Shown: positions 1 to 64,000 of the stretch, in pieces
How the letters are laid out: each line of letters begins with the position of its first letter
How positions within the stretch are numbered: position 1 is the first letter of the stretch
Virus record (IMG/VR): IMGVR_UViG_3300036770_008702
Coordinates: 1 to 64,000 of that record
Length of the DNA: 64,000 nucleotides
From: a virus
Strand: one strand, 5' to 3'
Translations under genes and position numbers: made by a program
Notes under the pieces: model-generated
Databases searched by the model: none
What the model saw: the letters and a program-made list of their open reading frames with translations, nothing else
What the model was told of the DNA's origin: nothing

Positions 1-243
1 CGGACCGCAGGTGCCGGACTGCTGCGCTATGCTTCGGTGCGCGATCCGGCCCATGGCGCGAACTGGGCGGTGCTCGACTGCGCCGCGATCTCCACGCGCA
101 TGCCGACGCGCCAGCAGACCTGGCATTACATGATCCGTCCGACCCAGATCGAAGCCGTTTGCGAAATGCCGCAGATGCGCCTGGTGTTCGCTTACGCGGA
201 CTGGGGATCGGTCGATCCTCGCATTCCACCCCAGCTGGCCTGA
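1..243 (+). CDS. RES-domain protein (RES/Xre-type toxin), C-terminal part only
   Basis: Frame open from base 1: RTAGAGLLRYASVRDPAHGANWAVL matches the RES G..Y.SVR...G.N..l motif. Confidence 0.7.
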   Translation, partial: RTAGAGLLRYASVRDPAHGANWAVLDCAAISTRMPTRQQTWHYMIRPTQIEAVCEMPQMRLVFAYADWGSVDPRIPPQLA

Positions 244-281
244 CCGCCACCACGCCCGGGCCCATACCGGACCAATTCAGT

Positions 282-325
282 CCTGTTCACCACCGATCAA
301 CGGTCGTTGGTCGGTGGTGAACAGG
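282..325. terminator. 21-bp inverted repeat between convergent genes
   Basis: CCTGTTCACCACCGATCAACG-gt-CGTTGGTCGGTGGTGAACAGG, one mismatch. Confidence 0.55.
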
Positions 326-433
326 GGCCAAATATCAGACGGAGGGATGTACTGCGTAGGCCGAGGCACGGTGCGGCCGAGTTGAATGTCGGTCGACGTG
401 CTCGGTTCGCCGGCTACGATGTGGAATGCCTCC

Positions 434-655
434 TCAGTAGCGGCCCACTCCAACGCTGATGCCGGGTCGCTGCGCCCTTTCCAGTACGATGGGGGAGAAG
501 GTCTCGCGCTTGGCCGCTTGGCGATTGCCGACCATCTCGAACCAAGTGCACCAGACGGCATCCTCGTTGGTAATGGCTCTTTGGCCGACCTGCTCGACTG
601 TCATCAACGGCCCGCCTGATTTGAGGCGGACAAGGTCACCAGGATTGAACTCCAT
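434..655 (-). CDS. YodC/DUF2158 family small protein
   Basis: FNPGDLVRLKSGGPLMTV...VWCTWF motif. Confidence 0.85.
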   Translation of the reverse strand: MEFNPGDLVRLKSGGPLMTVEQVGQRAITNEDAVWCTWFEMVGNRQAAKRETFSPIVLERAQRPGISVGVGRY

Positions 656-729
656 ATGGCACTCCGGTCAGTTGGCGATCGATCCAATATACGCGTTAGC
701 AGCGAGTCGCCATTGGAGATCCTTTGGCT

Positions 730-2697
730 TCAGAACCAGCTATCTCGCTCTCGGTTGATCCACCGCGGTCGGTAGGGAATGTATGGGGTCTGCGCCTCCT
801 GCCGAGCGGGCTGTGTTGGCTGCGCAGGTGATGCGACAGCGGCCGCAGATGCGGTGGGCGGCAGCGGTGGCACCGACGCCATCCCATCCGCCATCCGATC
901 CCACCGCCCGTCGCCCCAGCCGTCCATCCCCATGGCCGCCGTTGCCGCCCTGGCATAGACGCGACAGTCGAGCGCCTCATTCCGCTCCCGCGTTTTGACC
1001 CACTCCATCTTGCGGAACCCGTTGCGCCCGGCACGGATCACCAATTGCTCAGCGGTCAGCTGCTTGCAGAACTCCTCCCCCGCGGCGTGGCTGGGCAGAT
1101 GCACGTAGCCCGCGGGATAGTCCTCGCCTGATTCCTCCGTCGGCCGGTCCAGCTTCAGCCAGCCATAGGTCTCCCCTTTGAGATAGCTGGACCCGACCGG
1201 CCACACCTTGAGGCCACCTAACCTGGTGCCGTTGCGCCGCACCTCGGTCTTCGATGCCAAGCCCACCGCTTGGCGCAGGGCGTCCTGACCCTTCACGGCG
1301 ATGACACGCGTGGACCCGGCGCGACGCACAAAGGCGTAGACCTCGGCGGTGGTCATGCCATCGCCGCTGTCCACGGCGGTCATCGAGATCCCCAGTTGCT
1401 GGCCGCTATCGTGGCGCCACGTTTCGTTGAGCAAGGCGCGCAGCTCGTCCCAGACAGCGCGATGGAAAGGGTTGCCTGGAATGACCCGATGATCCACCAA
1501 CCAGGACTGCTTGCCATACCCCCAGGCCCAGATCGATGCCTCGACGCGATCGCGCTGAACGTCGACGCCGGCGGTCAGGAACAGCCCGCCCTGCGGCACC
1601 GTGCCTGGCGCCCACGTCTCCCGGCGATCATATAGACGCTGCCAGTCGGGCGCCTCGCCCGGCTCCTGCCACGTCTCGCCCAGCACTGTGTTCTTGAATG
1701 TCTTGATGGCGCGACCATCGCCCTGGGCCGCCTCCCAGTCCCGCGCGATCTGCTCCCAGGAGAGCCAGCCGATGGGTGAATAGAGCGCGGAGATGTGGAA
1801 GCCCACCGCATGGGGATCGGAGGCTTCCGCCGTCGCCCGCCAGGTGCCGGCGGCGAGCATGGCGGTCTTGTGGTGCTCCAGGATGGGGTGGTCGCAACCT
1901 TCGCAGTGATAGGCCACCGTATGGGGCGCCCCCCATTCCCACCTGAGCCGATCAAAGCGCAACCACTGCTCATGGCCACACTCCGGACACGGCAGGAAGT
2001 AGCGTCGCTGGTCCGTGGCTTCGAACTCGCGTTCGATGCGCGATGCCCCGGCGATGGTCGGCGTCGAGACGAGGTACACCTTGCGCCGCCAGCCAAAGGT
2101 GCGGGCCCGGGCCTCGGCCAGCGCAATGGGATCACCTTCGCCGTCGACATCGCCAGGATAGGCATCGACCTCGTCGAGGAACAGGAACCGCGCCGTCATC
2201 GAGCGCAAGCCCACTGCCGAGTTGGCCCCGGTCAGCACCAGGATGCCGCCCGGGAACTCCTTCGAGAGCTGGGTGTTGCCGCTGTCGCGGGCCCGGGCCG
2301 GCGCCACCCGCTCGCGCAGTGCCGGCGTCTCCTCCAGCAGGGGATCGATCCTCTGGCGGCTAAAGCGCTTGGCCAGTTCCACGGTCGGCTGCACCGCCAG
2401 CACCGGAGCCGGCACGTGGTGCATGATGTAGCCGAGCCAGCAGTTGCCGCCTTCCGTGGCGCCGACCTGAGCCCCCTTCATGAACACGACCCGGCGGGCA
2501 GGATGCACGGCCGACAGCGTGTCCATGATCTCGCGCAGATAGGGCGTGCGGCTGGTGCGCCAGGGTCCAGGCTCCGACGAGGCGCGGGTGCCGAGCACGC
2601 GGTGCTGGTCGGCCCATTGGCTGACGGTGAGTTGGGGCGGCGGGCGCAGCATGGCGCCGGCACGGCGATGGACATGGCTAGCGGTCCGCCCCGCCAT
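730..2697 (-). CDS. Terminase large subunit, lambda GpA family (copy A)
   Basis: KGAQVGAT Walker A, FLDEVD Walker B, VSTPT, LTAGVDVQ, RNEALDC. Confidence 0.95.
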   Translation of the reverse strand: MAGRTASHVHRRAGAMLRPPPQLTVSQWADQHRVLGTRASSEPGPWRTSRTPYLREIMDTLSAVHPARRVVFMKGAQVGATEGGNCWLGYIMHHVPAPVLAVQPTVELAKRFSRQRIDPLLEETPALRERVAPARARDSGNTQLSKEFPGGILVLTGANSAVGLRSMTARFLFLDEVDAYPGDVDGEGDPIALAEARARTFGWRRKVYLVSTPTIAGASRIEREFEATDQRRYFLPCPECGHEQWLRFDRLRWEWGAPHTVAYHCEGCDHPILEHHKTAMLAAGTWRATAEASDPHAVGFHISALYSPIGWLSWEQIARDWEAAQGDGRAIKTFKNTVLGETWQEPGEAPDWQRLYDRRETWAPGTVPQGGLFLTAGVDVQRDRVEASIWAWGYGKQSWLVDHRVIPGNPFHRAVWDELRALLNETWRHDSGQQLGISMTAVDSGDGMTTAEVYAFVRRAGSTRVIAVKGQDALRQAVGLASKTEVRRNGTRLGGLKVWPVGSSYLKGETYGWLKLDRPTEESGEDYPAGYVHLPSHAAGEEFCKQLTAEQLVIRAGRNGFRKMEWVKTRERNEALDCRVYARAATAAMGMDGWGDGRWDRMADGMASVPPLPPTASAAAVASPAQPTQPARQEAQTPYIPYRPRWINRERDSWF

Positions 2698-3211
2698 GTC
2701 CGAGGTCTGGAGGATCGAAGCGATCGGCCGCCTCCATCAGCATAGTGGTGACGTGCTGCTGCAGGACGGACTGCATCAGGTGGGGATCGACACCGAGTTC
2801 GGCGGCGATCTGGCCGGAGACGCGGCTGGGCCAGTTCAGCAGGGCATCGCGCATGGCGCCGGCGATCTCATCGATCGCGGCGTTGGCGGCCGCGGTGTCC
2901 AGTAGCCGGCCCTTCTCCTCGTCGAGCGCCAGACGGCGGGCCTCGACCTTCAGCGCCAGTTCGGCAACCTTGAGCCGCGCGAAGGGGGTGGCGTCAGACG
3001 ACATTGCCGCCCCTGATCCGGCAGCGCCCTGCGCCAACGGGGAGCGGGCCGGATCGGCGGTCTCGACCATGCGGCGGCGGGTCTTCTCGACATCCCACTG
3101 GCCGTCGGGCTCACGGACGATCCGGCCCTTGGCCTCGGCCTTGCGCAGGGCGGTCTCGGTGACGCCGATGCGGCGTGCGGCTTCACGGGTGGAGGGGGTC
3201 AGCTCTGGCAT
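2678..3211 (-). CDS. Terminase small subunit-like protein (copy A)
   Basis: N-terminal HTH (STREAARRIGVTETALRKA), RDALLNWP motif, overlaps terL start; start may be 3226. Confidence 0.8.
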   Translation of the reverse strand: MPELTPSTREAARRIGVTETALRKAEAKGRIVREPDGQWDVEKTRRRMVETADPARSPLAQGAAGSGAAMSSDATPFARLKVAELALKVEARRLALDEEKGRLLDTAAANAAIDEIAGAMRDALLNWPSRVSGQIAAELGVDPHLMQSVLQQHVTTMLMEAADRFDPPDLGHGGADR

Positions 3212-3282
3212 TCCCGTCCCCATCATCCGCGTCAGGCGGCAAGACCACGCTCATCATGTGATCGAGCGTGGGCGGTGATCGC

Positions 3283-3381
3283 AATCATTCTGCGCTCAAT
3301 CTGACTTGGCTATGCCGCGCCCCAGCGCGAAGTGTCCATCACGCGCAGGGGACCAGCACCCGCCAGACAGGAGCAGCACAG
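3283..3381 (+). promoter_or_regulatory. Conserved divergent promoter/leader between terS and the hypothetical gene
   Basis: Nearly identical to 63493-63590; AGGAG RBS before ATG 3382. Confidence 0.45.
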
Positions 3382-3750
3382 ATGGCCAACACCAGCATCC
3401 CGCAGACAGAAAACCGCGAACACGGCTTCTTCGGGACCATTTCCCACCATGCCGACCCCGAGCGCGCCTGGGACATTGCCCTGGCCTTCATCGCCGGGAT
3501 CACTGGCTGCAGCCCTGACGCCACGCGCGCCTTCCTCGATAGCCGCCACGGCCGGCACTTCGCCGACGAGGTCAGCAACCACCTGGTGGCGGGCCAGGGA
3601 CTGGCCAGCGCGATAAACGCCGCCACGACCACCTGGATGGGCTGGCGGATCAGCGCCCGCACCGCCCACGAAACCGGCATCCCGCGCGGGCTCCCCTACC
3701 TGACCGGCTACGTCCTGCACGTCGAGATCGAGACCGACACCACCGAGTGA
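3382..3750 (+). CDS. Conserved phage hypothetical protein (GFFGT...FLDSRHGRHFAD)
   Basis: RBS AGGAG; near-identical copy at 63591-63959. Confidence 0.85.
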   Translation: MANTSIPQTENREHGFFGTISHHADPERAWDIALAFIAGITGCSPDATRAFLDSRHGRHFADEVSNHLVAGQGLASAINAATTTWMGWRISARTAHETGIPRGLPYLTGYVLHVEIETDTTE

Positions 3751-3850
3751 CGCAGCACCCTCCGCCGCCGCCCCGCCCGGGTTCCAACCGGCGGGGCTCC
3801 AAGCAGTAGCAGGCGCCCGATGGTCGGGAGCCGCCACCCGGAGCACGCAG

Positions 3851-4651
3851 ATGAGCCCCTCCCCCGCCGCCACCATCGTCCTGACCCGCGCCGCAGAGCG
3901 CGCGGACCGCCGCCTCGAATTCCACCGCAAGCTGCCGACCGGTGGCCGCCACAAGATGATCGACGCCCTGCTGCGCGAGGGCCTGATCGCCGAGACCCAG
4001 GGCGACTACCGCCTCGGCGACGGCGCCCTGCTGATCGAGGACTCCGCCACCGGCCTGATGCTGACCACGCTGGCCCTGACCGACGCCGGCTTCCGCGCCC
4101 TCAACATGGACCCGCCGGGCCACGAGGCCGACGCCGAAACTTCCGCCACGGACTCGCCCACGGCGCCCGACACGGCGGCGGTGCAAGCGGAGGCCCTGGC
4201 GGTCGCCGACGCCCTGGAAGCCGCCCAGGGCGCGCCCGTGCCCACGCCGCGCGCCAGCCTGCGCGACGCTGCCGCGACGGTGCTGGCCGCCTGGATGGAT
4301 GATGCCAACCGCGAGACCGACATCATCGCCGCGCTCGAAGCTCCGATGGATGCCCTGCGCGCCGCCCTGGCCACCAAGCCGGGCCGCCCGGCCCGCGAGC
4401 CCGGCGCACCGCGCAAGCCGCGCGAGGGCACCAAGCAGGAGGCAGTGCTCACCATGCTCCGCCGCGCCGAGGGGGCGACGGTGGCGCAGATTGCCGAGGC
4501 GACGGGTTGGGCCAGCCACACCGTGCGCGGCTTCCTGGCGGGCCTGAAGAAGAAGGGCATCCAGGTCACCGCGCTGGAGCGCGTCCGCGTAGTCGGAACT
4601 GGCAAGGACGGCGCGAAGGGGTCTTACACGGTCTACCAAGTCGGTACCTGA
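3851..4651 (+). CDS. DUF3489 domain protein
   Basis: REGTKQEAVLTMLRRAEGATVAQIAEATGWASHTVRGFL. Confidence 0.9.
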   Translation: MSPSPAATIVLTRAAERADRRLEFHRKLPTGGRHKMIDALLREGLIAETQGDYRLGDGALLIEDSATGLMLTTLALTDAGFRALNMDPPGHEADAETSATDSPTAPDTAAVQAEALAVADALEAAQGAPVPTPRASLRDAAATVLAAWMDDANRETDIIAALEAPMDALRAALATKPGRPAREPGAPRKPREGTKQEAVLTMLRRAEGATVAQIAEATGWASHTVRGFLAGLKKKGIQVTALERVRVVGTGKDGAKGSYTVYQVGT

Positions 4652-4780
4652 CTCAACTGGTGTCGCTATATGCCATCGCTCCTCCCGCTTTGGGGCGATG
4701 GCACAGGCGGGATCGATTTGGTTTCAAGGCACGTAGTCCGAAGGTCGAAATTGAAACGCACCGCCAAGAAGTGCATAATC

Positions 4781-5038
4781 TCAATTGCCGATTCGCTTGG
4801 TCGCGTTTGCGCCAACAATGAGATCGAAAATATCGCCTGCAGCTGCGAATGACGCGGCCTTGGCGAGAATCTCAAAATGGTTTGTTCCGTTGTGGTGCTG
4901 CGCCTTGATGATGAAGTAGCCCTCGCCGCCACCAAGGTTGTCGTCTTCAATGTGCTCATCGTAGGTCTGGCGATCGATCGGTGACACGTAGAGCACCGCT
5001 CCACCCCCGATTTCTGCCCTAAGGACCATGTCTTCCAT
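4781..5038 (-). CDS. Hypothetical protein, 85 aa
   Basis: Lower-GC ORF with protein-like composition. Confidence 0.55.
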   Translation of the reverse strand: MEDMVLRAEIGGGAVLYVSPIDRQTYDEHIEDDNLGGGEGYFIIKAQHHNGTNHFEILAKAASFAAAGDIFDLIVGANATKRIGN

Positions 5039-5783
5039 GAGCGATACCCCCCACTTCGGATTCTATAAGCATCCCAGGTTCTCGGCAAACCACGTGGCTG
5101 AATACCTTTGCACGCTAGATGCAGGTCAGCGAGAGGCGGTCATTCGTAAGGCAAAATTCCCGCGGAAGAGCGCTGTGGTAGCCTATCAGCAGGTCACACC
5201 AGTATTTCGCAGATTTATGACGGGAAACACTAGCGATCTAAGCTTTTTCGACGAGCCCATTCAACGACTGGAGGCGAAGGCCCGACGCGAGGTGGGATAC
5301 CCTCGCGACGAGGCGCTGCGTTGCATTGCGGCAATCGAGGCATTCAAGATTGCTTTTGCGAAAGTGGATCTTGGGAATGCTGAGTTTGTGCCCGGTCCCC
5401 GTGATGTTACCTTCAAGGTCGAAGGCGTCTCGATCAATGTGCGCTTAGACCCTCCAATAATTGAGCGTACCGCTGACGGGAGCAACTTCTCGGGCGGATG
5501 CGTAATGCTCCTTTCGAGCTCCCCAGAGGCGCGAAGGAATATAGAAAGCCGGCGTAAAAATGTGGCTGCTATAGCTCACTGGGCACTTGAGAAGATTGAT
5601 TCCAACCAGGAGCCGGCTGCAAAGCTTTGCCTTTCGTTTGATGCCTTTGGAGGCAAGATCATAAGTGCACCTCAAGCGGTTGAGCGGCTTCGAAAGCGCG
5701 TTGCAGCCGCTTGTCGTGAAGCAGGCGACAGCTGGCATCGTGTTGAACCTCCGGCCGGGTATGACGGTCCCGCTTGGCGATAG
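5028..5783 (+). CDS. Hypothetical protein, ~250 aa
   Basis: Long ORF in a lower-GC insert; likely start 5037. Confidence 0.8.
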   Translation: MSSMSDTPHFGFYKHPRFSANHVAEYLCTLDAGQREAVIRKAKFPRKSAVVAYQQVTPVFRRFMTGNTSDLSFFDEPIQRLEAKARREVGYPRDEALRCIAAIEAFKIAFAKVDLGNAEFVPGPRDVTFKVEGVSINVRLDPPIIERTADGSNFSGGCVMLLSSSPEARRNIESRRKNVAAIAHWALEKIDSNQEPAAKLCLSFDAFGGKIISAPQAVERLRKRVAAACREAGDSWHRVEPPAGYDGPAWR

Positions 5784-5787
5784 AGAG

Positions 5788-6999
5788 TTAGGCAGACCGA
5801 TCGCCGTTTTGGGACCGCACCGGCGTCTGGCCCGCTGCCGCCTCCCAACGCCGCACGATCACGTCGACATAGCCAGGGTCGATCTCAAGCAGCACTGCCT
5901 GCCGTCCCGTCCGTTCGGCTGCGATCATGGTCGTGCCGGACCCGCCGAACGGATCCAGCACCGTGCCCTGCTGTTTGCTGCTGTTGCGGATGGCGCGCTC
6001 CACCAGCGCCACCGGCTTCATCGTCGGATGCAGGTCGTTGCGCGCCGGCTTGTCGAAATGCCAGACGTTCCCCTGGTCGCGCGCGCCGCACCAGTAGTGC
6101 TGGCCACCGGCCTTCCAGCCGTAGAGCATCGCCTCGAACTGCTGGTGGTAGTCGGCACGTCCGAGCGCGAAGGTGTTCTTGGCCCAGATGATGGTGCTGG
6201 ACCACTTGCCGCCCGCCTCTTGCCAGGCCCGATGCAGGGTCGGCCATTCCGACGATGACATGCAGACGTAGCATGCGCCGATGGTCAGCTGCAGAAGGTT
6301 GGTCAGCGCAGGGGACAGGAAGTCGAGAAAGCCGCTGCCGAGGGCATCATTTGCAATCGTCATCTTTGCTGCCGTGCCTCCTTGATAGCCGACGTTGTAG
6401 GGCGGGTCGGTGAACGCCATGTCGGCAAACCGTCCCGGCCCGAGCGCGCGCTGAACGTCCACCAGCTTCGTGGCGTCGCCGCACAGCACCCGGTGCTGGC
6501 CGCAAATCCACAGGTCCCCCGGTCGGGTTACGGGCACGGAAGGCAGCGGCGGCACCTCGTCCAGCGATGCATCGCCATCACCGTGGATGGTGGCGAGCAA
6601 GTCGTCGATCTCGCGGCTGGAGAAGCCCATAACGTCCAGGTCGACCACGCCCTCGTCGCGGACCCGTGCCAGTTCCGCGGCGAGCAGCGCCTCGTCCCAG
6701 CCTGAGTTGAGCGCGATCTGGTTGTCGGCCAGCCGCAACGCGCGGGCCTGTGCCTCGGACAGATGCGCGAGCCGGATCGCTGGCACCGCCGTCAGACCCA
6801 GACGCTTAGCTGCCAGTACGCGGCCATGCCCCGCCACCAGCACGCCGGCCGCATCGACCAGCACCGGGTTCACGAAGCCGAACTCAGCAATGGAGGCCGC
6901 GATCTGCCCAACCTGCGCGTCCGAGTGGGTGCGGGCGTTGGCAGCGTAGGGGATCAGCGACTCCACCGGCATCGCCACCACGGCGAGATCAGCCTGCAT
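5788..6999 (-). CDS. ParB-like domain + N6/N4 DNA methyltransferase (DPPY)
   Basis: NARTH/AGHGR/LADN ParB motifs; TDPPYN, HPTMKP, VLDPFGGSGTT. Confidence 0.93.
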   Translation of the reverse strand: MQADLAVVAMPVESLIPYAANARTHSDAQVGQIAASIAEFGFVNPVLVDAAGVLVAGHGRVLAAKRLGLTAVPAIRLAHLSEAQARALRLADNQIALNSGWDEALLAAELARVRDEGVVDLDVMGFSSREIDDLLATIHGDGDASLDEVPPLPSVPVTRPGDLWICGQHRVLCGDATKLVDVQRALGPGRFADMAFTDPPYNVGYQGGTAAKMTIANDALGSGFLDFLSPALTNLLQLTIGACYVCMSSSEWPTLHRAWQEAGGKWSSTIIWAKNTFALGRADYHQQFEAMLYGWKAGGQHYWCGARDQGNVWHFDKPARNDLHPTMKPVALVERAIRNSSKQQGTVLDPFGGSGTTMIAAERTGRQAVLLEIDPGYVDVIVRRWEAAAGQTPVRSQNGDRSA

Positions 7000-8470
7000 C
7001 GGCGGCCTCCATCACCTTGGTGCGTTCCGCGGCCACCGTGTCATAGTCCCGCCCGTCGCTGTCGAGCGTCACCGCCAGGTCGGGATGGTTCTGCCGCCAG
7101 CGCGCGATCGCCAGGTCAACATATGCTGGCGCCAGCTCGATCGCCCGCACCCGTCGTTCGGTCCTCTGTCCCGCCAGCAGCGTCGTGCCCGACCCGGCAA
7201 AGGGCTCGAACACCAGGTCGCGCTCGGCGGAATACGTCTCCATCAGGAACGCGGGGAGTTTCACCGGGAACACCGCCGGGTGCTCGGTCTCGATGCCGCG
7301 CTCCTTGTGCCGGCTGATCCGCACCACGTTGTCGGGGATCCGGAAATCCTGGATTGGCCGGCCCAGGTGCGAGTTGCCGCTCATGCTGCCGTCGGGACGG
7401 CGCAGCCCGGACATCAGCAGCGGGTCGCCGGCCCACTTGCAGGGCACGACCTTGTTGGCCTGGCGCGGCTGGCGGTTGAAGTGGAAGACGAACTCGAAGC
7501 TCGGCGCCAACCGCCCATTCCAGTCGCCGGGCAGGCCGGGACCCTGGTCCCACACATACCAGCCGAACCGGCGCCATCCGGTCGTTCGCATCCATTCGAC
7601 CCAGCCCTGCCAGTAGGGATGCCATTCGCTCTCCCGGTGCGTCATGCCGAGGTTCACCAGCACCTGCCCGTCCTCGGCCAGCGCATCACCTGCGTGCTGG
7701 AAGACACCCTGCATGAGGTTGTCCCAGTCGCCGATGCCGCCGGTCGTGTAGTTGCGCTGGCTGCCATACGGCGGCGAGGTGAACAGCAGCGCCGCGCGCT
7801 CACCGGACATGACACGAGCGACGGCCGCCCCATCGGTGCTGTCACCGCAGAGCAGCCGGTGCTCGCCAAGGAGCCAAAGATCGCCGGGGCGAGTGACGGC
7901 GGCGCGCGGCGGGTCGGCCGCCGCATCTGCGGGGTCTTCGTCCCCGTCATCGCCATCCGCGCCCGCAGGTTCGGCGTGACCATCGACGTTGGCGCCGTCC
8001 TGCTCGTCCCGCGCATCGCCATCGGTGACGGCCTCGTCCGCGGCGGCCAGGATCGCGCCGATCTCCTCCTGGGAGAACCCGATGGCCAGCAGGTCAATCT
8101 CGCCCGCCTGCTGCAGCCCGGCCAGTGCGTCGCGCAGCAGCGCCTGGTCCCAGGTCGCGTTTTCGGCGATGCGGTTGTCGGCGAGCCGAAGTGCCTCTTT
8201 CTGCGCCGGCGACAGGTGCTTCAGCGCGATCACCGGCACCTTGGTGACGCCCAGCGCCAGTGCTGCCTCGAGTCGTCCGTGTCCCGCGATCAACACGCTG
8301 TCCTCGTCCACCAGCAGCGGGTTGGTGAACCCAAACGCCAGCATGCTGGCCTTGATCTGCTCCAGCTGCTCGGCGGAATGGATCCGCGCATTGCCGGCAT
8401 GGGGACGCAGGTCGGCCGCCGGGCGCAGCACGATCTGCGCGGCCATCCAAGGGAGGGTCATCGGCACCAT
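6989..8470 (-). CDS. ParB-like domain + DNA methyltransferase (SPPY, likely N4-C)
   Basis: ParB N-terminus; FTSPPY, HPAVFP, FEPFAGSGTT. Confidence 0.93.
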   Translation of the reverse strand: MVPMTLPWMAAQIVLRPAADLRPHAGNARIHSAEQLEQIKASMLAFGFTNPLLVDEDSVLIAGHGRLEAALALGVTKVPVIALKHLSPAQKEALRLADNRIAENATWDQALLRDALAGLQQAGEIDLLAIGFSQEEIGAILAAADEAVTDGDARDEQDGANVDGHAEPAGADGDDGDEDPADAAADPPRAAVTRPGDLWLLGEHRLLCGDSTDGAAVARVMSGERAALLFTSPPYGSQRNYTTGGIGDWDNLMQGVFQHAGDALAEDGQVLVNLGMTHRESEWHPYWQGWVEWMRTTGWRRFGWYVWDQGPGLPGDWNGRLAPSFEFVFHFNRQPRQANKVVPCKWAGDPLLMSGLRRPDGSMSGNSHLGRPIQDFRIPDNVVRISRHKERGIETEHPAVFPVKLPAFLMETYSAERDLVFEPFAGSGTTLLAGQRTERRVRAIELAPAYVDLAIARWRQNHPDLAVTLDSDGRDYDTVAAERTKVMEAADAG

Positions 8471-8486
8471 CCGGCATGTGAGGGGA

Positions 8487-8664
8487 GTGCGAACCAGGGT
8501 CGCAGCGCTGCGGCGTGCGAACCTCAGTGGCGAGGGTAGGCAATTTTTGGCGGAATACCGCGGTCAGCCGCCCGTAGCTGCGAACCGCGAACCAGATTTC
8601 AGAACTGACAGTAGCGACCTACCGCGCATCGTCCCCCCGCATGGGATTGTCCCAGGAAGGAACC
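8487..8664 (-). other. Putative cos packaging site (cosQ-cosN-like plus repeated binding sites)
   Basis: Minus strand GGTTCCT-N20-GGGGGACGATGC-GCG resembles lambda GGGTCCT...GGGCGGCGACCT-CGCG; four GGTTCGC repeats follow. Confidence 0.55.
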
Positions 8665-8813
8665 ATGGCTTCGAAACGAGTGGCTCAGGAGCCGCAGTGG
8701 CTAGGGGGAGACGGCGGAGGCACTTATCGAGCCACCCTCAATGTAGCCCAAGCAAATCTCGTTGCGCAACACGACATTTCTACGCAGGTTTTCGCACGTC
8801 TTCGCGTGTTGGG

Positions 8814-9239
8814 TTAAATCCGCTTTAGCGGCTTTGGCTTGCCTGACCACGGGCATTTGAGAAGAGCGCCAAGTGGTGCACCCCGGACGCTGCCCATCCA
8901 AGTCGACCACCAAAGGAGGGAGTGGTGTGCCCGCTCCATCATCGAGGCATGGTTCCACTCACCTGTCAGCACGATGCCTATGCATCCCGTCTCGGCAAAA
9001 GCGGCTCGCTCATGGGAGCGTGTCCTCATGCTCTTGTCGGTGGTGACAAGCGCCGCGCGGCTGTGTCCGCCTTCTACAACTGCCTGGATCAACAGAACGT
9101 CTTTGGTTCCATTCTGCACAATGTCCAGCGCATGATGAACCTCGAGAGACTCCTGAGAGCCCAGTGCATCGGCCTCCACGATCAATTTAATCGCGTGCGC
9201 GACCACGCGAGGCGTGTTTTCGTCAAATACGACTTTCAC
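8814..9239 (-). CDS. PIN-like toxin (VapC45/PIN_10-like)
   Basis: MKVVFDEN...D....LVTTDKSMR..HER pattern; coupled to upstream gene. Confidence 0.8.
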   Translation of the reverse strand: MKVVFDENTPRVVAHAIKLIVEADALGSQESLEVHHALDIVQNGTKDVLLIQAVVEGGHSRAALVTTDKSMRTRSHERAAFAETGCIGIVLTGEWNHASMMERAHHSLLWWSTWMGSVRGAPLGALLKCPWSGKPKPLKRI

Positions 9240-9955
9240 GCCGCCAGGGGCATGTGGGAGTCGACACCAAGAGTAAACCTCACGGCTTGGTCTACACCCG
9301 CTTCATCAGTCCCGAAGAATGCAGCGACCTTTGCAGAGTTGCCCTTCTCGCCACGCCAAGCATCAAAAAGAGCGTCAGCCGGAGCACCACTAGTCAATTC
9401 GATCGGTCTACCAAAAGAGCGGTGCGGATCAACGACAATTCTGGGGTACCGTGTATTTGGAGTCCATTGTCGGGCAACATCACCTTCGTAAGAGACGCTG
9501 GCAATGAAAGTATCGACTAGCACATCATAGATGGCGAAGTTATCGCCAACGAGATCGTACAGCGCCAAATCTCCAGTTTCTTCCTGCGCCTCAGCAAAGA
9601 TTCGCCGCCCGTCCGTGTGGATGCGCCGAACAGCGAAGGGGTGTTCGTTCTTAAGAACTCGCCGCGCGGTCTCAGCTGCGGTGCGAATAGCCTTCCAGCT
9701 AGGCGATCGACCTTGCCGTTCGGCCGCTCGGACGATCCGACCAAGAAAATCCACCTCTAGCAGGTCCAGAAAGCCCAGAGCGAGCTCGCCCTCCCTTAAC
9801 TCATGCTGACGCTTGAGGACCGGCGGCGCAGCAGCTTTTCCTTTGCGCTGTCCATAGCCCAGCAGCCAACCCCGGATCTGCCGTGAGGGCACTCCGGTCA
9901 GCCGGGCGGCGTCTGAGACGCTGTAGATGCCAAGCGCAGCTGAAATGGCGTTCAC
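9236..9955 (-). CDS. HTH + DUF433-like antitoxin (VapB45-like)
   Basis: GIYSVSDAARLTGV HTH, FLDLLE, IVVDPHRSFGRPI; GTG start with GAGGAGG RBS. Confidence 0.8.
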   Translation of the reverse strand: MNAISAALGIYSVSDAARLTGVPSRQIRGWLLGYGQRKGKAAAPPVLKRQHELREGELALGFLDLLEVDFLGRIVRAAERQGRSPSWKAIRTAAETARRVLKNEHPFAVRRIHTDGRRIFAEAQEETGDLALYDLVGDNFAIYDVLVDTFIASVSYEGDVARQWTPNTRYPRIVVDPHRSFGRPIELTSGAPADALFDAWRGEKGNSAKVAAFFGTDEAGVDQAVRFTLGVDSHMPLAA

Positions 9956-9977
9956 CAGTACCCTCCTCGTCCGTACG

Positions 9978-10568
9978 CTAGCACGGCATCTTCGATGAGG
10001 GAATCGGTAGCGGAGGCGGTCGTTCCCTTGTCTCGGGTCCGTCACCATCCAGTCGGAAATGGCGCGCCAGCACCGCCAGCGTGGCCGTCAGCATGCCCTG
10101 CGCCTGTGCAGCCGGCACGACACGTCCACCCCAGCCCTGTCGCATGGACCATTCCCGAACCGAGCTCTGGCAGCCCAAGACGTGCCAGGCGCACGAACCG
10201 GCGGCGCTGTCGTGACCGCCCAGCACGTCCATCGCCTCGGCAACGCGCAGGCCGGCGGTGATGTGGTGGTCTGAAGGGCCAGGGGGCGTCACACCCGCCG
10301 TGCGCACCAGCGACGACACGCCGATGGAGCCCAGCTGCGCCATGCGGAACAGGTGACGGAAGTGGATGCCGGCCTTGTGCATCTCCGGAGTGATGGTGCC
10401 GTTTTTCAGCATCTGGCCAAGCGTGTCGACGGCGCGGTGGCGGTGGGCCCCTGCGTCGGGTTCTGGGGCAGCCTGCTCGACGTCGCCATGCTGGAGGCGC
10501 CACCGACTGGGGTTGCCCTGCTCCTCGGATGCAACCGGGATGCGCCGGGGCCGCCGCTTAGTCGCCAT
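9978..10568 (-). CDS. DUF6456-like protein, putative late regulator
   Basis: GTITPEMHKAG..F; AWHVLGCQSSVREW; typical position before the packaging genes. Confidence 0.7.
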   Translation of the reverse strand: MATKRRPRRIPVASEEQGNPSRWRLQHGDVEQAAPEPDAGAHRHRAVDTLGQMLKNGTITPEMHKAGIHFRHLFRMAQLGSIGVSSLVRTAGVTPPGPSDHHITAGLRVAEAMDVLGGHDSAAGSCAWHVLGCQSSVREWSMRQGWGGRVVPAAQAQGMLTATLAVLARHFRLDGDGPETRERPPPLPIPSSKMPC

Positions 10569-10797
10569 TGCTCTGCCCTCCGCGGCGCGGACCCCACCGC
10601 CGCGTCGCTTCGTTGGTGACCGCCTGGCGCAGCCAGGGGTCTGTGATGTCAGCGACCGCGAGTACCGCGACGCCCTGCTGCAGCCAAGCTCGCCGGCGCA
10701 GTTCGTGGAGGGACAGGACTGGGAATGGTCCTGCGGCGGAGGCAAGGCTCAGGCAGGAACGGGGTGCCCGTGGTGCCCCGGGAAGGTTGATGCTCAT
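10558..10797 (-). CDS. Phage hypothetical protein, 79 aa
   Basis: Overlaps next gene; LRRRAWLQQGVAVL..I.DPWLRQ motif. Confidence 0.6.
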   Translation of the reverse strand: MSINLPGAPRAPRSCLSLASAAGPFPVLSLHELRRRAWLQQGVAVLAVADITDPWLRQAVTNEATRRWGPRRGGQSNGD

Positions 10798-10930
10798 GAC
10801 AGCCGTCGATCTTTCTGCTGTAGGGGAATAGGTTTGTCCTCTGCGGCCATGTGGCCATCACAATGGCTGGGTTGGCCCGACCAAGCCCTGCCACCGGGGG
10901 GAGCGCGTGTGTCGTTTAGACTCACACGCA

Positions 10931-11158
10931 CTCCCCCCGTAGGGGGGCGGAAAGTTTGGCAACTTGGCAACTTACCTAACCAATTGATTAGGTTGGGTGT
11001 TTTGAAGTTGACATAGTTGACAGGCCAAGTTGACATTTGGCAACTTGCCACGCCAGTTAGGCCATTGATCTAAATGGTGAAATCAAGTTGCCAAGTTGCC
11101 AGAGAGGGGGGAGTTGCCAATGTCAACTTGGTAGTTGCCAGACTTGTTTTGGCAACTT
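10931..11158. repeat. Iteron-like cluster, probable replication origin
   Basis: About 12 copies of AGTTG(C/A)CA in both orientations plus a CCCCCCGTAGGGGGG palindrome, immediately 3' of the primase-helicase. Confidence 0.75.
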
Positions 11159-11182
11159 CCCGTTGCCCTGCGAGGACGGCCC

Positions 11183-13429
11183 TCATGGGTCCATCTCTCC
11201 CTCGGCATAGACCCAAACCTCGGGGTTCTCGACCTCAAGCACGGCACCGGACTCGGCCGCTTTGAAGTGGCTGGGCAGCACACGACGGAGCGTGAGGGTG
11301 ACCTCGCCGGTCTCCGGATCGACGCTTTCCCCGTCTGGCCCAAAGACCATGCCTTCGACGACCAGGTAACCGCGCGTGGAGGTGGAGGCGGGCAAGTCGA
11401 AGGGCCGCGCGTCGCGGAGGAACTTGATGTAGCCCTTGGTGGCCAGGGTGCTGATCCGCTCGCGGATGGTGCTGGTTCCGCCGAGCCCGGCCTGGTTGTC
11501 GAACTTCTCGGCGAACTGCCGGCCGGTGTAGAGACGACCTGCCCTTGCCTCGTCGAACAGCAACTGGACGATGACGTCGCGTTTCCGGTCCCGCTCGGCG
11601 TCCATCTTCGCACCCGCCTCTTGACGCACTATGCGTTCACTGGACCGCTCGATCTGCACCCAATGCCCGCGACGTTTGTCGACGACGATCGGATCGAGTG
11701 CCGGACCATTGCGCAGTTCGAAGTGCAGTTCCCGCTCCTGCCGCGCCTCGTCCGGGCGGAACAGGATCATGCCAGTGGTATAGAAGCCACGCAGGGCGCT
11801 GGCACCAGAGAGGGCCAGGAAAGGGTCGTCCCTCACCTGTGTCTTGGACAACTTCTTTGTGTGGTGGGCAAGGATGATCCCGGCCAAGGGAGCTACCTTG
11901 TCGCGAAGGACTTCGACGCGTTCCTGCAGGAAGAACAACATAGCACTGTTGTCGTTTTCGCCATCACCACCAGGACCGCCGTCAAACAGGTTGCGGATCG
12001 GGTCGACGCAAATGATGTCGGGAGGGGCGCCTGGGAATGCCGCGGCGATGGCGGTGGCCACGAGATCAACACCGCGCTCGTCCAGGAGCAGCTTCAGCTT
12101 CGGCGTGACCACCAGATTGTCGGCTGCCGCGGCGACGACCGCCGGGTCAAGCTTGAGCTGCTGCAACCGCTCCCGGAGATAATGGTATTGGATCTCGGCT
12201 TGGAGAAAGAACACCCGCAATGGGCGCGGGGCGGTGAAACACAGGAAGGGGACACCGGCGGCGGCATGGAGCAGCAGGCTGATCAGGAAGTCTGACTTGC
12301 CAACCTTCGGAGCACCACCGAGGACGAGCATGCCACCTGGCGTCAGCACCCTGGGACCGACGAGGTCCTGTGGCATGGGCGAGTTGTCGGCCAGCAGTGA
12401 GCGAAGGCTGTAGCTGGTCAACGTGCCAGATGCCGACGACCTGGCCTTTGGCGGGGTGGGGGGACCGTTCTTCTCGAAATGGAGTTTCCAGAGGCGTTTC
12501 ATCTCGACCTGAAGCCGCTCGATCGGCCACGGTGGTCGCAACATTGCCTCGTTATATCCGCAGATAGCCTCCCAGCCCTCGTCACGGCTCAGCCGGCCTT
12601 GGTGCATCAGCCTGACGTAGTAGCCGATCGCTGCACTGGCCCCCTGGAAGCGTGTCCACTCATCCTGGCCACCTTCCCGCACGGGCGTGGTGAGGGCAGC
12701 GTCCACATGGGGCTTGATGGGGCCCGTTGCAGCGCCACGAGGCTCGGCAGCCACCAGGGAGGGCATCGTCGCAGCCGCGCTCACCATGTCATCCAGGTTC
12801 AGCTCGACCTGAGGCGAATGGTCGACAACCCGGACCAGACGGCTGACATCGTTCTTATTGTGGATGCTGCCCGCAACACGGATCGGCTGGTGCGCGGAGC
12901 CGAAATGTGAGTCCCCCCCGACCTTGGCCGCGATCTCGGCACGCAGCCGGCACAGGCGAGTGATGTCTTCTCCCTCAGCGGGCTCCGACAGCTTCCACCA
13001 GACATGGAGCTTGTCGGCTCCCTCGTCGGTGCGGCCGCCACTGGCCACCAGCAGTGTCGGCTCGCCGAGGTGGCGGCGGAGATGATCGAGTTTCAGAGGA
13101 ACGTCGCCGGAATCGAGATCGACCACCACCGACTGCATCTGCCGCACGTCGGCGGCGCGCCCCTGGCCCTGTTGTGCAACGACGCCCGGCACCACGTAGA
13201 ACGCCATCCGCACCCGCGCGGCTTCGGCAGCGTGATGCGCAAGTTGGTCGGCCGCAGTGTCGTCGTTGCTGATCCAGATGGTGCGGGGCTGCTGGTCGGA
13301 CGACTGCCCCTTCTCCGCGAACATCCGGATCGGGATCTCACCGTCGAGGTAGCTGAACACGACGTCGGTGAAGGTCGTGACCATGGCGGGATCCACCGCC
13401 AAGGCGTCGGTGGCTCCCCCAGCGGTCAC
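11183..13429 (-). CDS. RepB-like primase fused to an AAA_25 (RepA-like) helicase
   Basis: VVDLD, SGG...KLHVWW, IRVAGS.H.K; GGAPKVGKS Walker A, ICVDP, HHTKK, SGASAL. Confidence 0.88.
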   Translation of the reverse strand: MTAGGATDALAVDPAMVTTFTDVVFSYLDGEIPIRMFAEKGQSSDQQPRTIWISNDDTAADQLAHHAAEAARVRMAFYVVPGVVAQQGQGRAADVRQMQSVVVDLDSGDVPLKLDHLRRHLGEPTLLVASGGRTDEGADKLHVWWKLSEPAEGEDITRLCRLRAEIAAKVGGDSHFGSAHQPIRVAGSIHNKNDVSRLVRVVDHSPQVELNLDDMVSAAATMPSLVAAEPRGAATGPIKPHVDAALTTPVREGGQDEWTRFQGASAAIGYYVRLMHQGRLSRDEGWEAICGYNEAMLRPPWPIERLQVEMKRLWKLHFEKNGPPTPPKARSSASGTLTSYSLRSLLADNSPMPQDLVGPRVLTPGGMLVLGGAPKVGKSDFLISLLLHAAAGVPFLCFTAPRPLRVFFLQAEIQYHYLRERLQQLKLDPAVVAAAADNLVVTPKLKLLLDERGVDLVATAIAAAFPGAPPDIICVDPIRNLFDGGPGGDGENDNSAMLFFLQERVEVLRDKVAPLAGIILAHHTKKLSKTQVRDDPFLALSGASALRGFYTTGMILFRPDEARQERELHFELRNGPALDPIVVDKRRGHWVQIERSSERIVRQEAGAKMDAERDRKRDVIVQLLFDEARAGRLYTGRQFAEKFDNQAGLGGTSTIRERISTLATKGYIKFLRDARPFDLPASTSTRGYLVVEGMVFGPDGESVDPETGEVTLTLRRVLPSHFKAAESGAVLEVENPEVWVYAEGEMDP

Positions 13430-13767
13430 CGCTGCGACACCAGGTGCAGTTGGCTTCGTTCATATGCCTCGATATCTGCAAGCCGGTACAGCACGCGGCC
13501 ACCAACTTTCAGATAGGGCGGACCCTGCCGGAGCCACCGCCACCGCTCCAGGCTTCGGGGAGAGATGCGCCACCGACGTGCGACGGCGTTCTGGTCAAGA
13601 TGCTGAACTGGCGACTCGCCAGCCAGAGGTGTTTCGTCGAACAGGGCGAGCGGCCTCTGAAGCGACGGCAATTCGGTGCGGGCGGCGCATGCTCCCCCGG
13701 TATTGCCAGTCGCCGGCTGGTCAACCGGCCGTTGCCTGGTGGTGGAGTTGAGAAGAAGATTTCGCAA
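13426..13767 (-). CDS. Excisionase-like HTH DNA-binding protein
   Basis: LDQNAVARRWRISPRSLERWRWLRQGPPYLKVGGRVLYR. Confidence 0.85.
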   Translation of the reverse strand: MRNLLLNSTTRQRPVDQPATGNTGGACAARTELPSLQRPLALFDETPLAGESPVQHLDQNAVARRWRISPRSLERWRWLRQGPPYLKVGGRVLYRLADIEAYERSQLHLVSQR

Positions 13768-13881
13768 TGGGGAACCTCGGTGGCGGACGTCCGTCCGTGC
13801 TGCTGAGGTTTCCGATCCTGCACATGGCGCTAGCCGTGGCGATAGCGCACAGGCGCACGAAGGCGCACGGACTTCCGTGCG

Positions 13882-14595
13882 CTACCTGTCGTTGCGCAAG
13901 CCTTTGGCGCGATTAGGATTCTTCAGCTTAGTAGGAAGCTGCGCGTGCAGCCGCTCAACGTCTCGTGCAGTTGCAATGTTCTCTCGCGTCACGGCATCGC
14001 GGGCTTCGTCGCGTGTCGCCGGCTTCCCTGATTCGAGGGCACGAACGGCATAGCCAATCAGGAACCACTCCAGTTGCTGGTCGGTCACGGCCTTGAGGAC
14101 ATCGCTCTGACGCCGGGGCCAGTCCGCAGGGCGCTCGACAGGTGGAAGTGGGATCTCTGTCTCGTCGAGCCACACGGCAAGATCGGAATGCGCCAGCAAC
14201 GGCGTTCCCCATGCCGCATAGCCCCCACGTTGCGACAACACCGGAATGTCGTTGCCCTGCCGAGCTTCGTCGAAGGGAACACGAGCGGGAATGGCTGGTG
14301 CAGTGCGCTCCCGCTTCCAGTAGTCGTTGTATCCAATGACGCGTGTTGGATCATCAGGCCGGGCGAAAAGCCTGCGCCACGCAGCAGGCAATACAGACAC
14401 CAGTTCGCCATCTGCCTTACGAACAGCCGCCGCCAACAGTTCACCGCACTTGAGCGCCTCATGAACGAGGGCACCAGCATCTCCAACGGACCGATCAGGA
14501 TCAGGACCCTCAGATGCAAGCCGTCTCTCGGCTGCGACCTGTGTGGCTTCCACTGCCCGGCCGATGGTCACGTATCCCTTAGGCGGCACAAACAT
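13882..14595 (-). CDS. Hypothetical protein (possible regulator)
   Basis: 237-aa ORF between the HTH gene and the recombinase operon. Confidence 0.65.
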   Translation of the reverse strand: MFVPPKGYVTIGRAVEATQVAAERRLASEGPDPDRSVGDAGALVHEALKCGELLAAAVRKADGELVSVLPAAWRRLFARPDDPTRVIGYNDYWKRERTAPAIPARVPFDEARQGNDIPVLSQRGGYAAWGTPLLAHSDLAVWLDETEIPLPPVERPADWPRRQSDVLKAVTDQQLEWFLIGYAVRALESGKPATRDEARDAVTRENIATARDVERLHAQLPTKLKNPNRAKGLRNDR

Positions 14596-14832
14596 CCGGT
14601 CTTGCGACTCCGCGCTTCATTGCTGGTCCGCCCCGAGATTGCTCCCTGCTTGGGACCCTAGCCTCGAGCCGGCGTCGACCTGCCGACACTCGGAAACGCC
14701 GAGTCGCGCCGCCACTCGCAATTATGCCTCCTTCGCAGGTCTTCGCACCACTACATTTGTTTTCGCACCCCTTCGCTAAGAGACTGTTATTGCTTGTGTC
14801 TATGCCTCAGCACCGACACTTTGCGTCGAACC

Positions 14833-15042
14833 ATGCGCAAAAGCCCCAGCTCATCCCACCTCCCACCTCACCTCCGCGAGGTCTGCGCCATCCTGGCCGC
14901 GGGCCTGCTGCGGCTGCGCAGCCGCACGGCCGAGGATTGTGCCCGCGACGCCGCGGAGACCGGGGACCACGGAGAGTTTCGCCTACACTACCTGCCCCAC
15001 CAGCGCGGTCATGCAACCCGGACCAACCGGAGAGACGCATGA
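14833..15042 (+). CDS. Small hypothetical protein preceding DUF2924
   Basis: EVCAILAAGLLRLR motif; ATGA overlap with next gene. Confidence 0.65.
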   Translation: MRKSPSSSHLPPHLREVCAILAAGLLRLRSRTAEDCARDAAETGDHGEFRLHYLPHQRGHATRTNRRDA

Positions 15043-15551
15043 CCAGACTGGCCAAAACCAAGGGCGCCACATCCACCGCCGCGCCCACCACGTTTCCCGC
15101 CATCCCGCCGGCCGACGTGCTGGGGCGCCTGGCGGCCCTGAAGACGGCGCCGGCCGCGGAACTGCAGGCGCAGTGGCGCGAACTGTTCGGCAAGGAGGCG
15201 CCGCCGCACAACCGGGCCTTCCTGCAGAGCCGGCTCGCTTACCGGGTCCAAGAGCTTGCGTATGGTGGCTTGAAACCGGAGACGCTGCGGCGCCTTGAGG
15301 CGCTGGGTGAGCAACTGGACGGCGGCAACCCGGTGCTGCGGCGCATCCGGGTCGACGACAAGCCGGTCACCGGCACCAAGCTGGTGCGGAACCACCAGGG
15401 CGTCGAGCACACCATCACCGTGCTGGCCGACGGGTATTCCTGGGAGGGCCGGCCCTACAAATCGCTGTCGGCTATCGCGCGCGCCATCACCGGCACGCGC
15501 TGGAATGGCTGGACGTTCTTCGGCATTGCGAACCGGCGGGGGGCAGCATGA
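15039..15551 (+). CDS. DUF2924 domain protein
   Basis: RLAYRVQELAYGGL; YKSLSAIARAITGTRWNGWTFFG. Confidence 0.92.
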   Translation: MTRLAKTKGATSTAAPTTFPAIPPADVLGRLAALKTAPAAELQAQWRELFGKEAPPHNRAFLQSRLAYRVQELAYGGLKPETLRRLEALGEQLDGGNPVLRRIRVDDKPVTGTKLVRNHQGVEHTITVLADGYSWEGRPYKSLSAIARAITGTRWNGWTFFGIANRRGAA

Positions 15552-16897
15552 GCCGGACATCTGGACTTCCCACCGGCGGGAAGTCGACGGCCGCACCGCC
15601 TGTCCGTAAGGTCCGCTGCGCCGTCTACACCCGGAAATCCACCGACGAGGGGCTGGAGAAGGAATTCAACAGCCTCGACGCCCAGCGGGAATCCTGCGAG
15701 GCGTACATCGCCAGCCAGCGTCCTGAAGGCTGGGTGCTGGTGCCGGACTACTACGACGACGGCGGCGTCTCTGGCGGCACGCTGGAACGCCCGGCGCTGC
15801 AACGGCTGATCCAGGATATCGAGGCGGATCGTATCGATGTTGTTGTGGTTTACAAGATCGATCGCCTAAGCCGCTCCCTGATGCACTTTGCCAAGCTGGT
15901 CGAGACCTTCGACGCCCACAACGTGACCTTTGTTTCGGTGACGCAGTCGTTTAACACGACAACGAGCATGGGCCGGCTGACGCTGAACATCTTGCTCAGC
16001 TTCGCCCAATTCGAACGCGAGGTCATTGGCGAACGCGTGCGCGACAAGATCGCCGCCTCGAAGGCGCGTGGCATGTGGATGGGCGGGCCCGTGCCGCTGG
16101 GTTACGACGTCCGCGATCGCAAGCTGGTGGTGAACGAGGTCGAAGCCGCGACGGTGCGGCGGGTGTTCGAAGCCTTCGCCACGATCGGCTCGGCCACGCA
16201 GCTGGTGCCAGCACTCCGTGCCGAGGGTCTGCTCACCAAGATGGGCCGCCCATTCGACAAGGGGGCGATCTACAAGACGCTGAACCTCCGTACGTACCTC
16301 GGCGTCGTGACCCACCAGGGAAAGGTCTACCCTGGCGAGCATCAGGCCATCGTGACCCAGGAGCTATGGGACCGGGTGCACGACATCATGCGGGAGAGCC
16401 CGCGCGTCCGCGCGAACCAGTCCCGCCGCCAGACACCGGCGATGCTGCGCGGGTTGATCTTCGGGCCGGACGGGCGGGCGCTGTCGCCGACGCATACCCG
16501 TCGCAGGGGCAAGCTGTACACTTACTATGTGAGCCAGGCCGTGCTGAAGGGCACCGACGATGGCTGTACGGTCCGGCGCATCTCGGCAGGCGAGATCGAG
16601 ACCGCGGTGATGGAACAGGTGCGGGAGCTCCTCCGGCAACCCGAGGTGGTGATCGGCACGTGGCAGGCGGCGCTGGCGGAGGCGCCGGACCTGACTGAGG
16701 CTGAGACCCGTGACGCGCTGGAGCAGCTCGACCCGCTATGGGGGGAGTTGTTCCCGGCTGAGCAGGAACGGATCGTGCGGAGCCTCGTCGAGCGCGTGGA
16801 CATCAGCCCCGCGGGCGCGGACATCCGGCTGCGGCTGGATGGGTTGGCCAGCTTGGTGCGGGACCTGCGGGTATCGTCCGTGCGTGCGGCCGCCTGA
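15548..16897 (+). CDS. Large serine recombinase/integrase
   Basis: CAVYTRKST, SG..LERPAL, DRLSR, recombinase domain PLGY. Confidence 0.95.
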   Translation: MSRTSGLPTGGKSTAAPPVRKVRCAVYTRKSTDEGLEKEFNSLDAQRESCEAYIASQRPEGWVLVPDYYDDGGVSGGTLERPALQRLIQDIEADRIDVVVVYKIDRLSRSLMHFAKLVETFDAHNVTFVSVTQSFNTTTSMGRLTLNILLSFAQFEREVIGERVRDKIAASKARGMWMGGPVPLGYDVRDRKLVVNEVEAATVRRVFEAFATIGSATQLVPALRAEGLLTKMGRPFDKGAIYKTLNLRTYLGVVTHQGKVYPGEHQAIVTQELWDRVHDIMRESPRVRANQSRRQTPAMLRGLIFGPDGRALSPTHTRRRGKLYTYYVSQAVLKGTDDGCTVRRISAGEIETAVMEQVRELLRQPEVVIGTWQAALAEAPDLTEAETRDALEQLDPLWGELFPAEQERIVRSLVERVDISPAGADIRLRLDGLASLVRDLRVSSVRAAA

Positions 16898-17277
16898 TGT
16901 CGGCCAGCATCACGGTCCGGGTGCCGGTCACCATCCGCAAGCGTGGCGGGCGGCGTCTGGTGGTGGCGCCCGACGGCGCGCCATGGTCGCCGCCAAAGGC
17001 GCGGATTGACAACACGCTCGTCAAGGCATTGGCGCGGGCGCACCGGTGGAGGAAGATGCTGGACGACGGCCGCTACGGGTCGGTCACCGAACTGGCGGCA
17101 GGGGAGAACCTGGATCGGGGCTACCTCGGGAAGATCCTGATGCTGACCCTGCTGGCGCCGGATATTGTCGAGGCGATCCTGGACGGGCGGCAACCGGCGG
17201 AACTCGGGGTGCATGTGCTTCGGGAGGGGTTTCCGGTCGAGTGGGGGGAGCAACGAAACGATCATGCTCTCCGATGA
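16897..17277 (+). CDS. Recombinase-associated hypothetical HTH protein
   Basis: ALARAHRWRKMLDDG...LTLLAPDIVEAILDGRQP. Confidence 0.85.
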   Translation: MSASITVRVPVTIRKRGGRRLVVAPDGAPWSPPKARIDNTLVKALARAHRWRKMLDDGRYGSVTELAAGENLDRGYLGKILMLTLLAPDIVEAILDGRQPAELGVHVLREGFPVEWGEQRNDHALR

Positions 17278-17318
17278 CTAGTTGGTGCTTCTCAGGGTCG
17301 AGCAGTGGCCACATTGAA

Positions 17319-17781
17319 CCCGGATTTCCCGGATGAGCTCCGACTCGCCTGTACGGGACGGCCGAATCTGGCATGAGTATCAGCGTGTTGTCTTCAGTTA
17401 GGGCGCGCGCGGATGGAACACTCAGCGGGTGAATCGGATGATGGGTCCCTGCGGGTCGCTTTTGACCGGCACCTGAAGCTGGAGTTCCACGGCAGTCGGA
17501 TCACTTCGGACGCCGGCTTGCTGGCCTACCGGGAACTCGATGACGCGCTCGGCCTCTCCAATCTGGCGGGCGCGGCGCTGTCGGAATGTCGCCGTGGCAA
17601 GAACATCCGCCATTTGCTGACCGGGCTGTTGCGCCAGGTCGTGTTCGGACGCCCCGCCGGCCATGAGGATGTGACCGACGCCGAGCGCCTCGCCCATGAT
17701 CCCGCGTTGCGCTCTGTGGTGGATCGCACTGGCCTAGATCGCCCGGCGGTGGCACGGCACATGAGCGTGACCGGCGGCTGA
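17319..17781 (+). pseudogene. IS1380-family left end and transposase N-terminal fragment
   Basis: CCCGGATTTCCC end-like sequence at 17319; ORF 17413 FHGSRITSDAGLLAYRELDD...ED..DAERL.HDP. Confidence 0.8.
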
Positions 17782-17785
17782 CGGC

Positions 17786-18451
17786 TCAGGCGGGCAGGTC
17801 GGAGCGCCGGGTGGCGATGATCTCGCGCTGGAGCTTCTGGCGCATGGCCTCCTCGAATTCCGAGAAATCCTGGCAGGTCATGGCAAAGGCGCCGGGGCCA
17901 CCGATGACTTCGGCCTCATAGTGGGCGAGCAGGTCGGGTTCGTCGTGCAAAATGCAGAGCCCGTTGATGGTGACACCCGCGGCCACCAGCGCGTCGCGCA
18001 CCGTGGCGGGCTTCACACCCTGATTCGACTTGCCGTTGCCGACCATGTCGATGACCGATCGGGTCGCGGCGGCAGGCTTGGCTAGAAGCTGGCGGCCACA
18101 GGCGCGCAGCGCCTCGCCAACGGCAGTGGCGCCGTAGGCCCCGATCACGCGCGGCACGTTCTCCACCGCCTCGGCAAAGGAGGCGATCTCGTCGGGCGAG
18201 CCGAGGCGGGTCCAGTCGACCATTACCTCGTAGGCGCCGACGCTCGACCAGATCATCAGCGTGCAGAGGCTGCCGCCGAGCGAGCCGCCGGTCAGACCCT
18301 GTATCACGGATTCATCGCGCAACCCCGCGGCGCACCCGCTGGCCATGAGGCCGAAGCTCTCCACCGAGATGCTGGCGGAGCAGTCGAGCGCAATCACCAG
18401 GGCGAGGTCGACGTCGTCCATCCCATGCTCCTTCCGGTTCATGCTAGCCAT
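17786..18451 (-). CDS. DUF1194 (vWA-like) protein
   Basis: VDLALVIALDCSASI, GVTINGL.I, VIGGPGAF. Confidence 0.9.
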   Translation of the reverse strand: MASMNRKEHGMDDVDLALVIALDCSASISVESFGLMASGCAAGLRDESVIQGLTGGSLGGSLCTLMIWSSVGAYEVMVDWTRLGSPDEIASFAEAVENVPRVIGAYGATAVGEALRACGRQLLAKPAAATRSVIDMVGNGKSNQGVKPATVRDALVAAGVTINGLCILHDEPDLLAHYEAEVIGGPGAFAMTCQDFSEFEEAMRQKLQREIIATRRSDLPA

Positions 18452-18477
18452 GCCGGATCGCCCTACGCGAGCATTGT

Positions 18478-18725
18478 GTGTCCTGCACGCGGTTCGCCGC
18501 CAATGCCGTACGGCTGCAGCTGCACGCGCTGGCCTACAACCTGGCCAACTTCCTGCGCACCCTGGTGCTGCCCGAGGCTGTCTGTCATTGGTCGATGACG
18601 ACGTTACGAGACCGGCTGGTGAAGATCGGCGCGAAGATCGCCCGGCACGGGCGATCGATCGCGTTCCAGATGGCCGAGGTGATGGTCTCTTGTGGGTTGT
18701 TCCAGCAGATACTCGACGCCGTCAG
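18478..18725 (+). pseudogene. IS1380 transposase C-terminal fragment
   Basis: FAANAVRLQLHALAYNLANFLR...LVKIGAK...FQMAEV. Confidence 0.85.
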
Positions 18726-18950
18726 CGCGAGCGCACCGGTGGAAGAAGATGCTGGACGACGGCCGCTACGGGTCGGTCACCGAACTGGCGGCGGGGGAGA
18801 AGCTGGATCGCGGCTACCTCGGGAAGATCCTCATGCTGACGCTGCTGGCCCCGGATATCGTCGAGGCGATCCTGGACGGGCGGCAGCCACCCGAGCTTGG
18901 GGTGCACGTGCTGCGGGAGGGGTTTCCGGTGGAGTGGGAGGAGCAGAGGG
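18726..18950 (+). repeat. Diverged duplicate of the 3' half of gene 16897-17277
   Basis: ARAHRWKKMLDDGRYGSVTELAAGE...REGFPVEW; collinear with ~17032-17253, many synonymous changes. Confidence 0.9.
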
Positions 18951-19062
18951 CGGCGCTTGCACACTGCCGGTCTCTTGGCAGCAATGTCTCGCATCTTCGA
19001 CGCTCGAACGTTGGATCCCCATCACCGACATCACATGCTGCGCGCTGCGCTGAGACCGTTGT

Positions 19063-22000
19063 TCAGGCGGATTGCCTGCGCGAAATTGCGTGAAGCCTGC
19101 GGTAGGCTGCGTCCGTCAGGAGGGATGAATCGGCAGATGCGCATTGAGCTAGGACCTCCCCCAGATCGCTTGGAATACGTACAGTATCAGGATCGATAAT
19201 TATATTCAACAATTGAATAAAGCTGCGAGAGTAATTTTGAATTATCGCCTCTGAATTTCCCATATTCAATATATTAATTTCTATGCTCCATATATCGAAT
19301 GGAACCAAAATCGGGATAATACATTTTAGTGCGTCGCCTAGCGATTGCTCGGCAGCCATTGCCATTTGAACAAGATTTCGAGACGTCGTTTGATCCCGAC
19401 AAGCAACGCCTTGGGGCCAGCAGCTATAGAAGAATGGATAAAATACCCATGTCCATCTTTTCGACCGTTCTCTTGGATCCCCTTCTTCTTCAGACATCCA
19501 CATCCACAGTTGCCTAGATGCCGCGTGCAGCAGTTCTTTTGGTGCCTCTTCCAACGCAATCTTGACTTCTGCTGGGGCAATCTGCCACCCACCAGCGTCG
19601 TCCTGTTGCTTCCAGAGCCTCGGAAGAATGATGCTAGACACCAACCCCTCAGCAGACGGTATCGCGACCAGTGGGTCGCGGCACTGCGCGAGTAGAGGGT
19701 CCTTGAGCATGTTGAATAACATCGGATCTCGGGCAATATCCCCGGAAAGGCGCACTTGCCACAACGCGCGCGTCTCCGACCCCGTTTTAGTAAGTAGCGG
19801 GATCAAATGCTCCGAACTCCAATCATGATCAATATGGAACATCCACGGCAGAAATCGAAGAAAATGAGCTCGCGCAAGCAGACCCGGGCGACCTGGGGCG
19901 GCAATAGCTGTTTCAAAACGCTGCTTGAAGTCGGCGCTGAAACCCTGTCCCTTGGCGGGTCTTAGGTTGGCAGCAGCATCGAAAAGGGTCCCGGCGAGTT
20001 GACCTCCTGGCTCGTTCAGCGCAGCATTGCCGACATCATCGTCGGAAGTAACGACATTCAGGTCTTCCGGAGGTGCTCGATAGGCTAAGGAGGCCAGCCG
20101 ATCCCAGATCTGAATAAACGCGCTTGATGCATGGGCGGTTGCGTCTAATTTCTCACGCATTCTTTGGAGCCAGGACGTAGCTGCCGGCAAGAACGATAGA
20201 AGAACCTCTTCAGGAATGCGCATCAGATTCGCAGCGATCCGCTGCGAAAGAAAGTCAACATCCGCCCCTGTGGCTTCCCAGAAAAACTCCTTCCAACGCT
20301 CTGGGTCCCAATGATGCTCCGCGGCGGAAGCCTCGAGTCCATTCAACGCGCGTGCCGGGTCCGATGCGCATAGGGCGCGCCAGATGTCACTGCTTTCAAA
20401 TGGATGCTCCCTCTGGAGTCGCCCCGCGACAGAAACTAGTTCAGGTTCTGAGACCCCAGAAAGGACTGAAGGATCGCCTCGCAATCCCCAACTGCTAGTC
20501 ATCCAATAGCTGAAGTCGTCACGATCACCCGCCCCGGCGATCCAGTCCGGATGTCGTTGCTTTATTTTCTCGAGCGCCTCCCGGCCGTTTCCATCCAAAA
20601 TGCCACCAGCACCCTTGATGCGCGCAAGTCGCTTGAATGTGGCTCTGTCCCGTACTGCTTGCCATTCGTCTGGATCAGCGATCGCCTCCTCTCGATACAT
20701 CGCACTTGGAGGCCCATCAACGAGCCGCAGTACTAAGTTCACGTGCGCCGTGGTTGAAAATTGATTCCACCGCTCCGCCATCAAACGCATCGTTTCGCGG
20801 CGAAGGCTGAGTGACCAAAACTCGGTATCTTTGAGGTCAAGAAGTCCATCCGCTGCCTCATCGGCTGTATATGCGACGTGATTGACCAAGGCATGGAGGT
20901 GCAGGCGCTGGAACAGTGCGTACTTCGACGAGCTCCATTGTTGAGCATGAGATCGCGCGTCTGTCGGTGCTAGCGCAACAAGTCGCGTCCAAACCTCGGC
21001 AATCAGCCGCACCAAGGGAAGAAAGCCCCCGCGATGCCGGTTTTGATCGTGCTCGGCAATTGACGGTACATCACCTGACGATCTGTCATACGGTTCAACA
21101 AAGCCAGCGTCTCGAGCCTGATCGAGCGCTGCATCCAAACTCCGACATAGCGTTCGCAACAGACCCTCGACTAATTCTGCGTCCTCCGGCAGAACATCGA
21201 TGACTTCTTGCATTCTTGGTGGGTGTGAGACTTCGAAATCCACCTCGATCAGCGATCGCGCGGTGACTGTGTCCGCTTCGCGTTGCTCAGTGTACGGCCA
21301 TTTGACAGGGCGGCGAACATGCAGCATCGGCCGGAAGAGTTCGGCTACAGCGGATCGAAACCCGAACTCGTCTTCGACAGCAGTTGATTTATTCAGCAAA
21401 AGAATTGAGCGGTGTCGCCAGGAGGGTTGTTGGTTCCGCCGCGCCCAGATGATCCATCGCCATGCTGTCCTGTATTCCGCAGGTGGGAGGTGTTCCTTTC
21501 GACCCAGCGCCCACTCGACTGTCTCCCAAGTTTGCTCGCTTACGGGCTCTGATGCGCAGTTCCGGACCATCTCGGGATCGCCGAGGCGACTTACAATCCA
21601 ACTACTTGCTGTGATTCTCCCATCAGCAAAAACGCCGCGTTCTCGGAGTTTGGGCAGCCATTGTGCGGACGGTGAAATTACACCGAGGAGCCGGTCGGCG
21701 TCTCCGTGCCTCAGGAGAGCTACGATTTCCCCGAGATCGAACTCGCTGACCGATGCCGGATCGGAGGATAGGAAGGCGGTCAGGCGCTCCTTTCGCCAGG
21801 AGGTCGGATCCTCGGCGTAGCGGGCCCACTCGCGGATCGTCCGATACAACGGAAGATGACTGCCCTGCGCATCCTTTTGGTACAGGACCGGTTCAATACC
21901 CTTGGCACGCCAAAGCGCTTCTTCATGAAGACCCTTGGCCGCATCTCCCGCTGCGAAGGCGTATACGGGTTTCAAGTCGGGAAAGCGCTCACGATCGGCC

Positions 22001-22734
22001 TCAAGGGCCTCAAGCAGATATCGCATCGGCGGGTCGTCAGCCGAGTACCCGACAAGAACTAGGGTATGAGTTCTGAAGACATCATAGAGGTAACGCGACG
22101 CCCATCCGCTGCGAAGATAAGCGTCACCGAACTCGGCGCTCGTCAATACAAGGTCAGTGTCGTCTAGATCGAGTGTTGTGTCCGCAAGGCGACCATGCAG
22201 ATGCAGAACGCCATTGAACCGTCCATCCTTAGGCTGAGGCATTGCTTGACATGCATGAGAAGCGATTGAAGTCGTCTTGGCGAATTTCCATGCGCGTTCA
22301 AACAGCGTGTCGAAATTGGTGGTGAGTATCCGATTACGGTGTTCGGCGTCCCTTGATAGCTCAAGAAGCATGAGGTGGTCAGTCAGATCCGCATCATTTT
22401 TGGGCGCCAAACTGTTTCGTACTGCGTCTCGAATACGCCCGCGCCAGGACTGAGAGCTTCGGCTACCTTGGCCAACGAGACGACGTTCCAGCGCGCGCAG
22501 TAGTCTGTCGTATTGCCCGCTAAGGCTACCTCCATCGCGCATAATCTCGTTCTCAGCCGGGTGTACCTCCCAGCGCTCCCCGAGGTGCTGGTAGATCCGT
22601 TCAACTAGACCACGGAAAAGCGGCAGCCCGGCATTAAGTGAAACGCCTGCGCCACACACGAACAGCACTTCTCCCCGTTCCTGAGCTCGAACCAGTTCGT
22701 CCGGGAGGTTGGGGCCATCATCAACTAGGCGCAT
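19063..22734 (-). CDS. Dsr1-like defence-associated sirtuin (SIR2 NADase)
   Basis: GPNLPDELVRAQERGEVLFVCGAGVS, TTNFD, HLHG, VGYSADDPP; ~1220 aa. Confidence 0.85.
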   Translation of the reverse strand: MRLVDDGPNLPDELVRAQERGEVLFVCGAGVSLNAGLPLFRGLVERIYQHLGERWEVHPAENEIMRDGGSLSGQYDRLLRALERRLVGQGSRSSQSWRGRIRDAVRNSLAPKNDADLTDHLMLLELSRDAEHRNRILTTNFDTLFERAWKFAKTTSIASHACQAMPQPKDGRFNGVLHLHGRLADTTLDLDDTDLVLTSAEFGDAYLRSGWASRYLYDVFRTHTLVLVGYSADDPPMRYLLEALEADRERFPDLKPVYAFAAGDAAKGLHEEALWRAKGIEPVLYQKDAQGSHLPLYRTIREWARYAEDPTSWRKERLTAFLSSDPASVSEFDLGEIVALLRHGDADRLLGVISPSAQWLPKLRERGVFADGRITASSWIVSRLGDPEMVRNCASEPVSEQTWETVEWALGRKEHLPPAEYRTAWRWIIWARRNQQPSWRHRSILLLNKSTAVEDEFGFRSAVAELFRPMLHVRRPVKWPYTEQREADTVTARSLIEVDFEVSHPPRMQEVIDVLPEDAELVEGLLRTLCRSLDAALDQARDAGFVEPYDRSSGDVPSIAEHDQNRHRGGFLPLVRLIAEVWTRLVALAPTDARSHAQQWSSSKYALFQRLHLHALVNHVAYTADEAADGLLDLKDTEFWSLSLRRETMRLMAERWNQFSTTAHVNLVLRLVDGPPSAMYREEAIADPDEWQAVRDRATFKRLARIKGAGGILDGNGREALEKIKQRHPDWIAGAGDRDDFSYWMTSSWGLRGDPSVLSGVSEPELVSVAGRLQREHPFESSDIWRALCASDPARALNGLEASAAEHHWDPERWKEFFWEATGADVDFLSQRIAANLMRIPEEVLLSFLPAATSWLQRMREKLDATAHASSAFIQIWDRLASLAYRAPPEDLNVVTSDDDVGNAALNEPGGQLAGTLFDAAANLRPAKGQGFSADFKQRFETAIAAPGRPGLLARAHFLRFLPWMFHIDHDWSSEHLIPLLTKTGSETRALWQVRLSGDIARDPMLFNMLKDPLLAQCRDPLVAIPSAEGLVSSIILPRLWKQQDDAGGWQIAPAEVKIALEEAPKELLHAASRQLWMWMSEEEGDPRERSKRWTWVFYPFFYSCWPQGVACRDQTTSRNLVQMAMAAEQSLGDALKCIIPILVPFDIWSIEINILNMGNSEAIIQNYSRSFIQLLNIIIDPDTVRIPSDLGEVLAQCASADSSLLTDAAYRRLHAISRRQSA

Positions 22735-23006
22735 TGCCTTACCTTGCATCAGTGGCCGGGCGGGGATCATTGTCGCCAGCGACTGTGGATTACGACACTG
22801 GCATGGTGAAGTCGACATTGCTGATGACTTTCTAACATGCAGTGCCGCGCGGAACGCGTCCGAACCGCCAAGCCGCCTCGCAACCTCATGCACATGGATG
22901 AGCGCAGCCTTGTGCCAACACGTCGGTTCGGCAACCATGCTCGCGTCCAGAGATGGCCCGCAGAAGCTGAGCCTCTCCCCAGATTGCTACAAGGAATCCG
23001 CCTTTT

Positions 23007-24809
<1,803 letters not shown>

Positions 24810-24891
24810 GTATACCCATCCGTCACAGGTGCCACGCTCAATTCGCTTTGCTTCGCGCGAGGAGAACTATCGTCCTCGAAGGGGCGCGGTG

Positions 24892-26061
24892 ATGTCTGTC
24901 TACCCGATCAGACCTCTTGGCGAGATCGTCGAGAACCTCGACGCGCAACGCCGGCCGGTCAAGAGTTCAGAGCGAAGGCCAGGCCCATATCCCTATTTCG
25001 GCGCGCAAGGCATTGTGGACCATGTAGATGGTTTCCTTTTCGATGGGGAGTTCGTCCTGGTTGCCGAAGACGGTGAAAATCTGCGATCGCGCAACCAGCC
25101 CATCGCGTTGATGGCGCGTGGCCGCTTCTGGGTGAACAACCACGCTCATATCCTGCGCGGCACTTGGTCTGCGAATACCCGCTTTTTGTTCTATGCCCTC
25201 AACCACGCTGACATTTCAGGCTATGTAACAGGCTCGACCATACCGAAGCTTTCCCAGGGCAACCTGAACCGCATACTGGTTCCCTGTCCGTCAATCGACG
25301 AGCAGCGCGCAATCGTCGCTATCCTCGGCGCACTCGACGACAAGATCGACCTGAACCGCCGGATGAACCAGACGCTGGAGGCGATGGCCCGCGCCATCTT
25401 CCAGGACTGGTTCGTCACCTTCGGCCCCACCCGCGCCAAGCAGGAAGGCCGCCCCCCCTACCTCGCCCCCGACCTCTGGTCCCTCTTCCCCAACCGCCTC
25501 GACGACGACGGCAAGCCGGCGGGGTGGCAGGTCCGAAAGGTGGTGGATGTTCTCGATCTCGCCTATGGCAAGGCGTTACCATCCCCGGATCGCACACCCG
25601 GCCCTATTCCTGTCTACGGATCAGGCGGCATTACAGGACACCACGATACGGCATTGGTTGATGGACCTGGTGTGATCGTTGGCCGCAAAGGCACAGTTGG
25701 CAGTTTGTATTGGGAAGACCATCCATTTTATCCGATTGATACGGTGTTCTATGTTGTCCCCCGAACCTCGATGGCATTCTGTTTCTACTTACTGCGAACA
25801 CTCGGGCTCGAAGGCATGAACACCGATGCGGCCGTCCCTGGCCTCAACAGGAACAACGTGTATCGGCTGCCGGTTCCGTGGGCGCCGGAGGAGGTGCGGC
25901 AGGTATTTGACTCGGTCGTGATGCCGCTCCGCGCAAAGATTTCAGCGAATGACGCAGAGGCCCGCACCCTCGCCGCCACCCGCGACCTCCTGTTGCCAAA
26001 ACTCATGTCCGGCGAACTCCGCGTGAAGGAGGCCGAGCGTCTGGCGGAGGCGGCCCTGTGA
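24892..26061 (+). CDS. hsdS: Type I R-M specificity subunit
   Basis: Two TRDs joined by EQRAIVAILGALDDKIDLN; ends RDLLLPKLMSGE. Confidence 0.93.
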   Translation: MSVYPIRPLGEIVENLDAQRRPVKSSERRPGPYPYFGAQGIVDHVDGFLFDGEFVLVAEDGENLRSRNQPIALMARGRFWVNNHAHILRGTWSANTRFLFYALNHADISGYVTGSTIPKLSQGNLNRILVPCPSIDEQRAIVAILGALDDKIDLNRRMNQTLEAMARAIFQDWFVTFGPTRAKQEGRPPYLAPDLWSLFPNRLDDDGKPAGWQVRKVVDVLDLAYGKALPSPDRTPGPIPVYGSGGITGHHDTALVDGPGVIVGRKGTVGSLYWEDHPFYPIDTVFYVVPRTSMAFCFYLLRTLGLEGMNTDAAVPGLNRNNVYRLPVPWAPEEVRQVFDSVVMPLRAKISANDAEARTLAATRDLLLPKLMSGELRVKEAERLAEAAL

Positions 26062-27086
26062 GCTACTCACCGAAGGGCGAACTCATTCTTTACCGCACCG
26101 AGGACGGCCGAACCACGATCCAGCTTCGCGCGGTCGATGGCACCGCCTGGTTGACACAGGCGGACATCGCCGCCCTGTTCGACACCACCAAGCAGAATGT
26201 CAGCCTGCACCTTAAAAACATCTTTTCCGACAAAGAGTTGGACCCTACCGCAGTTGTCAAGGAATCCTTGACAACTGCCGCCGACGGCAAGGCCTACCCG
26301 ACCCAGCACTACAACCTCGACGCCATCCTCGCGGTTGGCTACCGCGTGCGCTCGCCCCGCGGCAGCCAGTTTCGCCGCTGGGCGACCACCGTGCTGCGCG
26401 AATACCTGGTGAAGGGCTTCTCCCTCAACGACGAGCGACTCAAGGACCCCGCCGCCACGGACTACTTCGACGAGCTGCTGGCGCGCATCCGCGATATCCG
26501 CGCCTCGGAGAAGCGTTTCTACCAGAAGGTCCGCGACCTCTTCAAAGCCACCAGCGTGGACTACGACGGCACCGACGACGCCGCCAAAACGTTCTTCGCC
26601 ACCATCCAGAACAAGCTCGTCTTCGCCGTCACCGGCCGGACCGCGGCGGAGCTGATCGTGGAGCGGGCCGATCCGACCAAACCCAACATGGCGCTCACCA
26701 GTTGGAAAGGGCCGACGGTCCGCAAAGGCGATGTCACCATCTCGAAGAACTATCTCAACGCCGAGGAGATCGAATCCCTCAACCGCCTGACCACGATGTT
26801 TCTGGACTTCGCCGACGAGCGCGCCCGCCGTCGGCGTGAAACCCGCATGGCCGACTGGCTGGCCCAGACCGATCGCTTCCTCGCATTCAACGAACGTGAC
26901 GTCCTGCGCAACGCCGGCAGCATCTCGCATGATCGGATGGAAGCAATTGCCCATGGCCGCTTCGAAACCTTCGACGCCAACCGCCGCGCCTCCGAACTGG
27001 CCGCCGCGGAAGAGGAAGCCGCGGCCGAGATGAACCAACTGGAGCAGGAGGCGCAGCGACTTCGGCGCCCGCGCAAGCCAAAGTGA
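26058..27086 (+). CDS. RhuM family protein
   Basis: [23 protein letters not shown]; [15 protein letters not shown]. Confidence 0.92.
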
Positions 27087-30000
27087 CCGGTATCGCGGAA
27101 AGTCATGTGGAGGAAGCGGCGCTGCATTGGCTCGCCGAGCTTGGCTACGCCGTCGCCGCTGGCCCCGACATCGGCCCGGACGGCGCGCGGCCCGAGCGAG
27201 CTACCCATGGCGACACTCTCCTCCTCGGTCGCCTGCGCGCCGCCATCGCCCGGCTGAACCCCGGACTTGCGCCGGAGGTCCGGGCGGCCGTGCTGGCGAA
27301 GGTCACCCAAACGGAAACCCCGTCGCTGATCGAAGAGAACCGCCGCCTCCATCGCTATCTGGTGGAAGGCGTGCCGGTGGAGGTGCGCCGGCCGGACGGC
27401 AGCATCGGGGGCGAACTCGCCCGCCTGATCGACCTCACCGACGTCGCGGCCAACGACTGGCTGGCGGTGAACCAGTTCACGGTCATCGAGAACAAGGCCA
27501 ACCGTCGGCCCGATGTGGTGGTACTGGTCAACGGTTTGCCGCTCGGCGTGATCGAGTTGAAGAACCCCGGCGAACAGAACGCCACCCTCGACGGTGCCTT
27601 CAACCAGTTGCAGACCTACAAGGCCCAGATCACCTCCCTTTTCCGCGCCAACGTCGCCCTGGTGATCTCCGACGGCATCGCCGCCCGCATCGGCTCGCTC
27701 ACCGCGGACCGAGAACGCTTCATGCCCTGGCGCACCATCACCGGCGACGACCTGGCGCCCAAGAGCGCGCCGGAACTGGAGACCCTGCTGAAGGGCGTCT
27801 TCGACCGGCAACGCCTGCTGGACCTGATCCGCGACTTCCTCGTCTTCGGCGGCTCCGGCAGTGACACGGTGAAGATCCTGGCCGGCTACCACCAGTTCCA
27901 CGCCGTGCGCCACGCCGTCGCCCGCACCCTCGCCGCCACCGCCCCGGGGGGAGACCGCAAGGTGGGGGTCATCTGGCACACCCAGGGCTCCGGCAAGAGC
28001 CTGCTGATGGCGTTCTACGCCGGCCAGGTCATCAAGCACCCAGAGATGCAAAACCCCACGGTCGTGGTGCTGACCGACCGCAACGACCTCGACGAGCAGC
28101 TCTTCGGCACCTTCTGCCTGTGCCAGGACCTGCTGCGCCAGTCCCCGCAGCAGGCTGAGGACCGCGACCACCTGCGCAAGCTGCTCGATCGCCCCTCCGG
28201 TGGCGTGATCTTCACCACCCTGCAGAAATTCTCGCCCGAGAGCGGCTCCACCGACTACCCGGTGCTGACCGACCGCCGCAACGTGGTGGTGATCGCCGAT
28301 GAGGCGCACCGCAGCCAATACGGCTTCCGCGCGAAGGTCGCCGCCAGGACGGGCGAGATTTCCTACGGCTTCGCCAAGTACCTCCGCGACGGGCTGCCCA
28401 ACGCCTCCTTCATAGGCTTCACCGGCACGCCGATCGAGAAGGACGACGTGAACACGCCGGCGGTGTTCGGCAACTACATCGACATCTACGACATCGCCCG
28501 CGCCGTGGAGGACGGGGCGACGGTTCCCATATACTACGAGAGCCGCCTGGCGAGGATCGAACTGGACGAGGACGAGAAGCCGAAGCTCGATGCCGAGATC
28601 GAGGACCTGACCGAGGACGAAGCCGAGACCGAGCAAGAACGCCTGAAGCGCAAATGGGCCAGCGTCGAGGCCCTGGTCGGCGCCGAGAAGCGCCTCGCCC
28701 TGGTGGCCGAGGACTTGGTACGCCATTTCGAGGCCCGCATCGCGGCGCTGGACGGCAAGGCGATGGTGGTGTGCATGAGCCGCCGCATCTGCGTCGCCCT
28801 CTACGACGAAATCATCCGGCTCCGGCCCGCATGGCACAGCGACGATGACGATGCGGGCATGGTGAAGGTCGTGATGACCGGAGCGGCTTCCGACCCGCCC
28901 TCCTGGCAACCGCATATTGGCAAGCGGCCGAAAGCCCGCCGTGAGGCATTGGCCAAGCGAGCCAAGAAGGCCTCCGATCCGCTTAAGCTCGTCATCGTCC
29001 GCGACATGTGGCTGACGGGTTTCGACGCCCCGAGCATGCATACGATGTATGTGGACAAGCCGATGAAGGGCCACGGCCTGATGCAGGCCATCGCCCGCGT
29101 GAACCGGGTGTTCAAGGACAAGCCGGCCGGCCTGGTGGTGGACTACATCGGCGTTGCGCAGAACCTGAAGAGCGCCCTGGGGCAGTATTCCGGCGGCGAC
29201 CGCGACCAGACGGGCATCGATGAGGCCGAAGCGATCCGTGTCCTGGAGGAGCACTACGAGATCGTCCACGCCATGTTCCGCCCCGACATGGCCGGCGGCT
29301 TTGATTACCGGCCCGCCTTGGAGCCTGGGGCGAGCGCACCCGTCCGCCTGGGCATCATGGCCGGCGCCATCGACTGGGTGCTGACCATGCAGCAGAATGA
29401 CGCTGCCAAGGAGATCACCGAGGAGGGCAAGAAACGTGCCCATCGTCGGTATGCCGACGCGGTGGCGGCCCTCTCCAAGGCATTCGCGCTCGCCTCCGCC
29501 AGTGACGAAGCGCGGGCCATCCGCGAGGAGGTGGGGTTCTTCCAGGCGATCCGGGTCGCCCTGGCCAAGAGCGCGCCTGGCGACGGCAAGAAGAGCACCG
29601 CGGAACGCGAGTTCGCCATCCAGCAGCTTGTCAGCCGCGCCGTGGTGTCCACCGAGATCGTCGACATCATGAAGGCCGCGGGCCTGGACAGCCCGGACAT
29701 CTCCATTCTCTCCGACGAATTCCTGGCTGAAGTGCGCGAGATGGAGAAGCGGAACCTCGCGATCGAGGCACTGAAAAAGCTGATTGCCGGCACCGTGCGT
29801 GCCCAGGCCCAGCGCAACGTGACCCAGGCCAAGGGCTTCACCGAACGCCTGGAAGCCGCGATCGCCCGCTACCACACCAACGCCATCACCACGGCCCAGG
29901 TGCTCGAAGAGCTCATCCAGATCGCCAAGGACATCCGCGCCGCCCGTGCCCGCGGTGAAGAAACCGGACTGTCGGACGAGGAGGTCGCCTTCTACGACGC

Positions 30001-30253
30001 CTTGGCCGAGAACGAGAGCGCCCGCCAGATGATGGGCGAGCCCGCTCTTCGCCTGATCGCCCATGAGCTTGTCACGATCATCAGGGGCAATATGACCGTC
30101 GACTGGATGCACCGCGACTCAGCGCGCGCCAACATCCGGCGCCTCGTGAAGCGCCTGCTGCGCAAGTACGGCTATCCTCCCGACCTCCAAGACGCTGCGG
30201 TGCAGAATGTCCTGCAACAGGCCGAGGCGCTGTCGGCAGAGTGGGCGGCATGA
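27083..30253 (+). CDS. hsdR: Type I R-M restriction subunit
   Basis: RPD..ELK nuclease, [28 protein letters not shown]. Confidence 0.96.
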
Positions 30254-30286
30254 TGTCGGCGTTCCGCGCGCACTGGAAAGAGTGGG

Positions 30287-30583
30287 CTTTTCGCTCCCAG
30301 TCACCAATGCCCACCCGATCGAGTTTCGAACTTACGGTTTGGAGTCGCATCATTAAAGCGCGCGACTTCAATAGGATACAACTCGGGCCCAAAACCCCCA
30401 CAGCCCCAAGTCGCGGAGAAAATTGGCCCTTCGGAGAGAGATTCGGGCGTTCGTTCCGCTCGCGGAGCCCCGAGTCCACCCGGCAACCCCACGGAAAACT
30501 TGGGGTTTTCCGGGCCGTCTCACCAGCGGAGAGCGGTTCACCCCTAGGGTGGTGGCGTAGGATAGGGAACTGGGAGCGAAAAG
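30287..30583. repeat. 15-bp perfect inverted repeat pair; candidate element end/att region
   Basis: CTTTTCGCTCCCAGT (30287-30301) and ACTGGGAGCGAAAAG (30569-30583). Confidence 0.6.
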
Positions 30584-30946
30584 TCTCTGTGCGCCGGCGG
30601 TCGCCGCCCAACGACGGTGAGCGGCTTCCTGGCGGGTATATTCAGCGAGCCTGCGTCGTAGCCTTTGCCAAGGCATTCTGAACACCGCTATCGTCTCGAT
30701 CGTAGGTTTTGCTCCATCAGCGCCCGCAAACCCTGGGGCCAATCGCTGCTGAATTGTTGTTGCTGTTAAGCGGCGAATCTCTTGTGTTGGGCGCATTGAA
30801 GTGGCGTGCCTGCGAGAACAATATCGTTTGCCAGCTCCGAACGTTTGCCGCTCAGCCGACCCGAAGGTGAAGGCCCGACAGTCAGCTCCGCCGGAATCTT
30901 GTCTGGGGCCCGGGGAGCGGCAGGTCACAAGAAGGGACGGAAGATG

Positions 30947-31153
30947 ATGGCTACGGGTACGGTGAAGTGGTTCAACACGACCAAAGGGTATGGCTTTATC
31001 GGCCTCGACACGGGGGGCAAGGACGTATTCGTGCACGTCAGCGCAGTTCAGAAAGCTGGGCTGCGCACCCTGAACGAGGGTCAGAGGGTCAGCTTTGACG
31101 TCGAGCAACAGCCTAACGGCCGATTAGCGGCCGTGAATCTGGGCGCCGAATGA
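30947..31153 (+). CDS. Cold-shock protein (CspA family)
   Basis: GTVKWFN..KGYGFI, DVFVHVS. Confidence 0.96.
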
Positions 31154-31272
31154 CCAGCATGGTTGACGCAGGCGTGCAGCAAGGCCGGGAGGATGTGTGC
31201 CTTGCGACGGCGCCACAGTACAATAACACAAGGAGACTCGCGCTATACTATTTATCAATATAATTCAGATTG

Positions 31273-33381
31273 CTAGGATTTATCAGATATTTTGTGACCA
31301 ATTCTGCTTTTCAGCGTTACGATAAACGTGGCTCCGTTTTCGTCGTTGGCTGCCCTGATTTCTCCTCCCATTTCCCAGATCAGCCGTCGTGTGATGGCGA
31401 GTCCTAGGCCGGTACCTTCTGTTGCAGACTTGGTTGTCACGAATGGTTCGAACAAGCGTGTTAGGACCGTTTCTGGAATCCCGCCACCGTTATCAGAAAA
31501 ATTGATTTGCACGTCAGCGTTGGATAATCGAGAGACGGATATGCGAATCTGCCGTTTTGGTCCATATGGTTGTTTGGCAAGTGCATCACGTGAATTCATC
31601 AAAATATTAATGAGGGCCTGCTCTAGAGGTAATTTTCGGCCGCGTACAAAAATGGCTTCATTGCAGACCTGAAGATCTACATAGATTTGATCTTGTTGGA
31701 ACGTGTGCTCAAGAATTTCAAGAGAGTCTTGCGATACGAGATTGAGATCAATATCTTCAAGTGACAAATCACTATCCGGTGTTCGCGAGAGTTGCCTTAG
31801 ATTATCAATCAAACGAGCGGCGCGATTCGTCTGATGTTCTATTCTTTGCAGCCGATGCCTCGCGCTCTCGACATCGCCGTCATCGAGAGCAGCAAGAGCA
31901 TTGCTTGCTGCGAGCCCGATTGTACCTAATGGCTGTCGTAGTTCATGCACTAGCCCCGCAGCCATCTCGCCAAGGGATGCGAGTCTCGCGGACGTCAGTG
32001 CACGAGCTTCGGCGTCACGACGAGCTGTCACGTCGATGGTATAGCCTACAATTTCTGCGCCACCGTCAGGCCAGAGCGTCAATACACGAGCGTAGGTATG
32101 CAGTATCCCCCAACTGCCAGAGGGTTGCCGTATGCGCGTTTCGAACGCTACCCGTCCTGAGGAAAGAAGCTCGTGGTTATACTCGTCTGGCTTTGGGTCA
32201 TCCGGATGAACCAGGTCTGTTAGGGAAGAGAGTCTTTCGAGATCACTCGAGGGCCATCCGAACACACCCTCTATATCACCTCCGCGATATACGCTTCGGA
32301 CGGTCGTGCCATCTGGCGCAACTTCTCGCAGGAAGATGACCGCGGGCAATCCATCAAGCAGGCGTTCAACGTCTTTCTGTCCCTCCAACAGCGCTGTCAC
32401 CTCTCGCCGGGCGTGCCGAACATCTTCACGGCGAAGGATCCAGGCTACCGACGCCAGCGTGACGCCAAGCGCAGTGCTGGCCAGTAACAACCACTGGACA
32501 GCCTTCCACGCAGCGCCTTGCAAGGACGCCTGGGCCTCGGCGACGGTCACGGTCCAGCCAGTTGCGACTGACAGACGTTCGACGGCGTAGACATTGTCAT
32601 TTCCGCTCCAGCCGGGCCCGACGACCAGTGTGCTCTGTCTGTTTCCAATGGCCTTTCCCACCCACTCTGGCGCTCTGGCGCCAACTCGGCGTCCTGTCGG
32701 ATCGAAGCTGTGCGCCAGGATCCGGAACTGGCTATCGGCGATCGCGGCGAATGTGCCGGGTGGAAGGTTCTGGCTTAGAAGTAGTTCCCTCATTGCAGTC
32801 GGTTTCAGTGCCAGCGCCAGCGCTCGGCGGGTTTGACCTGGTCGCTCAACGGGAACGAGCGCTGCCAACACGAGCCGGTCCGCAACAGCACCAGGAAACA
32901 GATCTGAAATCGCCGGACGTGAATGTTGGAATACTTCATCAAGAGCAGGCAGCAGAGCCTGCTCGTGACCCTTTGGCAAAGCGGAGGGCAGGGGCGTTCC
33001 CGGCACGCGGAGGGAGTTAGCTCTCATCATGTAGTCGGGCGGGGGACCGATGAGAACGATCCAGCCTCCGAGGCGAGCACCGACGGTGCGTGCACGTTCT
33101 TCAAACGCCCCGGCAGCAGCCCCAGAATCGAGCAAATTAGACGTCGCAAGTGTTTCCAGGGCGCTGACATAACGTCCCAGCTGCGCGTCCACCGCGGAAG
33201 CGAGGGCTCGCGCTGTCGACTGCAAGCGCGCTTCATCATTCGATCGGTAAAGGGTGAGGGTTGTGGAAAGTGAAAGAATTACAAACAAAATGGCTGGAAA
33301 GATGGCAAAAGCGCCAACGATTAACCGAAAAATACCAGGGCGCTTAGTTCGAAATACGGTCACTGCCTCCGCGATCTTCAT
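31273..33381 (-). CDS. Orphan sensor histidine kinase (TM-Cache-like-PAS-HisKA-HATPase)
   Basis: HELRQP H-box, DNGGGIP, FEPFVTTK, GTGLGL; no adjacent regulator. Confidence 0.9.
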   Translation of the reverse strand: MKIAEAVTVFRTKRPGIFRLIVGAFAIFPAILFVILSLSTTLTLYRSNDEARLQSTARALASAVDAQLGRYVSALETLATSNLLDSGAAAGAFEERARTVGARLGGWIVLIGPPPDYMMRANSLRVPGTPLPSALPKGHEQALLPALDEVFQHSRPAISDLFPGAVADRLVLAALVPVERPGQTRRALALALKPTAMRELLLSQNLPPGTFAAIADSQFRILAHSFDPTGRRVGARAPEWVGKAIGNRQSTLVVGPGWSGNDNVYAVERLSVATGWTVTVAEAQASLQGAAWKAVQWLLLASTALGVTLASVAWILRREDVRHARREVTALLEGQKDVERLLDGLPAVIFLREVAPDGTTVRSVYRGGDIEGVFGWPSSDLERLSSLTDLVHPDDPKPDEYNHELLSSGRVAFETRIRQPSGSWGILHTYARVLTLWPDGGAEIVGYTIDVTARRDAEARALTSARLASLGEMAAGLVHELRQPLGTIGLAASNALAALDDGDVESARHRLQRIEHQTNRAARLIDNLRQLSRTPDSDLSLEDIDLNLVSQDSLEILEHTFQQDQIYVDLQVCNEAIFVRGRKLPLEQALINILMNSRDALAKQPYGPKRQIRISVSRLSNADVQINFSDNGGGIPETVLTRLFEPFVTTKSATEGTGLGLAITRRLIWEMGGEIRAANDENGATFIVTLKSRIGHKISDKS

Positions 33382-33651
33382 GGGGCTGAGATGATCCTGG
33401 CTGCCTATGGTTTCTTTATAGAGAGTGCAGAATATAAAGGAAACCGCATATTATATCGTGTGTTATATGCGTTCCTTGCGTAGTACGCACTCCCGGCATG
33501 AAGCACTCAGCATGGTCCGAGGAGATCGGACTTCGGTCGCAACCCGGCAGCCAAGGCCCAGGCAGCGAAGTCTGCATCGCCTGCTCGGACCGCGGTTGGA
33601 CCGGTCATCGAGGTTCCGATGGCGACGGCGAGGACGGCCCAGTGCATGGGT

Positions 33652-34725
33652 TCAGGCCGCTTCGGTGCGGTCGGACGCCGCGACGGGGGTCGCGCGGGCG
33701 GCGCGGCTGCGGTGGATGCTGCGGACGGTGCCCTGGGGCTTGCCGTTGGCGGAGAGGAAGGTTCGGCCGATGTATTCGCCCATGACGCCGAGGATCGTCG
33801 ACTGGATGCCGGTGAGCAGGAGGATGACCGTCATGGTCGAGGCCCAGCCGGAGGGGCTTTCGCTGCCGAACAGGGCCTCGAAGATGGTGAAGGCGGCGCC
33901 GGCCAGGCCGAGGGTTGCCATGGCGATGCCGGCGAGGATGGCTATGCGCAGGGGGGCGAGCGAGAAAGAGGTGGCGAGGTTCAGCCAGAGGCGGATGAGG
34001 CGCTTGACGGTGTAGTTGCTGCGGCCTTCGGCGCGGGGGAGGTGGCGGACCTCGATGCTGTCGATGCGCTGGGTGACCTCCATGATGAGGCCGTCGATAT
34101 AGGGGTAGGGGCCGCGGTAGCGGGTGACGCTGCGTACGACGAGGGCGGACATGCAGCGGAAGGAGGAGAGGTAGAGGCCCTTCGGCTTGTCGAGCAGCCA
34201 GTCGGCGACCTTGTTGGCGAACTGGCTGCCGAGATTGCGCCAGGGGGCGTGCTTCTTGCTGGCGTAGCGGGTGTAGACGACATCCCAGGTGCCGAGGCGG
34301 GCGTGGTCGTAGAGCTTGGTGACTTCCTCGGGCGGGTTCTGCAGGTCGTCGTCCATGGTGATGACGAAGCGGCCGCGGGCGTGGCGCAGGCCGGTCATGA
34401 CGGCGTTGTGCTCGCCGTAGTTGCGGGCGTGCTCGATGGCGACGACGGGGAGCTTGCGGTCGGTGCCGGCGATGGTGGGCGGGTTGGTGGCGAGCGCGCG
34501 GCAGACCTCGCCGGAATTGTCGGGGCTGCCGTCGTTGACGAGGATCACCTCCATGCCGCCCTCGGGACGCAGGGCGGCGAGGGCTGCAACGAGTGTGCCG
34601 ATGGTCGCCGCGCCGCGATAGACGGGCACGACGACCGATAGGCCGATAAACGGGGCGCGAACACGCTCACGAGCGCGGCCTTCGCGACTTAGCGCCTCGG
34701 CGGCAGTGAATCCTGCGAGGATCAT
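33652..34725 (-). CDS. GT2 polyprenol-phosphate glycosyltransferase (GtrB/ArnC-like)
   Basis: VVVPVY, VNDGSPD, RNYG, MDDDLQNPPE, two C-terminal TMs; start uncertain. Confidence 0.9.
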   Translation of the reverse strand: MILAGFTAAEALSREGRARERVRAPFIGLSVVVPVYRGAATIGTLVAALAALRPEGGMEVILVNDGSPDNSGEVCRALATNPPTIAGTDRKLPVVAIEHARNYGEHNAVMTGLRHARGRFVITMDDDLQNPPEEVTKLYDHARLGTWDVVYTRYASKKHAPWRNLGSQFANKVADWLLDKPKGLYLSSFRCMSALVVRSVTRYRGPYPYIDGLIMEVTQRIDSIEVRHLPRAEGRSNYTVKRLIRLWLNLATSFSLAPLRIAILAGIAMATLGLAGAAFTIFEALFGSESPSGWASTMTVILLLTGIQSTILGVMGEYIGRTFLSANGKPQGTVRSIHRSRAARATPVAASDRTEAA

Positions 34726-35019
34726 AATGCCAGGGTTTCTGGAAACGCGATTACACCACTCCTCGAAGCTGAGTTTGGTAATGCGGTGGTTGCGCGAGTA
34801 TCGACGTGGCTAGACTGAAGTTCTTCTCGAACTGCAAGTACATTATGGCCAACATCGGATCTGAATCACTGCGGCATCGCGGATCATCTGGTCGACAGTT
34901 GAGTCACCATGTCCAAAGCACGAATCAGGAAGCCAGCGCGCTACAGCCGACACCGGAAACTTGGTTGGATAGAATCGGCAGCCCTTCACCAAAGGGGTCG
35001 CAGGTAGTGCGCCCACGAA

Positions 35020-35403
35020 TTAGGTGGCCCCCGGGGCTGAGCAATCCCTGGATGAGCCCCGCAGCGTAGGAGGTGACGTCAACCCTAGGGGGCGGACTTC
35101 GCTGTCGCGGCGATGTGAAATGCAGATCTGACCCAATCGGGGGAGTCCCCCGTCGATGACGTTGTCGCATTCTTCGAAGGAACTGTCCTCCACGAGGACC
35201 ATGCCTATCGGCCGTAAGCCGCAGCGTTCGCAGCACATCCTCTCGACAAAACTCCCAACTATCGCTGAGGGAGCAATAGAAGCAAGTCGGGACAAATGCA
35301 TCTGGACGGTCATCCGGCAGTCCAAACATCGCCCCACTACGCGACAGCTACTCAATTCCGCCAAAGGCATGAGGAGCGTCGTAGAGCGGATTTCGGTTAG
35401 CAA
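35020..35403 (-). CDS. Hypothetical Cys-rich protein
   Basis: CLDC and CERC pairs. Confidence 0.4.
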   Translation of the reverse strand: MLTEIRSTTLLMPLAELSSCRVVGRCLDCRMTVQMHLSRLASIAPSAIVGSFVERMCCERCGLRPIGMVLVEDSSFEECDNVIDGGLPRLGQICISHRRDSEVRPLGLTSPPTLRGSSRDCSAPGAT

Positions 35404-35795
35404 TTCAACCTCGACTGACTGATATCACTTCCCGGCCAGCAACAACTATTTCGTCACGGACGCGAATTGAGGCGCTCACGATTTACGAGCTACTCCAATA
35501 TGCTGCATCGCTCCGCGTATTCATAATCGTAAAAAATATCGAATAAACTCAAAAATTTTGCGATATTGAGATTAATTTCGAGAAGTGATGTATATTTCTT
35601 TCGCCACATCCAGTTTTGTGGGCACGCGATTGATTTGTATCGCCGCGCCTCAGGCTGGTGTCGAGGCGAGCGGCGCGAGAAACGAGCGGGGCGGGGTAAC
35701 GTTTCTTCTCGATCAGTGACCGGGCCTTGTAGCGGATTGAGAAGTCACGCGCCGCCCCTTTTCGTTCACACCAACACACACTTCGGTACGCGGCC

Positions 35796-36017
35796 TCAGC
35801 TTTGTATGGCATCCGCCGATCGAAACAGCGCGTCAACCTGCTCGACGTTCAGCCCGAGGTCCGCGGCCAACGACATGAGGAACTCGCTGTCCCGGCTCCA
35901 CTCGGACGCGCCGACCCACGCGTCCTGAACCCGGCTGTCCGATGCCGCGACGGCCGCCTCAACGTCATCCAGCAACCCAGCTTCCCGCAGCGCCGCCTTG
36001 CCCTTTCAGGCGTGGAC
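35796..36017 (-). pseudogene. Relic 3' half of a tail-fibre chaperone gene
   Basis: Homologous to 38440-38660 (KGKAALREAGLLD...VDALFRSA.AIQS); Trp codon changed to TGA. Confidence 0.85.
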
Positions 36018-36037
36018 GCCTTCATGGCCGGATCTCT

Positions 36038-36175
36038 GCCGCTTGGATGACCCGCTTCCGCCGCCTCGTGCGAGACTTCGAGCAACGCATCGACGTCTCG
36101 AAGGCCATGATCTACGTGGCCATGGGATGCGTGCTGCTCCGCAGACTCCATGAATGAGAGTTTTCAAACGGGCTC
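36038..36175 (+). mobile_element. IS5-family 3' remnant with right IR
   Basis: AWMTRFRRLVRDFE...MIYVAM..LLRRL; TTTTCAAACGGGCTC. Confidence 0.8.
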
Positions 36176-36196
36176 TGAGCAGTTACGATTATTGCA

Positions 36197-36439
36197 TTAA
36201 TTAGCTAGCTTGTTTGCAGGAATAATTGATCGTATCTGCCTATTCATCTCAATCTGCTTTGTGAGATTGGATAATCCATTTACAAAATTTGGCAATTGTG
36301 CAACAGGGATGCAGATCATGCCGCATGGTATATTATGACCATCTTTGCCGGTCATCACGAGCGTGATCCGCGCCACTCCATTCGCAACCTGTGCTTCCGT
36401 AACGCCGTCGATGAATATGATGGGGCAGCAATCAGACAT
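36197..36439 (-). CDS. Small hypothetical protein
   Basis: IFIDGVTEAQVANGVARITL; low GC. Confidence 0.6.
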   Translation of the reverse strand: MSDCCPIIFIDGVTEAQVANGVARITLVMTGKDGHNIPCGMICIPVAQLPNFVNGLSNLTKQIEMNRQIRSIIPANKLAN

Positions 36440-37352
36440 TAGAATGCCCGATCCTCGTTGCAGAAAAAATGTTGGTAACACGCCGCGTTTCGGGAGAATT
36501 AAATTCAATAAAAAGGCTTTGTGGTGTCGAGATAAAGCTCGGTTCGTAGTTTAGTGCGGCACTATCCACGGAGATTACCTTAATTAGAGTGGTGGCCTTA
36601 TGAAAACCATTTACCGGATCATTCTTTCTGATCGGCGACTGACAAGTGCGTCCGGGGCGTTCGGATAACGAAGAGAAGGCAGACCTAGTCCATGGCTCTG
36701 ATCCCTACATCTGGAGCCACGAACATCGGGGTCGAGGTCGCTGAAAACCAAATCTTATCATGGAATTTCTTAAATATCATCTGTGCGTATCTTGAATTGG
36801 GAAAGTTCAAGATCGCTATCAACAAAAAATTGCGCAAATGCCAAAAAATTTTTCAGGTTATGGCGATTTTGACATCTCACGATCGAGATGCCGGGTGATG
36901 CCGGCTCAATTTTAACAATCGGCGCATCGCCATATGCCTTTTTGACCAAACGCAATAGAAGCGCTAAGCTTATTGGCAACTCCACCGACGCTTGCAGCGT
37001 GACTGAATCTTGAGACTGCATAGATTGCGGTTTTGACCGGATTCCGAATGAGGACACTCAAGCGACTATAACCGAGAATCATTCCTGAAAATTCTTTTAT
37101 AAGTAATTATATAACGTAATTTTAATTGAAACCTCTCTTAAAATCGAAAATAATTAAATTATATAAAATTCTACTCATGGCTGCGATGTAGGTGCCCATG
37201 CGGCCACTTCAGGTTCCAGGAATGATGGATCGATTGCATTAGCTGCTGCGGCCCGTGAACGCACCGGCGAGCCTTCGCAGCCCAACCTGATTCAACTCGC
37301 AGCGATGACACAGATCGCCCTCAAAACAGCACGCGAAGTTCCCGCGACAACC

Positions 37353-37808
37353 TCACGGCCGGATCTCTGCCGCTTGTCGGAACAGCGCCTCTGCCTCCTC
37401 GTCGGTCACCTCGAGCAGGCGCATCAGCTCGGTGGCCAGCGAGGAATGGCGCTCGATGCGGTCGCCATACTCGAACAGCTCGGCGGCCAGGAGCGCCTGC
37501 GGCGTGGCAAGCTGGCCCAGCGCGTGCTGCACCAAATCGAACTGCCCGGCGAGCTTCAGCGCGGCTCGGAACTGCCACAGCGCGACATCGTGCGGCACGG
37601 GGGGTGCGGCCGGCGCCGGAGCTGGCTGCTGCTGCCAGGTCTGCCACCACAGCCCGTCGCGGAAGCAGGGCGGGCCCTCGACCACGACCATCCCCTCCGC
37701 GGCGGGCGGGCACGGCATGGGGCGCACGAGCCGGATCCCGGCGGCGATCAGCGCGTCAGCGTCGATGTGGGCCGGGAGACTGCCGTCCGGTTGGGTCAGG
37801 TACTGCGT
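37353..37808 (-). pseudogene. Alternative tail-fibre-associated gene with an apparent ATG>ACG start
   Basis: Open from ACG-QYLTQPDG to EALFRQAAEIRP; preceded by a YARITTYL* stub at 37818-37844. Confidence 0.6.
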
Positions 37809-38026
37809 GGGTGTGCCTCAGAGGTAGGTGGTGATGCGCGCGTAGCATCGGCCTTCGCGAGGGCCAAAGAGCGGCCTGCGTACGCCAGACACTCGACGGT
37901 CACTCCGAAAAGCCACTCAGTGGCCCCCCTACACGACTACTGGGGACACCACCCATCCGCGTCGACAAACTCGACGAAAGCTACCTCAGGCCCGTCAAAC
38001 TCGCTGCTGCCAAGATCTGGAGCAGA

Positions 38027-38254
38027 TTATGAGTCAGTGCCCCATGGCCTGCAGAAAATTCTACCACATGGGCCAAAGCCGTGCAGTAAACCCAAGTGTG
38101 TTAGGCAATCTTTAAGAATTTCACGATTTACATGACGAATTGCGGTAAAATTTCCAGATTTTCTGACAAAAACTACATCTTCGTATTCGTACATCTCAGT
38201 TTTATTTTGGTCAATATCGTTGAAATTTACGGGAATTATGGCAGAGTACGTCAT
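38027..38254 (-). CDS. Low-GC hypothetical protein
   Basis: 75-aa ORF in an AT-rich patch. Confidence 0.3.
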   Translation of the reverse strand: MTYSAIIPVNFNDIDQNKTEMYEYEDVVFVRKSGNFTAIRHVNREILKDCLTHLGLLHGFGPCGRIFCRPWGTDS

Positions 38255-38439
38255 CTCGAACTCCTGGTTGGTAACTGTGCACCCGTAGCGACGGCCATGG
38301 CGTGAGGCGGTGAGCGCGTTGGGCCTATAGAAAGGAGCTTACACGACCACGGGTGCCTCAATTCAAGATGGTCGTGAGCCCCGCGATCAACCTCGCCGCA
38401 ATAGCCTAAACTCGCCCCAATCGGCGTCGCCACACATCC

Positions 38440-38997
38440 TCAGCTCTGTATCGCCCCCGCCGATCGAAACAGCGCGTCAACCTGCTCGACATTCAGCCCG
38501 AGGCCCGCGGCCAGATCAGACAGAAACGAGCTGTCCCGACTCCACTCCGATGCGCCGGCCCAGGCGTCCTGAACACGACCACCTGCAGCCGCGACTGCGA
38601 CTTCAACGGCATCCAGCAGCCCAGCCTCTCGCAAAGCGGCCTTGCCCTTCCAGGCCGGGACGACCGGCGGAACGGGCGGCTGGGATGCCGGAGGAAGGGC
38701 GACGTCCCACCCGCGGGACGGCGTCGCCGGCACGACCAGGGATACCTGGAAAGCTTCCTCGGGCTCGCGGCCATGCCAAGCCAGGTTGACGTGATACCGC
38801 GGGTCGATGACGTCACCGGCGATCGGCACACCGCCTTCGCCGACCTGCGCAGGGGCGACGATCGGCCCCACGATATCGACCGCCACACCCTGCGGCAGAT
38901 CGGGATCCTGGCCCGGCGGACAGGTCCACCCCGCAGCCTGGCACGCCGCGAGGAATTCCGCCCGGCTGGTGAACCGGTGACAGGTCGTGATCCACAT
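38440..38997 (-). CDS. Tail-fibre-associated/assembly protein
   Basis: Follows fibre gene; ends LGL..EQVDALFRSA. Confidence 0.75.
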   Translation of the reverse strand: MWITTCHRFTSRAEFLAACQAAGWTCPPGQDPDLPQGVAVDIVGPIVAPAQVGEGGVPIAGDVIDPRYHVNLAWHGREPEEAFQVSLVVPATPSRGWDVALPPASQPPVPPVVPAWKGKAALREAGLLDAVEVAVAAAGGRVQDAWAGASEWSRDSSFLSDLAAGLGLNVEQVDALFRSAGAIQS

Positions 38998-39008
38998 GGC
39001 GTTGGCTC

Positions 39009-40256
39009 CTAGGGCGCCGTCAGCGTCTGCAGCAGGGCGTTGGACAGCCGGCGAGGGAAGTACTGGAACGCCCGGCAGGTGGCGTTGGCGAGGGAGGATG
39101 CCGAGGGCTCCGACCAAGGGGCCGCGCCGATCGCGATGCGGGCCGGGGTCGCCGGCAGAGGGCAAAGGGCGTGGCTGCTGACGGTGCCACCATCCAGGCA
39201 GAACGCTGCGTCGAAGTTGGCCCAGGCCATCGCCATCCGGAAGGTCACCGCATTGGCGAAGCTGAACGGCCGGGTCAGCGCCGCATAGCCAGCGCCACCC
39301 GCGCGCGTGTTCAGCACCAGCTGTCCGGTGGTGAAGCGTGACAGGTAGAAGGTGTCGTTGAAGGTCAGGCCGAAGCCGCCATAGACCAGGGCACTGCCAC
39401 CGGTCTGCGCCGGCACGATCCGGTTCACATACTCGAAGATCATCGTTCCCTCGCTGGGGTTGAACCAGCGCGTGTCGACGTCGAGGTAGAGGTTGTCGGC
39501 CCCGCGGGTGACCGAGGCGGTCGTAGTCGGGATGTAGCTCGTCGGGTTGGTCAGCGTGGCCTCCGCCTCGAGCTGTGCACCCCAGGCATAGATGCTGTTG
39601 GTGCTGGCGGGCGGGGTGTTGTCGGCCGCGGCGGGTCCGATCGACGCGGCGATGGCGGTCACCGTGGTGCTGGTGGCCTCGATCGCGCAGCGATACCAGC
39701 CGGCGCCGTGCGCCTCGATGGTCTTGGCGCTGTAGAGCAAGGTACCGGCGCCGGCGGTGTGGGTCCCGACCGCGCCGCTGACCAGGTTGAACCAGACCTG
39801 GATGGTATTGCTGCCGTCGCTCAGTTCCAGCACCGCGAAGCCACTGGCGGCGGCCTTGAGGAACACCACGAAGGCGATGCCGCGCCCGGCGGTGATGGTG
39901 ACGGCCTGCGTCAGCTTGCCGCCGCTGGCGGCCGCGGTGAGGGTGTCCGCCGTCGTGGTGCCATCCGGGGCCATGGTGGCATTCGGCGTGACGGTGAGGT
40001 TCGCCGCGGACCAGGGCGCGGTGTCCAGTTCCTCGCTGCGCAACAGCAGGTTGGTGCGCTGGGGCTCGATCAGCAGCCCCTCGCAGACGCCCGTGACCGG
40101 GTGGTGCTGCCAACGCCCGGTGTTGGCCGGCACGGCCCGAATGAGGCCTGTGCGCCCGACATTGCGGGCGGCCCCGGTGCGGGTGAAGCGGGCGCGCGGG
40201 TCGATCAACCCGGGGGCCTTGTGGAACTGCCAGTTGATGGCGGGCTCGACGGACAT
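39009..40256 (-). CDS. Fibre/spike protein
   Basis: FTR..A, GLLIEPQRTNLL, GAQLEA...PTSYIPTT...TRGAD. Confidence 0.8.
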   Translation of the reverse strand: MSVEPAINWQFHKAPGLIDPRARFTRTGAARNVGRTGLIRAVPANTGRWQHHPVTGVCEGLLIEPQRTNLLLRSEELDTAPWSAANLTVTPNATMAPDGTTTADTLTAAASGGKLTQAVTITAGRGIAFVVFLKAAASGFAVLELSDGSNTIQVWFNLVSGAVGTHTAGAGTLLYSAKTIEAHGAGWYRCAIEATSTTVTAIAASIGPAAADNTPPASTNSIYAWGAQLEAEATLTNPTSYIPTTTASVTRGADNLYLDVDTRWFNPSEGTMIFEYVNRIVPAQTGGSALVYGGFGLTFNDTFYLSRFTTGQLVLNTRAGGAGYAALTRPFSFANAVTFRMAMAWANFDAAFCLDGGTVSSHALCPLPATPARIAIGAAPWSEPSASSLANATCRAFQYFPRRLSNALLQTLTAP

Positions 40257-40258
40257 GG

Positions 40259-40840
40259 CTATGCCACCTCGAAGGATGTGCTGCCGGTGCAGACCAGGGT
40301 GAGGATCGCGGAGCCGGTGGTCACCGTGATGCCCACCCCGGCGGTGCCGCCGTTGATGGCGTCGGTGGCGGCGCCGGTGTTCAGGGTCAGGGTGGCGCCG
40401 CTGCGGTTGCGCAGCCGGCAGGTCCAGCCGGGCCAAACGTCGATGGCCACCGGCAGGATCCAGGTGCGGGTGCCGTTGGTGCAGAGCAGCAGCTTGCCGG
40501 CGTCGTGCGGGGTGATCTGGTAGGTGGCGTTCTGCGTGTTGGGATAGAGTGACAGCGCCATGTCCCAGGGCCGGAAGCCGCCGCTGTCCAGATAGGCCAG
40601 GCGCGGCAGGTCCATCGGCTCGTTGCCGACGCCGTTGGCCGGCGTGCCGAGGGCCAACTGGGTGGCCAGGCTGCCCGAGGCGGCGGTGGCCGATGCCTGG
40701 GCCTGACCGGTCAGGTAGGCGACATCCTGCGCAGTGCGGCCGATCGCGTTGAGCGAGGGGCGGAAATAGATGCGGAACAGCCCGTTGGGGAAGTCGGCGT
40801 CGCTGCGGGCGGCGAGATAGGTCCAGTCCTCCTCACTCAT
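40259..40840 (-). CDS. Minor tail protein
   Basis: Coupled ORF in the tail cluster; HDAGKLL..T fibre-like motif. Confidence 0.7.
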   Translation of the reverse strand: MSEEDWTYLAARSDADFPNGLFRIYFRPSLNAIGRTAQDVAYLTGQAQASATAASGSLATQLALGTPANGVGNEPMDLPRLAYLDSGGFRPWDMALSLYPNTQNATYQITPHDAGKLLLCTNGTRTWILPVAIDVWPGWTCRLRNRSGATLTLNTGAATDAINGGTAGVGITVTTGSAILTLVCTGSTSFEVA

Positions 40841-41700
40841 AGCCATTCCTCCAGTTCCAGGACGGTCTCGTGCACGTTGTGGAAGGCCTGGGTGATCGGA
40901 TCGAGCTTGCGGAACCGCACCAGGCAATCGCGCTTGAACCGCCGCGCGGTGTCATCGGGGCTGGGCACGACCCAGAACGGGGTGTGGGTGCCGAGCAGGC
41001 GCTGGGCATCGAGCAGGGCGCCGAACGCCTCGACCCGGGTGATGCCCTTGAGCGCCAGGCGCAGCACCCGGGCCGGCGGTCGCGTCTCGCTGTAGAGCAC
41101 GCCGCCGAGCGATGTGGCGCTGACGCTGCGGTCCTCCCAGGCCAGCTGCGCGCCGGGGGCGAGGTTGCGCTCCGGCGACCAGATCGTGCCCAGGCGCAGG
41201 TGGGCGAGCTCGACATAACCATCGGGGTTGGCGGTGTCGTTGATCTCGATGGCCCAGTAGCGCGCCCGGATGTTCACCAGCGCGTCGTGCATGCCGTGGC
41301 TGGGATAGCCCACGATCTCCTCGTCCGAGAGCTGCCCGGTCCAGAAATTGTCGTCCTCCCATTCGAGGTCCTCGGGGAGGTAGACGGCCGGCCAGACCGG
41401 GATCCAACCGGCGCTGTAGAGATCCGTCCCGCCTGGCGTGGCGCCGGCGGTGATCCGCACCAGGGCATCGCGGGTCAGGTTGTGCCGCGCAACGCCGATC
41501 ATGCGCACCGGGATGTTGCTGGCGCCGAGATCGACGTTGAACTTGGTCGAGGCCAGCAGCAGGTTGCTGGACCGCGCGCGCAGGCTGAGGAGCGGTGGAT
41601 CGAGCAGCAGGTTGGCCAGCGGCGCGCCGGCTTGCCAGGCGCCGCCCGAGAGCGTTGCCACGGGCGCCTTGCTGTAGAATTGGAACTGGATGTTCGTCAC
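40837..41700 (-). CDS. Minor tail protein
   Basis: ARYWAIEINDTANPDGYVE; position after the hub-like gene. Confidence 0.75.
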   Translation of the reverse strand: MTNIQFQFYSKAPVATLSGGAWQAGAPLANLLLDPPLLSLRARSSNLLLASTKFNVDLGASNIPVRMIGVARHNLTRDALVRITAGATPGGTDLYSAGWIPVWPAVYLPEDLEWEDDNFWTGQLSDEEIVGYPSHGMHDALVNIRARYWAIEINDTANPDGYVELAHLRLGTIWSPERNLAPGAQLAWEDRSVSATSLGGVLYSETRPPARVLRLALKGITRVEAFGALLDAQRLLGTHTPFWVVPSPDDTARRFKRDCLVRFRKLDPITQAFHNVHETVLELEEWL

Positions 41701-41793
41701 GACCGTGACGCTCCTGAGCGTTGCGACGCGCGCGGCAGCGGCGTCGCGTGCGCCGCGAGAGCGCGCGCCGCTGACAGGTTGAGCATGGTGTTC

Positions 41794-43374
41794 CTAGCCC
41801 CAGAGATCGAGGGTGAGCTGCGAGCGCGGGCCGCCGGGGGTCTGGGCCCCGTCGACGTCGATGCCGACGACGCGAAAATCGCGGCCGGCACCGTAACCGA
41901 GCCGGCTGGTGACCAGACGCACCGCGCTGCCAAGATCGATCGCGGCTCGCGCCTGGGTGAGCCAGACGCCGACCTGAGTGAAGTCGCGCCGCAGCTTGTG
42001 CAGCGCGAGCACCCGGCTGGCCTCGGTTGCCATGTCCGCGGCCTGCTGCAGGCAGGTGTCGCGCAGCATCTCGGGGGCGAGGAGATGGGCGGTCTGCACC
42101 GCGGTGTCGCTGGCGATGGCCTCGCGCCAGGGTTGCAGCAACTCGGCACGACGGGCCTCGGTCAGTGACGGGCCAACGGCGACCAGGTCGTTGGCGCTGG
42201 TCTCGGCATAGGGCCGGCCGCGCAACCGGACCCGCCACACCGGGATCCCGGCATCGGCATCGCGGGTGGCCAGGGTGTCCAAGGCTTCGATCTCGACGTC
42301 GGTGAAGGTGAAGGCCGGGCTGCCGGTCGGCGCCAGCAGCTGGCCGACCTGCCACAGCCCGGTGCGGGTGGGGGCGAGCCAGCCGCCGCAGCCGCTGAGG
42401 ACCTGGTCGATCGCCTGCTGCCGGGTTACCTCGCCGGTGAGGTGGACGCCGCACTCGCCCGTGGCGGCGGCGTTGAGGGTGGTGAAGGACCCGGCATCCA
42501 GATCCCCGACGGCCACGCCGCAGCGCTGCGTCAGCAGGCGCTGGACGATCTCGCCGGCCTTGGCGACATAACCGCCGGCGGCATCGCCCTGCGCATCCAT
42601 GGTGATGCGGCCGACGGCCGACGCGCCGAGGCGGACCAGGCCGAGGGCGAGGCAGGTGTCGAACTGGCCGGCGGCGACCGTCGCGCCTTCGAGGGCTGCC
42701 AGGCTGGCGCGGTTGTTGCCGGAGAAGGTCAGCGCCACGCCCTGGTCGTAGACGGCGTCGACGGCCTGGGCCTGGCCGTCATGGAACTGGTAGATCAGCC
42801 GGGCGGTGTTCACCAGGATGGGGACCAGCTGGTAGCGCCGCCCGAACAGCAGCGGTTTGCGGCGTCCCTTGATGTCGTCGGCACTGCCCTCGGCGCCTGC
42901 AGGGAGGGCATTGTTGCCAGCGTAGAGATTGGCCTGGAGCGGCAGCGCCAGCATCTGCAGCTTGTCACGCAGGCGGATGGTCACGGTGCGGGCGCCGACC
43001 TCGACCTGCTCGGCGGTGCCGGTCAGGAAGGTAGTGGTGCCGCCGGGATAGGGCGCGTTTTGCGGCCCCACACGCACCACCACCTCACGCCCGTCGATAC
43101 CGAGGTCGCGGAGATAGGCAAGGCCCTGGTCCAGGTTGTTGAGCACGATGTCGCCGACACCGACCGTGCTGCCGCCGCCGAGGCGGGCGGCCGAGAACAT
43201 GGTGCGCTTGAAGCGGATCGGCTGCTGCAGGCGCGGGGCGAAGTGGACGTTCGGGGGCACCTCCGTCGGCCGGGTCATGGTGCCGAGGCCGGAGGTGAAG
43301 CGCAGCACTCGGGTGCCGGGGATGGCCGGGTCGTAGGCGGTGACCTCGACCAGAGTGATCAAACCGTCAGGCAT
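41794..43374 (-). CDS. Tail tip/hub-like protein
   Basis: EG..DDIKGRRKPLLFG, VYDQGV; directly after TMP. Confidence 0.8.
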   Translation of the reverse strand: MPDGLITLVEVTAYDPAIPGTRVLRFTSGLGTMTRPTEVPPNVHFAPRLQQPIRFKRTMFSAARLGGGSTVGVGDIVLNNLDQGLAYLRDLGIDGREVVVRVGPQNAPYPGGTTTFLTGTAEQVEVGARTVTIRLRDKLQMLALPLQANLYAGNNALPAGAEGSADDIKGRRKPLLFGRRYQLVPILVNTARLIYQFHDGQAQAVDAVYDQGVALTFSGNNRASLAALEGATVAAGQFDTCLALGLVRLGASAVGRITMDAQGDAAGGYVAKAGEIVQRLLTQRCGVAVGDLDAGSFTTLNAAATGECGVHLTGEVTRQQAIDQVLSGCGGWLAPTRTGLWQVGQLLAPTGSPAFTFTDVEIEALDTLATRDADAGIPVWRVRLRGRPYAETSANDLVAVGPSLTEARRAELLQPWREAIASDTAVQTAHLLAPEMLRDTCLQQAADMATEASRVLALHKLRRDFTQVGVWLTQARAAIDLGSAVRLVTSRLGYGAGRDFRVVGIDVDGAQTPGGPRSQLTLDLWG

Positions 43375-46300
43375 CAGGCGACATCCCGGACGGTGTTGCG
43401 CAGCTTCTGCACGGCCTCGGTGGTGCCACTGGTGCCGGCACGCACCTCGCCAGCGATCAGGACCGCCGCCTCGCGCAGCACCTGGCGCAAGTCGGCAACC
43501 TCCTGGCGCAGCGCCTGGAGATCGGCGCGCAGGCTGTCGGACGCCGCAGGCATGGTGGCGCGGACGCCGAGGGAGCCATCGCCACGGCGGGCCAAGGGCA
43601 TGATCGCCTCGGGCCCGGCCTCGCCGAACAGCGCCATCGGCGCCAGGGTGGGACGACCGACGAGGTCGGGGATGCCGCCGCGCGCGAAAGGGATGACGTT
43701 GCCGCCGGTGAACACGCCGCCGAGGGCAAAGGCGCCGCCTTCGCCGGCGTTGCCGCCACGGGCGTCGTCGATCAGCGTCTGGGTGTTCTGCACGACCTGG
43801 CTGGTGAAGCCGCGTGTCGCGGCAATGTCATCGCGCATGGTGGCGAGGATGGCGTTGGCCGCGGTGAGCAGCCCGGACAGCTTGTCGTCGATGGAGCGGC
43901 TGATCTGGATGGTCTCGGTGGTCTCGACCGCCTGGCGGATGATGCGGGTGATACTCTCGTCGGTCAGCAGCGTCGCCCCGGTGGCGGCGAGCACCTGCTG
44001 GAAGATGCCGCGCAGCACCGCCTCGCTCTCCGGCACGACGATGGTGCCGGTCGGCGCGAAGATGGTCTGGTTGATGCCGCGGGTGACGATGGCGCTCTCG
44101 ATGACCAGGGCCCGCTCGGCGTCCGTCAGAACCCGACCCAGCTGCTGCTCGACGGTGCGGACGACGCTGGCGGCCTGGATCAGTCCGGCGCGCTCCTCGG
44201 CGGTGAGGTCCCGGCCGATGGCTTGGCCGATGGTTCGTTCGATCGCCGCGCCCTGCACCAGGCTATCGCGCTCGGCATCGGACAGGGTGCGCCCGATTGT
44301 CTGCTCGATACTGCGCAGGATGCTGCCGCCCTGCACCAGGCCGGCGCGCTCCGCGTCGGTGAGATCGCGGCCGATGGCTTGCTCGACGATGCGGGCGATG
44401 CTAGCGCCCTGCACCAGGCTATCGCGCTCGGCATCGGAGAGGTTGCGGCCGATCGCCTGTTCAATGCTGCGCAGGATGCCGCCGCCCTGGACCAGGCCAG
44501 CACGCTCGGCGTCGGTGAGGTCTCGCCCCATCGCCTGCTGGATGGCGCGGGTGATATCGGCGTCATAGACGAGCCCGGCGCGTTCGGCGGGCGACAGGTC
44601 ACGCCCGATAGCCTGCTGGATGGCCCGCGTGATGTCGGCAGCCTGCACCAGGCCGGCGCGCTCGGCGACGGAGAGATCGCGGCCCATGGCCTGCTGGATC
44701 GCGCGGGTGATGTCGGCACCATAGACGAGCCCGGCGCGCTCGGCCGGCGACAGGTCACGTGCCATCCCCTGTTGGATGGCACGGGTGACATCGGCGGCCT
44801 GAACGAGCCCGGCACGCTCGGCGACGGACAGGTCGCGCTGCATCGACTGCTCGATGTCGCGGCGCACGACAGCGCCCTGCACCAGGGCGTCGATCTCACC
44901 ATCGGTCAGCAGTCGGCCAAGCCGTTCCTCAACCGTGCGCAGCACCGTAGCGGTCTGCACCAACCGCGCCCGGTCGGCGTCCGGTAGCGCGTTCAACGCC
45001 TCGGTGATGACGCGCACTATCTCGACACCGACCTGGACGTTCACCGAGCCGCCCAGCTGCTGAAGCGCGGCCAGGATCTGCGCGTCGTAGGACTGGGTGG
45101 CCGGCAGGTTCTCCAGGCTGGAGATGATGAACTGGCGCAGCGCCTGGAAGTCGGTGCCTGAGGCATACATGCCACGCCCGGCGGCCAGCAGCGTGTCGGC
45201 GGTCTGAGTGATGCGGGACAGAGCATCGCCGTCGCCGCCACGCGCCAGGGCCAGGTCCCGCCCGAAGGCGTTCTGGGCTTCGGTGAGCCGGTCGGTGGGC
45301 GAGGCGCCGCCGGAAGCTCCGGCGCGCAGTCCATCTATATAAGTACGGATCGCACCACCGGTGCGCAGCAACGCGTCGCGCGCCTGCTCGGCATAGCGGG
45401 CGATGATGGCGGCCCGCTCGGCCGCCTGCGTCTCCTCCAACGCCACCAGCAGCCGCGACTTCTCGGCCGCGGCGGTTGCCAGCGCCTCCAGTTGCTCGGT
45501 GAAGGCCCGTGTCTCCTGCCGCGCCGCCTCGGTCTGGCGGGCTAGTTCGGCCGCCTCGGTGTTGCCAGCTGCGGTGAGCCGCCGCACCACCAGCGCCACC
45601 TCGCCCTGGCGCAGCGTCTCGGTGCGTTGCACCTCCAAGGCCGCGATCTGCCGGGCACGCTCGGTGGCAAGCTTCTCCTCGGCGAGCCCGTACGTACGGG
45701 CCGTCTCGGTTGCCTTGTCGAAGGCGGCGTTGATGGCGTCGATCTGCTGCGCGAAGGCCGCCAGCGGCGCCGTGCCGAGCTTGTCGATCTCGGCCTGGGC
45801 GGCCAGGAAGCCATCGACCCATTGCGCCAGCTTGTCCACGCCGGAGAAGGTCTTGCCCTCCAGCGAGCGGGTGAGGTCAGCGTTGTCCCGCGAGGCAAAG
45901 CGCAGTCGGGTGTACGCCTCTTCGACCGAGCCGGCATCGGCCCAAGAATAGTCGGCGCCGTTCTTGTTCCCGCCGATGACGCTGACGCCACCCACCTGCA
46001 GGCCCCGCTGGGCCAGATAGGCGTTGGTGGCGGCGACAACCTGCTCGGCCTGGGCGAAGACCGCCTTGCCGCTGTCGTTGTAGAAACGGTAGTCAATCGG
46101 CATCAGCTGGTCGGCCATCGCGTTTGACGGCGCCGCGTCAGGCCCCCAGCCGGCGCTCTGCAACCGCAGGCCGAAGCCGCGCACGCTCTCGCCGGGGCCG
46201 AACAGGCCGCCCAGCCCCCCACCGGCTGCCCCGCCGAGCAGGCCGCCGATGAGGGTGCCGATGCCGGGGATGATCGAGCCCAGTGCCGCCCCGGCCAGGG

Positions 46301-48710
46301 CCCCGGCGCCGGAGCCGACCATGCCGCCGGTCTGGTTGCCGCCGAGGAGCGAGTTGAGCAGCATGCCCGCGCCGAAGCCGGCTCCGGCACCGCCCAGCAG
46401 CGAGCCGAACGTCGCGCCGGTGCCGCCGAAAAGCCCGCCACCACCGAAGGCTTGCAACTGGGCGAGCGAGGCCGGGCCGTAGGCCCCGCCCATCGCGCCC
46501 AGCGCGGCACTGGTTGAGGTGCCCCAGCCGGTGATGGCCGTGGCACCCAGCAATCCACCCGCGCCGGTCAGGCCGAGGCCGGAGCCGATGCTGGAAAGCA
46601 GCCCGCCGGGTCCGGTCAGACCCAGCGTCTCGCCGATATTGCCGAGCCCGAGTAGGCTCGCGAGCGAGCCACCGCCCGAGGCCGCACCACCGACGCCACC
46701 GATCCCACCGCCACCGAAGATGCCCTGGACGATGGGGGTGACGATCGGGCGGATCACCGCCTCGGCGGCGATGCGCGCGAAGGTCGCGCGCGCCAGGCGG
46801 TAGAAATCGTCCATCAACCCGGCCCAACCACGGCCCGTGGTGCTGAACAGGTCGGCGAAGCGGTCGCCGGCATAGCGCACCACGTCGTCGGTGGTAGACT
46901 GGATCTGGCGCTCCTGTTCCTTGCGGGCGTCGTCGAGCTTCTTCTGGTCGTCCTGGGCCGACTTGTAGGCCGCCCGCTGCGCCTCGATCTGGCGCACCGT
47001 GGCCTCGATCGCCTCGGCCTCACGCTGCTGAGCGGCGGTGCGCTTCTCGATGGCGGGGATGCCGGCTTCGCGCAGCTGCTTCTCTATCTCCAGCGCGACG
47101 TTCAATGCTGCCACCGCATTGCTGCCCTGGCGTTGCGCCTCGGTCAGGCGGGTCTGGCGGTCGAGCTCGACGGCCAGCGCCTCGGAGACCTTGGCCACCT
47201 TGGCGGCCTGGTCGTCGGCCAGCTTGGCGGCCTTCTGGCCCTCCTCATTGGCCTTGGCCAGCTTGTCCTGATACTCGCGCAGCGCATCCGCCCGCGCCCT
47301 GGTGGCATCGAAGACCGCCCCGCCCGGAAGGGTGGTGACCCCGGCCGCCTCGGCGCGGGTGATCTTTGCCAGCTGCTCCTGATACTCGCGGGTGGCCTTG
47401 AGCTTCTTGTCGTTGGCCTCGACGACCTCGCGCACTTCCTGAGCGGTACGGGTGCGGGCGGCCTCGGCAGCCTTGGCCTGGGCGGTGACGTATTCGCCGA
47501 AGCGCTGCTGCCCGGCATCGCGCTCGATCTCGGCCAGACGGTCATTGGCGGTGCGGTAGTCGCTCTCGGCCTGGCGCAGGGCCGACTGCCGGGCGGTGGC
47601 TGCCGCCTGCAATTGGGCGCGCTGGATGGCGGAGTAGCCCCGCGCCGGGTCCGAGCCGTCATCCATCGCCGGACCGGCGCGCAGGGCTTCCAGACGAGCG
47701 CGGCTGCGGGCGACGTCGTTCTCTGCGGCCTGACGGTCGGTTGGCGCGACATACCGCTGCACCGCATTAACCGCGGCGGCCGCGTCCATCGCCGCCTTGG
47801 CGATCGCCTGGGAGAGGCCGAGCGCCTTGTCGAGTTGGCTGGCGAAGTTGTCCATCGCCGCACCCAGCACGCCGAAGGCGCGGCCCATGGTCGGCGGCAG
47901 CTTGTCGAACTCGGCGGCCAGCTTCTCACCGGCGGCAATCAGGGCGGGGAGGACCCGATCGGCGGTGAGCTTGCCCTCGCTGCCCATCTGGCGCAGCTGG
48001 CCGATGCCGACACCCAGCTCCTTGGCCAGCGCCTGTGCCAGCTGCGGCATGTTCTCCAGCAGCGAGCGCAACTCGTCGCCCTGCAGCACGCCGGAGGCCA
48101 GGGCCTGGCCCAGCTGCTGCACCGCCGCGCCAATCTCCTGCGTGGCGCCACCCGAGACAATGCCGGCCTTCTGGACGCCGACCACCAGCCGCATCACCTG
48201 GTCGTTGGTGGCTCCCACCTCCTTGGCGGCGACGGCGAAGCGATTGAACGCCCCGGCAGATTCCGCCACGGCGATGCCGGTCTGCTGCGACAGGCGGAAC
48301 AACCCCTCGAAGGCATGTTCGGCCGCAGCGGCGGAGCCGGTGGCACTGACCAGGCGGGCCAGCACCGCGGTGGCGGTATCGCCGGCCTGGGCAATTCGCG
48401 TCCCTGCGGCCACGGCAGCCGCGCCTATCGCCGCGAAGCCTGCGGCCAGCCCGCCGGCCGCGACAGACACGCCGCCGAAGGTGCGGCCAACGGTGCCGAG
48501 GCTGCCACCCATGCCCTGGAAGGCGCGGGTGGCGACATCGGAGGCGCCGGCCAGGCGCTGCAACCCAGGCGATGCCGCGGTGCTCGCCACCTCCACCCGA
48601 CGCAGGGCCGCCTCGCCCGCCACGCCGAACTGCTCCAACTCGCGACGGGCACGGTCCGCCCCCTCGGTGGAGACGCGGATACCGACGGTGCGGGCGGTGG
48701 CACCACTCAT
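43374..48710 (-). CDS. Tape measure protein
   Basis: QLGQALASGVLQGDELRSLLEN; FARGG...GEAGPEAIMPL; ~1780 aa. Confidence 0.92.
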   Translation of the reverse strand: MSGATARTVGIRVSTEGADRARRELEQFGVAGEAALRRVEVASTAASPGLQRLAGASDVATRAFQGMGGSLGTVGRTFGGVSVAAGGLAAGFAAIGAAAVAAGTRIAQAGDTATAVLARLVSATGSAAAAEHAFEGLFRLSQQTGIAVAESAGAFNRFAVAAKEVGATNDQVMRLVVGVQKAGIVSGGATQEIGAAVQQLGQALASGVLQGDELRSLLENMPQLAQALAKELGVGIGQLRQMGSEGKLTADRVLPALIAAGEKLAAEFDKLPPTMGRAFGVLGAAMDNFASQLDKALGLSQAIAKAAMDAAAAVNAVQRYVAPTDRQAAENDVARSRARLEALRAGPAMDDGSDPARGYSAIQRAQLQAAATARQSALRQAESDYRTANDRLAEIERDAGQQRFGEYVTAQAKAAEAARTRTAQEVREVVEANDKKLKATREYQEQLAKITRAEAAGVTTLPGGAVFDATRARADALREYQDKLAKANEEGQKAAKLADDQAAKVAKVSEALAVELDRQTRLTEAQRQGSNAVAALNVALEIEKQLREAGIPAIEKRTAAQQREAEAIEATVRQIEAQRAAYKSAQDDQKKLDDARKEQERQIQSTTDDVVRYAGDRFADLFSTTGRGWAGLMDDFYRLARATFARIAAEAVIRPIVTPIVQGIFGGGGIGGVGGAASGGGSLASLLGLGNIGETLGLTGPGGLLSSIGSGLGLTGAGGLLGATAITGWGTSTSAALGAMGGAYGPASLAQLQAFGGGGLFGGTGATFGSLLGGAGAGFGAGMLLNSLLGGNQTGGMVGSGAGALAGAALGSIIPGIGTLIGGLLGGAAGGGLGGLFGPGESVRGFGLRLQSAGWGPDAAPSNAMADQLMPIDYRFYNDSGKAVFAQAEQVVAATNAYLAQRGLQVGGVSVIGGNKNGADYSWADAGSVEEAYTRLRFASRDNADLTRSLEGKTFSGVDKLAQWVDGFLAAQAEIDKLGTAPLAAFAQQIDAINAAFDKATETARTYGLAEEKLATERARQIAALEVQRTETLRQGEVALVVRRLTAAGNTEAAELARQTEAARQETRAFTEQLEALATAAAEKSRLLVALEETQAAERAAIIARYAEQARDALLRTGGAIRTYIDGLRAGASGGASPTDRLTEAQNAFGRDLALARGGDGDALSRITQTADTLLAAGRGMYASGTDFQALRQFIISSLENLPATQSYDAQILAALQQLGGSVNVQVGVEIVRVITEALNALPDADRARLVQTATVLRTVEERLGRLLTDGEIDALVQGAVVRRDIEQSMQRDLSVAERAGLVQAADVTRAIQQGMARDLSPAERAGLVYGADITRAIQQAMGRDLSVAERAGLVQAADITRAIQQAIGRDLSPAERAGLVYDADITRAIQQAMGRDLTDAERAGLVQGGGILRSIEQAIGRNLSDAERDSLVQGASIARIVEQAIGRDLTDAERAGLVQGGSILRSIEQTIGRTLSDAERDSLVQGAAIERTIGQAIGRDLTAEERAGLIQAASVVRTVEQQLGRVLTDAERALVIESAIVTRGINQTIFAPTGTIVVPESEAVLRGIFQQVLAATGATLLTDESITRIIRQAVETTETIQISRSIDDKLSGLLTAANAILATMRDDIAATRGFTSQVVQNTQTLIDDARGGNAGEGGAFALGGVFTGGNVIPFARGGIPDLVGRPTLAPMALFGEAGPEAIMPLARRGDGSLGVRATMPAASDSLRADLQALRQEVADLRQVLREAAVLIAGEVRAGTSGTTEAVQKLRNTVRDVA
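44061..44996 (-). repeat. 12 tandem 78-bp (26-aa) repeats within the TMP
   Basis: Consensus GRDLxxAERAGLVQxAxIxRxIxQAx. Confidence 0.9.
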
Positions 48711-49450
48711 GATTTGACCCCCCGCAGTTCGGCGATGGCGTTGCGCGCAAACCAACCCGGCACTCGCGAGCGCACGCTGGCCACATCGAGCCGCTTGCGC
48801 AGGGTGACGCGGCGCAGCAGCAGGAACATCGGCACGAACCCCTGGGCCAGGACGTCCCGCCGGCGCTGCGCCTGGCTCTTGCGATGGCCGGTCAGCACCT
48901 CGGTGCCGCTGCCGACGAACAGTCGCAGCCGGTTGCGCGTGCGGCGGCTGGTCCCGGTGGCTGCGGCCACCCGCAGGCACCAGAGTGCGGTGCCGGGCCG
49001 CGATCGGCTGGGCAGCACGAAGGCCTCGCCACGCCGCCCGGCCTGGATCATCTGCGCCGGGGTGATGCGCAATCCGCCACGCCGGCCCGACCTACGGCCG
49101 CCAATCGAATTGTAGCCGGTGGGGATGGCCATGTAGGTGCGGCCGCGCGCGACGATGGTGGCGCCGCGGTCAAAGGCGGTGACGACGGTCGGCATGCGCG
49201 ACCAGATCAGGGCTGCTGGCTTGAAGGTGGTCGGTGCCGTCCCTGCGGCCGGATACAGGTTTAGGCGCCAGGCATTGGCGATGCTGCGGCCGCCGTCCTT
49301 GAAGCCAGCCGACCGGGCCTGGGCGCGCAACTCTGACTGCACCTCGCGGCCGGTTGCGGCGACGGCGCGGCGCAGTCCGCCTGCGACGGCGCGCACCTCG
49401 GTCTGCATGGCCTCACGCAGGCGGCCGAACACGGCGGCGCGGACGAACAT
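48707..49450 (-). CDS. DUF6441-like phage protein
   Basis: ELRAQ..SAG...ANAWR, AFDRGATI, VPMFLL..VTLRKRLD. Confidence 0.8.
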   Translation of the reverse strand: MFVRAAVFGRLREAMQTEVRAVAGGLRRAVAATGREVQSELRAQARSAGFKDGGRSIANAWRLNLYPAAGTAPTTFKPAALIWSRMPTVVTAFDRGATIVARGRTYMAIPTGYNSIGGRRSGRRGGLRITPAQMIQAGRRGEAFVLPSRSRPGTALWCLRVAAATGTSRRTRNRLRLFVGSGTEVLTGHRKSQAQRRRDVLAQGFVPMFLLLRRVTLRKRLDVASVRSRVPGWFARNAIAELRGVKS

Positions 49451-49580
49451 GGGCTGGTTCCTGCGGGTGTGCCGACGCTTGCGCTGGCCCATGCCACGGT
49501 TGCGTGGCTACGCTGCGTCCAGGCGGCTCGGATCGTCGAAATTCCGGTCACCGCGTGGCAGCGATCTGGGGAGTGGGTAG

Positions 49581-50474
49581 ATGAGCAAGGTGCGTGTTGG
49601 CTTGGTCCAGATGGCGCTGAAGGCACCGACCTCGGCGCCGGTCGCAGAGATTCGCGACGCGATGAATGCCGCCCATGCCGAGCAGGTGCGCCAGGCGGCG
49701 GAGCAGGGCGTGCAGGTGATCTGCTTCCAGGAGGTGTTCAACGCCCCGTACTTCTGCCCGGTGGCGGAACCGCGCTGGCTGGAAGCCGCGGAGCGCGTGC
49801 CGGAAGGACCAACGACGCAGCTGATGTGCCAGGTCGCCCGCAAGCACAGCATGGTGATCGTGGTGCCGCTCTACCGGCGCCACGACGATGGCCGGAAGAC
49901 CAACACCGCGGTGGTGATCGACGCTGATGGCTCGGTCCTGGGTACCTACGAGAAGACGCACATCCCGACCATTGGGGCGCACCTGCATACGATGATCGGC
50001 AACGAGGAGCGCGGCACCGAGCGCTACTGGTTCGAGCCAGGGACCACGGGGTTCCCGGTGTTCCAGACACGCTACCTGAAGCTGGGGGTCTACATCTGCT
50101 ACGACCGGCACTTCCCCGAAGGCTGGCGTGCCCTCGGTCTGGCCGGCGCCGAGTATGTCGTGAACCCCTCGGCGACCTGGAAGGGGTTGAGTCAGCACCT
50201 CTGGACGCTGGAGCAACCGGCGGCCGCGGTGGCGAACGGTTTCTATGTCGGTGCCATCAACCGCGTCGGTGTCGAGGAACCCTGGGCGATCGGCGAGTTC
50301 TACGGCTCCAGCTATGTGGCTGATCCGCGTGGCCGCATCCTGGCCCAAGGGCCCGACGATCGCGATGCGCTGGTGGTGGCCGATATCGACCTCGATGTCG
50401 TCCGCGAGGTGAAGGCGACGTGGAAGTTCGACGAGCATCGCCGTCCCGAGACCTACGGCGCCCTCACGCGCTGA
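49581..50474 (+). CDS. Nitrilase-superfamily C-N hydrolase, beta-ureidopropionase-like
   Basis: E-K-C triad: FQEVF, YEKTHIP, ICYDRHFPEGWRALGL; ends RRPETY. Confidence 0.92.
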   Translation: MSKVRVGLVQMALKAPTSAPVAEIRDAMNAAHAEQVRQAAEQGVQVICFQEVFNAPYFCPVAEPRWLEAAERVPEGPTTQLMCQVARKHSMVIVVPLYRRHDDGRKTNTAVVIDADGSVLGTYEKTHIPTIGAHLHTMIGNEERGTERYWFEPGTTGFPVFQTRYLKLGVYICYDRHFPEGWRALGLAGAEYVVNPSATWKGLSQHLWTLEQPAAAVANGFYVGAINRVGVEEPWAIGEFYGSSYVADPRGRILAQGPDDRDALVVADIDLDVVREVKATWKFDEHRRPETYGALTR

Positions 50475-50793
50475 CCGACTGGCCGCGGAGCCGCGCCTCG
50501 CTCTCGACCATCTTGGCGTAGATCGTGCCGAGGGTGGCAAAGGCATCAACCAGCCAGGCTGCCTGGTCTCCGACGCCGCCGGCATCGGGCCAGTGCGCGA
50601 CACCACCTTTTGGATCCCGGCATGCGGCCCAAAGGCGGACGACCTCATGCCAGGCTGGCGCAATTGCCAGCCGCGGGTTGTCGCCCTTCCACGGCTCGCC
50701 TGCGACCAGCCAGTCCGAGCCATCCTCCGGCCTCAGCCCTCCGGCGAAGGCGTCGGGGTCCCTGGCGACGGCAAGGGCGCCACGGAGTTTCCC
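50464..50793 (-). CDS. Tail assembly chaperone -1 frameshift extension (gpT-like)
   Basis: Entered through G GGA AAC; WPDAGGVGDQAAWLVDAF. Confidence 0.75.
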   Translation of the reverse strand, partial: GKLRGALAVARDPDAFAGGLRPEDGSDWLVAGEPWKGDNPRLAIAPAWHEVVRLWAACRDPKGGVAHWPDAGGVGDQAAWLVDAFATLGTIYAKMVESEARLRGQSVSA

Positions 50794-51377
50794 TCCGCAC
50801 TCCGGTCCAGCGACACCAGCAGGAAGGCCCGCCAGCCCACGGCAGTGACCTCGCTCGCCGGCAGCACGTCGAGCAGGTCCTCCGGCACCAGTCCCTTGTC
50901 CCGCCGGAAGACCGGCAGCCCGGGACCATCCCAGCCGCGGAGTGCATGCCGGCACGCCACCCAGGGTGCCATGCCAGTCCAGCGCTCGCCGGCCACGCGC
51001 AGTTCCGCATAGACGGGCACGTCCATGCAGGCGGTGATGATCACCGCGAGCCGCGCCTGCGCCTCTGCCAGCTTGGCCTTGAGCGTCGTGTCGTCCGGTG
51101 CAGCATCCACCGCGTCGCGTGCGGCATCGGCGTCGTCGACAACGGCGAGGGCCTCGTCCAGGTTGGCGGGCGCGATCTCGCGCAACGCGGCGCGCAGGCC
51201 GTTGCTGACATCCTGCGGCGACGGGCGCATGCCGGCCTCGCGCGCGAGTGCCGTTCGGAAGGCAATGCGTTCGCGATAGGTCAGTGGCGCCAGACGGTAG
51301 GTCCGCGGGCTGCCCGGCGGGGTGAAAGCCACGAGGTCGTGCGCCGAGAACACCGGCGGGGCGGTCATGCCATCCAT
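50733..51377 (-). CDS. Tail assembly chaperone (gpG-like)
   Basis: Follows tail tube; slippery site near its end. Confidence 0.8.
   Translation of the reverse strand: MDGMTAPPVFSAHDLVAFTPPGSPRTYRLAPLTYRERIAFRTALAREAGMRPSPQDVSNGLRAALREIAPANLDEALAVVDDADAARDAVDAAPDDTTLKAKLAEAQARLAVIITACMDVPVYAELRVAGERWTGMAPWVACRHALRGWDGPGLPVFRRDKGLVPEDLLDVLPASEVTAVGWRAFLLVSLDRSAEGNSVAPLPSPGTPTPSPEG
50787..50793 (-). other. Programmed -1 frameshift heptamer GGGAAAC
   Basis: In-frame GAG GGA AAC; the -1 frame GKLRG... stays open to 50464. Confidence 0.8.
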
Positions 51378-51400
51378 GAGGGGACTCCTGGGGGAAAGGT

Positions 51401-52567
51401 TCAGAACTGGGCGAGATAGAAGGCGCTGTCGGCGCCATCGCCCTGGAAGCTGATGCCATGCTGGCCGAGGCCATCGCGCTGGCCAGGGTCCATGGCGATC
51501 GCCTTGGCGTTCGGCACGATCGCCACGAAGCGGTTGCCCGGGGTGCTGCCGATGATCGCCATCAGCGACATCGGCGTGCCCGCCCGGAAGGCGTTGAACA
51601 GCGCCACCGAGTTCGTGGTGTTCATGTAGGGATCAAGGTTCCCCGCCACGTCGCGCTCGATCGGCAGGGCGGCGCCATAGCCCTCCGCACTCTCCGGGTC
51701 GTCGGGCAGGATGACGTTGACCCCGGCATTGATGGTCAGCGTCCGGACCTGGGCCAGCGCCTTGTTGAGCTGGCACTTGCCGCCGACAAAGCGCGGGGGC
51801 GTCGGCCGCAGCACCGCGGCGGCACCTGCCGGCACGGCGGTCGCAGACTTGCTGGCGAACTGGGCGCGCATCTCGAAGCTGACGAAGCCGATGCCGCCGG
51901 TGGTGAGCTCCAGGGTGGGCGTTCCCAGCGCGCCGGTGAAGGTCCAGAGCAGACCATCGGCGTAGAAGTAGATCGTCGCGGTCTTGTAGACGCTCTCGTC
52001 TGAGGTCGGGCTGTAGAGCACGTTGATCGGGATCTGCAGCAGGCTGCCCGTGGTGTAGGCCGTGCCGGCGGTATCGCCCGTGGTGATCACCCGCGCCGCG
52101 GTGTAGTCGACGATCCCGGTTGTGCCTGCAGCGATGCCGGTGACGATCAGCGGCATGCCGCGATACTGCTGCGCGGTGGTGCCGAACGGAGTGGCTGCGG
52201 TCACCGTGGTGGTGGTGCCGGCGGTGGCGGCGGTCGGGGCGCCGATGGCGGCGGCAGTGACCAGTTCGGCGAAGGTGCTGCAGCGCATCAGCTTGCCGAA
52301 GTCCGGCGCGGTGCCGGCAGTGCCGGAACCGCGCAGGGGCATGCGCAGCCGCAGTCGTGGCTTGAGGCCACCGACGACCGAGGATGCCTTGTCGAGCGAG
52401 CCGGTGAGTTCGGGCAGTTCGATGATGGTGGGGTCGAACTGCACCTCCATCTCCGACGCGATCCAATCACCTGCCGCCGGCGTGCCGCCGATGGAGTCTA
52501 CCCCGGGGGTGACTTCGATCTTGGCCGCGACGGCGGCGAACTTCATGCGTACGAGATTCACACTCAT
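51401..52567 (-). CDS. Major tail tube protein
   Basis: AKIE.T.G.D, LRGSGTAGTAP, IIGSTPGN; position. Confidence 0.8.
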   Translation of the reverse strand: MSVNLVRMKFAAVAAKIEVTPGVDSIGGTPAAGDWIASEMEVQFDPTIIELPELTGSLDKASSVVGGLKPRLRLRMPLRGSGTAGTAPDFGKLMRCSTFAELVTAAAIGAPTAATAGTTTTVTAATPFGTTAQQYRGMPLIVTGIAAGTTGIVDYTAARVITTGDTAGTAYTTGSLLQIPINVLYSPTSDESVYKTATIYFYADGLLWTFTGALGTPTLELTTGGIGFVSFEMRAQFASKSATAVPAGAAAVLRPTPPRFVGGKCQLNKALAQVRTLTINAGVNVILPDDPESAEGYGAALPIERDVAGNLDPYMNTTNSVALFNAFRAGTPMSLMAIIGSTPGNRFVAIVPNAKAIAMDPGQRDGLGQHGISFQGDGADSAFYLAQF

Positions 52568-52604
52568 GGGCTGGACCTTTCAGATTGTGCGGGTGAGCCG
52601 CAGG

Positions 52605-53057
52605 TCAGGGCAGGTAGGGGGACCCGAGCGGCGCGATAGCCAGCATCGAGAAGCGGGCCAGGAATTCACCGGCCGGCTTGGCGCTCTCGTCGGTGTCGTA
52701 GAGCCGGAACTCGGCGCCCTGTTCGGTGGCCTCGCCGAGCCCATCGACGGTGGGCGTCCAACCGGCGAGGGCCGCCACCACCGAGGCATGCAGATCCGAA
52801 AGCCCCTGCTCGACACCCAGGTCGGTGGTGTCCCGTATGTAGCCGGCGACCACGAAACCCATCGTGTAGTGGGTGCTGCCCGGCTCGGCCGTCTCGTCGG
52901 CCTCCCAGTCGGTGCCGGTCAGCACGAGGCGTGGCAGAGGCTCCTTGTCGATGTCGACCAGTGCGCGGCGCGCGCGCTCCAGGACGGTGCCCGGCAGTTC
53001 GGTTGTCAGGCGGTCGGCGATCGCGGCCAGTGCTGCCTCGCGGATCGGTGTCGACAT
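52605..53057 (-). CDS. Tail completion/terminator-like protein
   Basis: MSTPIREAALAAI..RL; precedes tail tube. Confidence 0.7.
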   Translation of the reverse strand: MSTPIREAALAAIADRLTTELPGTVLERARRALVDIDKEPLPRLVLTGTDWEADETAEPGSTHYTMGFVVAGYIRDTTDLGVEQGLSDLHASVVAALAGWTPTVDGLGEATEQGAEFRLYDTDESAKPAGEFLARFSMLAIAPLGSPYLP

Positions 53058-53059
53058 GT

Positions 53060-53377
53060 TCAGCCCTCCGCCAGGACGAGGCGCCAGGAGAGGTCGAGCG
53101 GATCGCGCTCGGCGTCCTCGACGCGGTGCACCGCGGTGCCAATCCGCACCTCGTCGCCACGTTGCGGTTCCAGTGAGGCGATGTCGCCCGCGAGGATGGT
53201 GGCGGACAGACTGCCGGCGCGGGTGCCGATGCCGCCCAGCCCACCGATGGTGTCGGTGGGTCGCGACAGCACGACACGGGCCGGCACCCAGGGGCCGGGC
53301 GGATGGCGGAAGTCGGCCGGGGTGCCGATGTTGCTGTCGGCGTGCGCCGCCGCCAACATGGAGGCGAAGGCCGACAT
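53060..53377 (-). CDS. Head-tail joining protein
   Basis: PQRGD.V.IG...V...ERD...W. Confidence 0.75.
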   Translation of the reverse strand: MSAFASMLAAAHADSNIGTPADFRHPPGPWVPARVVLSRPTDTIGGLGGIGTRAGSLSATILAGDIASLEPQRGDEVRIGTAVHRVEDAERDPLDLSWRLVLAEG

Positions 53378-53757
53378 CAGCCCCTCCCCGCCGGATAGGC
53401 ATCGCGGTTGAGCTCGAAGTGCGGGCCATCGCGGAAGCGCGGCCAGTCGCCACCCCACACGATGGCGACACCGCGGGCCTGCGCGGCATCCTTTACGGCC
53501 TTGGCCATTGGGAAAAAAAGCGGCCAGTCCCAGCGGACCTTGCCCGCCACCGTCGGGGCGAGATCGACGGCGTGGCCAGTGAGGTGCCGGCTGTCCATGG
53601 TGCGGCTGGCGCCGGCCTTTACCAGCTGCGCCTGACGCTCGCGTGTGCGCATGCCCTCCACCACGATGAAGGGCAGAATCTGGCGCGCCGCCTCGACGAC
53701 GGCAACCAGGTCGGGATGCACGCCCGTGAGCCGGGCCTTGTCGCGGACCGTCATCAT
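53377..53757 (-). CDS. M15 peptidase endolysin
   Basis: GVHPDL, EG.RT.ERQ, SRHLTGHAVD, WGGDW..F.DGPHFEL. Confidence 0.92.
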   Translation of the reverse strand: MMTVRDKARLTGVHPDLVAVVEAARQILPFIVVEGMRTRERQAQLVKAGASRTMDSRHLTGHAVDLAPTVAGKVRWDWPLFFPMAKAVKDAAQARGVAIVWGGDWPRFRDGPHFELNRDAYPAGRG

Positions 53758-53930
53758 GCGCTGGCACCCCGGTCACGGAGCAGGATGCCGAGCAGGCCGG
53801 CGATGCCGGTGCCGATCAGGGTGATGTTCTGCATCACGCCGGGATCGAGATGCAGGCCGAGCGCGGCGAAGACGCCGGTGAGCGCACCATAGGTGCTGGC
53901 CTCGCGGAAGCGGGCGATCAGGTAGGTCAT
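53754..53930 (-). CDS. Putative holin
   Basis: 58 aa, RFREASTY motif, two hydrophobic segments, coupled to endolysin. Confidence 0.7.
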   Translation of the reverse strand: MTYLIARFREASTYGALTGVFAALGLHLDPGVMQNITLIGTGIAGLLGILLRDRGASA

Positions 53931-53958
53931 GATGTGTCTCCTGGGGGAGAGGGCGGCG

Positions 53959-54300
53959 TCAGGTCCCCGCCGGGGTGGACCCGGACAGCCGCACCCGCAC
54001 CGTGGTGTCGGCGGAGGCCGCGGCCGCGACGGCATGGCCGATGGCGGTGTTGGAAGTTGCCGTGGTGGTGACCCGCCTGTTGGTGTTGTCCCAGAAGACC
54101 CGGGCACCAACGGCGATCACCAGCGGCGCCTCCTTGGTGATGTCGAAGACGCCATTCACCGCCACCTCGGCAGTGACGCCGGTGAGCGCATCGACAGCGA
54201 CGACGCCGAAAAGCGCGCCGACCAAGACGCCCTGGCCGGAGGTGCGGTCGTAGGGCATGGGCAGCGGGACCGAGAGGCCCGGCTGGACGAAATTCTTCAT
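53959..54300 (-). CDS. DUF2190 capsid cement/decoration protein
   Basis: MKNFVQPG...SGQGVLVG.LFGV. Confidence 0.9.
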   Translation of the reverse strand: MKNFVQPGLSVPLPMPYDRTSGQGVLVGALFGVVAVDALTGVTAEVAVNGVFDITKEAPLVIAVGARVFWDNTNRRVTTTATSNTAIGHAVAAAASADTTVRVRLSGSTPAGT

Positions 54301-54406
54301 GATGGAGACGCTCCAGAAACGCGAAGGGCGACCCGAAGGAGGCCGTGTGAGAATTAGCGCCGGAACTCAGGTAGAATCGCCGCATCGGTAACGGTGCGGC
54401 GATTCC

Positions 54407-55819
54407 ATGAGATACGTGCGCGGCGAAGACCGGAACCAGGCGAACCTGCTTCCGGCTGTTCTGGATGATTACGTTGGACCCGAAGCGGCGGTGCGTGTCG
54501 TGGACGTCTTCGTAGATGGCCTCGACATGGCGGGACTTGGTTTTGGTCGAGCTGCTCCAGCCGCATTGGGACGTCCCGGTTACGATCCTCGCGACCTGCT
54601 GAAGCTCTACATCTACGGCTACCTGAACGAAGTCCGCTCGTCGCGTCGCCTGGAACGAGAGTGCGGGCGCAATCTCGAGGTGATGTGGCTGGTTCGGCGC
54701 CTTGCTCCGGACTTCAAGACGATTGCGGATTTCAGACGTGACAATACGGAAGCGATCGTCGGCACAGCCCGCGCCTTTGTGCTGTTCTGCCGTGATCAAG
54801 GCCTTTTCGCAGCGCGGCTGGTTGCCCTGGATGGTTCAAAGTTTCGGGCAGCTGCGAGCGCCAAGCGGATCATGGGACGGCGCGAAATTTCGGAAGAGGT
54901 GGCGCGCGTCGACCGGGCTATTGCAGGCTATCTTGGTCGCCTTGACGCAGCGGACGCAGATGAGCCGGCCGATAGCGATACATCGACTACTTCTGGTTCG
55001 GTGGAGGCGGCTATTGCAACGCTCCAAGAGCGGCGTGCCGAACTTGATCGGCTAGCCGCGTATCTGGAAGCCGAAGGACGCACCACCATTGTCGAGGGCG
55101 AGCCGGATGCGCGACCGATGCGATCGGGCGCTGGACGCAAGCCACCGAGCTACAATGTCCAAACGGCTGTCGATGCTGAGACCGGCCTCATTGTTCACCA
55201 CGAGGTCACGACCGAACCGACTGACAACCGGCTGCTCTATACCATGGCAAGTGCCACCAAGGCTTCGCTCGATCGCGAAACGCTCACGGTGGTCGCGGAT
55301 AAGGGCTACTCAAATGGGGCCGATGCCAGCGCCTGCGAAGCGGGTGGCATTACGCCATGCGTGCCTGCCAACCGATCGAGCAACAACCAAGGTGATGGCA
55401 CGTTGTTCACGCGGTCGGTCTTCACGTACGAGCCGGAGGGCGATCGATATCGCTGCCCAGCAGGTCGCCTCCTCGTTCGCAGGCAAGTTATCCGTCGAGA
55501 CGCCACCATCCTCTATGCCGCTCGCGACTGCAGCGGCTGTGACCTGAAGCCCCGCTGCACCCAAACCAACCGGCGCCTCATCACCCGCCACCTGCATGAG
55601 GACGCGCTGGTGCGCATGCAGGCTCGTATCGACGCGGATTCGACTCTGATGGTCAAACGACGCTGTGCCGCCGAGCATCCGTTTGGAACGATCAAACGAA
55701 TGAGCCAGGGACGGTTCCTGACCAGAGGCCTAAAGGGGACCAGAGGAGAGTTTGCCCTTTCGGTTCTCGCCTACAACATCCTCCGCAGCACCAATATCGC
55801 CAGGTCCGCAACATCCTAA
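54407..55819 (+). CDS. IS1182 transposase
   Basis: YGYLN.VRSSRRLE, PDFKTIADFR, LDGSKF, ADKGY, EHPFGTIK. Confidence 0.95.
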   Translation: MRYVRGEDRNQANLLPAVLDDYVGPEAAVRVVDVFVDGLDMAGLGFGRAAPAALGRPGYDPRDLLKLYIYGYLNEVRSSRRLERECGRNLEVMWLVRRLAPDFKTIADFRRDNTEAIVGTARAFVLFCRDQGLFAARLVALDGSKFRAAASAKRIMGRREISEEVARVDRAIAGYLGRLDAADADEPADSDTSTTSGSVEAAIATLQERRAELDRLAAYLEAEGRTTIVEGEPDARPMRSGAGRKPPSYNVQTAVDAETGLIVHHEVTTEPTDNRLLYTMASATKASLDRETLTVVADKGYSNGADASACEAGGITPCVPANRSSNNQGDGTLFTRSVFTYEPEGDRYRCPAGRLLVRRQVIRRDATILYAARDCSGCDLKPRCTQTNRRLITRHLHEDALVRMQARIDADSTLMVKRRCAAEHPFGTIKRMSQGRFLTRGLKGTRGEFALSVLAYNILRSTNIARSATS

Positions 55820-55860
55820 TGCGCCGCCGTCGGTTCGGCGTCTCAGCATAAGTAAGAAAG

Positions 55861-55890
55861 GAGGCCTCCAGTTGGAGGCCTCTTCGTTTT
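55861..55890 (+). terminator. Hairpin inside the IS right end
   Basis: GAGGCCTCCA-gt-TGGAGGCCTC followed by TTCGTTTT. Confidence 0.6.
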
Positions 55891-55970
55891 CACACGGCCT
55901 CCCGAAGGCCGCCCGTTCGCGAGACGATGAGGATGGAGAGGAAGGCCGGGCGGGCTCGATCAGCCCGGCA

Positions 55971-58067
55971 TCAGGTTCCCGGGTTGAACCAGGCACCACG
56001 CCAGTCGATGGCGCCGACGCCGAAGTCGAAGATCACCGACACCTCGACGCCGTCGACGCCGGAGACCGGACCGGTGGTCACCTGCGGGCCCTCGGCGCCG
56101 TTGAGATAGCCGTAGACGTAGACCGGCGCCGACACCGCATCGGAGAACAGATACCAGCGGTTGGCCGGGATCAGCGGCTCGACCAGGGGCTGGATGAAGC
56201 CAGCGTAGATGTTGACGTTGCTGGTCTGGTTGGCCTGCACCGATACGGTCAGCTGCCTGGCAGCCAGTTCCTGGTTCGGACCCACCACCAGCTGCATGCT
56301 GGAGCCGACCGAAATTGGCAGCCCATCCAGCGTCTTCTGCTTCATCACCGCCGCCCGGCCGGCGGCAAGGTTGGTCAGGTCGAGTGCCGTGCCGGAAGCC
56401 GCCTTGTTGGCCCGTGCGGCGCCGGTGGCGAACACCGCCGTGGCCCCGGTGGTCAGCGTCGGGCCATCGCCGTTGGCGGTATTGAGCAGGCCATAGGCGG
56501 TTACATTCTCGAAGTCCGCCACGCGCCGCCCGATCATGGCGGCGAAGTCGGTGAAGGCGCCGAGATCGTCATTGACCAGCATCGGCCGGGTGACGCGGAT
56601 GCGCCGGGCGAAGGTGGTCAGCGCCACCAGTTCCTGGCTCTCGGACATGGTGCCGGCCTGGATCTCGCCGCTCTCGGACAGCGGCACCAGGTTGGGGAAG
56701 TCCCCGACGCGCAGGTGGCGGTGCGGCTTGAAGTCGCGGAAGTCGCGCCGCAGGAAGATCTGGCGGTAGGTGGGGTTTGCCGGCGCGTAGGCGGCGAGCA
56801 GCATCTTGTTGGCGGCGGCCGAGAGCAGCAGCGGGAAGTCGCTGGTGGTCTGGAAGGCGCGCTCAGCCAGCTTGGCGGTGTCGCGCGGGATGTTCTTCTC
56901 CCCGCGGGCGCGCATCAACTCGGCGACCATCTCGGACGGACGCCAGCCGAGGAACTCGGCATGCCGGCCAGAGGTGGGCGCCTGGTAGCCGGGCATGGCG
57001 CGCACAGCCAGCGCCTCGGCCATGGCGTCGCGGATGACCTCGGGATCCTGCGACGCCGGACCAGCGGTCGGGTTGGCGGGCAGCGTGGGTGCCGCGGCGC
57101 GGCCGCGCTGGGCGAAGGCGTCCCACAGCCGGCCGCGCAGCACGTCGGCCGACACCCGCTCGCGGACGGCGGCCTGACGCTGGGCGTCGATCTGGTCGTC
57201 GGGCAGCAGGCCACGGGCGGCGGCGAGCACCGGATCGTAGCTGGCGATGCGCTCGGTCGCGGCGCGATCGGCCTCGGCACGAATGGCGTCGAGGTCCGGT
57301 GCAGGGGGCGGCGTCGTTGCTGGGGCCGCGGGTGCAGTCGCGGGGTTGGTGGTCATGGTCGGATTGGCCTCCTGGCCCGTGGCGGTGGTGGTCGTCGCGG
57401 CGTCTGCCGGGTCCGGCATGATGGTCTCCTGGGTGGGGATGGGATCGGGATCGGGGATGGCCGGCTCGATGGCCGGCATGGGCGGAGTGTCACTGGCGCC
57501 GCGCACAGCGGCGGCCGGATCGACCGGCAGCGGGACGACAGAAATCTCGTAGGGCTCCCAATCGACAGCCCGGTGGACGGTGCCGGCGACGGGATCCGGG
57601 ATCGGCTCGTAGCGGTGCACGCGGTATCCGACGCTGACGCTGCGCAGGGTGCCGTCGGCGATGCGTTGCCAGAGCGGTTCGACATCGGCCGCGGACGAGA
57701 ACTGCAGCGTGGCGATACCGCGACCGCCCTCGAGGCGGGCGGAGATCACGCGACCCACGACGTCACGGGCATCACCACTGCGGTGGGTGTTGAGCACCGG
57801 GGCGGCGCCATCCCGGAGCCCCTGCATGCGCACCGCGTTCGGCGACATGTCGAGCTCCTCGGTGATCAGGCCGAGGGGTGGGACGAAGTTGCGGGCGCGG
57901 GCACCGGTGGACCACAACACCTCGACCGTGCGCGCAGCGCGGTTGACGGTCGCCGGTGCGGCAAGAGCACGGGCAGCGACGATCGACTGCCCATCGGTGG
58001 GAAGTCGATCGGCATGCATCGGCGCCGGCGCGGGATCGCTCCCGCCCGGATCGATGGGTTCGGTCAT
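55971..58067 (-). CDS. Prohead protease-major capsid fusion
   Basis: PVLNTH, SVSVGY, WEPYEISVV; TTSDFP.LL; D.G.GAIDWRG. Confidence 0.93.
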   Translation of the reverse strand: MTEPIDPGGSDPAPAPMHADRLPTDGQSIVAARALAAPATVNRAARTVEVLWSTGARARNFVPPLGLITEELDMSPNAVRMQGLRDGAAPVLNTHRSGDARDVVGRVISARLEGGRGIATLQFSSAADVEPLWQRIADGTLRSVSVGYRVHRYEPIPDPVAGTVHRAVDWEPYEISVVPLPVDPAAAVRGASDTPPMPAIEPAIPDPDPIPTQETIMPDPADAATTTTATGQEANPTMTTNPATAPAAPATTPPPAPDLDAIRAEADRAATERIASYDPVLAAARGLLPDDQIDAQRQAAVRERVSADVLRGRLWDAFAQRGRAAAPTLPANPTAGPASQDPEVIRDAMAEALAVRAMPGYQAPTSGRHAEFLGWRPSEMVAELMRARGEKNIPRDTAKLAERAFQTTSDFPLLLSAAANKMLLAAYAPANPTYRQIFLRRDFRDFKPHRHLRVGDFPNLVPLSESGEIQAGTMSESQELVALTTFARRIRVTRPMLVNDDLGAFTDFAAMIGRRVADFENVTAYGLLNTANGDGPTLTTGATAVFATGAARANKAASGTALDLTNLAAGRAAVMKQKTLDGLPISVGSSMQLVVGPNQELAARQLTVSVQANQTSNVNIYAGFIQPLVEPLIPANRWYLFSDAVSAPVYVYGYLNGAEGPQVTTGPVSGVDGVEVSVIFDFGVGAIDWRGAWFNPGT

Positions 58068-58253
58068 GATGTCAGCCTTGCTGGGGTGCTTTGCTAGAAG
58101 GCGGATGTGCTGTTGGCCGTCTTCCGCGGGGAACTGCGGCGGGCACAGCCCTCGCCTCTATGGTTCCTAAAGTTGCCACACCGAATAGTTGTGGCCTGCG
58201 CACGGTCCGCGTGACGTGTAGACGTGGCCGCGAACTGATGGCCAAATCAGAAT

Positions 58254-58964
58254 ATGTCAATTCCGAGTGACCGTCAGCGCCTTCGCCAGTTCGCGGCCGA
58301 ATACGAGTTTCGGCTTTTTCAGGAAGACGCCAAGTATCTAATTGAAAAAACGGCCTGCGGTAACCCGCGATTCGAGGATTGGAGAAAATACTCTAACTTT
58401 TATATTTCTAATTGTGGCAACCCGTTAAATCGAGAAATGGCAACGGTAACCGCTTTTTTTGGGAAGAGGCCAATTGGTTACATGATGAGTGGTGGAGGTC
58501 TTCTGATGGAAGATGGGGCCAGTCTTCATTACTCCTTTGGATTTTCAGGCGCTGTGGTCATCAGCCTCTATCCAGCACATTCCGAATTTATGCGTCCTCG
58601 GGAGAAAATGATCCACCTCCACATCGGTCAGCTCACCGCACACCAGATTGGCAAACGAGTTCAATCAGATGTGACGAATTTGATAGCGTACGCCCACGTA
58701 ACATCCATAGACGGCAACCCCACGCTACGTGAGAAGGCGCGCATTTGGCTTCTGCGTAAATCAAAACCGACGCAAACCGACGATGGATTTCAAGATGCAC
58801 TTTTGAGAAAATACATAAGAATTGGCACGGCTTACCTGCCGAAAGCTATCATCACTTCCTTCCTAGGCGAAACCTTCAAGGTTATTGCCATTGCACTTGC
58901 CGTAGTGGTCCTAGTGCGCTTGGGTTTCCCTGAATGGGCCGAGCGCTTTCTGCCTCGCAAGTAA
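58254..58964 (+). CDS. Low-GC moron of unknown function with C-terminal TM
   Basis: 236-aa antisense ORF between portal and capsid. Confidence 0.75.
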   Translation: MSIPSDRQRLRQFAAEYEFRLFQEDAKYLIEKTACGNPRFEDWRKYSNFYISNCGNPLNREMATVTAFFGKRPIGYMMSGGGLLMEDGASLHYSFGFSGAVVISLYPAHSEFMRPREKMIHLHIGQLTAHQIGKRVQSDVTNLIAYAHVTSIDGNPTLREKARIWLLRKSKPTQTDDGFQDALLRKYIRIGTAYLPKAIITSFLGETFKVIAIALAVVVLVRLGFPEWAERFLPRK

Positions 58965-59071
58965 CGCTGTCGCCTGTAGAACGGCGAGGCCGAAAGCTCC
59001 AAATTAAAGAAGTCACTGGCTGCCTACGACGCACCTTGCTGGATATGGCTCATTTCACCTCGACCGCGCTA

Positions 59072-60523
59072 CTACGGCAATGCTGCACCCGTCGCGGCAA
59101 TCTCCATAGCCGCCATTTGTGCCGCGTCCTGCGCGCCTCCGCTCTTGGCCACCCGTCGCGGATCGCTGTCGAGCGAGATTCCCGCGTCATCGAGCAGCGC
59201 GTTGGCGGCGCGGATCATCTCCACCGCCTGACGGAAATCGTAGCCGAACGAGCCCACTGCCTCGGGCTGTGGCACAAAGCCCGCGCGCACCTGTGCGATC
59301 AACGCCGTAGTATCCTTCAGTGGATCGATCATCTCGTGCGCCGGAGGGACGTGCGCCACGTCGTCCGGAATCTCCGCTCCCCACAGGCCGAGCAATGCCC
59401 CCTGCTGGTAAAAGCGGTCGGCGATGGGCCGCACCAGCATCGGAATCAGCATGCCGTACTGCACCTGCTCACACAGCCGGCGGAACTCGATCTTGCCCGC
59501 CCGCAAGCTGGAGTAGTTCGCCTGGGTCAGATCGCCGGAAACCTGGTCATAAGTGAGGCCCGCGCCGACGGACGCTGCTTCCAGCGCGCGCCGAGCGAAG
59601 GCGGTGTGACTGCCACCGCCGGAGGGGTTCACCACTTCCACCGAACCGCTACCGCGCCGGTAGAGGATCATCCCCGGCTCGAAGGCTTCCACCGGCCGGC
59701 CCTGGGCATCCCGCAGCAGACCTGCGGCTGGCCCAGTCAGCACTTCGTCACCCTCCTCGGTGACGACCGCGGCAAGGCATGCCTCGATCTTGGCTTTCAT
59801 CAGCAGGGCCGCCTCGTAGTCGCCGAGGTCGCGTAGCCGTAGCAGGATCGGCGCCAGCCAGGACACGTCGCGCAGCTGGCCGGGCCGGCGCTTGCGGTAG
59901 ATGTGCAGCACCTCCGAGGTTGGGACTGGCATGCTGCTCTGGCTCGTCCCCGGCAGATACCACGACGCCCCAGGATGCTGCGGGAACAACCAGTAGGCCG
60001 CGGGTGCACCGGTAGCATCGAGCGTGATGCCCTGCACCGTGATTGCGCCACCAATCGTGCCGGTGCGGCTGGCGTCGAGGTGGTCGCTCTCCAGCACCTG
60101 CAGGCGCAGGCCGATGGGGTTGGCGGGCGTCGGTTCGCTGGTGAGCAGCCGCACCAGGCACTCCCCGCTCTCGACGACCGAGCGCATGACCAGTGCCTGC
60201 AACCCATAGAGATCGAGCCGCCCCTCGGCATCGCAGGCGGTGCTCTCAGCCCAGCGCCGCCAGGTATCGGCGTGCTTCTTGTCCGGCCAGCGGGTGGTGA
60301 TGCCGGCGCCGACGGCGTTGCCGGTCCAGAGGTCGACGATGCGGGCGGCATAGGGATCGTTGCGGACGGCATCGCGGGCGCGGCGCGTGATGGTGCTCGA
60401 CGCGCTGGCCACTTCACTGTTGGCGCTGCCGCCCGAGGCCGCCCAGGTGGACGCGCGGGCGTCCTGGGCCGCCGCATAGCCGCGCAGGGCGCGCCATGCG
60501 TTTCGGAAGCGGGTGGCGATCAT
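59072..60523 (-). CDS. Lambda-family portal protein
   Basis: RARDAVRNDPYA, RPGQLR, ANYSSLRAG, IDPLKD. Confidence 0.95.
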   Translation of the reverse strand: MIATRFRNAWRALRGYAAAQDARASTWAASGGSANSEVASASSTITRRARDAVRNDPYAARIVDLWTGNAVGAGITTRWPDKKHADTWRRWAESTACDAEGRLDLYGLQALVMRSVVESGECLVRLLTSEPTPANPIGLRLQVLESDHLDASRTGTIGGAITVQGITLDATGAPAAYWLFPQHPGASWYLPGTSQSSMPVPTSEVLHIYRKRRPGQLRDVSWLAPILLRLRDLGDYEAALLMKAKIEACLAAVVTEEGDEVLTGPAAGLLRDAQGRPVEAFEPGMILYRRGSGSVEVVNPSGGGSHTAFARRALEAASVGAGLTYDQVSGDLTQANYSSLRAGKIEFRRLCEQVQYGMLIPMLVRPIADRFYQQGALLGLWGAEIPDDVAHVPPAHEMIDPLKDTTALIAQVRAGFVPQPEAVGSFGYDFRQAVEMIRAANALLDDAGISLDSDPRRVAKSGGAQDAAQMAAMEIAATGAALP

Positions 60524-60529
60524 CGGCTG

Positions 60530-60709
60530 CTACTTCACCACCAGCCGCTTCACGACCTCGACGACGGTGCCCTCGCCAAACAGCAGCAGAAGCACGATCG
60601 CCACCAGGACGAGTTCGATGCGTTTCAGCCTGGCGTCCGTCTGCTTCCAGCGTTCGGCGCATACCGCCTCGTGGACGGCGAGCTTCTGCGCGACGTCATC
60701 CTCGGACAT
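60530..60709 (-). CDS. Small coiled-coil + TM protein
   Basis: HEAVCAERW...RLKRIE followed by a hydrophobic helix. Confidence 0.7.
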   Translation of the reverse strand: MSEDDVAQKLAVHEAVCAERWKQTDARLKRIELVLVAIVLLLLFGEGTVVEVVKRLVVK

Positions 60710-60723
60710 GGGGTGGTCTCCAG

Positions 60724-60957
60724 TCAGCCGGCGTCGCGGGTGAAGCGAGCCAGGGTGATGCAAGGTCGCCGCTGGGCCGGGTTCTCGGCGGCGTAGCCGG
60801 CGGCGAGCGCCTGCCCGATCTCGGAAAGCGACCGGTATTCGACGGTGCGGCCTTCAAAGGTCACCCGCGTGGTCCCGCCGGTGTAGGCATCGGCGAGGCC
60901 GCGCCAGCGGTTGCCTGTCGGTTGCGCCAGGGCCCAGGTCAGAGCGTCAGGATTCAT
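60724..60957 (-). CDS. gpW-like head completion protein
   Basis: GTTRVTFEGRTVEYRSLSE. Confidence 0.85.
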   Translation of the reverse strand: MNPDALTWALAQPTGNRWRGLADAYTGGTTRVTFEGRTVEYRSLSEIGQALAAGYAAENPAQRRPCITLARFTRDAG

Positions 60958-60968
60958 GATGGCGTTCC

Positions 60969-62900
60969 TCAGCGCAGCCAGCCGGAGCGGGTGCCCAGCC
61001 ATGTCCGCGGCCGCATCGCCGGAGAGTTGCCGAGCGCCTGCAGGGCGGGTGCAGGTTGTGCCTGGTCCATGGTTGCTGACGTCGCGCTGCTGGTGGATGT
61101 CGGCGCCGTGGTAATTGGCGCGTCCGCCAGTTCCTCGCGCAACCTCTGCCAGAACCGCTCGCCGTAGCGATCGGCGCCTAGCAACCACAGCGCGGCGCGC
61201 GCCAGCACGGCGCAATCCAGTGCCTCGTTGCGCTCCCTGAGCTTCGACCATTCCTGCCGTGCGAAGCCTCGCCGGTCCTTGGTCGTCCGCAACTGCTCGG
61301 CGACCAGCTGCTTCACCCATTCCACTTCGATGGCCCGCGGCAGATGCACCCACCCCTGGGGGAACTCCTCCGCCTCACCTCGGCCGAGCCACAGCCGGCG
61401 ATACAGGTCCGCCTTCCAGGTCGAGACCGACACCGTCCACAGCTTCAGCCCGCGCCGCAGCTTCTGGCCGTTGACCAAGGCATCGACCAGTGTCGGCCCC
61501 TGAACCGGCTGTGCTCGGTTCCAGCCCTCCACGCCCTTGGTCGGCGCGATCCGCGGATCCCGCAGATGCCGGAGGTGGCCGTAGACCGAAGCCGTGTCCC
61601 GGCCGCCGGTGTCCACGCATACCTTGGCGATGCGCATCGCGCCGGCAGTACCGGTGCTACGCGGCCAGTCCCTCGCCAGCAGCTTCGCCAGCTCATCCCA
61701 CGGCGCCCGCTCCCGCGGACTGCCGGCGATCACGACGTGGTCGATTAGCCAAGAGGTGTAGCCCTCGGCCCAACCCCAGACATCGACTTCGATGCGATCG
61801 TCCTGCACGTCGACCCCGGCGGTGAGCACCAGGGCGCCCGGAGGCACGATGCTGAGGGCGAAGTCCTCGCGCCGCTCGACCAGCCGCTCCCAATCCGGCG
61901 CCTCGCCATGCTCCTGCCACGTCTCGCCCAGCACGGTGTTGCGGAAGGTCTTGAGGTCTTCCGCCTTGCCCTGCGCTGCCTCCCAGTCCCGCGCGATCTG
62001 CTCCCACGACAGCCACCCCACCGGCGAGTAGAGGGCCGAGATGTGGTAGCCAACCGTGTGCGGGTCCGACGCCTCGGCCGTGGCCCGCCACTCGCCCCCG
62101 GCCAGCATCGCCGTCTTGTGGTGCTCGCCGATCGGCTGGTCGCATGCCTCGCAGTGATAGGCGGCGCTGATAGGGTTGCCTCGCTCCCAGACCAGCCGCT
62201 CAAAGCGCAGCCACTGCATCGCCAGGCAGTGCGGGCACGGCACGAAGAACCGCCGCTGGTCGCTGGAAAGGTATTCCCGCTCGATCCGGCTGCGCCCGGC
62301 AATGGTTGGCGTCGAGACCAGATACGCCTTGCGCCGCCAGCCGAAGGTCCGCGCCCGCGCCTCGGCCAGTGCGATCGGATCTCCCTCGCCCTCGACGTCA
62401 CCGGGATAGGCATCGACCTCGTCCAGGAACAGGAACCGCGCCGTCATCGAGCGCAGCCCGACCGCCGAGTTGGCCCCGGTCAGCACCAAGATGCCGCCAG
62501 GAAACTCTTTCGACAGCATGGTGTTGCCGCTGTCCCTGGCCCGGGCCGGTGCCACCCGTTCCCTCAGCGCGGGCGTCTCCTCCAGCAGGGGATCGATCCT
62601 CTGCCGGCTGAAGCGCTTGGCCAGTTCCACCGTCGGCTGAACCGCCAGCACCGGCGCCGGCACGTGGTGCATGATGTAACCCAGCCAGCAATTGCCCCCC
62701 TCGCTCGCGCCGACCTGAGCGCCCTTCATGAACACCACGCGGCGGGCCGGATGCACGGCCGACAGCGCGTCCATGATGTCGCGCAGATACGGGGTGCGGG
62801 CCGTGCGCCACGGCCCCGGTTCCGACGAGGCTCGCGTACTCAGCACTCGGTGCCGCTCGGCCCATTGGCTGACCGTAAGCTGCGGCGGCGGGCGCAGCAT
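60969..62900 (-). CDS. Terminase large subunit, GpA family (copy B)
   Basis: Same motifs as 730-2697. Confidence 0.95.
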   Translation of the reverse strand: MLRPPPQLTVSQWAERHRVLSTRASSEPGPWRTARTPYLRDIMDALSAVHPARRVVFMKGAQVGASEGGNCWLGYIMHHVPAPVLAVQPTVELAKRFSRQRIDPLLEETPALRERVAPARARDSGNTMLSKEFPGGILVLTGANSAVGLRSMTARFLFLDEVDAYPGDVEGEGDPIALAEARARTFGWRRKAYLVSTPTIAGRSRIEREYLSSDQRRFFVPCPHCLAMQWLRFERLVWERGNPISAAYHCEACDQPIGEHHKTAMLAGGEWRATAEASDPHTVGYHISALYSPVGWLSWEQIARDWEAAQGKAEDLKTFRNTVLGETWQEHGEAPDWERLVERREDFALSIVPPGALVLTAGVDVQDDRIEVDVWGWAEGYTSWLIDHVVIAGSPRERAPWDELAKLLARDWPRSTGTAGAMRIAKVCVDTGGRDTASVYGHLRHLRDPRIAPTKGVEGWNRAQPVQGPTLVDALVNGQKLRRGLKLWTVSVSTWKADLYRRLWLGRGEAEEFPQGWVHLPRAIEVEWVKQLVAEQLRTTKDRRGFARQEWSKLRERNEALDCAVLARAALWLLGADRYGERFWQRLREELADAPITTAPTSTSSATSATMDQAQPAPALQALGNSPAMRPRTWLGTRSGWLR

Positions 62901-62934
62901 GGAGCCCGCACGCCGGCGGACATGTTCCGCCGTC

Positions 62935-63465
62935 CTAGCTGCGGTCTCCGAGGCCTGGGGGATCGAAGCGATCTGCGGCCTCCGTCAGTAGATCGGTGAC
63001 GTGCTGCTGCAGCACGGTCTGCACCAGGTGGGGCTCCACCCCGAGATCGGCGGCGATCATGCCGGACACCCGGGCGGGCCAATTCAGCAGCGCGTCGCGC
63101 ATGGCACCGGCGATCTCGTCGATCGCGGCATTGGCGGTCACGGCGTCCAGCAGCCGGCCCTTGTCCTCGTCCAGCGCCATGCGCTGGGCTTCGACCTTGA
63201 GCGCCAGCTGGGCGACACGGAGCCTGGCGTAGGGCGTAGCATCGCCCGACAACCCCGCCTGCGTGGTGCCCGCGCCCACAGCACCCGCCAGCGGCGATCG
63301 CACCGGGTCCGCCGTCTCGATCATGCGGCGCCGCGACTTCTCCACGTCCCACTGGCCATCCGGCTCGCGCTCGATGCGGCCCTTGGCTTCCGCCTTGCGC
63401 AGGGCCGTCTCGGTGACGCCGATGCGTCGGGCCAGTTCGCGGGTGGACGGTGTCAGCTCCGACAT
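62935..63465 (-). CDS. Terminase small subunit-like protein (copy B)
   Basis: Close paralogue of 2678-3211. Confidence 0.82.
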   Translation of the reverse strand: MSELTPSTRELARRIGVTETALRKAEAKGRIEREPDGQWDVEKSRRRMIETADPVRSPLAGAVGAGTTQAGLSGDATPYARLRVAQLALKVEAQRMALDEDKGRLLDAVTANAAIDEIAGAMRDALLNWPARVSGMIAADLGVEPHLVQTVLQQHVTDLLTEAADRFDPPGLGDRS

Positions 63466-63590
63466 GGCGGCGACCTCCCGCCGCACGTGGCGCTCATTCT
63501 GCGCTCAATCCGACTTGGCTGTGCCGCGCTCCAGCGCGAAGTGTCCATCACGCGCAGGGGACCAGACCCCGCCAGCCAGGAGCAGCACAG

Positions 63591-63959
63591 ATGGCAAACA
63601 CCAGCATTCCGCAGACCCAGAACCGCGAATGGGGGTTCTTCGGGACCATCTCCCACCACGCCGACCCGGAACGCGCCTGGGACATTGCCCTGGCCTTCAT
63701 CGCCGGCACCACCGGGTGCAGCCCCGAAGCCACGCGCGCCTTCCTCGACAGTCGCTACGGACGCCACTTCGCGGACGAGGTCAGCAACCACCTGGCGGCG
63801 GGCCAGGGACTGGCCAGCGCCATCAACGCCGCCGCGACCACCTGGATGGGTTGGCGGATCAGCGCCCGCACCGCCCACGAGACCGGCATCCCCCGCGGGC
63901 TCCCCTACCTGACCGGCTACGTCCTGCACGCCGAGATCGAGGCCGACACCACCGACTGA
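63591..63959 (+). CDS. Conserved phage hypothetical protein (copy B)
   Basis: Near-identical to 3382-3750. Confidence 0.85.
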   Translation: MANTSIPQTQNREWGFFGTISHHADPERAWDIALAFIAGTTGCSPEATRAFLDSRYGRHFADEVSNHLAAGQGLASAINAAATTWMGWRISARTAHETGIPRGLPYLTGYVLHAEIEADTTD

Positions 63960-64000
63960 CGCGCCGCCCTCCGCCACCGCCCCGACCGGGTTCCGCCCGG

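Follow-up and report, generated by a model that had tools for sequence, protein, structure and literature searches.

Gene content and boundaries of the element

The window is the whole 64,000-nucleotide stretch analyzed here; it opens a viral record of 83,951 bases, base 1 of the record being base 1 of the window. Two related elements are considered, A at the left margin and the prophage B further right. Judged from its gene content, A (approximately 330 to 17,280) appears to be half of a lambda-like prophage belonging to the B family, namely the half that serves integration, replication, and DNA packaging. The genes of A (Table 1) are distributed on both strands over 17 kb, follow the order of a phage arm, and have the replication genes interspersed among them; no frameshift or stop was found in any recognizable gene. 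Among the features by which a complete prophage is recognized, terS with a gpA-type terL, an integration module, and a replication module are present.

Table 1. Features of A and of its right-hand flank, in window coordinates
Feature	Position	Strand	Evidence
RES-domain toxin, 3′ part, cut by the record start, convergent with terL	1-243	+	Aligns to residues 170-248 of L256:8238-8987 (249 aa), 66% aa identity
Palindrome/hairpin, 44 bp, near-perfect, 20-bp stem, 4-nt loop	282-325	.	Repeat search and predicted fold
DUF2158 small protein, 75 nt downstream of terL, same strand	434-655	-	PF09926, E 1.5e-10; phrog_3261, E 5.7e-10
TerL, lambda gpA type, intact, 655 aa	730-2697	-	GpA_ATPase 1-247/247; GpA_nuclease 2-290/294
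TerS	2678-3226	-	phrog_57 terminase small subunit, E 2e-28; 77-78% aa identity to B TerS
DUF3489/HTH regulator, divergent from terS	3851-4651	+	PF11994, E 2.6e-22; 62-66% aa identity to B copy
Two ParB_N-N6/N4 DNA methyltransferases	5788-6999, 6989-8470	-	PF01555 and PF02195; second 86% aa identical to that of B
PIN_10 protein	8814-9239, within 8814-10745	-	Pfam
270-aa HTH protein and 255-aa DUF6456-like protein	within 8814-10745	-	DUF6456 match weak, below Pfam curated cutoff
Iteron cluster, TTTGGCAACTTnCC x4 and inverted copies	10955-11161	.	Repeat families D1, D2, and D18
Primase-helicase	11183-13429	-	AAA_25; phrog_239 DNA primase/helicase
Integration module: DUF2924 (14724-15551), 449-aa large serine recombinase (15548-16897), 126-aa accessory protein	14724-17277	+	Pfam; phrog_14161 (126-aa protein)
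DDE transposase N-terminal fragment, outside the arm	17413-17781	.	Pfam
DUF1194 gene, outside the arm	17786-18451	-	Pfam
227-bp relic, third copy of the 126-aa gene, outside the arm	18725-18951	.	Nucleotide comparison
Dsr1, adjoining A	19063-22938	-	Defense/domain search
Type I R-M, hsdM-hsdS-RhuM/PDC-S05-hsdR, adjoining A	23007-30253	+	Defense/domain search

An earlier note, prepared from the sequence alone, had proposed most of these features. Domain or phrog matches, alignment to a RES-family homolog, and the predicted fold corroborate the RES fragment, the hairpin, DUF2158, the GpA-type TerL, and TerS; domain or phrog matches and repeat families do the same for the primase-helicase with its iterons, DUF2924, and the large serine recombinase, as do PF01555 and PF02195 for the two ParB-methylases. 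A cos-like site, claimed for A without coordinates, could not be recovered, as an alignment of the region upstream of terS showed no clear site. The iteron cluster, just downstream of the primase gene, is a candidate origin of replication.

About half of A had also been described as defense or toxin-antitoxin cargo. The defense genes are genuine, but the block at 17.3 to 30.6 kb lies outside the recombinase-bounded arm: the defense genes lie past the recombinase module, a transposase fragment, the DUF1194 gene, and the relic of a third element, and their assignment to A is unsupported. An IS3 fragment flanks the right end of B; its other half was sought at the left end of B and was not found there.

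On its left side, A is cut by the record. Only 729 bases are present downstream of terL, and the RES gene is interrupted mid-gene at base 1. No gpW, portal, capsid, or tail gene occurs in these 729 bases; in relatives, the portal gene lies up to 2.7 kb away. Homologs of the B portal and capsid proteins were not detected in bases 1 to 31,000 at an E value of 1e-3, nor was any such Pfam match, the sequence left of base 1 being outside the record. A public metagenome unitig reaches 1,522 nt further left than base 1; it derives from a subsurface metagenome run that contains 91% of the sampled words, is the likely source run, and was available as contigs only. The unitig covering bases 1 to 289 has approximately twice the depth of unitigs unique to A. 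No RNA data set was among the listed runs that contain the sequence.

Relationship of A to B and to complete prophages

The 255-aa protein of A has homologs in B and in complete relatives, the integration modules of A and B are 92 to 96% identical in amino acid sequence, and nucleotide homology between the two elements stops at 17252. Two complete prophages of Falsiroseomonas bella (L001 and C12) are collinear with A across terS, terL, DUF3489, both methylases, the 255-aa gene, and an A-type primase, and the A primase is 63% identical in amino acid sequence to that of a complete F. bella prophage. In both L001 and C12, terL is followed by a portal gene whose product is 82 to 84% identical to the B portal. 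A block of nine genes located between the primase and DUF2924 in B, including a RadD-like helicase, an ECF-like sigma factor, and a regulator, is not found in A. Five genes of this block recur in C12, and its helicase is kept in 7 of the 10 related provirus records.

The terL-gpW junction as a site of cargo insertion

Scanned by itself, the RES fragment (1-243) had no Pfam match. Its full-length homolog in L256 belongs to the RES family (PF08808, E 1.8e-27) and has an Xre/MbcA antitoxin gene upstream; by alignment to this homolog, approximately 169 further RES codons and an Xre antitoxin gene would be expected beyond the left end of the record. Two other phages, L256 and L133, have RES-Xre pairs related to the A fragment within their virion modules.

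The organization downstream of terL was surveyed in 212 loci encoding TerL homologs, each with at least 2.5 kb of downstream sequence. The portal gene is found 0.25 to 2.7 kb after terL in 209/212 of them, and in about a third, the gap between terL and gpW is at least 0.95 kb and holds inserted genes. Among the open reading frames (ORFs) in the gaps are those for MazE (three), PrlF (three), PIN (two), ParD, a catalase, MlaA, and a histidine kinase; 43 of 144 gap ORFs are on the opposite strand. The terL-gpW junction is a hot spot of cargo insertion in this phage family, and cargo that includes a convergent toxin is nothing unusual at this position in complete relatives. Most of the clues that had been cited for a headless element are ordinary for the family. 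Because the junction is such a hot spot, a missing head module cannot be deduced from a toxin that follows terL where a record ends, and caution in reading this arrangement is the chief lesson of the analysis.

A palindrome shared with small TerS-only elements

The hairpin downstream of terL lies in a 201-nt segment (240-440) that folds with a z score of -3.9, with the stem predicted, and it occurs as a single copy in the window. The palindrome was found in at least 25 of 401 Acetobacteraceae genomes at 85 to 98% identity, with one to three copies per genome in the five genomes checked. It had no occurrence in 3.38 Mb of phage-centered loci, including those of complete phages, and it is present in small TerS-only elements of related genomes that carry the same DUF2924-recombinase module. 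The possibility that it is a host REP-like element was rejected, given one to three copies per genome and its location in mobile elements. When bases 1 to 1500 were compared to the 401 genomes, only terL, RES, and the palindrome were matched, and neither an empty site nor a syntenic flank was found. A by-product of this search is a 44-bp palindrome that is conserved across Acetobacteraceae and marks small TerS-only elements sharing the recombinase module of the phages.

TerL C-terminal tails and the link to B

The C-terminal end of the A TerL is YIPYRPRWINRERDSWF, and the tail motif R(E/D)RDS(W/Y)F is common to the TerLs of A, L011, P0002, and P0003, which form one clade. All TerLs paired with a B-type portal end in RPRxWLxxRxGWLR. 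In B, in agreement with the earlier note, gpW (60724-60957, minus strand) begins 12 nt past the terL stop, and a lambda-family portal follows at 59072-60523. A B-like helper that supplies heads to A, as had been suggested, is disfavored: because the A tail differs from those of the TerLs that go with B-type portals, capsids are unlikely to come from B. More generally, TerL C-terminal tails can be sorted into discrete classes that correspond to the type of portal, a second by-product of the analysis; these by-products may prove more useful than the result on A itself.

The closest TerL to that of A is encoded by L011 (87 to 92% amino acid identity), in which host opp ABC-transporter genes directly follow terL. 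Searches of IMG/VR with a degenerate A-type tail pattern and with P0003 as the query returned no closer relative. The dN/dS ratio between the A and L011 TerLs is 0.07 at a dS of ∼1, a value indicative of strong purifying selection. L044 and L101, which encode sister TerLs and have different flanks, were considered as a mobile headless lineage; this was rejected in view of a gpW stub in L044 and the differing break points. Portal-less relatives other than A look like truncations rather than a designed end, as L044 retains the first 16 codons of gpW.

Interpretation of a possibly headless arm

The explanation we favor, with somewhat less than even confidence, is that A is a complete prophage cut by the end of the record. 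A would then be the nonstructural half of a temperate lambda-like siphophage, with integration by the serine recombinase, replication from the iteron origin by the primase-helicase, the ParB-methylases, the DUF3489 protein, and TerS/TerL. The record and its underlying contig end 729 bases past terL, a point that would be inside DUF2158 and RES-Xre cargo located between terL and gpW, where the family habitually carries inserts. We infer that gpW and the portal, capsid, and tail genes continue left of base 1, with a portal of a type other than that of B. Dsr1 and the type I R-M genes would represent a neighboring defense island, at a site repeatedly used by such elements, rather than cargo of A. 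In favor of this explanation are the mid-gene cut of RES at the record start and the unitig reaching beyond it, the portal close behind terL in nearly all surveyed loci, the cargo in the gaps, the RES-Xre pairs within virion modules, the collinearity with complete prophages, the intact TerL under purifying selection, and the truncated look of the other portal-less relatives. Counting against a complete prophage are the genomic context of L011, the gap at the nine-gene block, the absence of the palindrome from complete-phage loci together with its presence in TerS-only elements, and the lack of any virion gene in the 729 bases.

It is somewhat unlikely that A is instead a defective prophage, whose virion genes were deleted or rearranged away just after terL and which also lost part of its replication and regulation arm; we similarly give less than a third of our confidence to the corollary that the remaining genes are intact through recent loss or usefulness to the host. 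Relatives are repeatedly truncated right after terL, at differing break points and beside unrelated flanks: in L044 the break is in codon 16 of gpW, in L101 it comes behind two unknown ORFs and is followed by copper-resistance genes, and L011 is a third case. Nine genes of the B arm are missing from A, and the transposase fragments and the relic of a third recombinase module beside A indicate that the region was rearranged repeatedly. The intact reading frames of A and the low dN/dS of its TerL argue against decay, however, and the loss of the virion genes itself is unobserved. Unlikely, too, is a self-contained integrative satellite of ∼17 kb that has TerS/TerL, integration, replication, and methylation functions and no virion genes. 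Such an element would, after induction, cut its own DNA and package it into helper procapsids, the helper having a portal that matches the unusual TerL tail and probably not being B, a scheme we hold to be improbable. Equally doubtful is the associated proposal that the A tail (…RPRWINRERDSWF) is a portal-docking tail tuned to a helper other than B, in a satellite derived from half a phage. The satellite explanation is consistent with the position of the sister L011 TerL next to host genes, purifying selection on TerL over a dS of ∼1, the tail motif common to the clade, the reduced arm lacking the helicase, sigma factor, and regulator block, and the non-phage-looking DNA at both visible ends of A. 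TerS-only elements on the same recombinase module in related genomes make satellites on such a chassis plausible, and the host genes beside L011, together with the absence of the nine-gene block from A, are why this explanation keeps a minor share of our confidence. On the other side, the sequence visible after terL amounts to 729 bases at an insertion hot spot; the informative members are two, A and L011, the latter a 4.7-kb MAG contig; and the gene set of A reproduces a phage arm gene for gene instead of having the compact layout of a satellite. Neither att sites nor excision junctions were found in the contig-level data, and the record contains no helper with a matching portal.

Comparison with known phages and satellites

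The nearest known systems are lambda-like temperate siphophages with a gpA/Nu1-type terminase, gpW, and a lambda-family portal, in particular B and the F. bella prophages. Among cultured phages, Rhodobacter phage RcBaka and Ralstonia phage records come closest, with 58 to 60% TerL identity. A shares with such siphophages the terS-terL order and the GpA ATPase and nuclease domains, and with complete prophages of this type an arm collinear through DUF3489, the two ParB-methylases, the primase, DUF2924, and the serine recombinase. It differs in having no gpW or portal gene in 729 bases, a different TerL tail, and no helicase, sigma factor, and regulator block.

In the models of SatelliteFinder, a PICI has terS and not terL, with tail, holin, portal, and connector genes forbidden and terL serving as a marker of cfPICIs, whereas a cfPICI has both terS and terL and a core of portal, capsid with protease, head-tail adaptor, and connector (PMC10085698). 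A resembles PICIs of the SaPI type in its length of ∼17 kb and in combining terS with an integrase, a regulator, and a primase-replication module that includes an origin. No tail, holin, portal, or connector gene is seen in its visible part (1-17,300). Unlike PICIs, it has terL, a large serine recombinase as its integrase, and a gene set mirroring a phage arm. The presence of both terS and terL is shared with cfPICIs, but the visible 17 kb of A contains none of the other cfPICI core genes listed above. Should A truly have no virion genes, it would represent a satellite that supplies the whole packaging motor itself and takes nothing but procapsids and tails from a helper, a layout that would fall between the PICI and cfPICI models (PMC10085698).

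Gene content of the left element and its flank

Parts of A, the left element, and its flank were checked with Pfam, PHROGs, and PADLOC. Together with the repeat analysis, these searches bore out the integrase, the primase-helicase with iterons, terS, and terL that the earlier note had ascribed to A. The reported DUF2158, hairpin, and convergent RES gene after terL are likewise all present, the RES gene being recognized by alignment; the 5′-open ORF alone has no Pfam match, and its full-length homologue has an Xre antitoxin gene upstream. In B, the related complete prophage, terL leads directly to gpW and portal, as claimed: gpW begins 12 nt past terL, and a lambda-family portal, a capsid fusion protein, and a tape-measure protein come next. 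The earlier observation on A was largely right.

The defence block had also been counted as cargo of A, yet nothing ties it to A rather than to a relic or the host. A-B homology stops at 17,252, and the transposase fragment, DUF1194, a relic of a third related element, Dsr1, and a restriction-modification (R-M) system follow. In this relic, the 3′ part of the 126-aa gene is present in a third copy, 91% identical to B's and about 90% to A's. The relic adjoins Dsr1 and suggests that related elements have used the region repeatedly. A type I R-M system also lies just past the recombinase module in genome G307, and its position may be recurrent. The recombinase ends of A and B each adjoin a transposase fragment; no matching other half of B's IS3-type fragment was found at B's left end.

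Coordinates of features in and around A and B, in the window unless another sequence is named
Feature	Position	Remarks
RES toxin, 3′ part	1-243	5′-open ORF; aligns to residues 170-248 of a 249-aa RES toxin
Hairpin/palindrome	282-325	20-bp stem
DUF2158	434-655	
TerL of A, gpA-type	730-2697	both domains full length
TerS	2678-3226	
DUF3489 regulator; two ParB-methylases; PIN_10 protein	in A	Pfam/PHROGs/PADLOC
Iterons TTTGGCAACTTnCC	10,955-11,161	four copies
Primase-helicase	11183-13429	
DUF2924, 449-aa large serine recombinase, 126-aa accessory protein	module end 17,277	
DDE_Tnp_1_4 N-terminal fragment	17413-17781	adjoins A's recombinase end
DUF1194, Dsr1, type I R-M with RhuM/PDC-S05	right of A	
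Third copy of 126-aa gene, 3′ part	18,725-18,951	227 bp
Histidine kinase	31.3 kb	after R-M
gpW of B	60,724-60,957	
TerL of B	60969-62900	
RadD-like SF2 helicase of B (561 aa)	L311 9,123-10,808	E 4e-39
ECF-sigma-like protein of B (240 aa)	L311 13,638-14,360 (contig 77,638-78,360)	PDB SigE, E 2.4e-5
IS3-type C-terminal fragment	G000:C1 83,770-83,951 (L311 19,770-19,951)	adjoins B's recombinase end
Further palindrome copies	L259-L264; G307:C1 about 2,633,716-2,633,759; G296:C23 about 212,630-212,673	
Truncation inside gpW	L044 3691-3800	stub of 16 codons, then unrelated sequence

Boundaries of the record

The window spans bases 1 to 64,000 of one virus record of 83,951 bases, which holds no sequence left of base 1. 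In the protein collection, A's TerL comes from one 106,370-base contig. Because a gene is cut mid-frame at base 1 while the record's right end falls exactly at a stop codon, we infer that the contig physically ends at base 1, the additional 22 kb lying to the right of the record. The nearest relatives are Acetobacteraceae/Roseomonadaceae prophages, and the stretch is present in one subsurface-metagenome run, X1, in which contigs and unitigs only were compared. There, the unitig covering 1-289, with the RES fragment, extends 1,522 nt further left and terminates inside the palindrome. Its depth is 44.5, versus 21 to 24 in A-unique unitigs, which could reflect a second copy or a co-occurring second strain without A.

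Sequences downstream of terL in relatives

TerL homologues were gathered from genomes, metagenomes, and IMG/VR, giving 240 loci. A portal gene lies 0.25 to 2.7 kb past terL in 209/212 of the loci with at least 2.5 kb downstream, and the gap is at least 0.95 kb, as A would require, in about a third of these. Where it is at least 0.65 kb, its ORFs include toxin-antitoxin genes (MazE, PrlF, PIN, and ParD) and assorted host-like cargo, and 43/144 of these ORFs are on the opposite strand. RES-Xre pairs were found downstream of terL in one relative (L133) and, in another prophage, within the tail module (L256; 66% aa identical to A's fragment). Thus, a complete phage of A's family can look like this, with DUF2158 and a convergent RES gene after terL.

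The three portal-less exceptions all come from metagenome bins or contigs. Convergent oppD/F and oppC genes lie 147 bp past the closest TerL (L011, 87 to 92% aa identity). The other two, L044 and L101, carry B-type TerLs that group as sisters in the tree and were considered as a conserved satellite end. L044 retains the first 16 codons of gpW (MDPTVLAWALAQPATS) before unrelated sequence and polysaccharide-synthesis genes, whereas L101 breaks after two unknown ORFs and is flanked by unrelated copper-resistance genes. The gpW stub and the differing break points and flanks rule out a conserved end and indicate independent truncations. Whole-bin searches of G001 (L011) and G003 (L044), both incomplete, returned no lambda-family portal.

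C-terminal tails of TerL

The C terminus of lambda gpA binds the portal. TerL tails were compared in A, B, L001 to L240, and P0001 to P0120. Every TerL whose paired portal is 70 to 84% identical to B's (mostly 80 to 84%) ends in RPRxWLxxRxGWLR, whereas those with portals just 31 to 43% identical have other endings. Besides …GWLR, discrete types are …RPRWIxRxRDSWF, …GRQSYF, …WIQRR, and …GGGRDSWF, these four occurring in none of the loci with context. A's TerL ends in YIPYRPRWINRERDSWF, a tail shared by the homologues P0002 and P0003 and related to that of L011; the four form a supported clade. From the tails we infer that the portal partner of A's TerL would differ from B's; this speaks against B as the source of capsids and disfavours the proposal that a B-like helper supplies heads. 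Between A and L011, the TerL dN/dS is 0.07 at a dS of about 1, so TerL was functional over most of that divergence.

A related TerL named for Caldovatus sediminis (P0021, 990 aa) exceeds its relatives by about 340 aa in length and has a precomputed LAGLIDADG homing-endonuclease domain (PF14528), which suggests a terminase with an intein.

Mosaic relationship of A and B

Nucleotide homology between A and B falls into three stretches: the 5′ two-thirds of terL (residues 1 to about 390) with terS and DUF3489 (79%), the methylases (82%), and the integration module (89%; protein, 92 to 96%). The two TerL genes are mosaic: dS is 0.56 and dN 0.03 over the first 200 codons, versus dS of 1.0 to 1.7 beyond them (codons 391 to 600, dS 1.7 and dN 0.62). 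The closeness of the 5′ part of terL, and of terS, the adjacent region, and the integration module, all much closer than the remainder, points to recent exchange between the two lineages.

A complete Falsiroseomonas bella prophage (C12) combines an A-type terL (79%) and an A-type primase (63%) with a B-type portal (82%) and homologues of B's 253-, 124-, 561-, 233-, and 308-aa genes. No homologue of these five, or of B's 231-aa, ECF-sigma-like 240-aa, 81-aa, and 749-aa genes, was found in A, where the primase-DUF2924 interval spans just 1.3 kb with no clear genes. The 561-aa RadD-like helicase is kept in 7/10 related provirus records. The missing genes are signs that A is reduced.

The palindrome and small TerS-only elements

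Of 401 Acetobacteraceae genomes, at least 25 contain the 44-bp near-perfect palindrome at 85 to 98% identity; five genomes checked have one to three copies each, and 3.38 Mb of phage-centred loci have none. Its conservation far exceeds that of neighbouring genes (60 to 75%), and it could act as a protein-binding site or terminator or be a mobile palindrome. In four genomes it immediately follows a ParB-methylase and a small TerS-like gene (PHROGs). The surroundings were read in two, G307 (L265 and L266; C1:2,614,000-2,653,999) and G296 (L267 and L268; C23:193,000-232,999). Both contain an element of about 12 to 14 kb with DUF2924, a serine recombinase (72 to 74% aa identity to those of A and B), the 126-aa gene, a 929- to 944-aa primase-polymerase, ParB-methylase, TerS (phrog_309), the palindrome, and DUF3489. 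Neither terL nor any B-like virion gene occurs within 20 kb of them, and host genes lie beyond the element in G307. These elements look like candidate PICI-type satellites on the phages' integration chassis.

Prophage or satellite

That A is a complete prophage truncated by the start of the record is the reading we favour, tentatively and at somewhat less than an even chance; the contig end at base 1 and the portal gaps of relatives are consistent with it. Reduction relative to B would suit a deleted, defective prophage, an explanation we consider doubtful; the long-maintained TerL speaks against it. The TerS-only elements on the same integration chassis in G307 and G296 speak for a true terminase-bearing satellite and make it more plausible, short of proof, although we still regard it as unlikely.

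The SatelliteFinder model for PICIs comprises integrase, regulator, primase, and terS and forbids virion genes, and cfPICIs have terL, portal, capsid, and connectors in addition (PMC10085698). A has the parts listed for PICIs but also carries terL; compared with cfPICIs, the visible part of A fails the list.

What the first reader, a model, noticed from the sequence alone, without database searches (positions are those of the whole stretch)
49581..50474. Intact beta-ureidopropionase-like nitrilase inserted antisense in the tail operon, with an altered active-site loop
It sits between the chaperone and DUF6441/TMP genes and overlaps the frameshift ORF end by 11 bp. The triad is intact, but the loop after KTHIP reads TIGAHLHTMIGNEERGTERYWF, about 10 aa longer than the usual short GFWEKFYF-type segment. 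No pyrimidine-catabolism partners are nearby. Inference: a phage moron with a shifted substrate, for nitrogen scavenging or breakdown of a modified base or defence signal.
Basis: partly seen in the sequence, partly recalled or inferred. Interest (0 to 1): 0.7.

Follow-up and report, generated by a model that had tools for sequence, protein, structure and literature searches.

The report
Nitrilase-family cargo gene in prophage tail operon
A prophage of freshwater Alphaproteobacteria carries, at the classic "moron" site between its tail chaperone and tape-measure genes, an intact, strongly conserved amidase from a rare offshoot of bacterial beta-ureidopropionase; this is a good example of phage cargo, not a new kind of system.

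Summary
ORF 49581-50474 (+) is an intact 297-aa carbon-nitrogen hydrolase (Pfam 1.5e-61). Its nearest solved structures are beta-ureidopropionases. It lies antisense between a tail chaperone G/GT pair, which has a conserved -1 slippery heptamer, and DUF6441/tape-measure genes. It overlaps the GT stop by 11 bp.

The 11-residue loop insertion is real, but the phage did not invent it. It defines a rare monophyletic bacterial subclade that is sister to loop-less beta-ureidopropionases found in pyrimidine-catabolism clusters.

The gene is a ~1.05-kb cassette (about 49445-50493):
- Metagenome contigs show the empty site.
- Four related proviruses keep the gene at the same place, with dN/dS 0.03-0.04.
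- Other relatives carry nothing or unrelated, mostly antisense, low-GC cargo there (exonuclease, T5orf172, DUF4238, fatty-acid hydroxylase).

The same cassette, with the same loop, also occurs outside a phage in an Acetobacterales MAG, beside a truncated helicase gene.

Best reading: a selected lysogenic-conversion moron encoding a ureido-acid amidohydrolase whose substrate has shifted and is unknown. Expression, promoter and substrate are untested. The moron is a new member of a known kind. Interest is moderate.

The parts
49581..50474 (+). Nitrilase-superfamily amidase gene (297 aa, P0002). Triad E51/K125/C173 plus E147. Loop insertion at about residues 133-143, with subclade-invariant H136 and R144.
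49445..50493 (.). Inserted cassette of about 1.05 kb. Related phages lacking it join 49444 to 50494/50498 with 19-30 other letters between.
   Evidence: joints in runs X2 and X15; homology to cargo-less relatives stops at about 49441-49446 and 50531-50537
49451..49580 (+). Upstream spacer of the nitrilase, divergent from DUF6441. GGAG ribosome-binding site at 49570-49573, 7 nt before the ATG. The promoter is presumed to lie here but was not identified. About 105 nt of the spacer is shared with the non-phage copy L006.
50733..51377 (-). Tail assembly chaperone G candidate, assigned by position and frameshift signal. It has no HMM hit.
50464..50793 (-). -1 frame extension (T part of GT), beginning at slippery heptamer G GGA AAC (50793-50787). 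Its stop at 50466-50464 overlaps the nitrilase 3' end by 11 bp. Its last ~10 codons lie inside the cassette.
48707..49492 (-). DUF6441 / phrog_6367 protein. Its real start is probably the ATG at 49450 (M15), where homology to cargo-less phages begins.
43374..48980 (-). Tape measure protein (TMP_3). The ORF as listed overlaps DUF6441, and the codon-position GC shift puts the real start near 48700.
51401..52567 (-). Probable major tail protein (388 aa), conserved upstream of the chaperone in all related loci. It has no HMM hit.

Best explanation
The gene is the cargo of a phage moron. A ~1.05-kb cassette sits antisense at the junction between the tail chaperone G/GT genes and the DUF6441/tape-measure genes of an HK97-like siphovirus prophage. 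HK97 gene 15, the first moron described, occupies the same position.

The cassette encodes a catalytically intact nitrilase-superfamily amidase. It belongs to a rare bacterial subclade derived from beta-ureidopropionase. That subclade has an 11-residue insertion carrying invariant His and Arg between the catalytic Lys and the second Glu, and several further changes towards basic residues.

The enzyme most likely hydrolyses an N-carbamoyl (ureido) acid other than N-carbamoyl-beta-alanine to an amino acid, CO2 and NH3. This would give the lysogen a nitrogen or carbon source.

Shown: the insertion and its boundaries, conservation under strong purifying selection, subclade membership, and the absence of pathway partners.

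Inferred: transcription from its own promoter in the 130-nt upstream spacer during lysogeny, the ureido-acid chemistry, and the benefit to the host.
For: - Family and fold: Pfam CN_hydrolase 1.5e-61. Best PDB matches are beta-ureidopropionases at 1e-56 by sequence and TM 0.88 by fold.
- Sister clade: the loop-less homologues (55-63% identity) sit beside dihydropyrimidinase (102 of 159 loci), NCS1 permease (91), PreA (78), PreT (59), aminotransferase and aldehyde dehydrogenase.
- Subclade: the loop-bearing clade is monophyletic, support 0.996. H136, R144 and E147 are invariant, and 19 alignment columns separate the clades: 4 inside the insertion, the other 15 substitutions including A164R, Y206H, D286H and E263A.
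- Cassette boundaries and empty sites.
- Same site in relatives: empty in L174, L175, L186 and L221; other cargo in L176-L184.
- Retention: kept in L002-L005 at 95-99% amino-acid identity while dS reaches 0.75. dN/dS is 0.03-0.04, against 0.06-0.15 for tail genes.
- The record is a genuine phage: terminase, portal, head-protease, tail proteins.
- HK97 precedent: PMC3594210.
- A good GGAG ribosome-binding site precedes the ATG.
- Runs from 18 studies, mostly lake and drinking water, hold part of the stretch.
Against: - No sigma-70-like promoter or intrinsic terminator was found around the gene. Transcription would run antisense into the chaperone genes.
- The cassette GC (0.69) equals that of the phage, unlike the classic moron and unlike the low-GC cargo of relatives.
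- Expression evidence is weak. It consists only of contigs from RNA libraries. One is 99% identical over 215 nt; others also cover tail genes. These could be DNA carry-over or lytic transcripts.
- The substrate is unknown.
- The only non-phage context recovered (L006) is a rearranged junction beside a truncated helicase gene, so it gives little functional guidance.
- Contexts of the other loop-bearing homologues could not be fetched.
Confidence: 0.75

Rival explanations
1. It is an ordinary beta-ureidopropionase (EC 3.5.1.6) that supplements or completes the host's reductive pyrimidine catabolism. The longer loop would be a neutral or regulatory variation.
For: Nearest characterised and structural relatives are beta-ureidopropionases. 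The Cys-flanking motif YICYDRHFPEGWRAL is invariant in both clades. Sources annotate relatives as beta-ureidopropionase.
Against: - The loop and about 15 further clade-specific substitutions are fixed across a clade that diverges to 62% identity.
- None of the partner genes is in the record or in related phages.
- The one MAG with the cassette has no PreA orthologue (best E 2.4e-5) and only 30%-identical cyclic amidohydrolases, though the MAG is incomplete.
- In 401 Acetobacterales genomes only one other has even the loop-less enzyme.
Confidence: 0.12
2. It is an anti-phage defence or counter-defence gene. It would deplete or destroy a small ureido or amide metabolite that a superinfecting phage or a host immune pathway needs.
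For: In relatives the same site holds cargo with matches to candidate defence families: DEDDh exonuclease/PDC-S48, T5orf172/PDC-S57, DUF4238 and HTH proteins. That cargo is mostly antisense, like the nitrilase. Prophage morons often give phage resistance (PMC3594210; PMC10884400).
Against: P0002 has no PADLOC hit. It is a single gene with no sensor or partner. The family is metabolic, and its closest relatives sit in catabolic clusters. FA_hydroxylase in L176 shows that the site also takes non-defence cargo.
Confidence: 0.08
3. It is a functionless passenger or an annotation artefact of a high-GC genome.
For: High-GC DNA gives many long spurious ORFs. One example is the 391-aa antisense ORF 49548-50723.
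Against: There is a full-length Pfam match and + strand codon-position GC. dN/dS is 0.03-0.06 with dS up to 0.86. The active-site residues are intact.
Confidence: 0.02

Closest known systems
HK97 gene 15 moron (Juhala et al. 2000; Cumby et al. 2012; reviewed in PMC3594210)
   Same: [quoted passage not shown] It is absent from close relatives, has bacterial homologues outside prophages, and is presumed to be expressed from the prophage.
   Different: The cargo here is a 297-aa cytoplasmic enzyme, not a small membrane superinfection-exclusion protein. It is antisense to the operon. Its GC equals the phage's. No promoter or terminator was recognised. A DUF6441 gene lies between the cargo and the TMP.
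Bacterial nitrilase-type beta-ureidopropionase in reductive pyrimidine catabolism clusters (loop-less 285-288-aa clade); animal beta-ureidopropionases 2vhh, 6ftq, 8pt4
   Same: 55-63% identity to the bacterial clade and 36-39% to the animal enzymes. Same fold, the same E-K-E-C residues and the same CYDRHFPE motif.
   Different: An 11-residue insertion after K-T-H-I-P with invariant H136/R144, about 15 further clade-specific substitutions, and no dihydropyrimidinase, PreA/PreT or NCS1 neighbours.
N-carbamoyl-D-amino-acid amidohydrolase (1erz, 1fo6, 6lcg)
   Same: Same superfamily and ureido-acid chemistry. From memory, it also has a long loop between the catalytic Lys and the second Glu that carries a substrate-contacting His. 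This was not tested here.
   Different: Only 25-27% identity and E about 1e-28, far behind beta-ureidopropionase. The two loops were not shown to be homologous.
phrog_14201 (phage CN-hydrolase-like family, function unknown)
   Same: Shows that carbon-nitrogen hydrolases do occur in phage genomes.
   Different: The match is weak (4e-16, 60 bits), so this is a different subfamily. No sequenced phage in INPHARED has a relative above 33% identity.

Membership tests
Nitrilase superfamily (Pfam CN_hydrolase PF00795) | Profile match above the gathering score over the whole domain | tested here: met
   208 bits against a cut-off of 23.2, residues 5-278 on profile positions 1-255 of 256
Nitrilase superfamily (Pfam CN_hydrolase PF00795) | Glu-Lys-Cys catalytic triad (plus second Glu) | tested here: met
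   E51, K125, C173 and E147 are invariant in A1/A2 and aligned to the catalytic residues of 2vhh/6ftq
Nitrilase superfamily (Pfam CN_hydrolase PF00795) | Alpha-beta-beta-alpha sandwich fold | tested here: met
   AF2 pTM 0.87. Foldseek TM 0.88 to 2vhh, with probability 1.00 to many superfamily members
Beta-ureidopropionase (EC 3.5.1.6, nitrilase type) | Closest sequence and structure relatives are beta-ureidopropionases | tested here: met
   the sister clade sits in pyrimidine-catabolism clusters
Beta-ureidopropionase (EC 3.5.1.6, nitrilase type) | Short loop (GFWEKFF / GDFNESTYY) between the catalytic Lys and the second Glu | tested here: not met
   11-residue insertion
Beta-ureidopropionase (EC 3.5.1.6, nitrilase type) | Genomic association with dihydropyrimidinase and dihydropyrimidine dehydrogenase | tested here: not met
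   None in the record or in L002-L005. No PreA orthologue in G001.
Beta-ureidopropionase (EC 3.5.1.6, nitrilase type) | Hydrolysis of N-carbamoyl-beta-alanine | not testable with these tools
   Needs an enzyme assay
N-carbamoylputrescine amidase AguB (TIGR03381) | Score above the equivalog cut-off | tested here: not met
   202.5 bits against a cut-off of 410.25
Phage moron (Hendrix/Juhala sense) | Extra DNA between two genes that are adjacent in related phages | tested here: met
   Gap of 12-111 nt in L174, L175, L186 and L221 against about 1.05 kb here. Empty-site joints.
Phage moron (Hendrix/Juhala sense) | Own promoter and terminator | tested here: inconclusive
   No consensus hits, and no stable hairpin downstream, z -0.49. 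The antisense orientation nevertheless requires a promoter of its own.
Phage moron (Hendrix/Juhala sense) | Base composition differs from the flanking phage genes | tested here: not met
   GC is about 0.69 in both cassette and flanks. Cargo of relatives is 0.44-0.53 against 0.62-0.64 for the locus.
Phage moron (Hendrix/Juhala sense) | Expressed from the repressed prophage | tested here: inconclusive
   Only contigs of RNA libraries, which show neither strand nor physiological state
Tail assembly chaperone G/GT with -1 programmed frameshift (the flanking genes) | Slippery heptamer near the end of G, an overlapping -1 ORF, and a position between the major tail and tape-measure genes | tested here: met
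   G GGA AAC at 50793-50787. GGGAAAC or AAAAAAC in 16 of 16 related loci. Gene order. No HMM hit.
Known anti-phage defence systems (PADLOC-DB 2.0) | Match to a defence-protein model | tested here: not met
   0 families for P0002 at E <= 0.01

The most novel reading that the evidence does not exclude
The nitrilase is an immunity-type cargo, not a nutritional one. It occupies a prophage hot spot that in relatives holds defence-like genes. Its insertion and substitutions add basic residues (R144, H136, A164R, Y206H, D286H). It could therefore hydrolyse an acidic ureido metabolite such as N-carbamoyl-aspartate, the committed pyrimidine precursor. That would throttle nucleotide supply to superinfecting phages, or destroy a ureido or amide signalling molecule. 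Either would be a new enzymatic class of prophage-encoded metabolic defence.
Probability: 0.07. Interest if true: 0.8.

Novelty: new member of a known kind. Interest (0 to 1): 0.4.

Why it matters
The finding gives a clean natural experiment. One insertion site in one phage lineage is seen empty, filled with a metabolic amidase, or filled with defence-like genes. The amidase is held under stronger purifying selection than the tail genes around it. That makes the chaperone/DUF6441 junction a useful place to mine cargo in freshwater alphaproteobacterial prophages.

It also flags an uncharacterised, rare offshoot of beta-ureidopropionase whose conserved His/Arg-bearing loop predicts a new substrate. 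If the substrate is found, it would show what nitrogen compound these lysogens gain access to. None of this changes how morons or nitrilases are understood.

Tried and rejected
As a result, the contexts of loop-bearing homologues P0004-P0019 could not be read, although some lie on contigs of 50-920 kb.
Apart from L006 they returned only the loop-less clade.
- Sampling 401 Acetobacterales and 401 Alphaproteobacteria genomes found no further loop-bearing copy. PLSDB plasmids and INPHARED phages have none either.
- Consensus promoter and terminator scans and a fold of the 3' flank gave nothing.
- No direct or inverted repeats mark the cassette ends, so there is no transposon signature.
- I first read L006 as a native chromosomal orthologue next to a Glu/Asp-type ABC transporter. 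I downgraded this. About 105 nt upstream of its ATG is homologous to the phage cassette, and it abuts a 5'-truncated SNF2 helicase fragment. L006 also nests inside the phage clade. The direction of transfer therefore cannot be told.
- The first tree run failed at display and was repeated with FastTree.
- Parts of the stretch without read cover, and small-share RNA runs, are not used as evidence.
- A sigma-54 promoter was looked for by eye in the spacer and not found.

Full report
**What is there**

The window is the first 64 kb of an 83,951-bp IMG/VR record classed as a provirus. ORF 49581-50474 on the + strand encodes 297 residues (P0002). Codon-position GC (position 3 at 0.85-0.89, position 2 at 0.42-0.48) fits a + strand gene and not the 391-aa antisense ORF that overlaps it.

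The protein matches Pfam CN_hydrolase end to end at 1.5e-61. It falls well below the equivalog cut-off for N-carbamoylputrescine amidase (202 against 410 bits). By sequence, the best solved structures are Drosophila and human beta-ureidopropionase (1e-56 to 3e-53), followed by plant N-carbamoylputrescine amidase and D-carbamoylases. An AlphaFold model (pTM 0.87) gives the same order by fold, with TM 0.88 to 2vhh. Glu51, Lys125, Cys173 and the second Glu147 are in place.

**Surroundings**

The minus strand carries a standard siphovirus late operon:
- small and large terminase, portal, and a head-protease fusion;
- a 388-aa probable major tail protein;
- a 214-aa ORF, 50733-51377;
- DUF6441/phrog_6367 (48707-49492);
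- a 1,868-aa TMP_3 tape measure, followed by tail proteins.

The 214-aa ORF has no HMM hit. It ends in the slippery heptamer G GGA AAC (50793-50787), and the -1 frame stays open to 50464. GGGAAAC or AAAAAAC sits at the same place in all 16 related loci examined. The G/GT chaperone reading is therefore sound.

The nitrilase stop (50472-50474) overlaps the GT stop (50466-50464) by 11 bp, convergently. A GGAG lies 7 nt before the nitrilase ATG.

**It is an inserted cassette at a cargo hot spot**

Four IMG/VR contigs that are 85-88% identical in DNA carry the gene at the same place, with 95-99% amino-acid identity.

I fetched 52 viral loci with a DUF6441 homologue and mapped the flanking genes. 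Of these, 16 also carry recognisable chaperone G/GT homologues. Three of those 16 are the nitrilase-bearing L003/L005/L004. The distance from the end of the chaperone T frame to DUF6441 falls into three classes:

| Loci | Gap | Content |
|---|---|---|
| L174, L175, L186, L221 | 12-111 nt | none |
| This lineage | about 1 kb | nitrilase |
| L176-L184 | 0.7-2.8 kb | other genes |

The other cargo comprises a fatty-acid hydroxylase plus an HTH protein, DUF4238, a DEDDh exonuclease (PADLOC PDC-S48), a T5orf172 protein (PDC-S57), an HTH protein, and proteins of unknown function. These genes are mostly antisense to the operon and low in GC (0.44-0.53 against 0.62-0.64).

Public metagenome contigs laid on the region include empty-site forms that join 49444 to 50494/50498, with 19-30 unrelated letters between. 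This bounds the cassette at about 49445-50493. That agrees with where DNA homology to cargo-less relatives stops. No flanking repeats were found.

This is the position of HK97 gene 15, the element for which the word moron was coined (PMC3594210).

**It is kept by selection**

Against the four phage copies, dN/dS is 0.03-0.04 while dS reaches 0.75. The major tail protein, chaperone and DUF6441 give 0.06-0.15 over the same genomes. The stretch, or parts of it, is held by runs from 18 studies, mostly lake, drinking-water and other freshwater metagenomes.

**The loop**

Relative to 287-aa bacterial homologues (HIPQVAGFWEKFF), the protein has an 11-residue insertion (HIPTIGAHLHTMIGNEERGTERYWF). The insertion is not peculiar to the phage. 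About 17 clusters at 62-95% identity share it, with H136, R144 and E147 invariant. They come from MAGs labelled Alphaproteobacteria, Rhodospirillales and Ectothiorhodospiraceae.

In a FastTree phylogeny rooted on two distant paralogues, the loop-bearing sequences form one clade (support 0.996). P0024, with an intermediate-length loop, is their sister. Together they are sister to the loop-less clade.

The loop-less clade is a bona fide pyrimidine-catabolism enzyme. In 159 loci its neighbours are dihydropyrimidinase (102 loci), an NCS1 permease (91), PreA (78), PreT (59), a class-III aminotransferase and an aldehyde dehydrogenase.

Nineteen alignment columns separate the two clades at 90% or more in each. 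Four of them (H136, M138, R144, G145) lie inside the insertion. Several of the other 15, which are substitutions, move towards basic residues: A164R, Y206H, D286H and E263A. The Cys-flanking motif YICYDRHFPEGWRAL does not change. In the model the insertion has only moderate confidence (pLDDT about 60).

My inference is a ureido-acid amidohydrolase that keeps the catalytic core and has a remodelled substrate entrance. An acidic ureido acid is one possibility suggested by the added positive charge, but this is a guess.

**Rarity and origin**

The loop-bearing clade is rare:
- none among 400 other Acetobacterales species;
- none among 400 sampled Alphaproteobacteria, 23 of which have the loop-less enzyme;
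- none in PLSDB plasmids;
- none in INPHARED phages, where the best match is 33% identity;
- in IMG/VR, only this phage lineage.

The one genomic hit is L006, a 4,993-bp contig of an Acetobacterales MAG. It is 93% identical in protein and has the same loop. Its flanks are not phage: a Glu/Asp-like ABC transporter operon. The MAG shows no tail-gene match.

The second half, a one-off insertion, fails.

L006 is not a clean native locus either. About 105 nt upstream of the ATG is homologous to the phage cassette. It abuts a 5'-truncated SNF2/ZorD-like helicase fragment. The contig ends inside the gene, and in the tree it falls within the phage clade. The cassette has therefore moved as a unit, in a direction that cannot be determined.

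**Partners and expression**

No pyrimidine-pathway or transporter gene lies in the record or in the related viral loci. The MAG has no PreA orthologue, though it is incomplete.

No sigma-70-like promoter, terminator or stable 3' hairpin was detected. Because the gene is antisense to the late operon, it must have its own promoter, presumably in the 130-nt spacer.

RNA-library contigs cover the gene. One of 218 nt has two mismatches, in a sediment metatranscriptome. Others, at about 90% identity, also cover tail genes. These contigs show neither strand nor physiological state.

**Verdict**

The moron reading is supported and extended: a defined cassette, a variable hot spot, and strong purifying selection. 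The altered loop is a subclade trait inherited from bacteria, not a phage adaptation.

The most likely function is lysogenic conversion by a ureido-acid amidase with an unknown, non-canonical substrate. An ordinary beta-ureidopropionase role and a defence role are less likely rivals. No literature on phage-borne beta-ureidopropionase-like enzymes was found. PHROGs holds only a distant CN-hydrolase family of unknown function.

Earlier scan notes on loop-less beta-ureidopropionases in pyrimidine clusters agree with what I found. The same stretch was also noted in another window of this genome.

Noticed in passing
window 54340-55900: An insertion sequence with a DDE transposase (54407-55819; DUF772 + DDE_Tnp_1) sits in a GC-rich stem-loop just downstream of the head-protease gene. 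It has an 8-bp target duplication (CCCGAAGG) and inverted ends (AGGCCGTGTGA). It is absent from all four close relatives and may have a polar effect on the late operon.
   Followed up: partly
window 1-19000, against record 61800-83650: The record holds part of a second, related prophage: large terminase 730-2697 (-) and large serine recombinase 15548-16897 (+). It is 80-90% identical in DNA to the early/packaging half of the prophage that carries the nitrilase. The two are tandem or neighbouring polylysogens. The tail region of the second prophage lies outside the record.
   Followed up: partly
window 19063-33381: Between the two prophages lies a defence-type island: a 1,291-aa SIR2_2-domain protein in low-GC DNA (0.52-0.58), a complete type I restriction-modification system (HsdM 23007-24809, HsdS 24829-26061, HsdR 27083-30253), and a PAS/Cache histidine kinase (31273-33381).
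   Followed up: no
L176-L184 (IMG/VR relatives), between chaperone GT and DUF6441: The same junction carries unrelated, mostly antisense, low-GC cargo: FA_hydroxylase + HTH (L176), DUF4238 (L178), DEDDh exonuclease/PDC-S48 (L181), T5orf172/PDC-S57 (L182), HTH (L180, L184), and unknown proteins of 316, 294, 228 and 122 aa (L177, L179, L183). These unknowns are candidate new defence or exclusion genes.
   Followed up: partly
L180 about 3769-4459 and L184 about 2620-3310: A further gap of about 0.7 kb lies between the major tail gene and chaperone G in two relatives. It may be a second cargo site in the same operon.
   Followed up: no
L006:3134-4018 (-): In the Acetobacterales MAG the nitrilase cassette abuts a 5'-truncated SNF2-type helicase fragment. 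The best NCBIfam matches are to the C-terminal ends of SCO1167-family and ZorD helicases. This suggests the cassette landed in, or recombined into, a defence-type gene.
   Followed up: partly
protein P0024 (metagenomic homologue): It has an intermediate loop (HIPNLGRYHGKFPITEQNHF, about 6-7 extra residues) and branches as sister to the loop-bearing clade. It may be a snapshot of how the insertion grew.
   Followed up: no
window 44109-44862: The tape-measure gene contains internal direct repeats, seen as self-matches of 72-78% at offsets of 78, 156, 234 and 312 nt.
   Followed up: no
window 53377-53757 (-): A 126-aa ORF in the head-tail connector region matches an endolysin PHROG (phrog_465, 2e-52). 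It overlaps another long ORF, and its true extent and role were not resolved.
   Followed up: no
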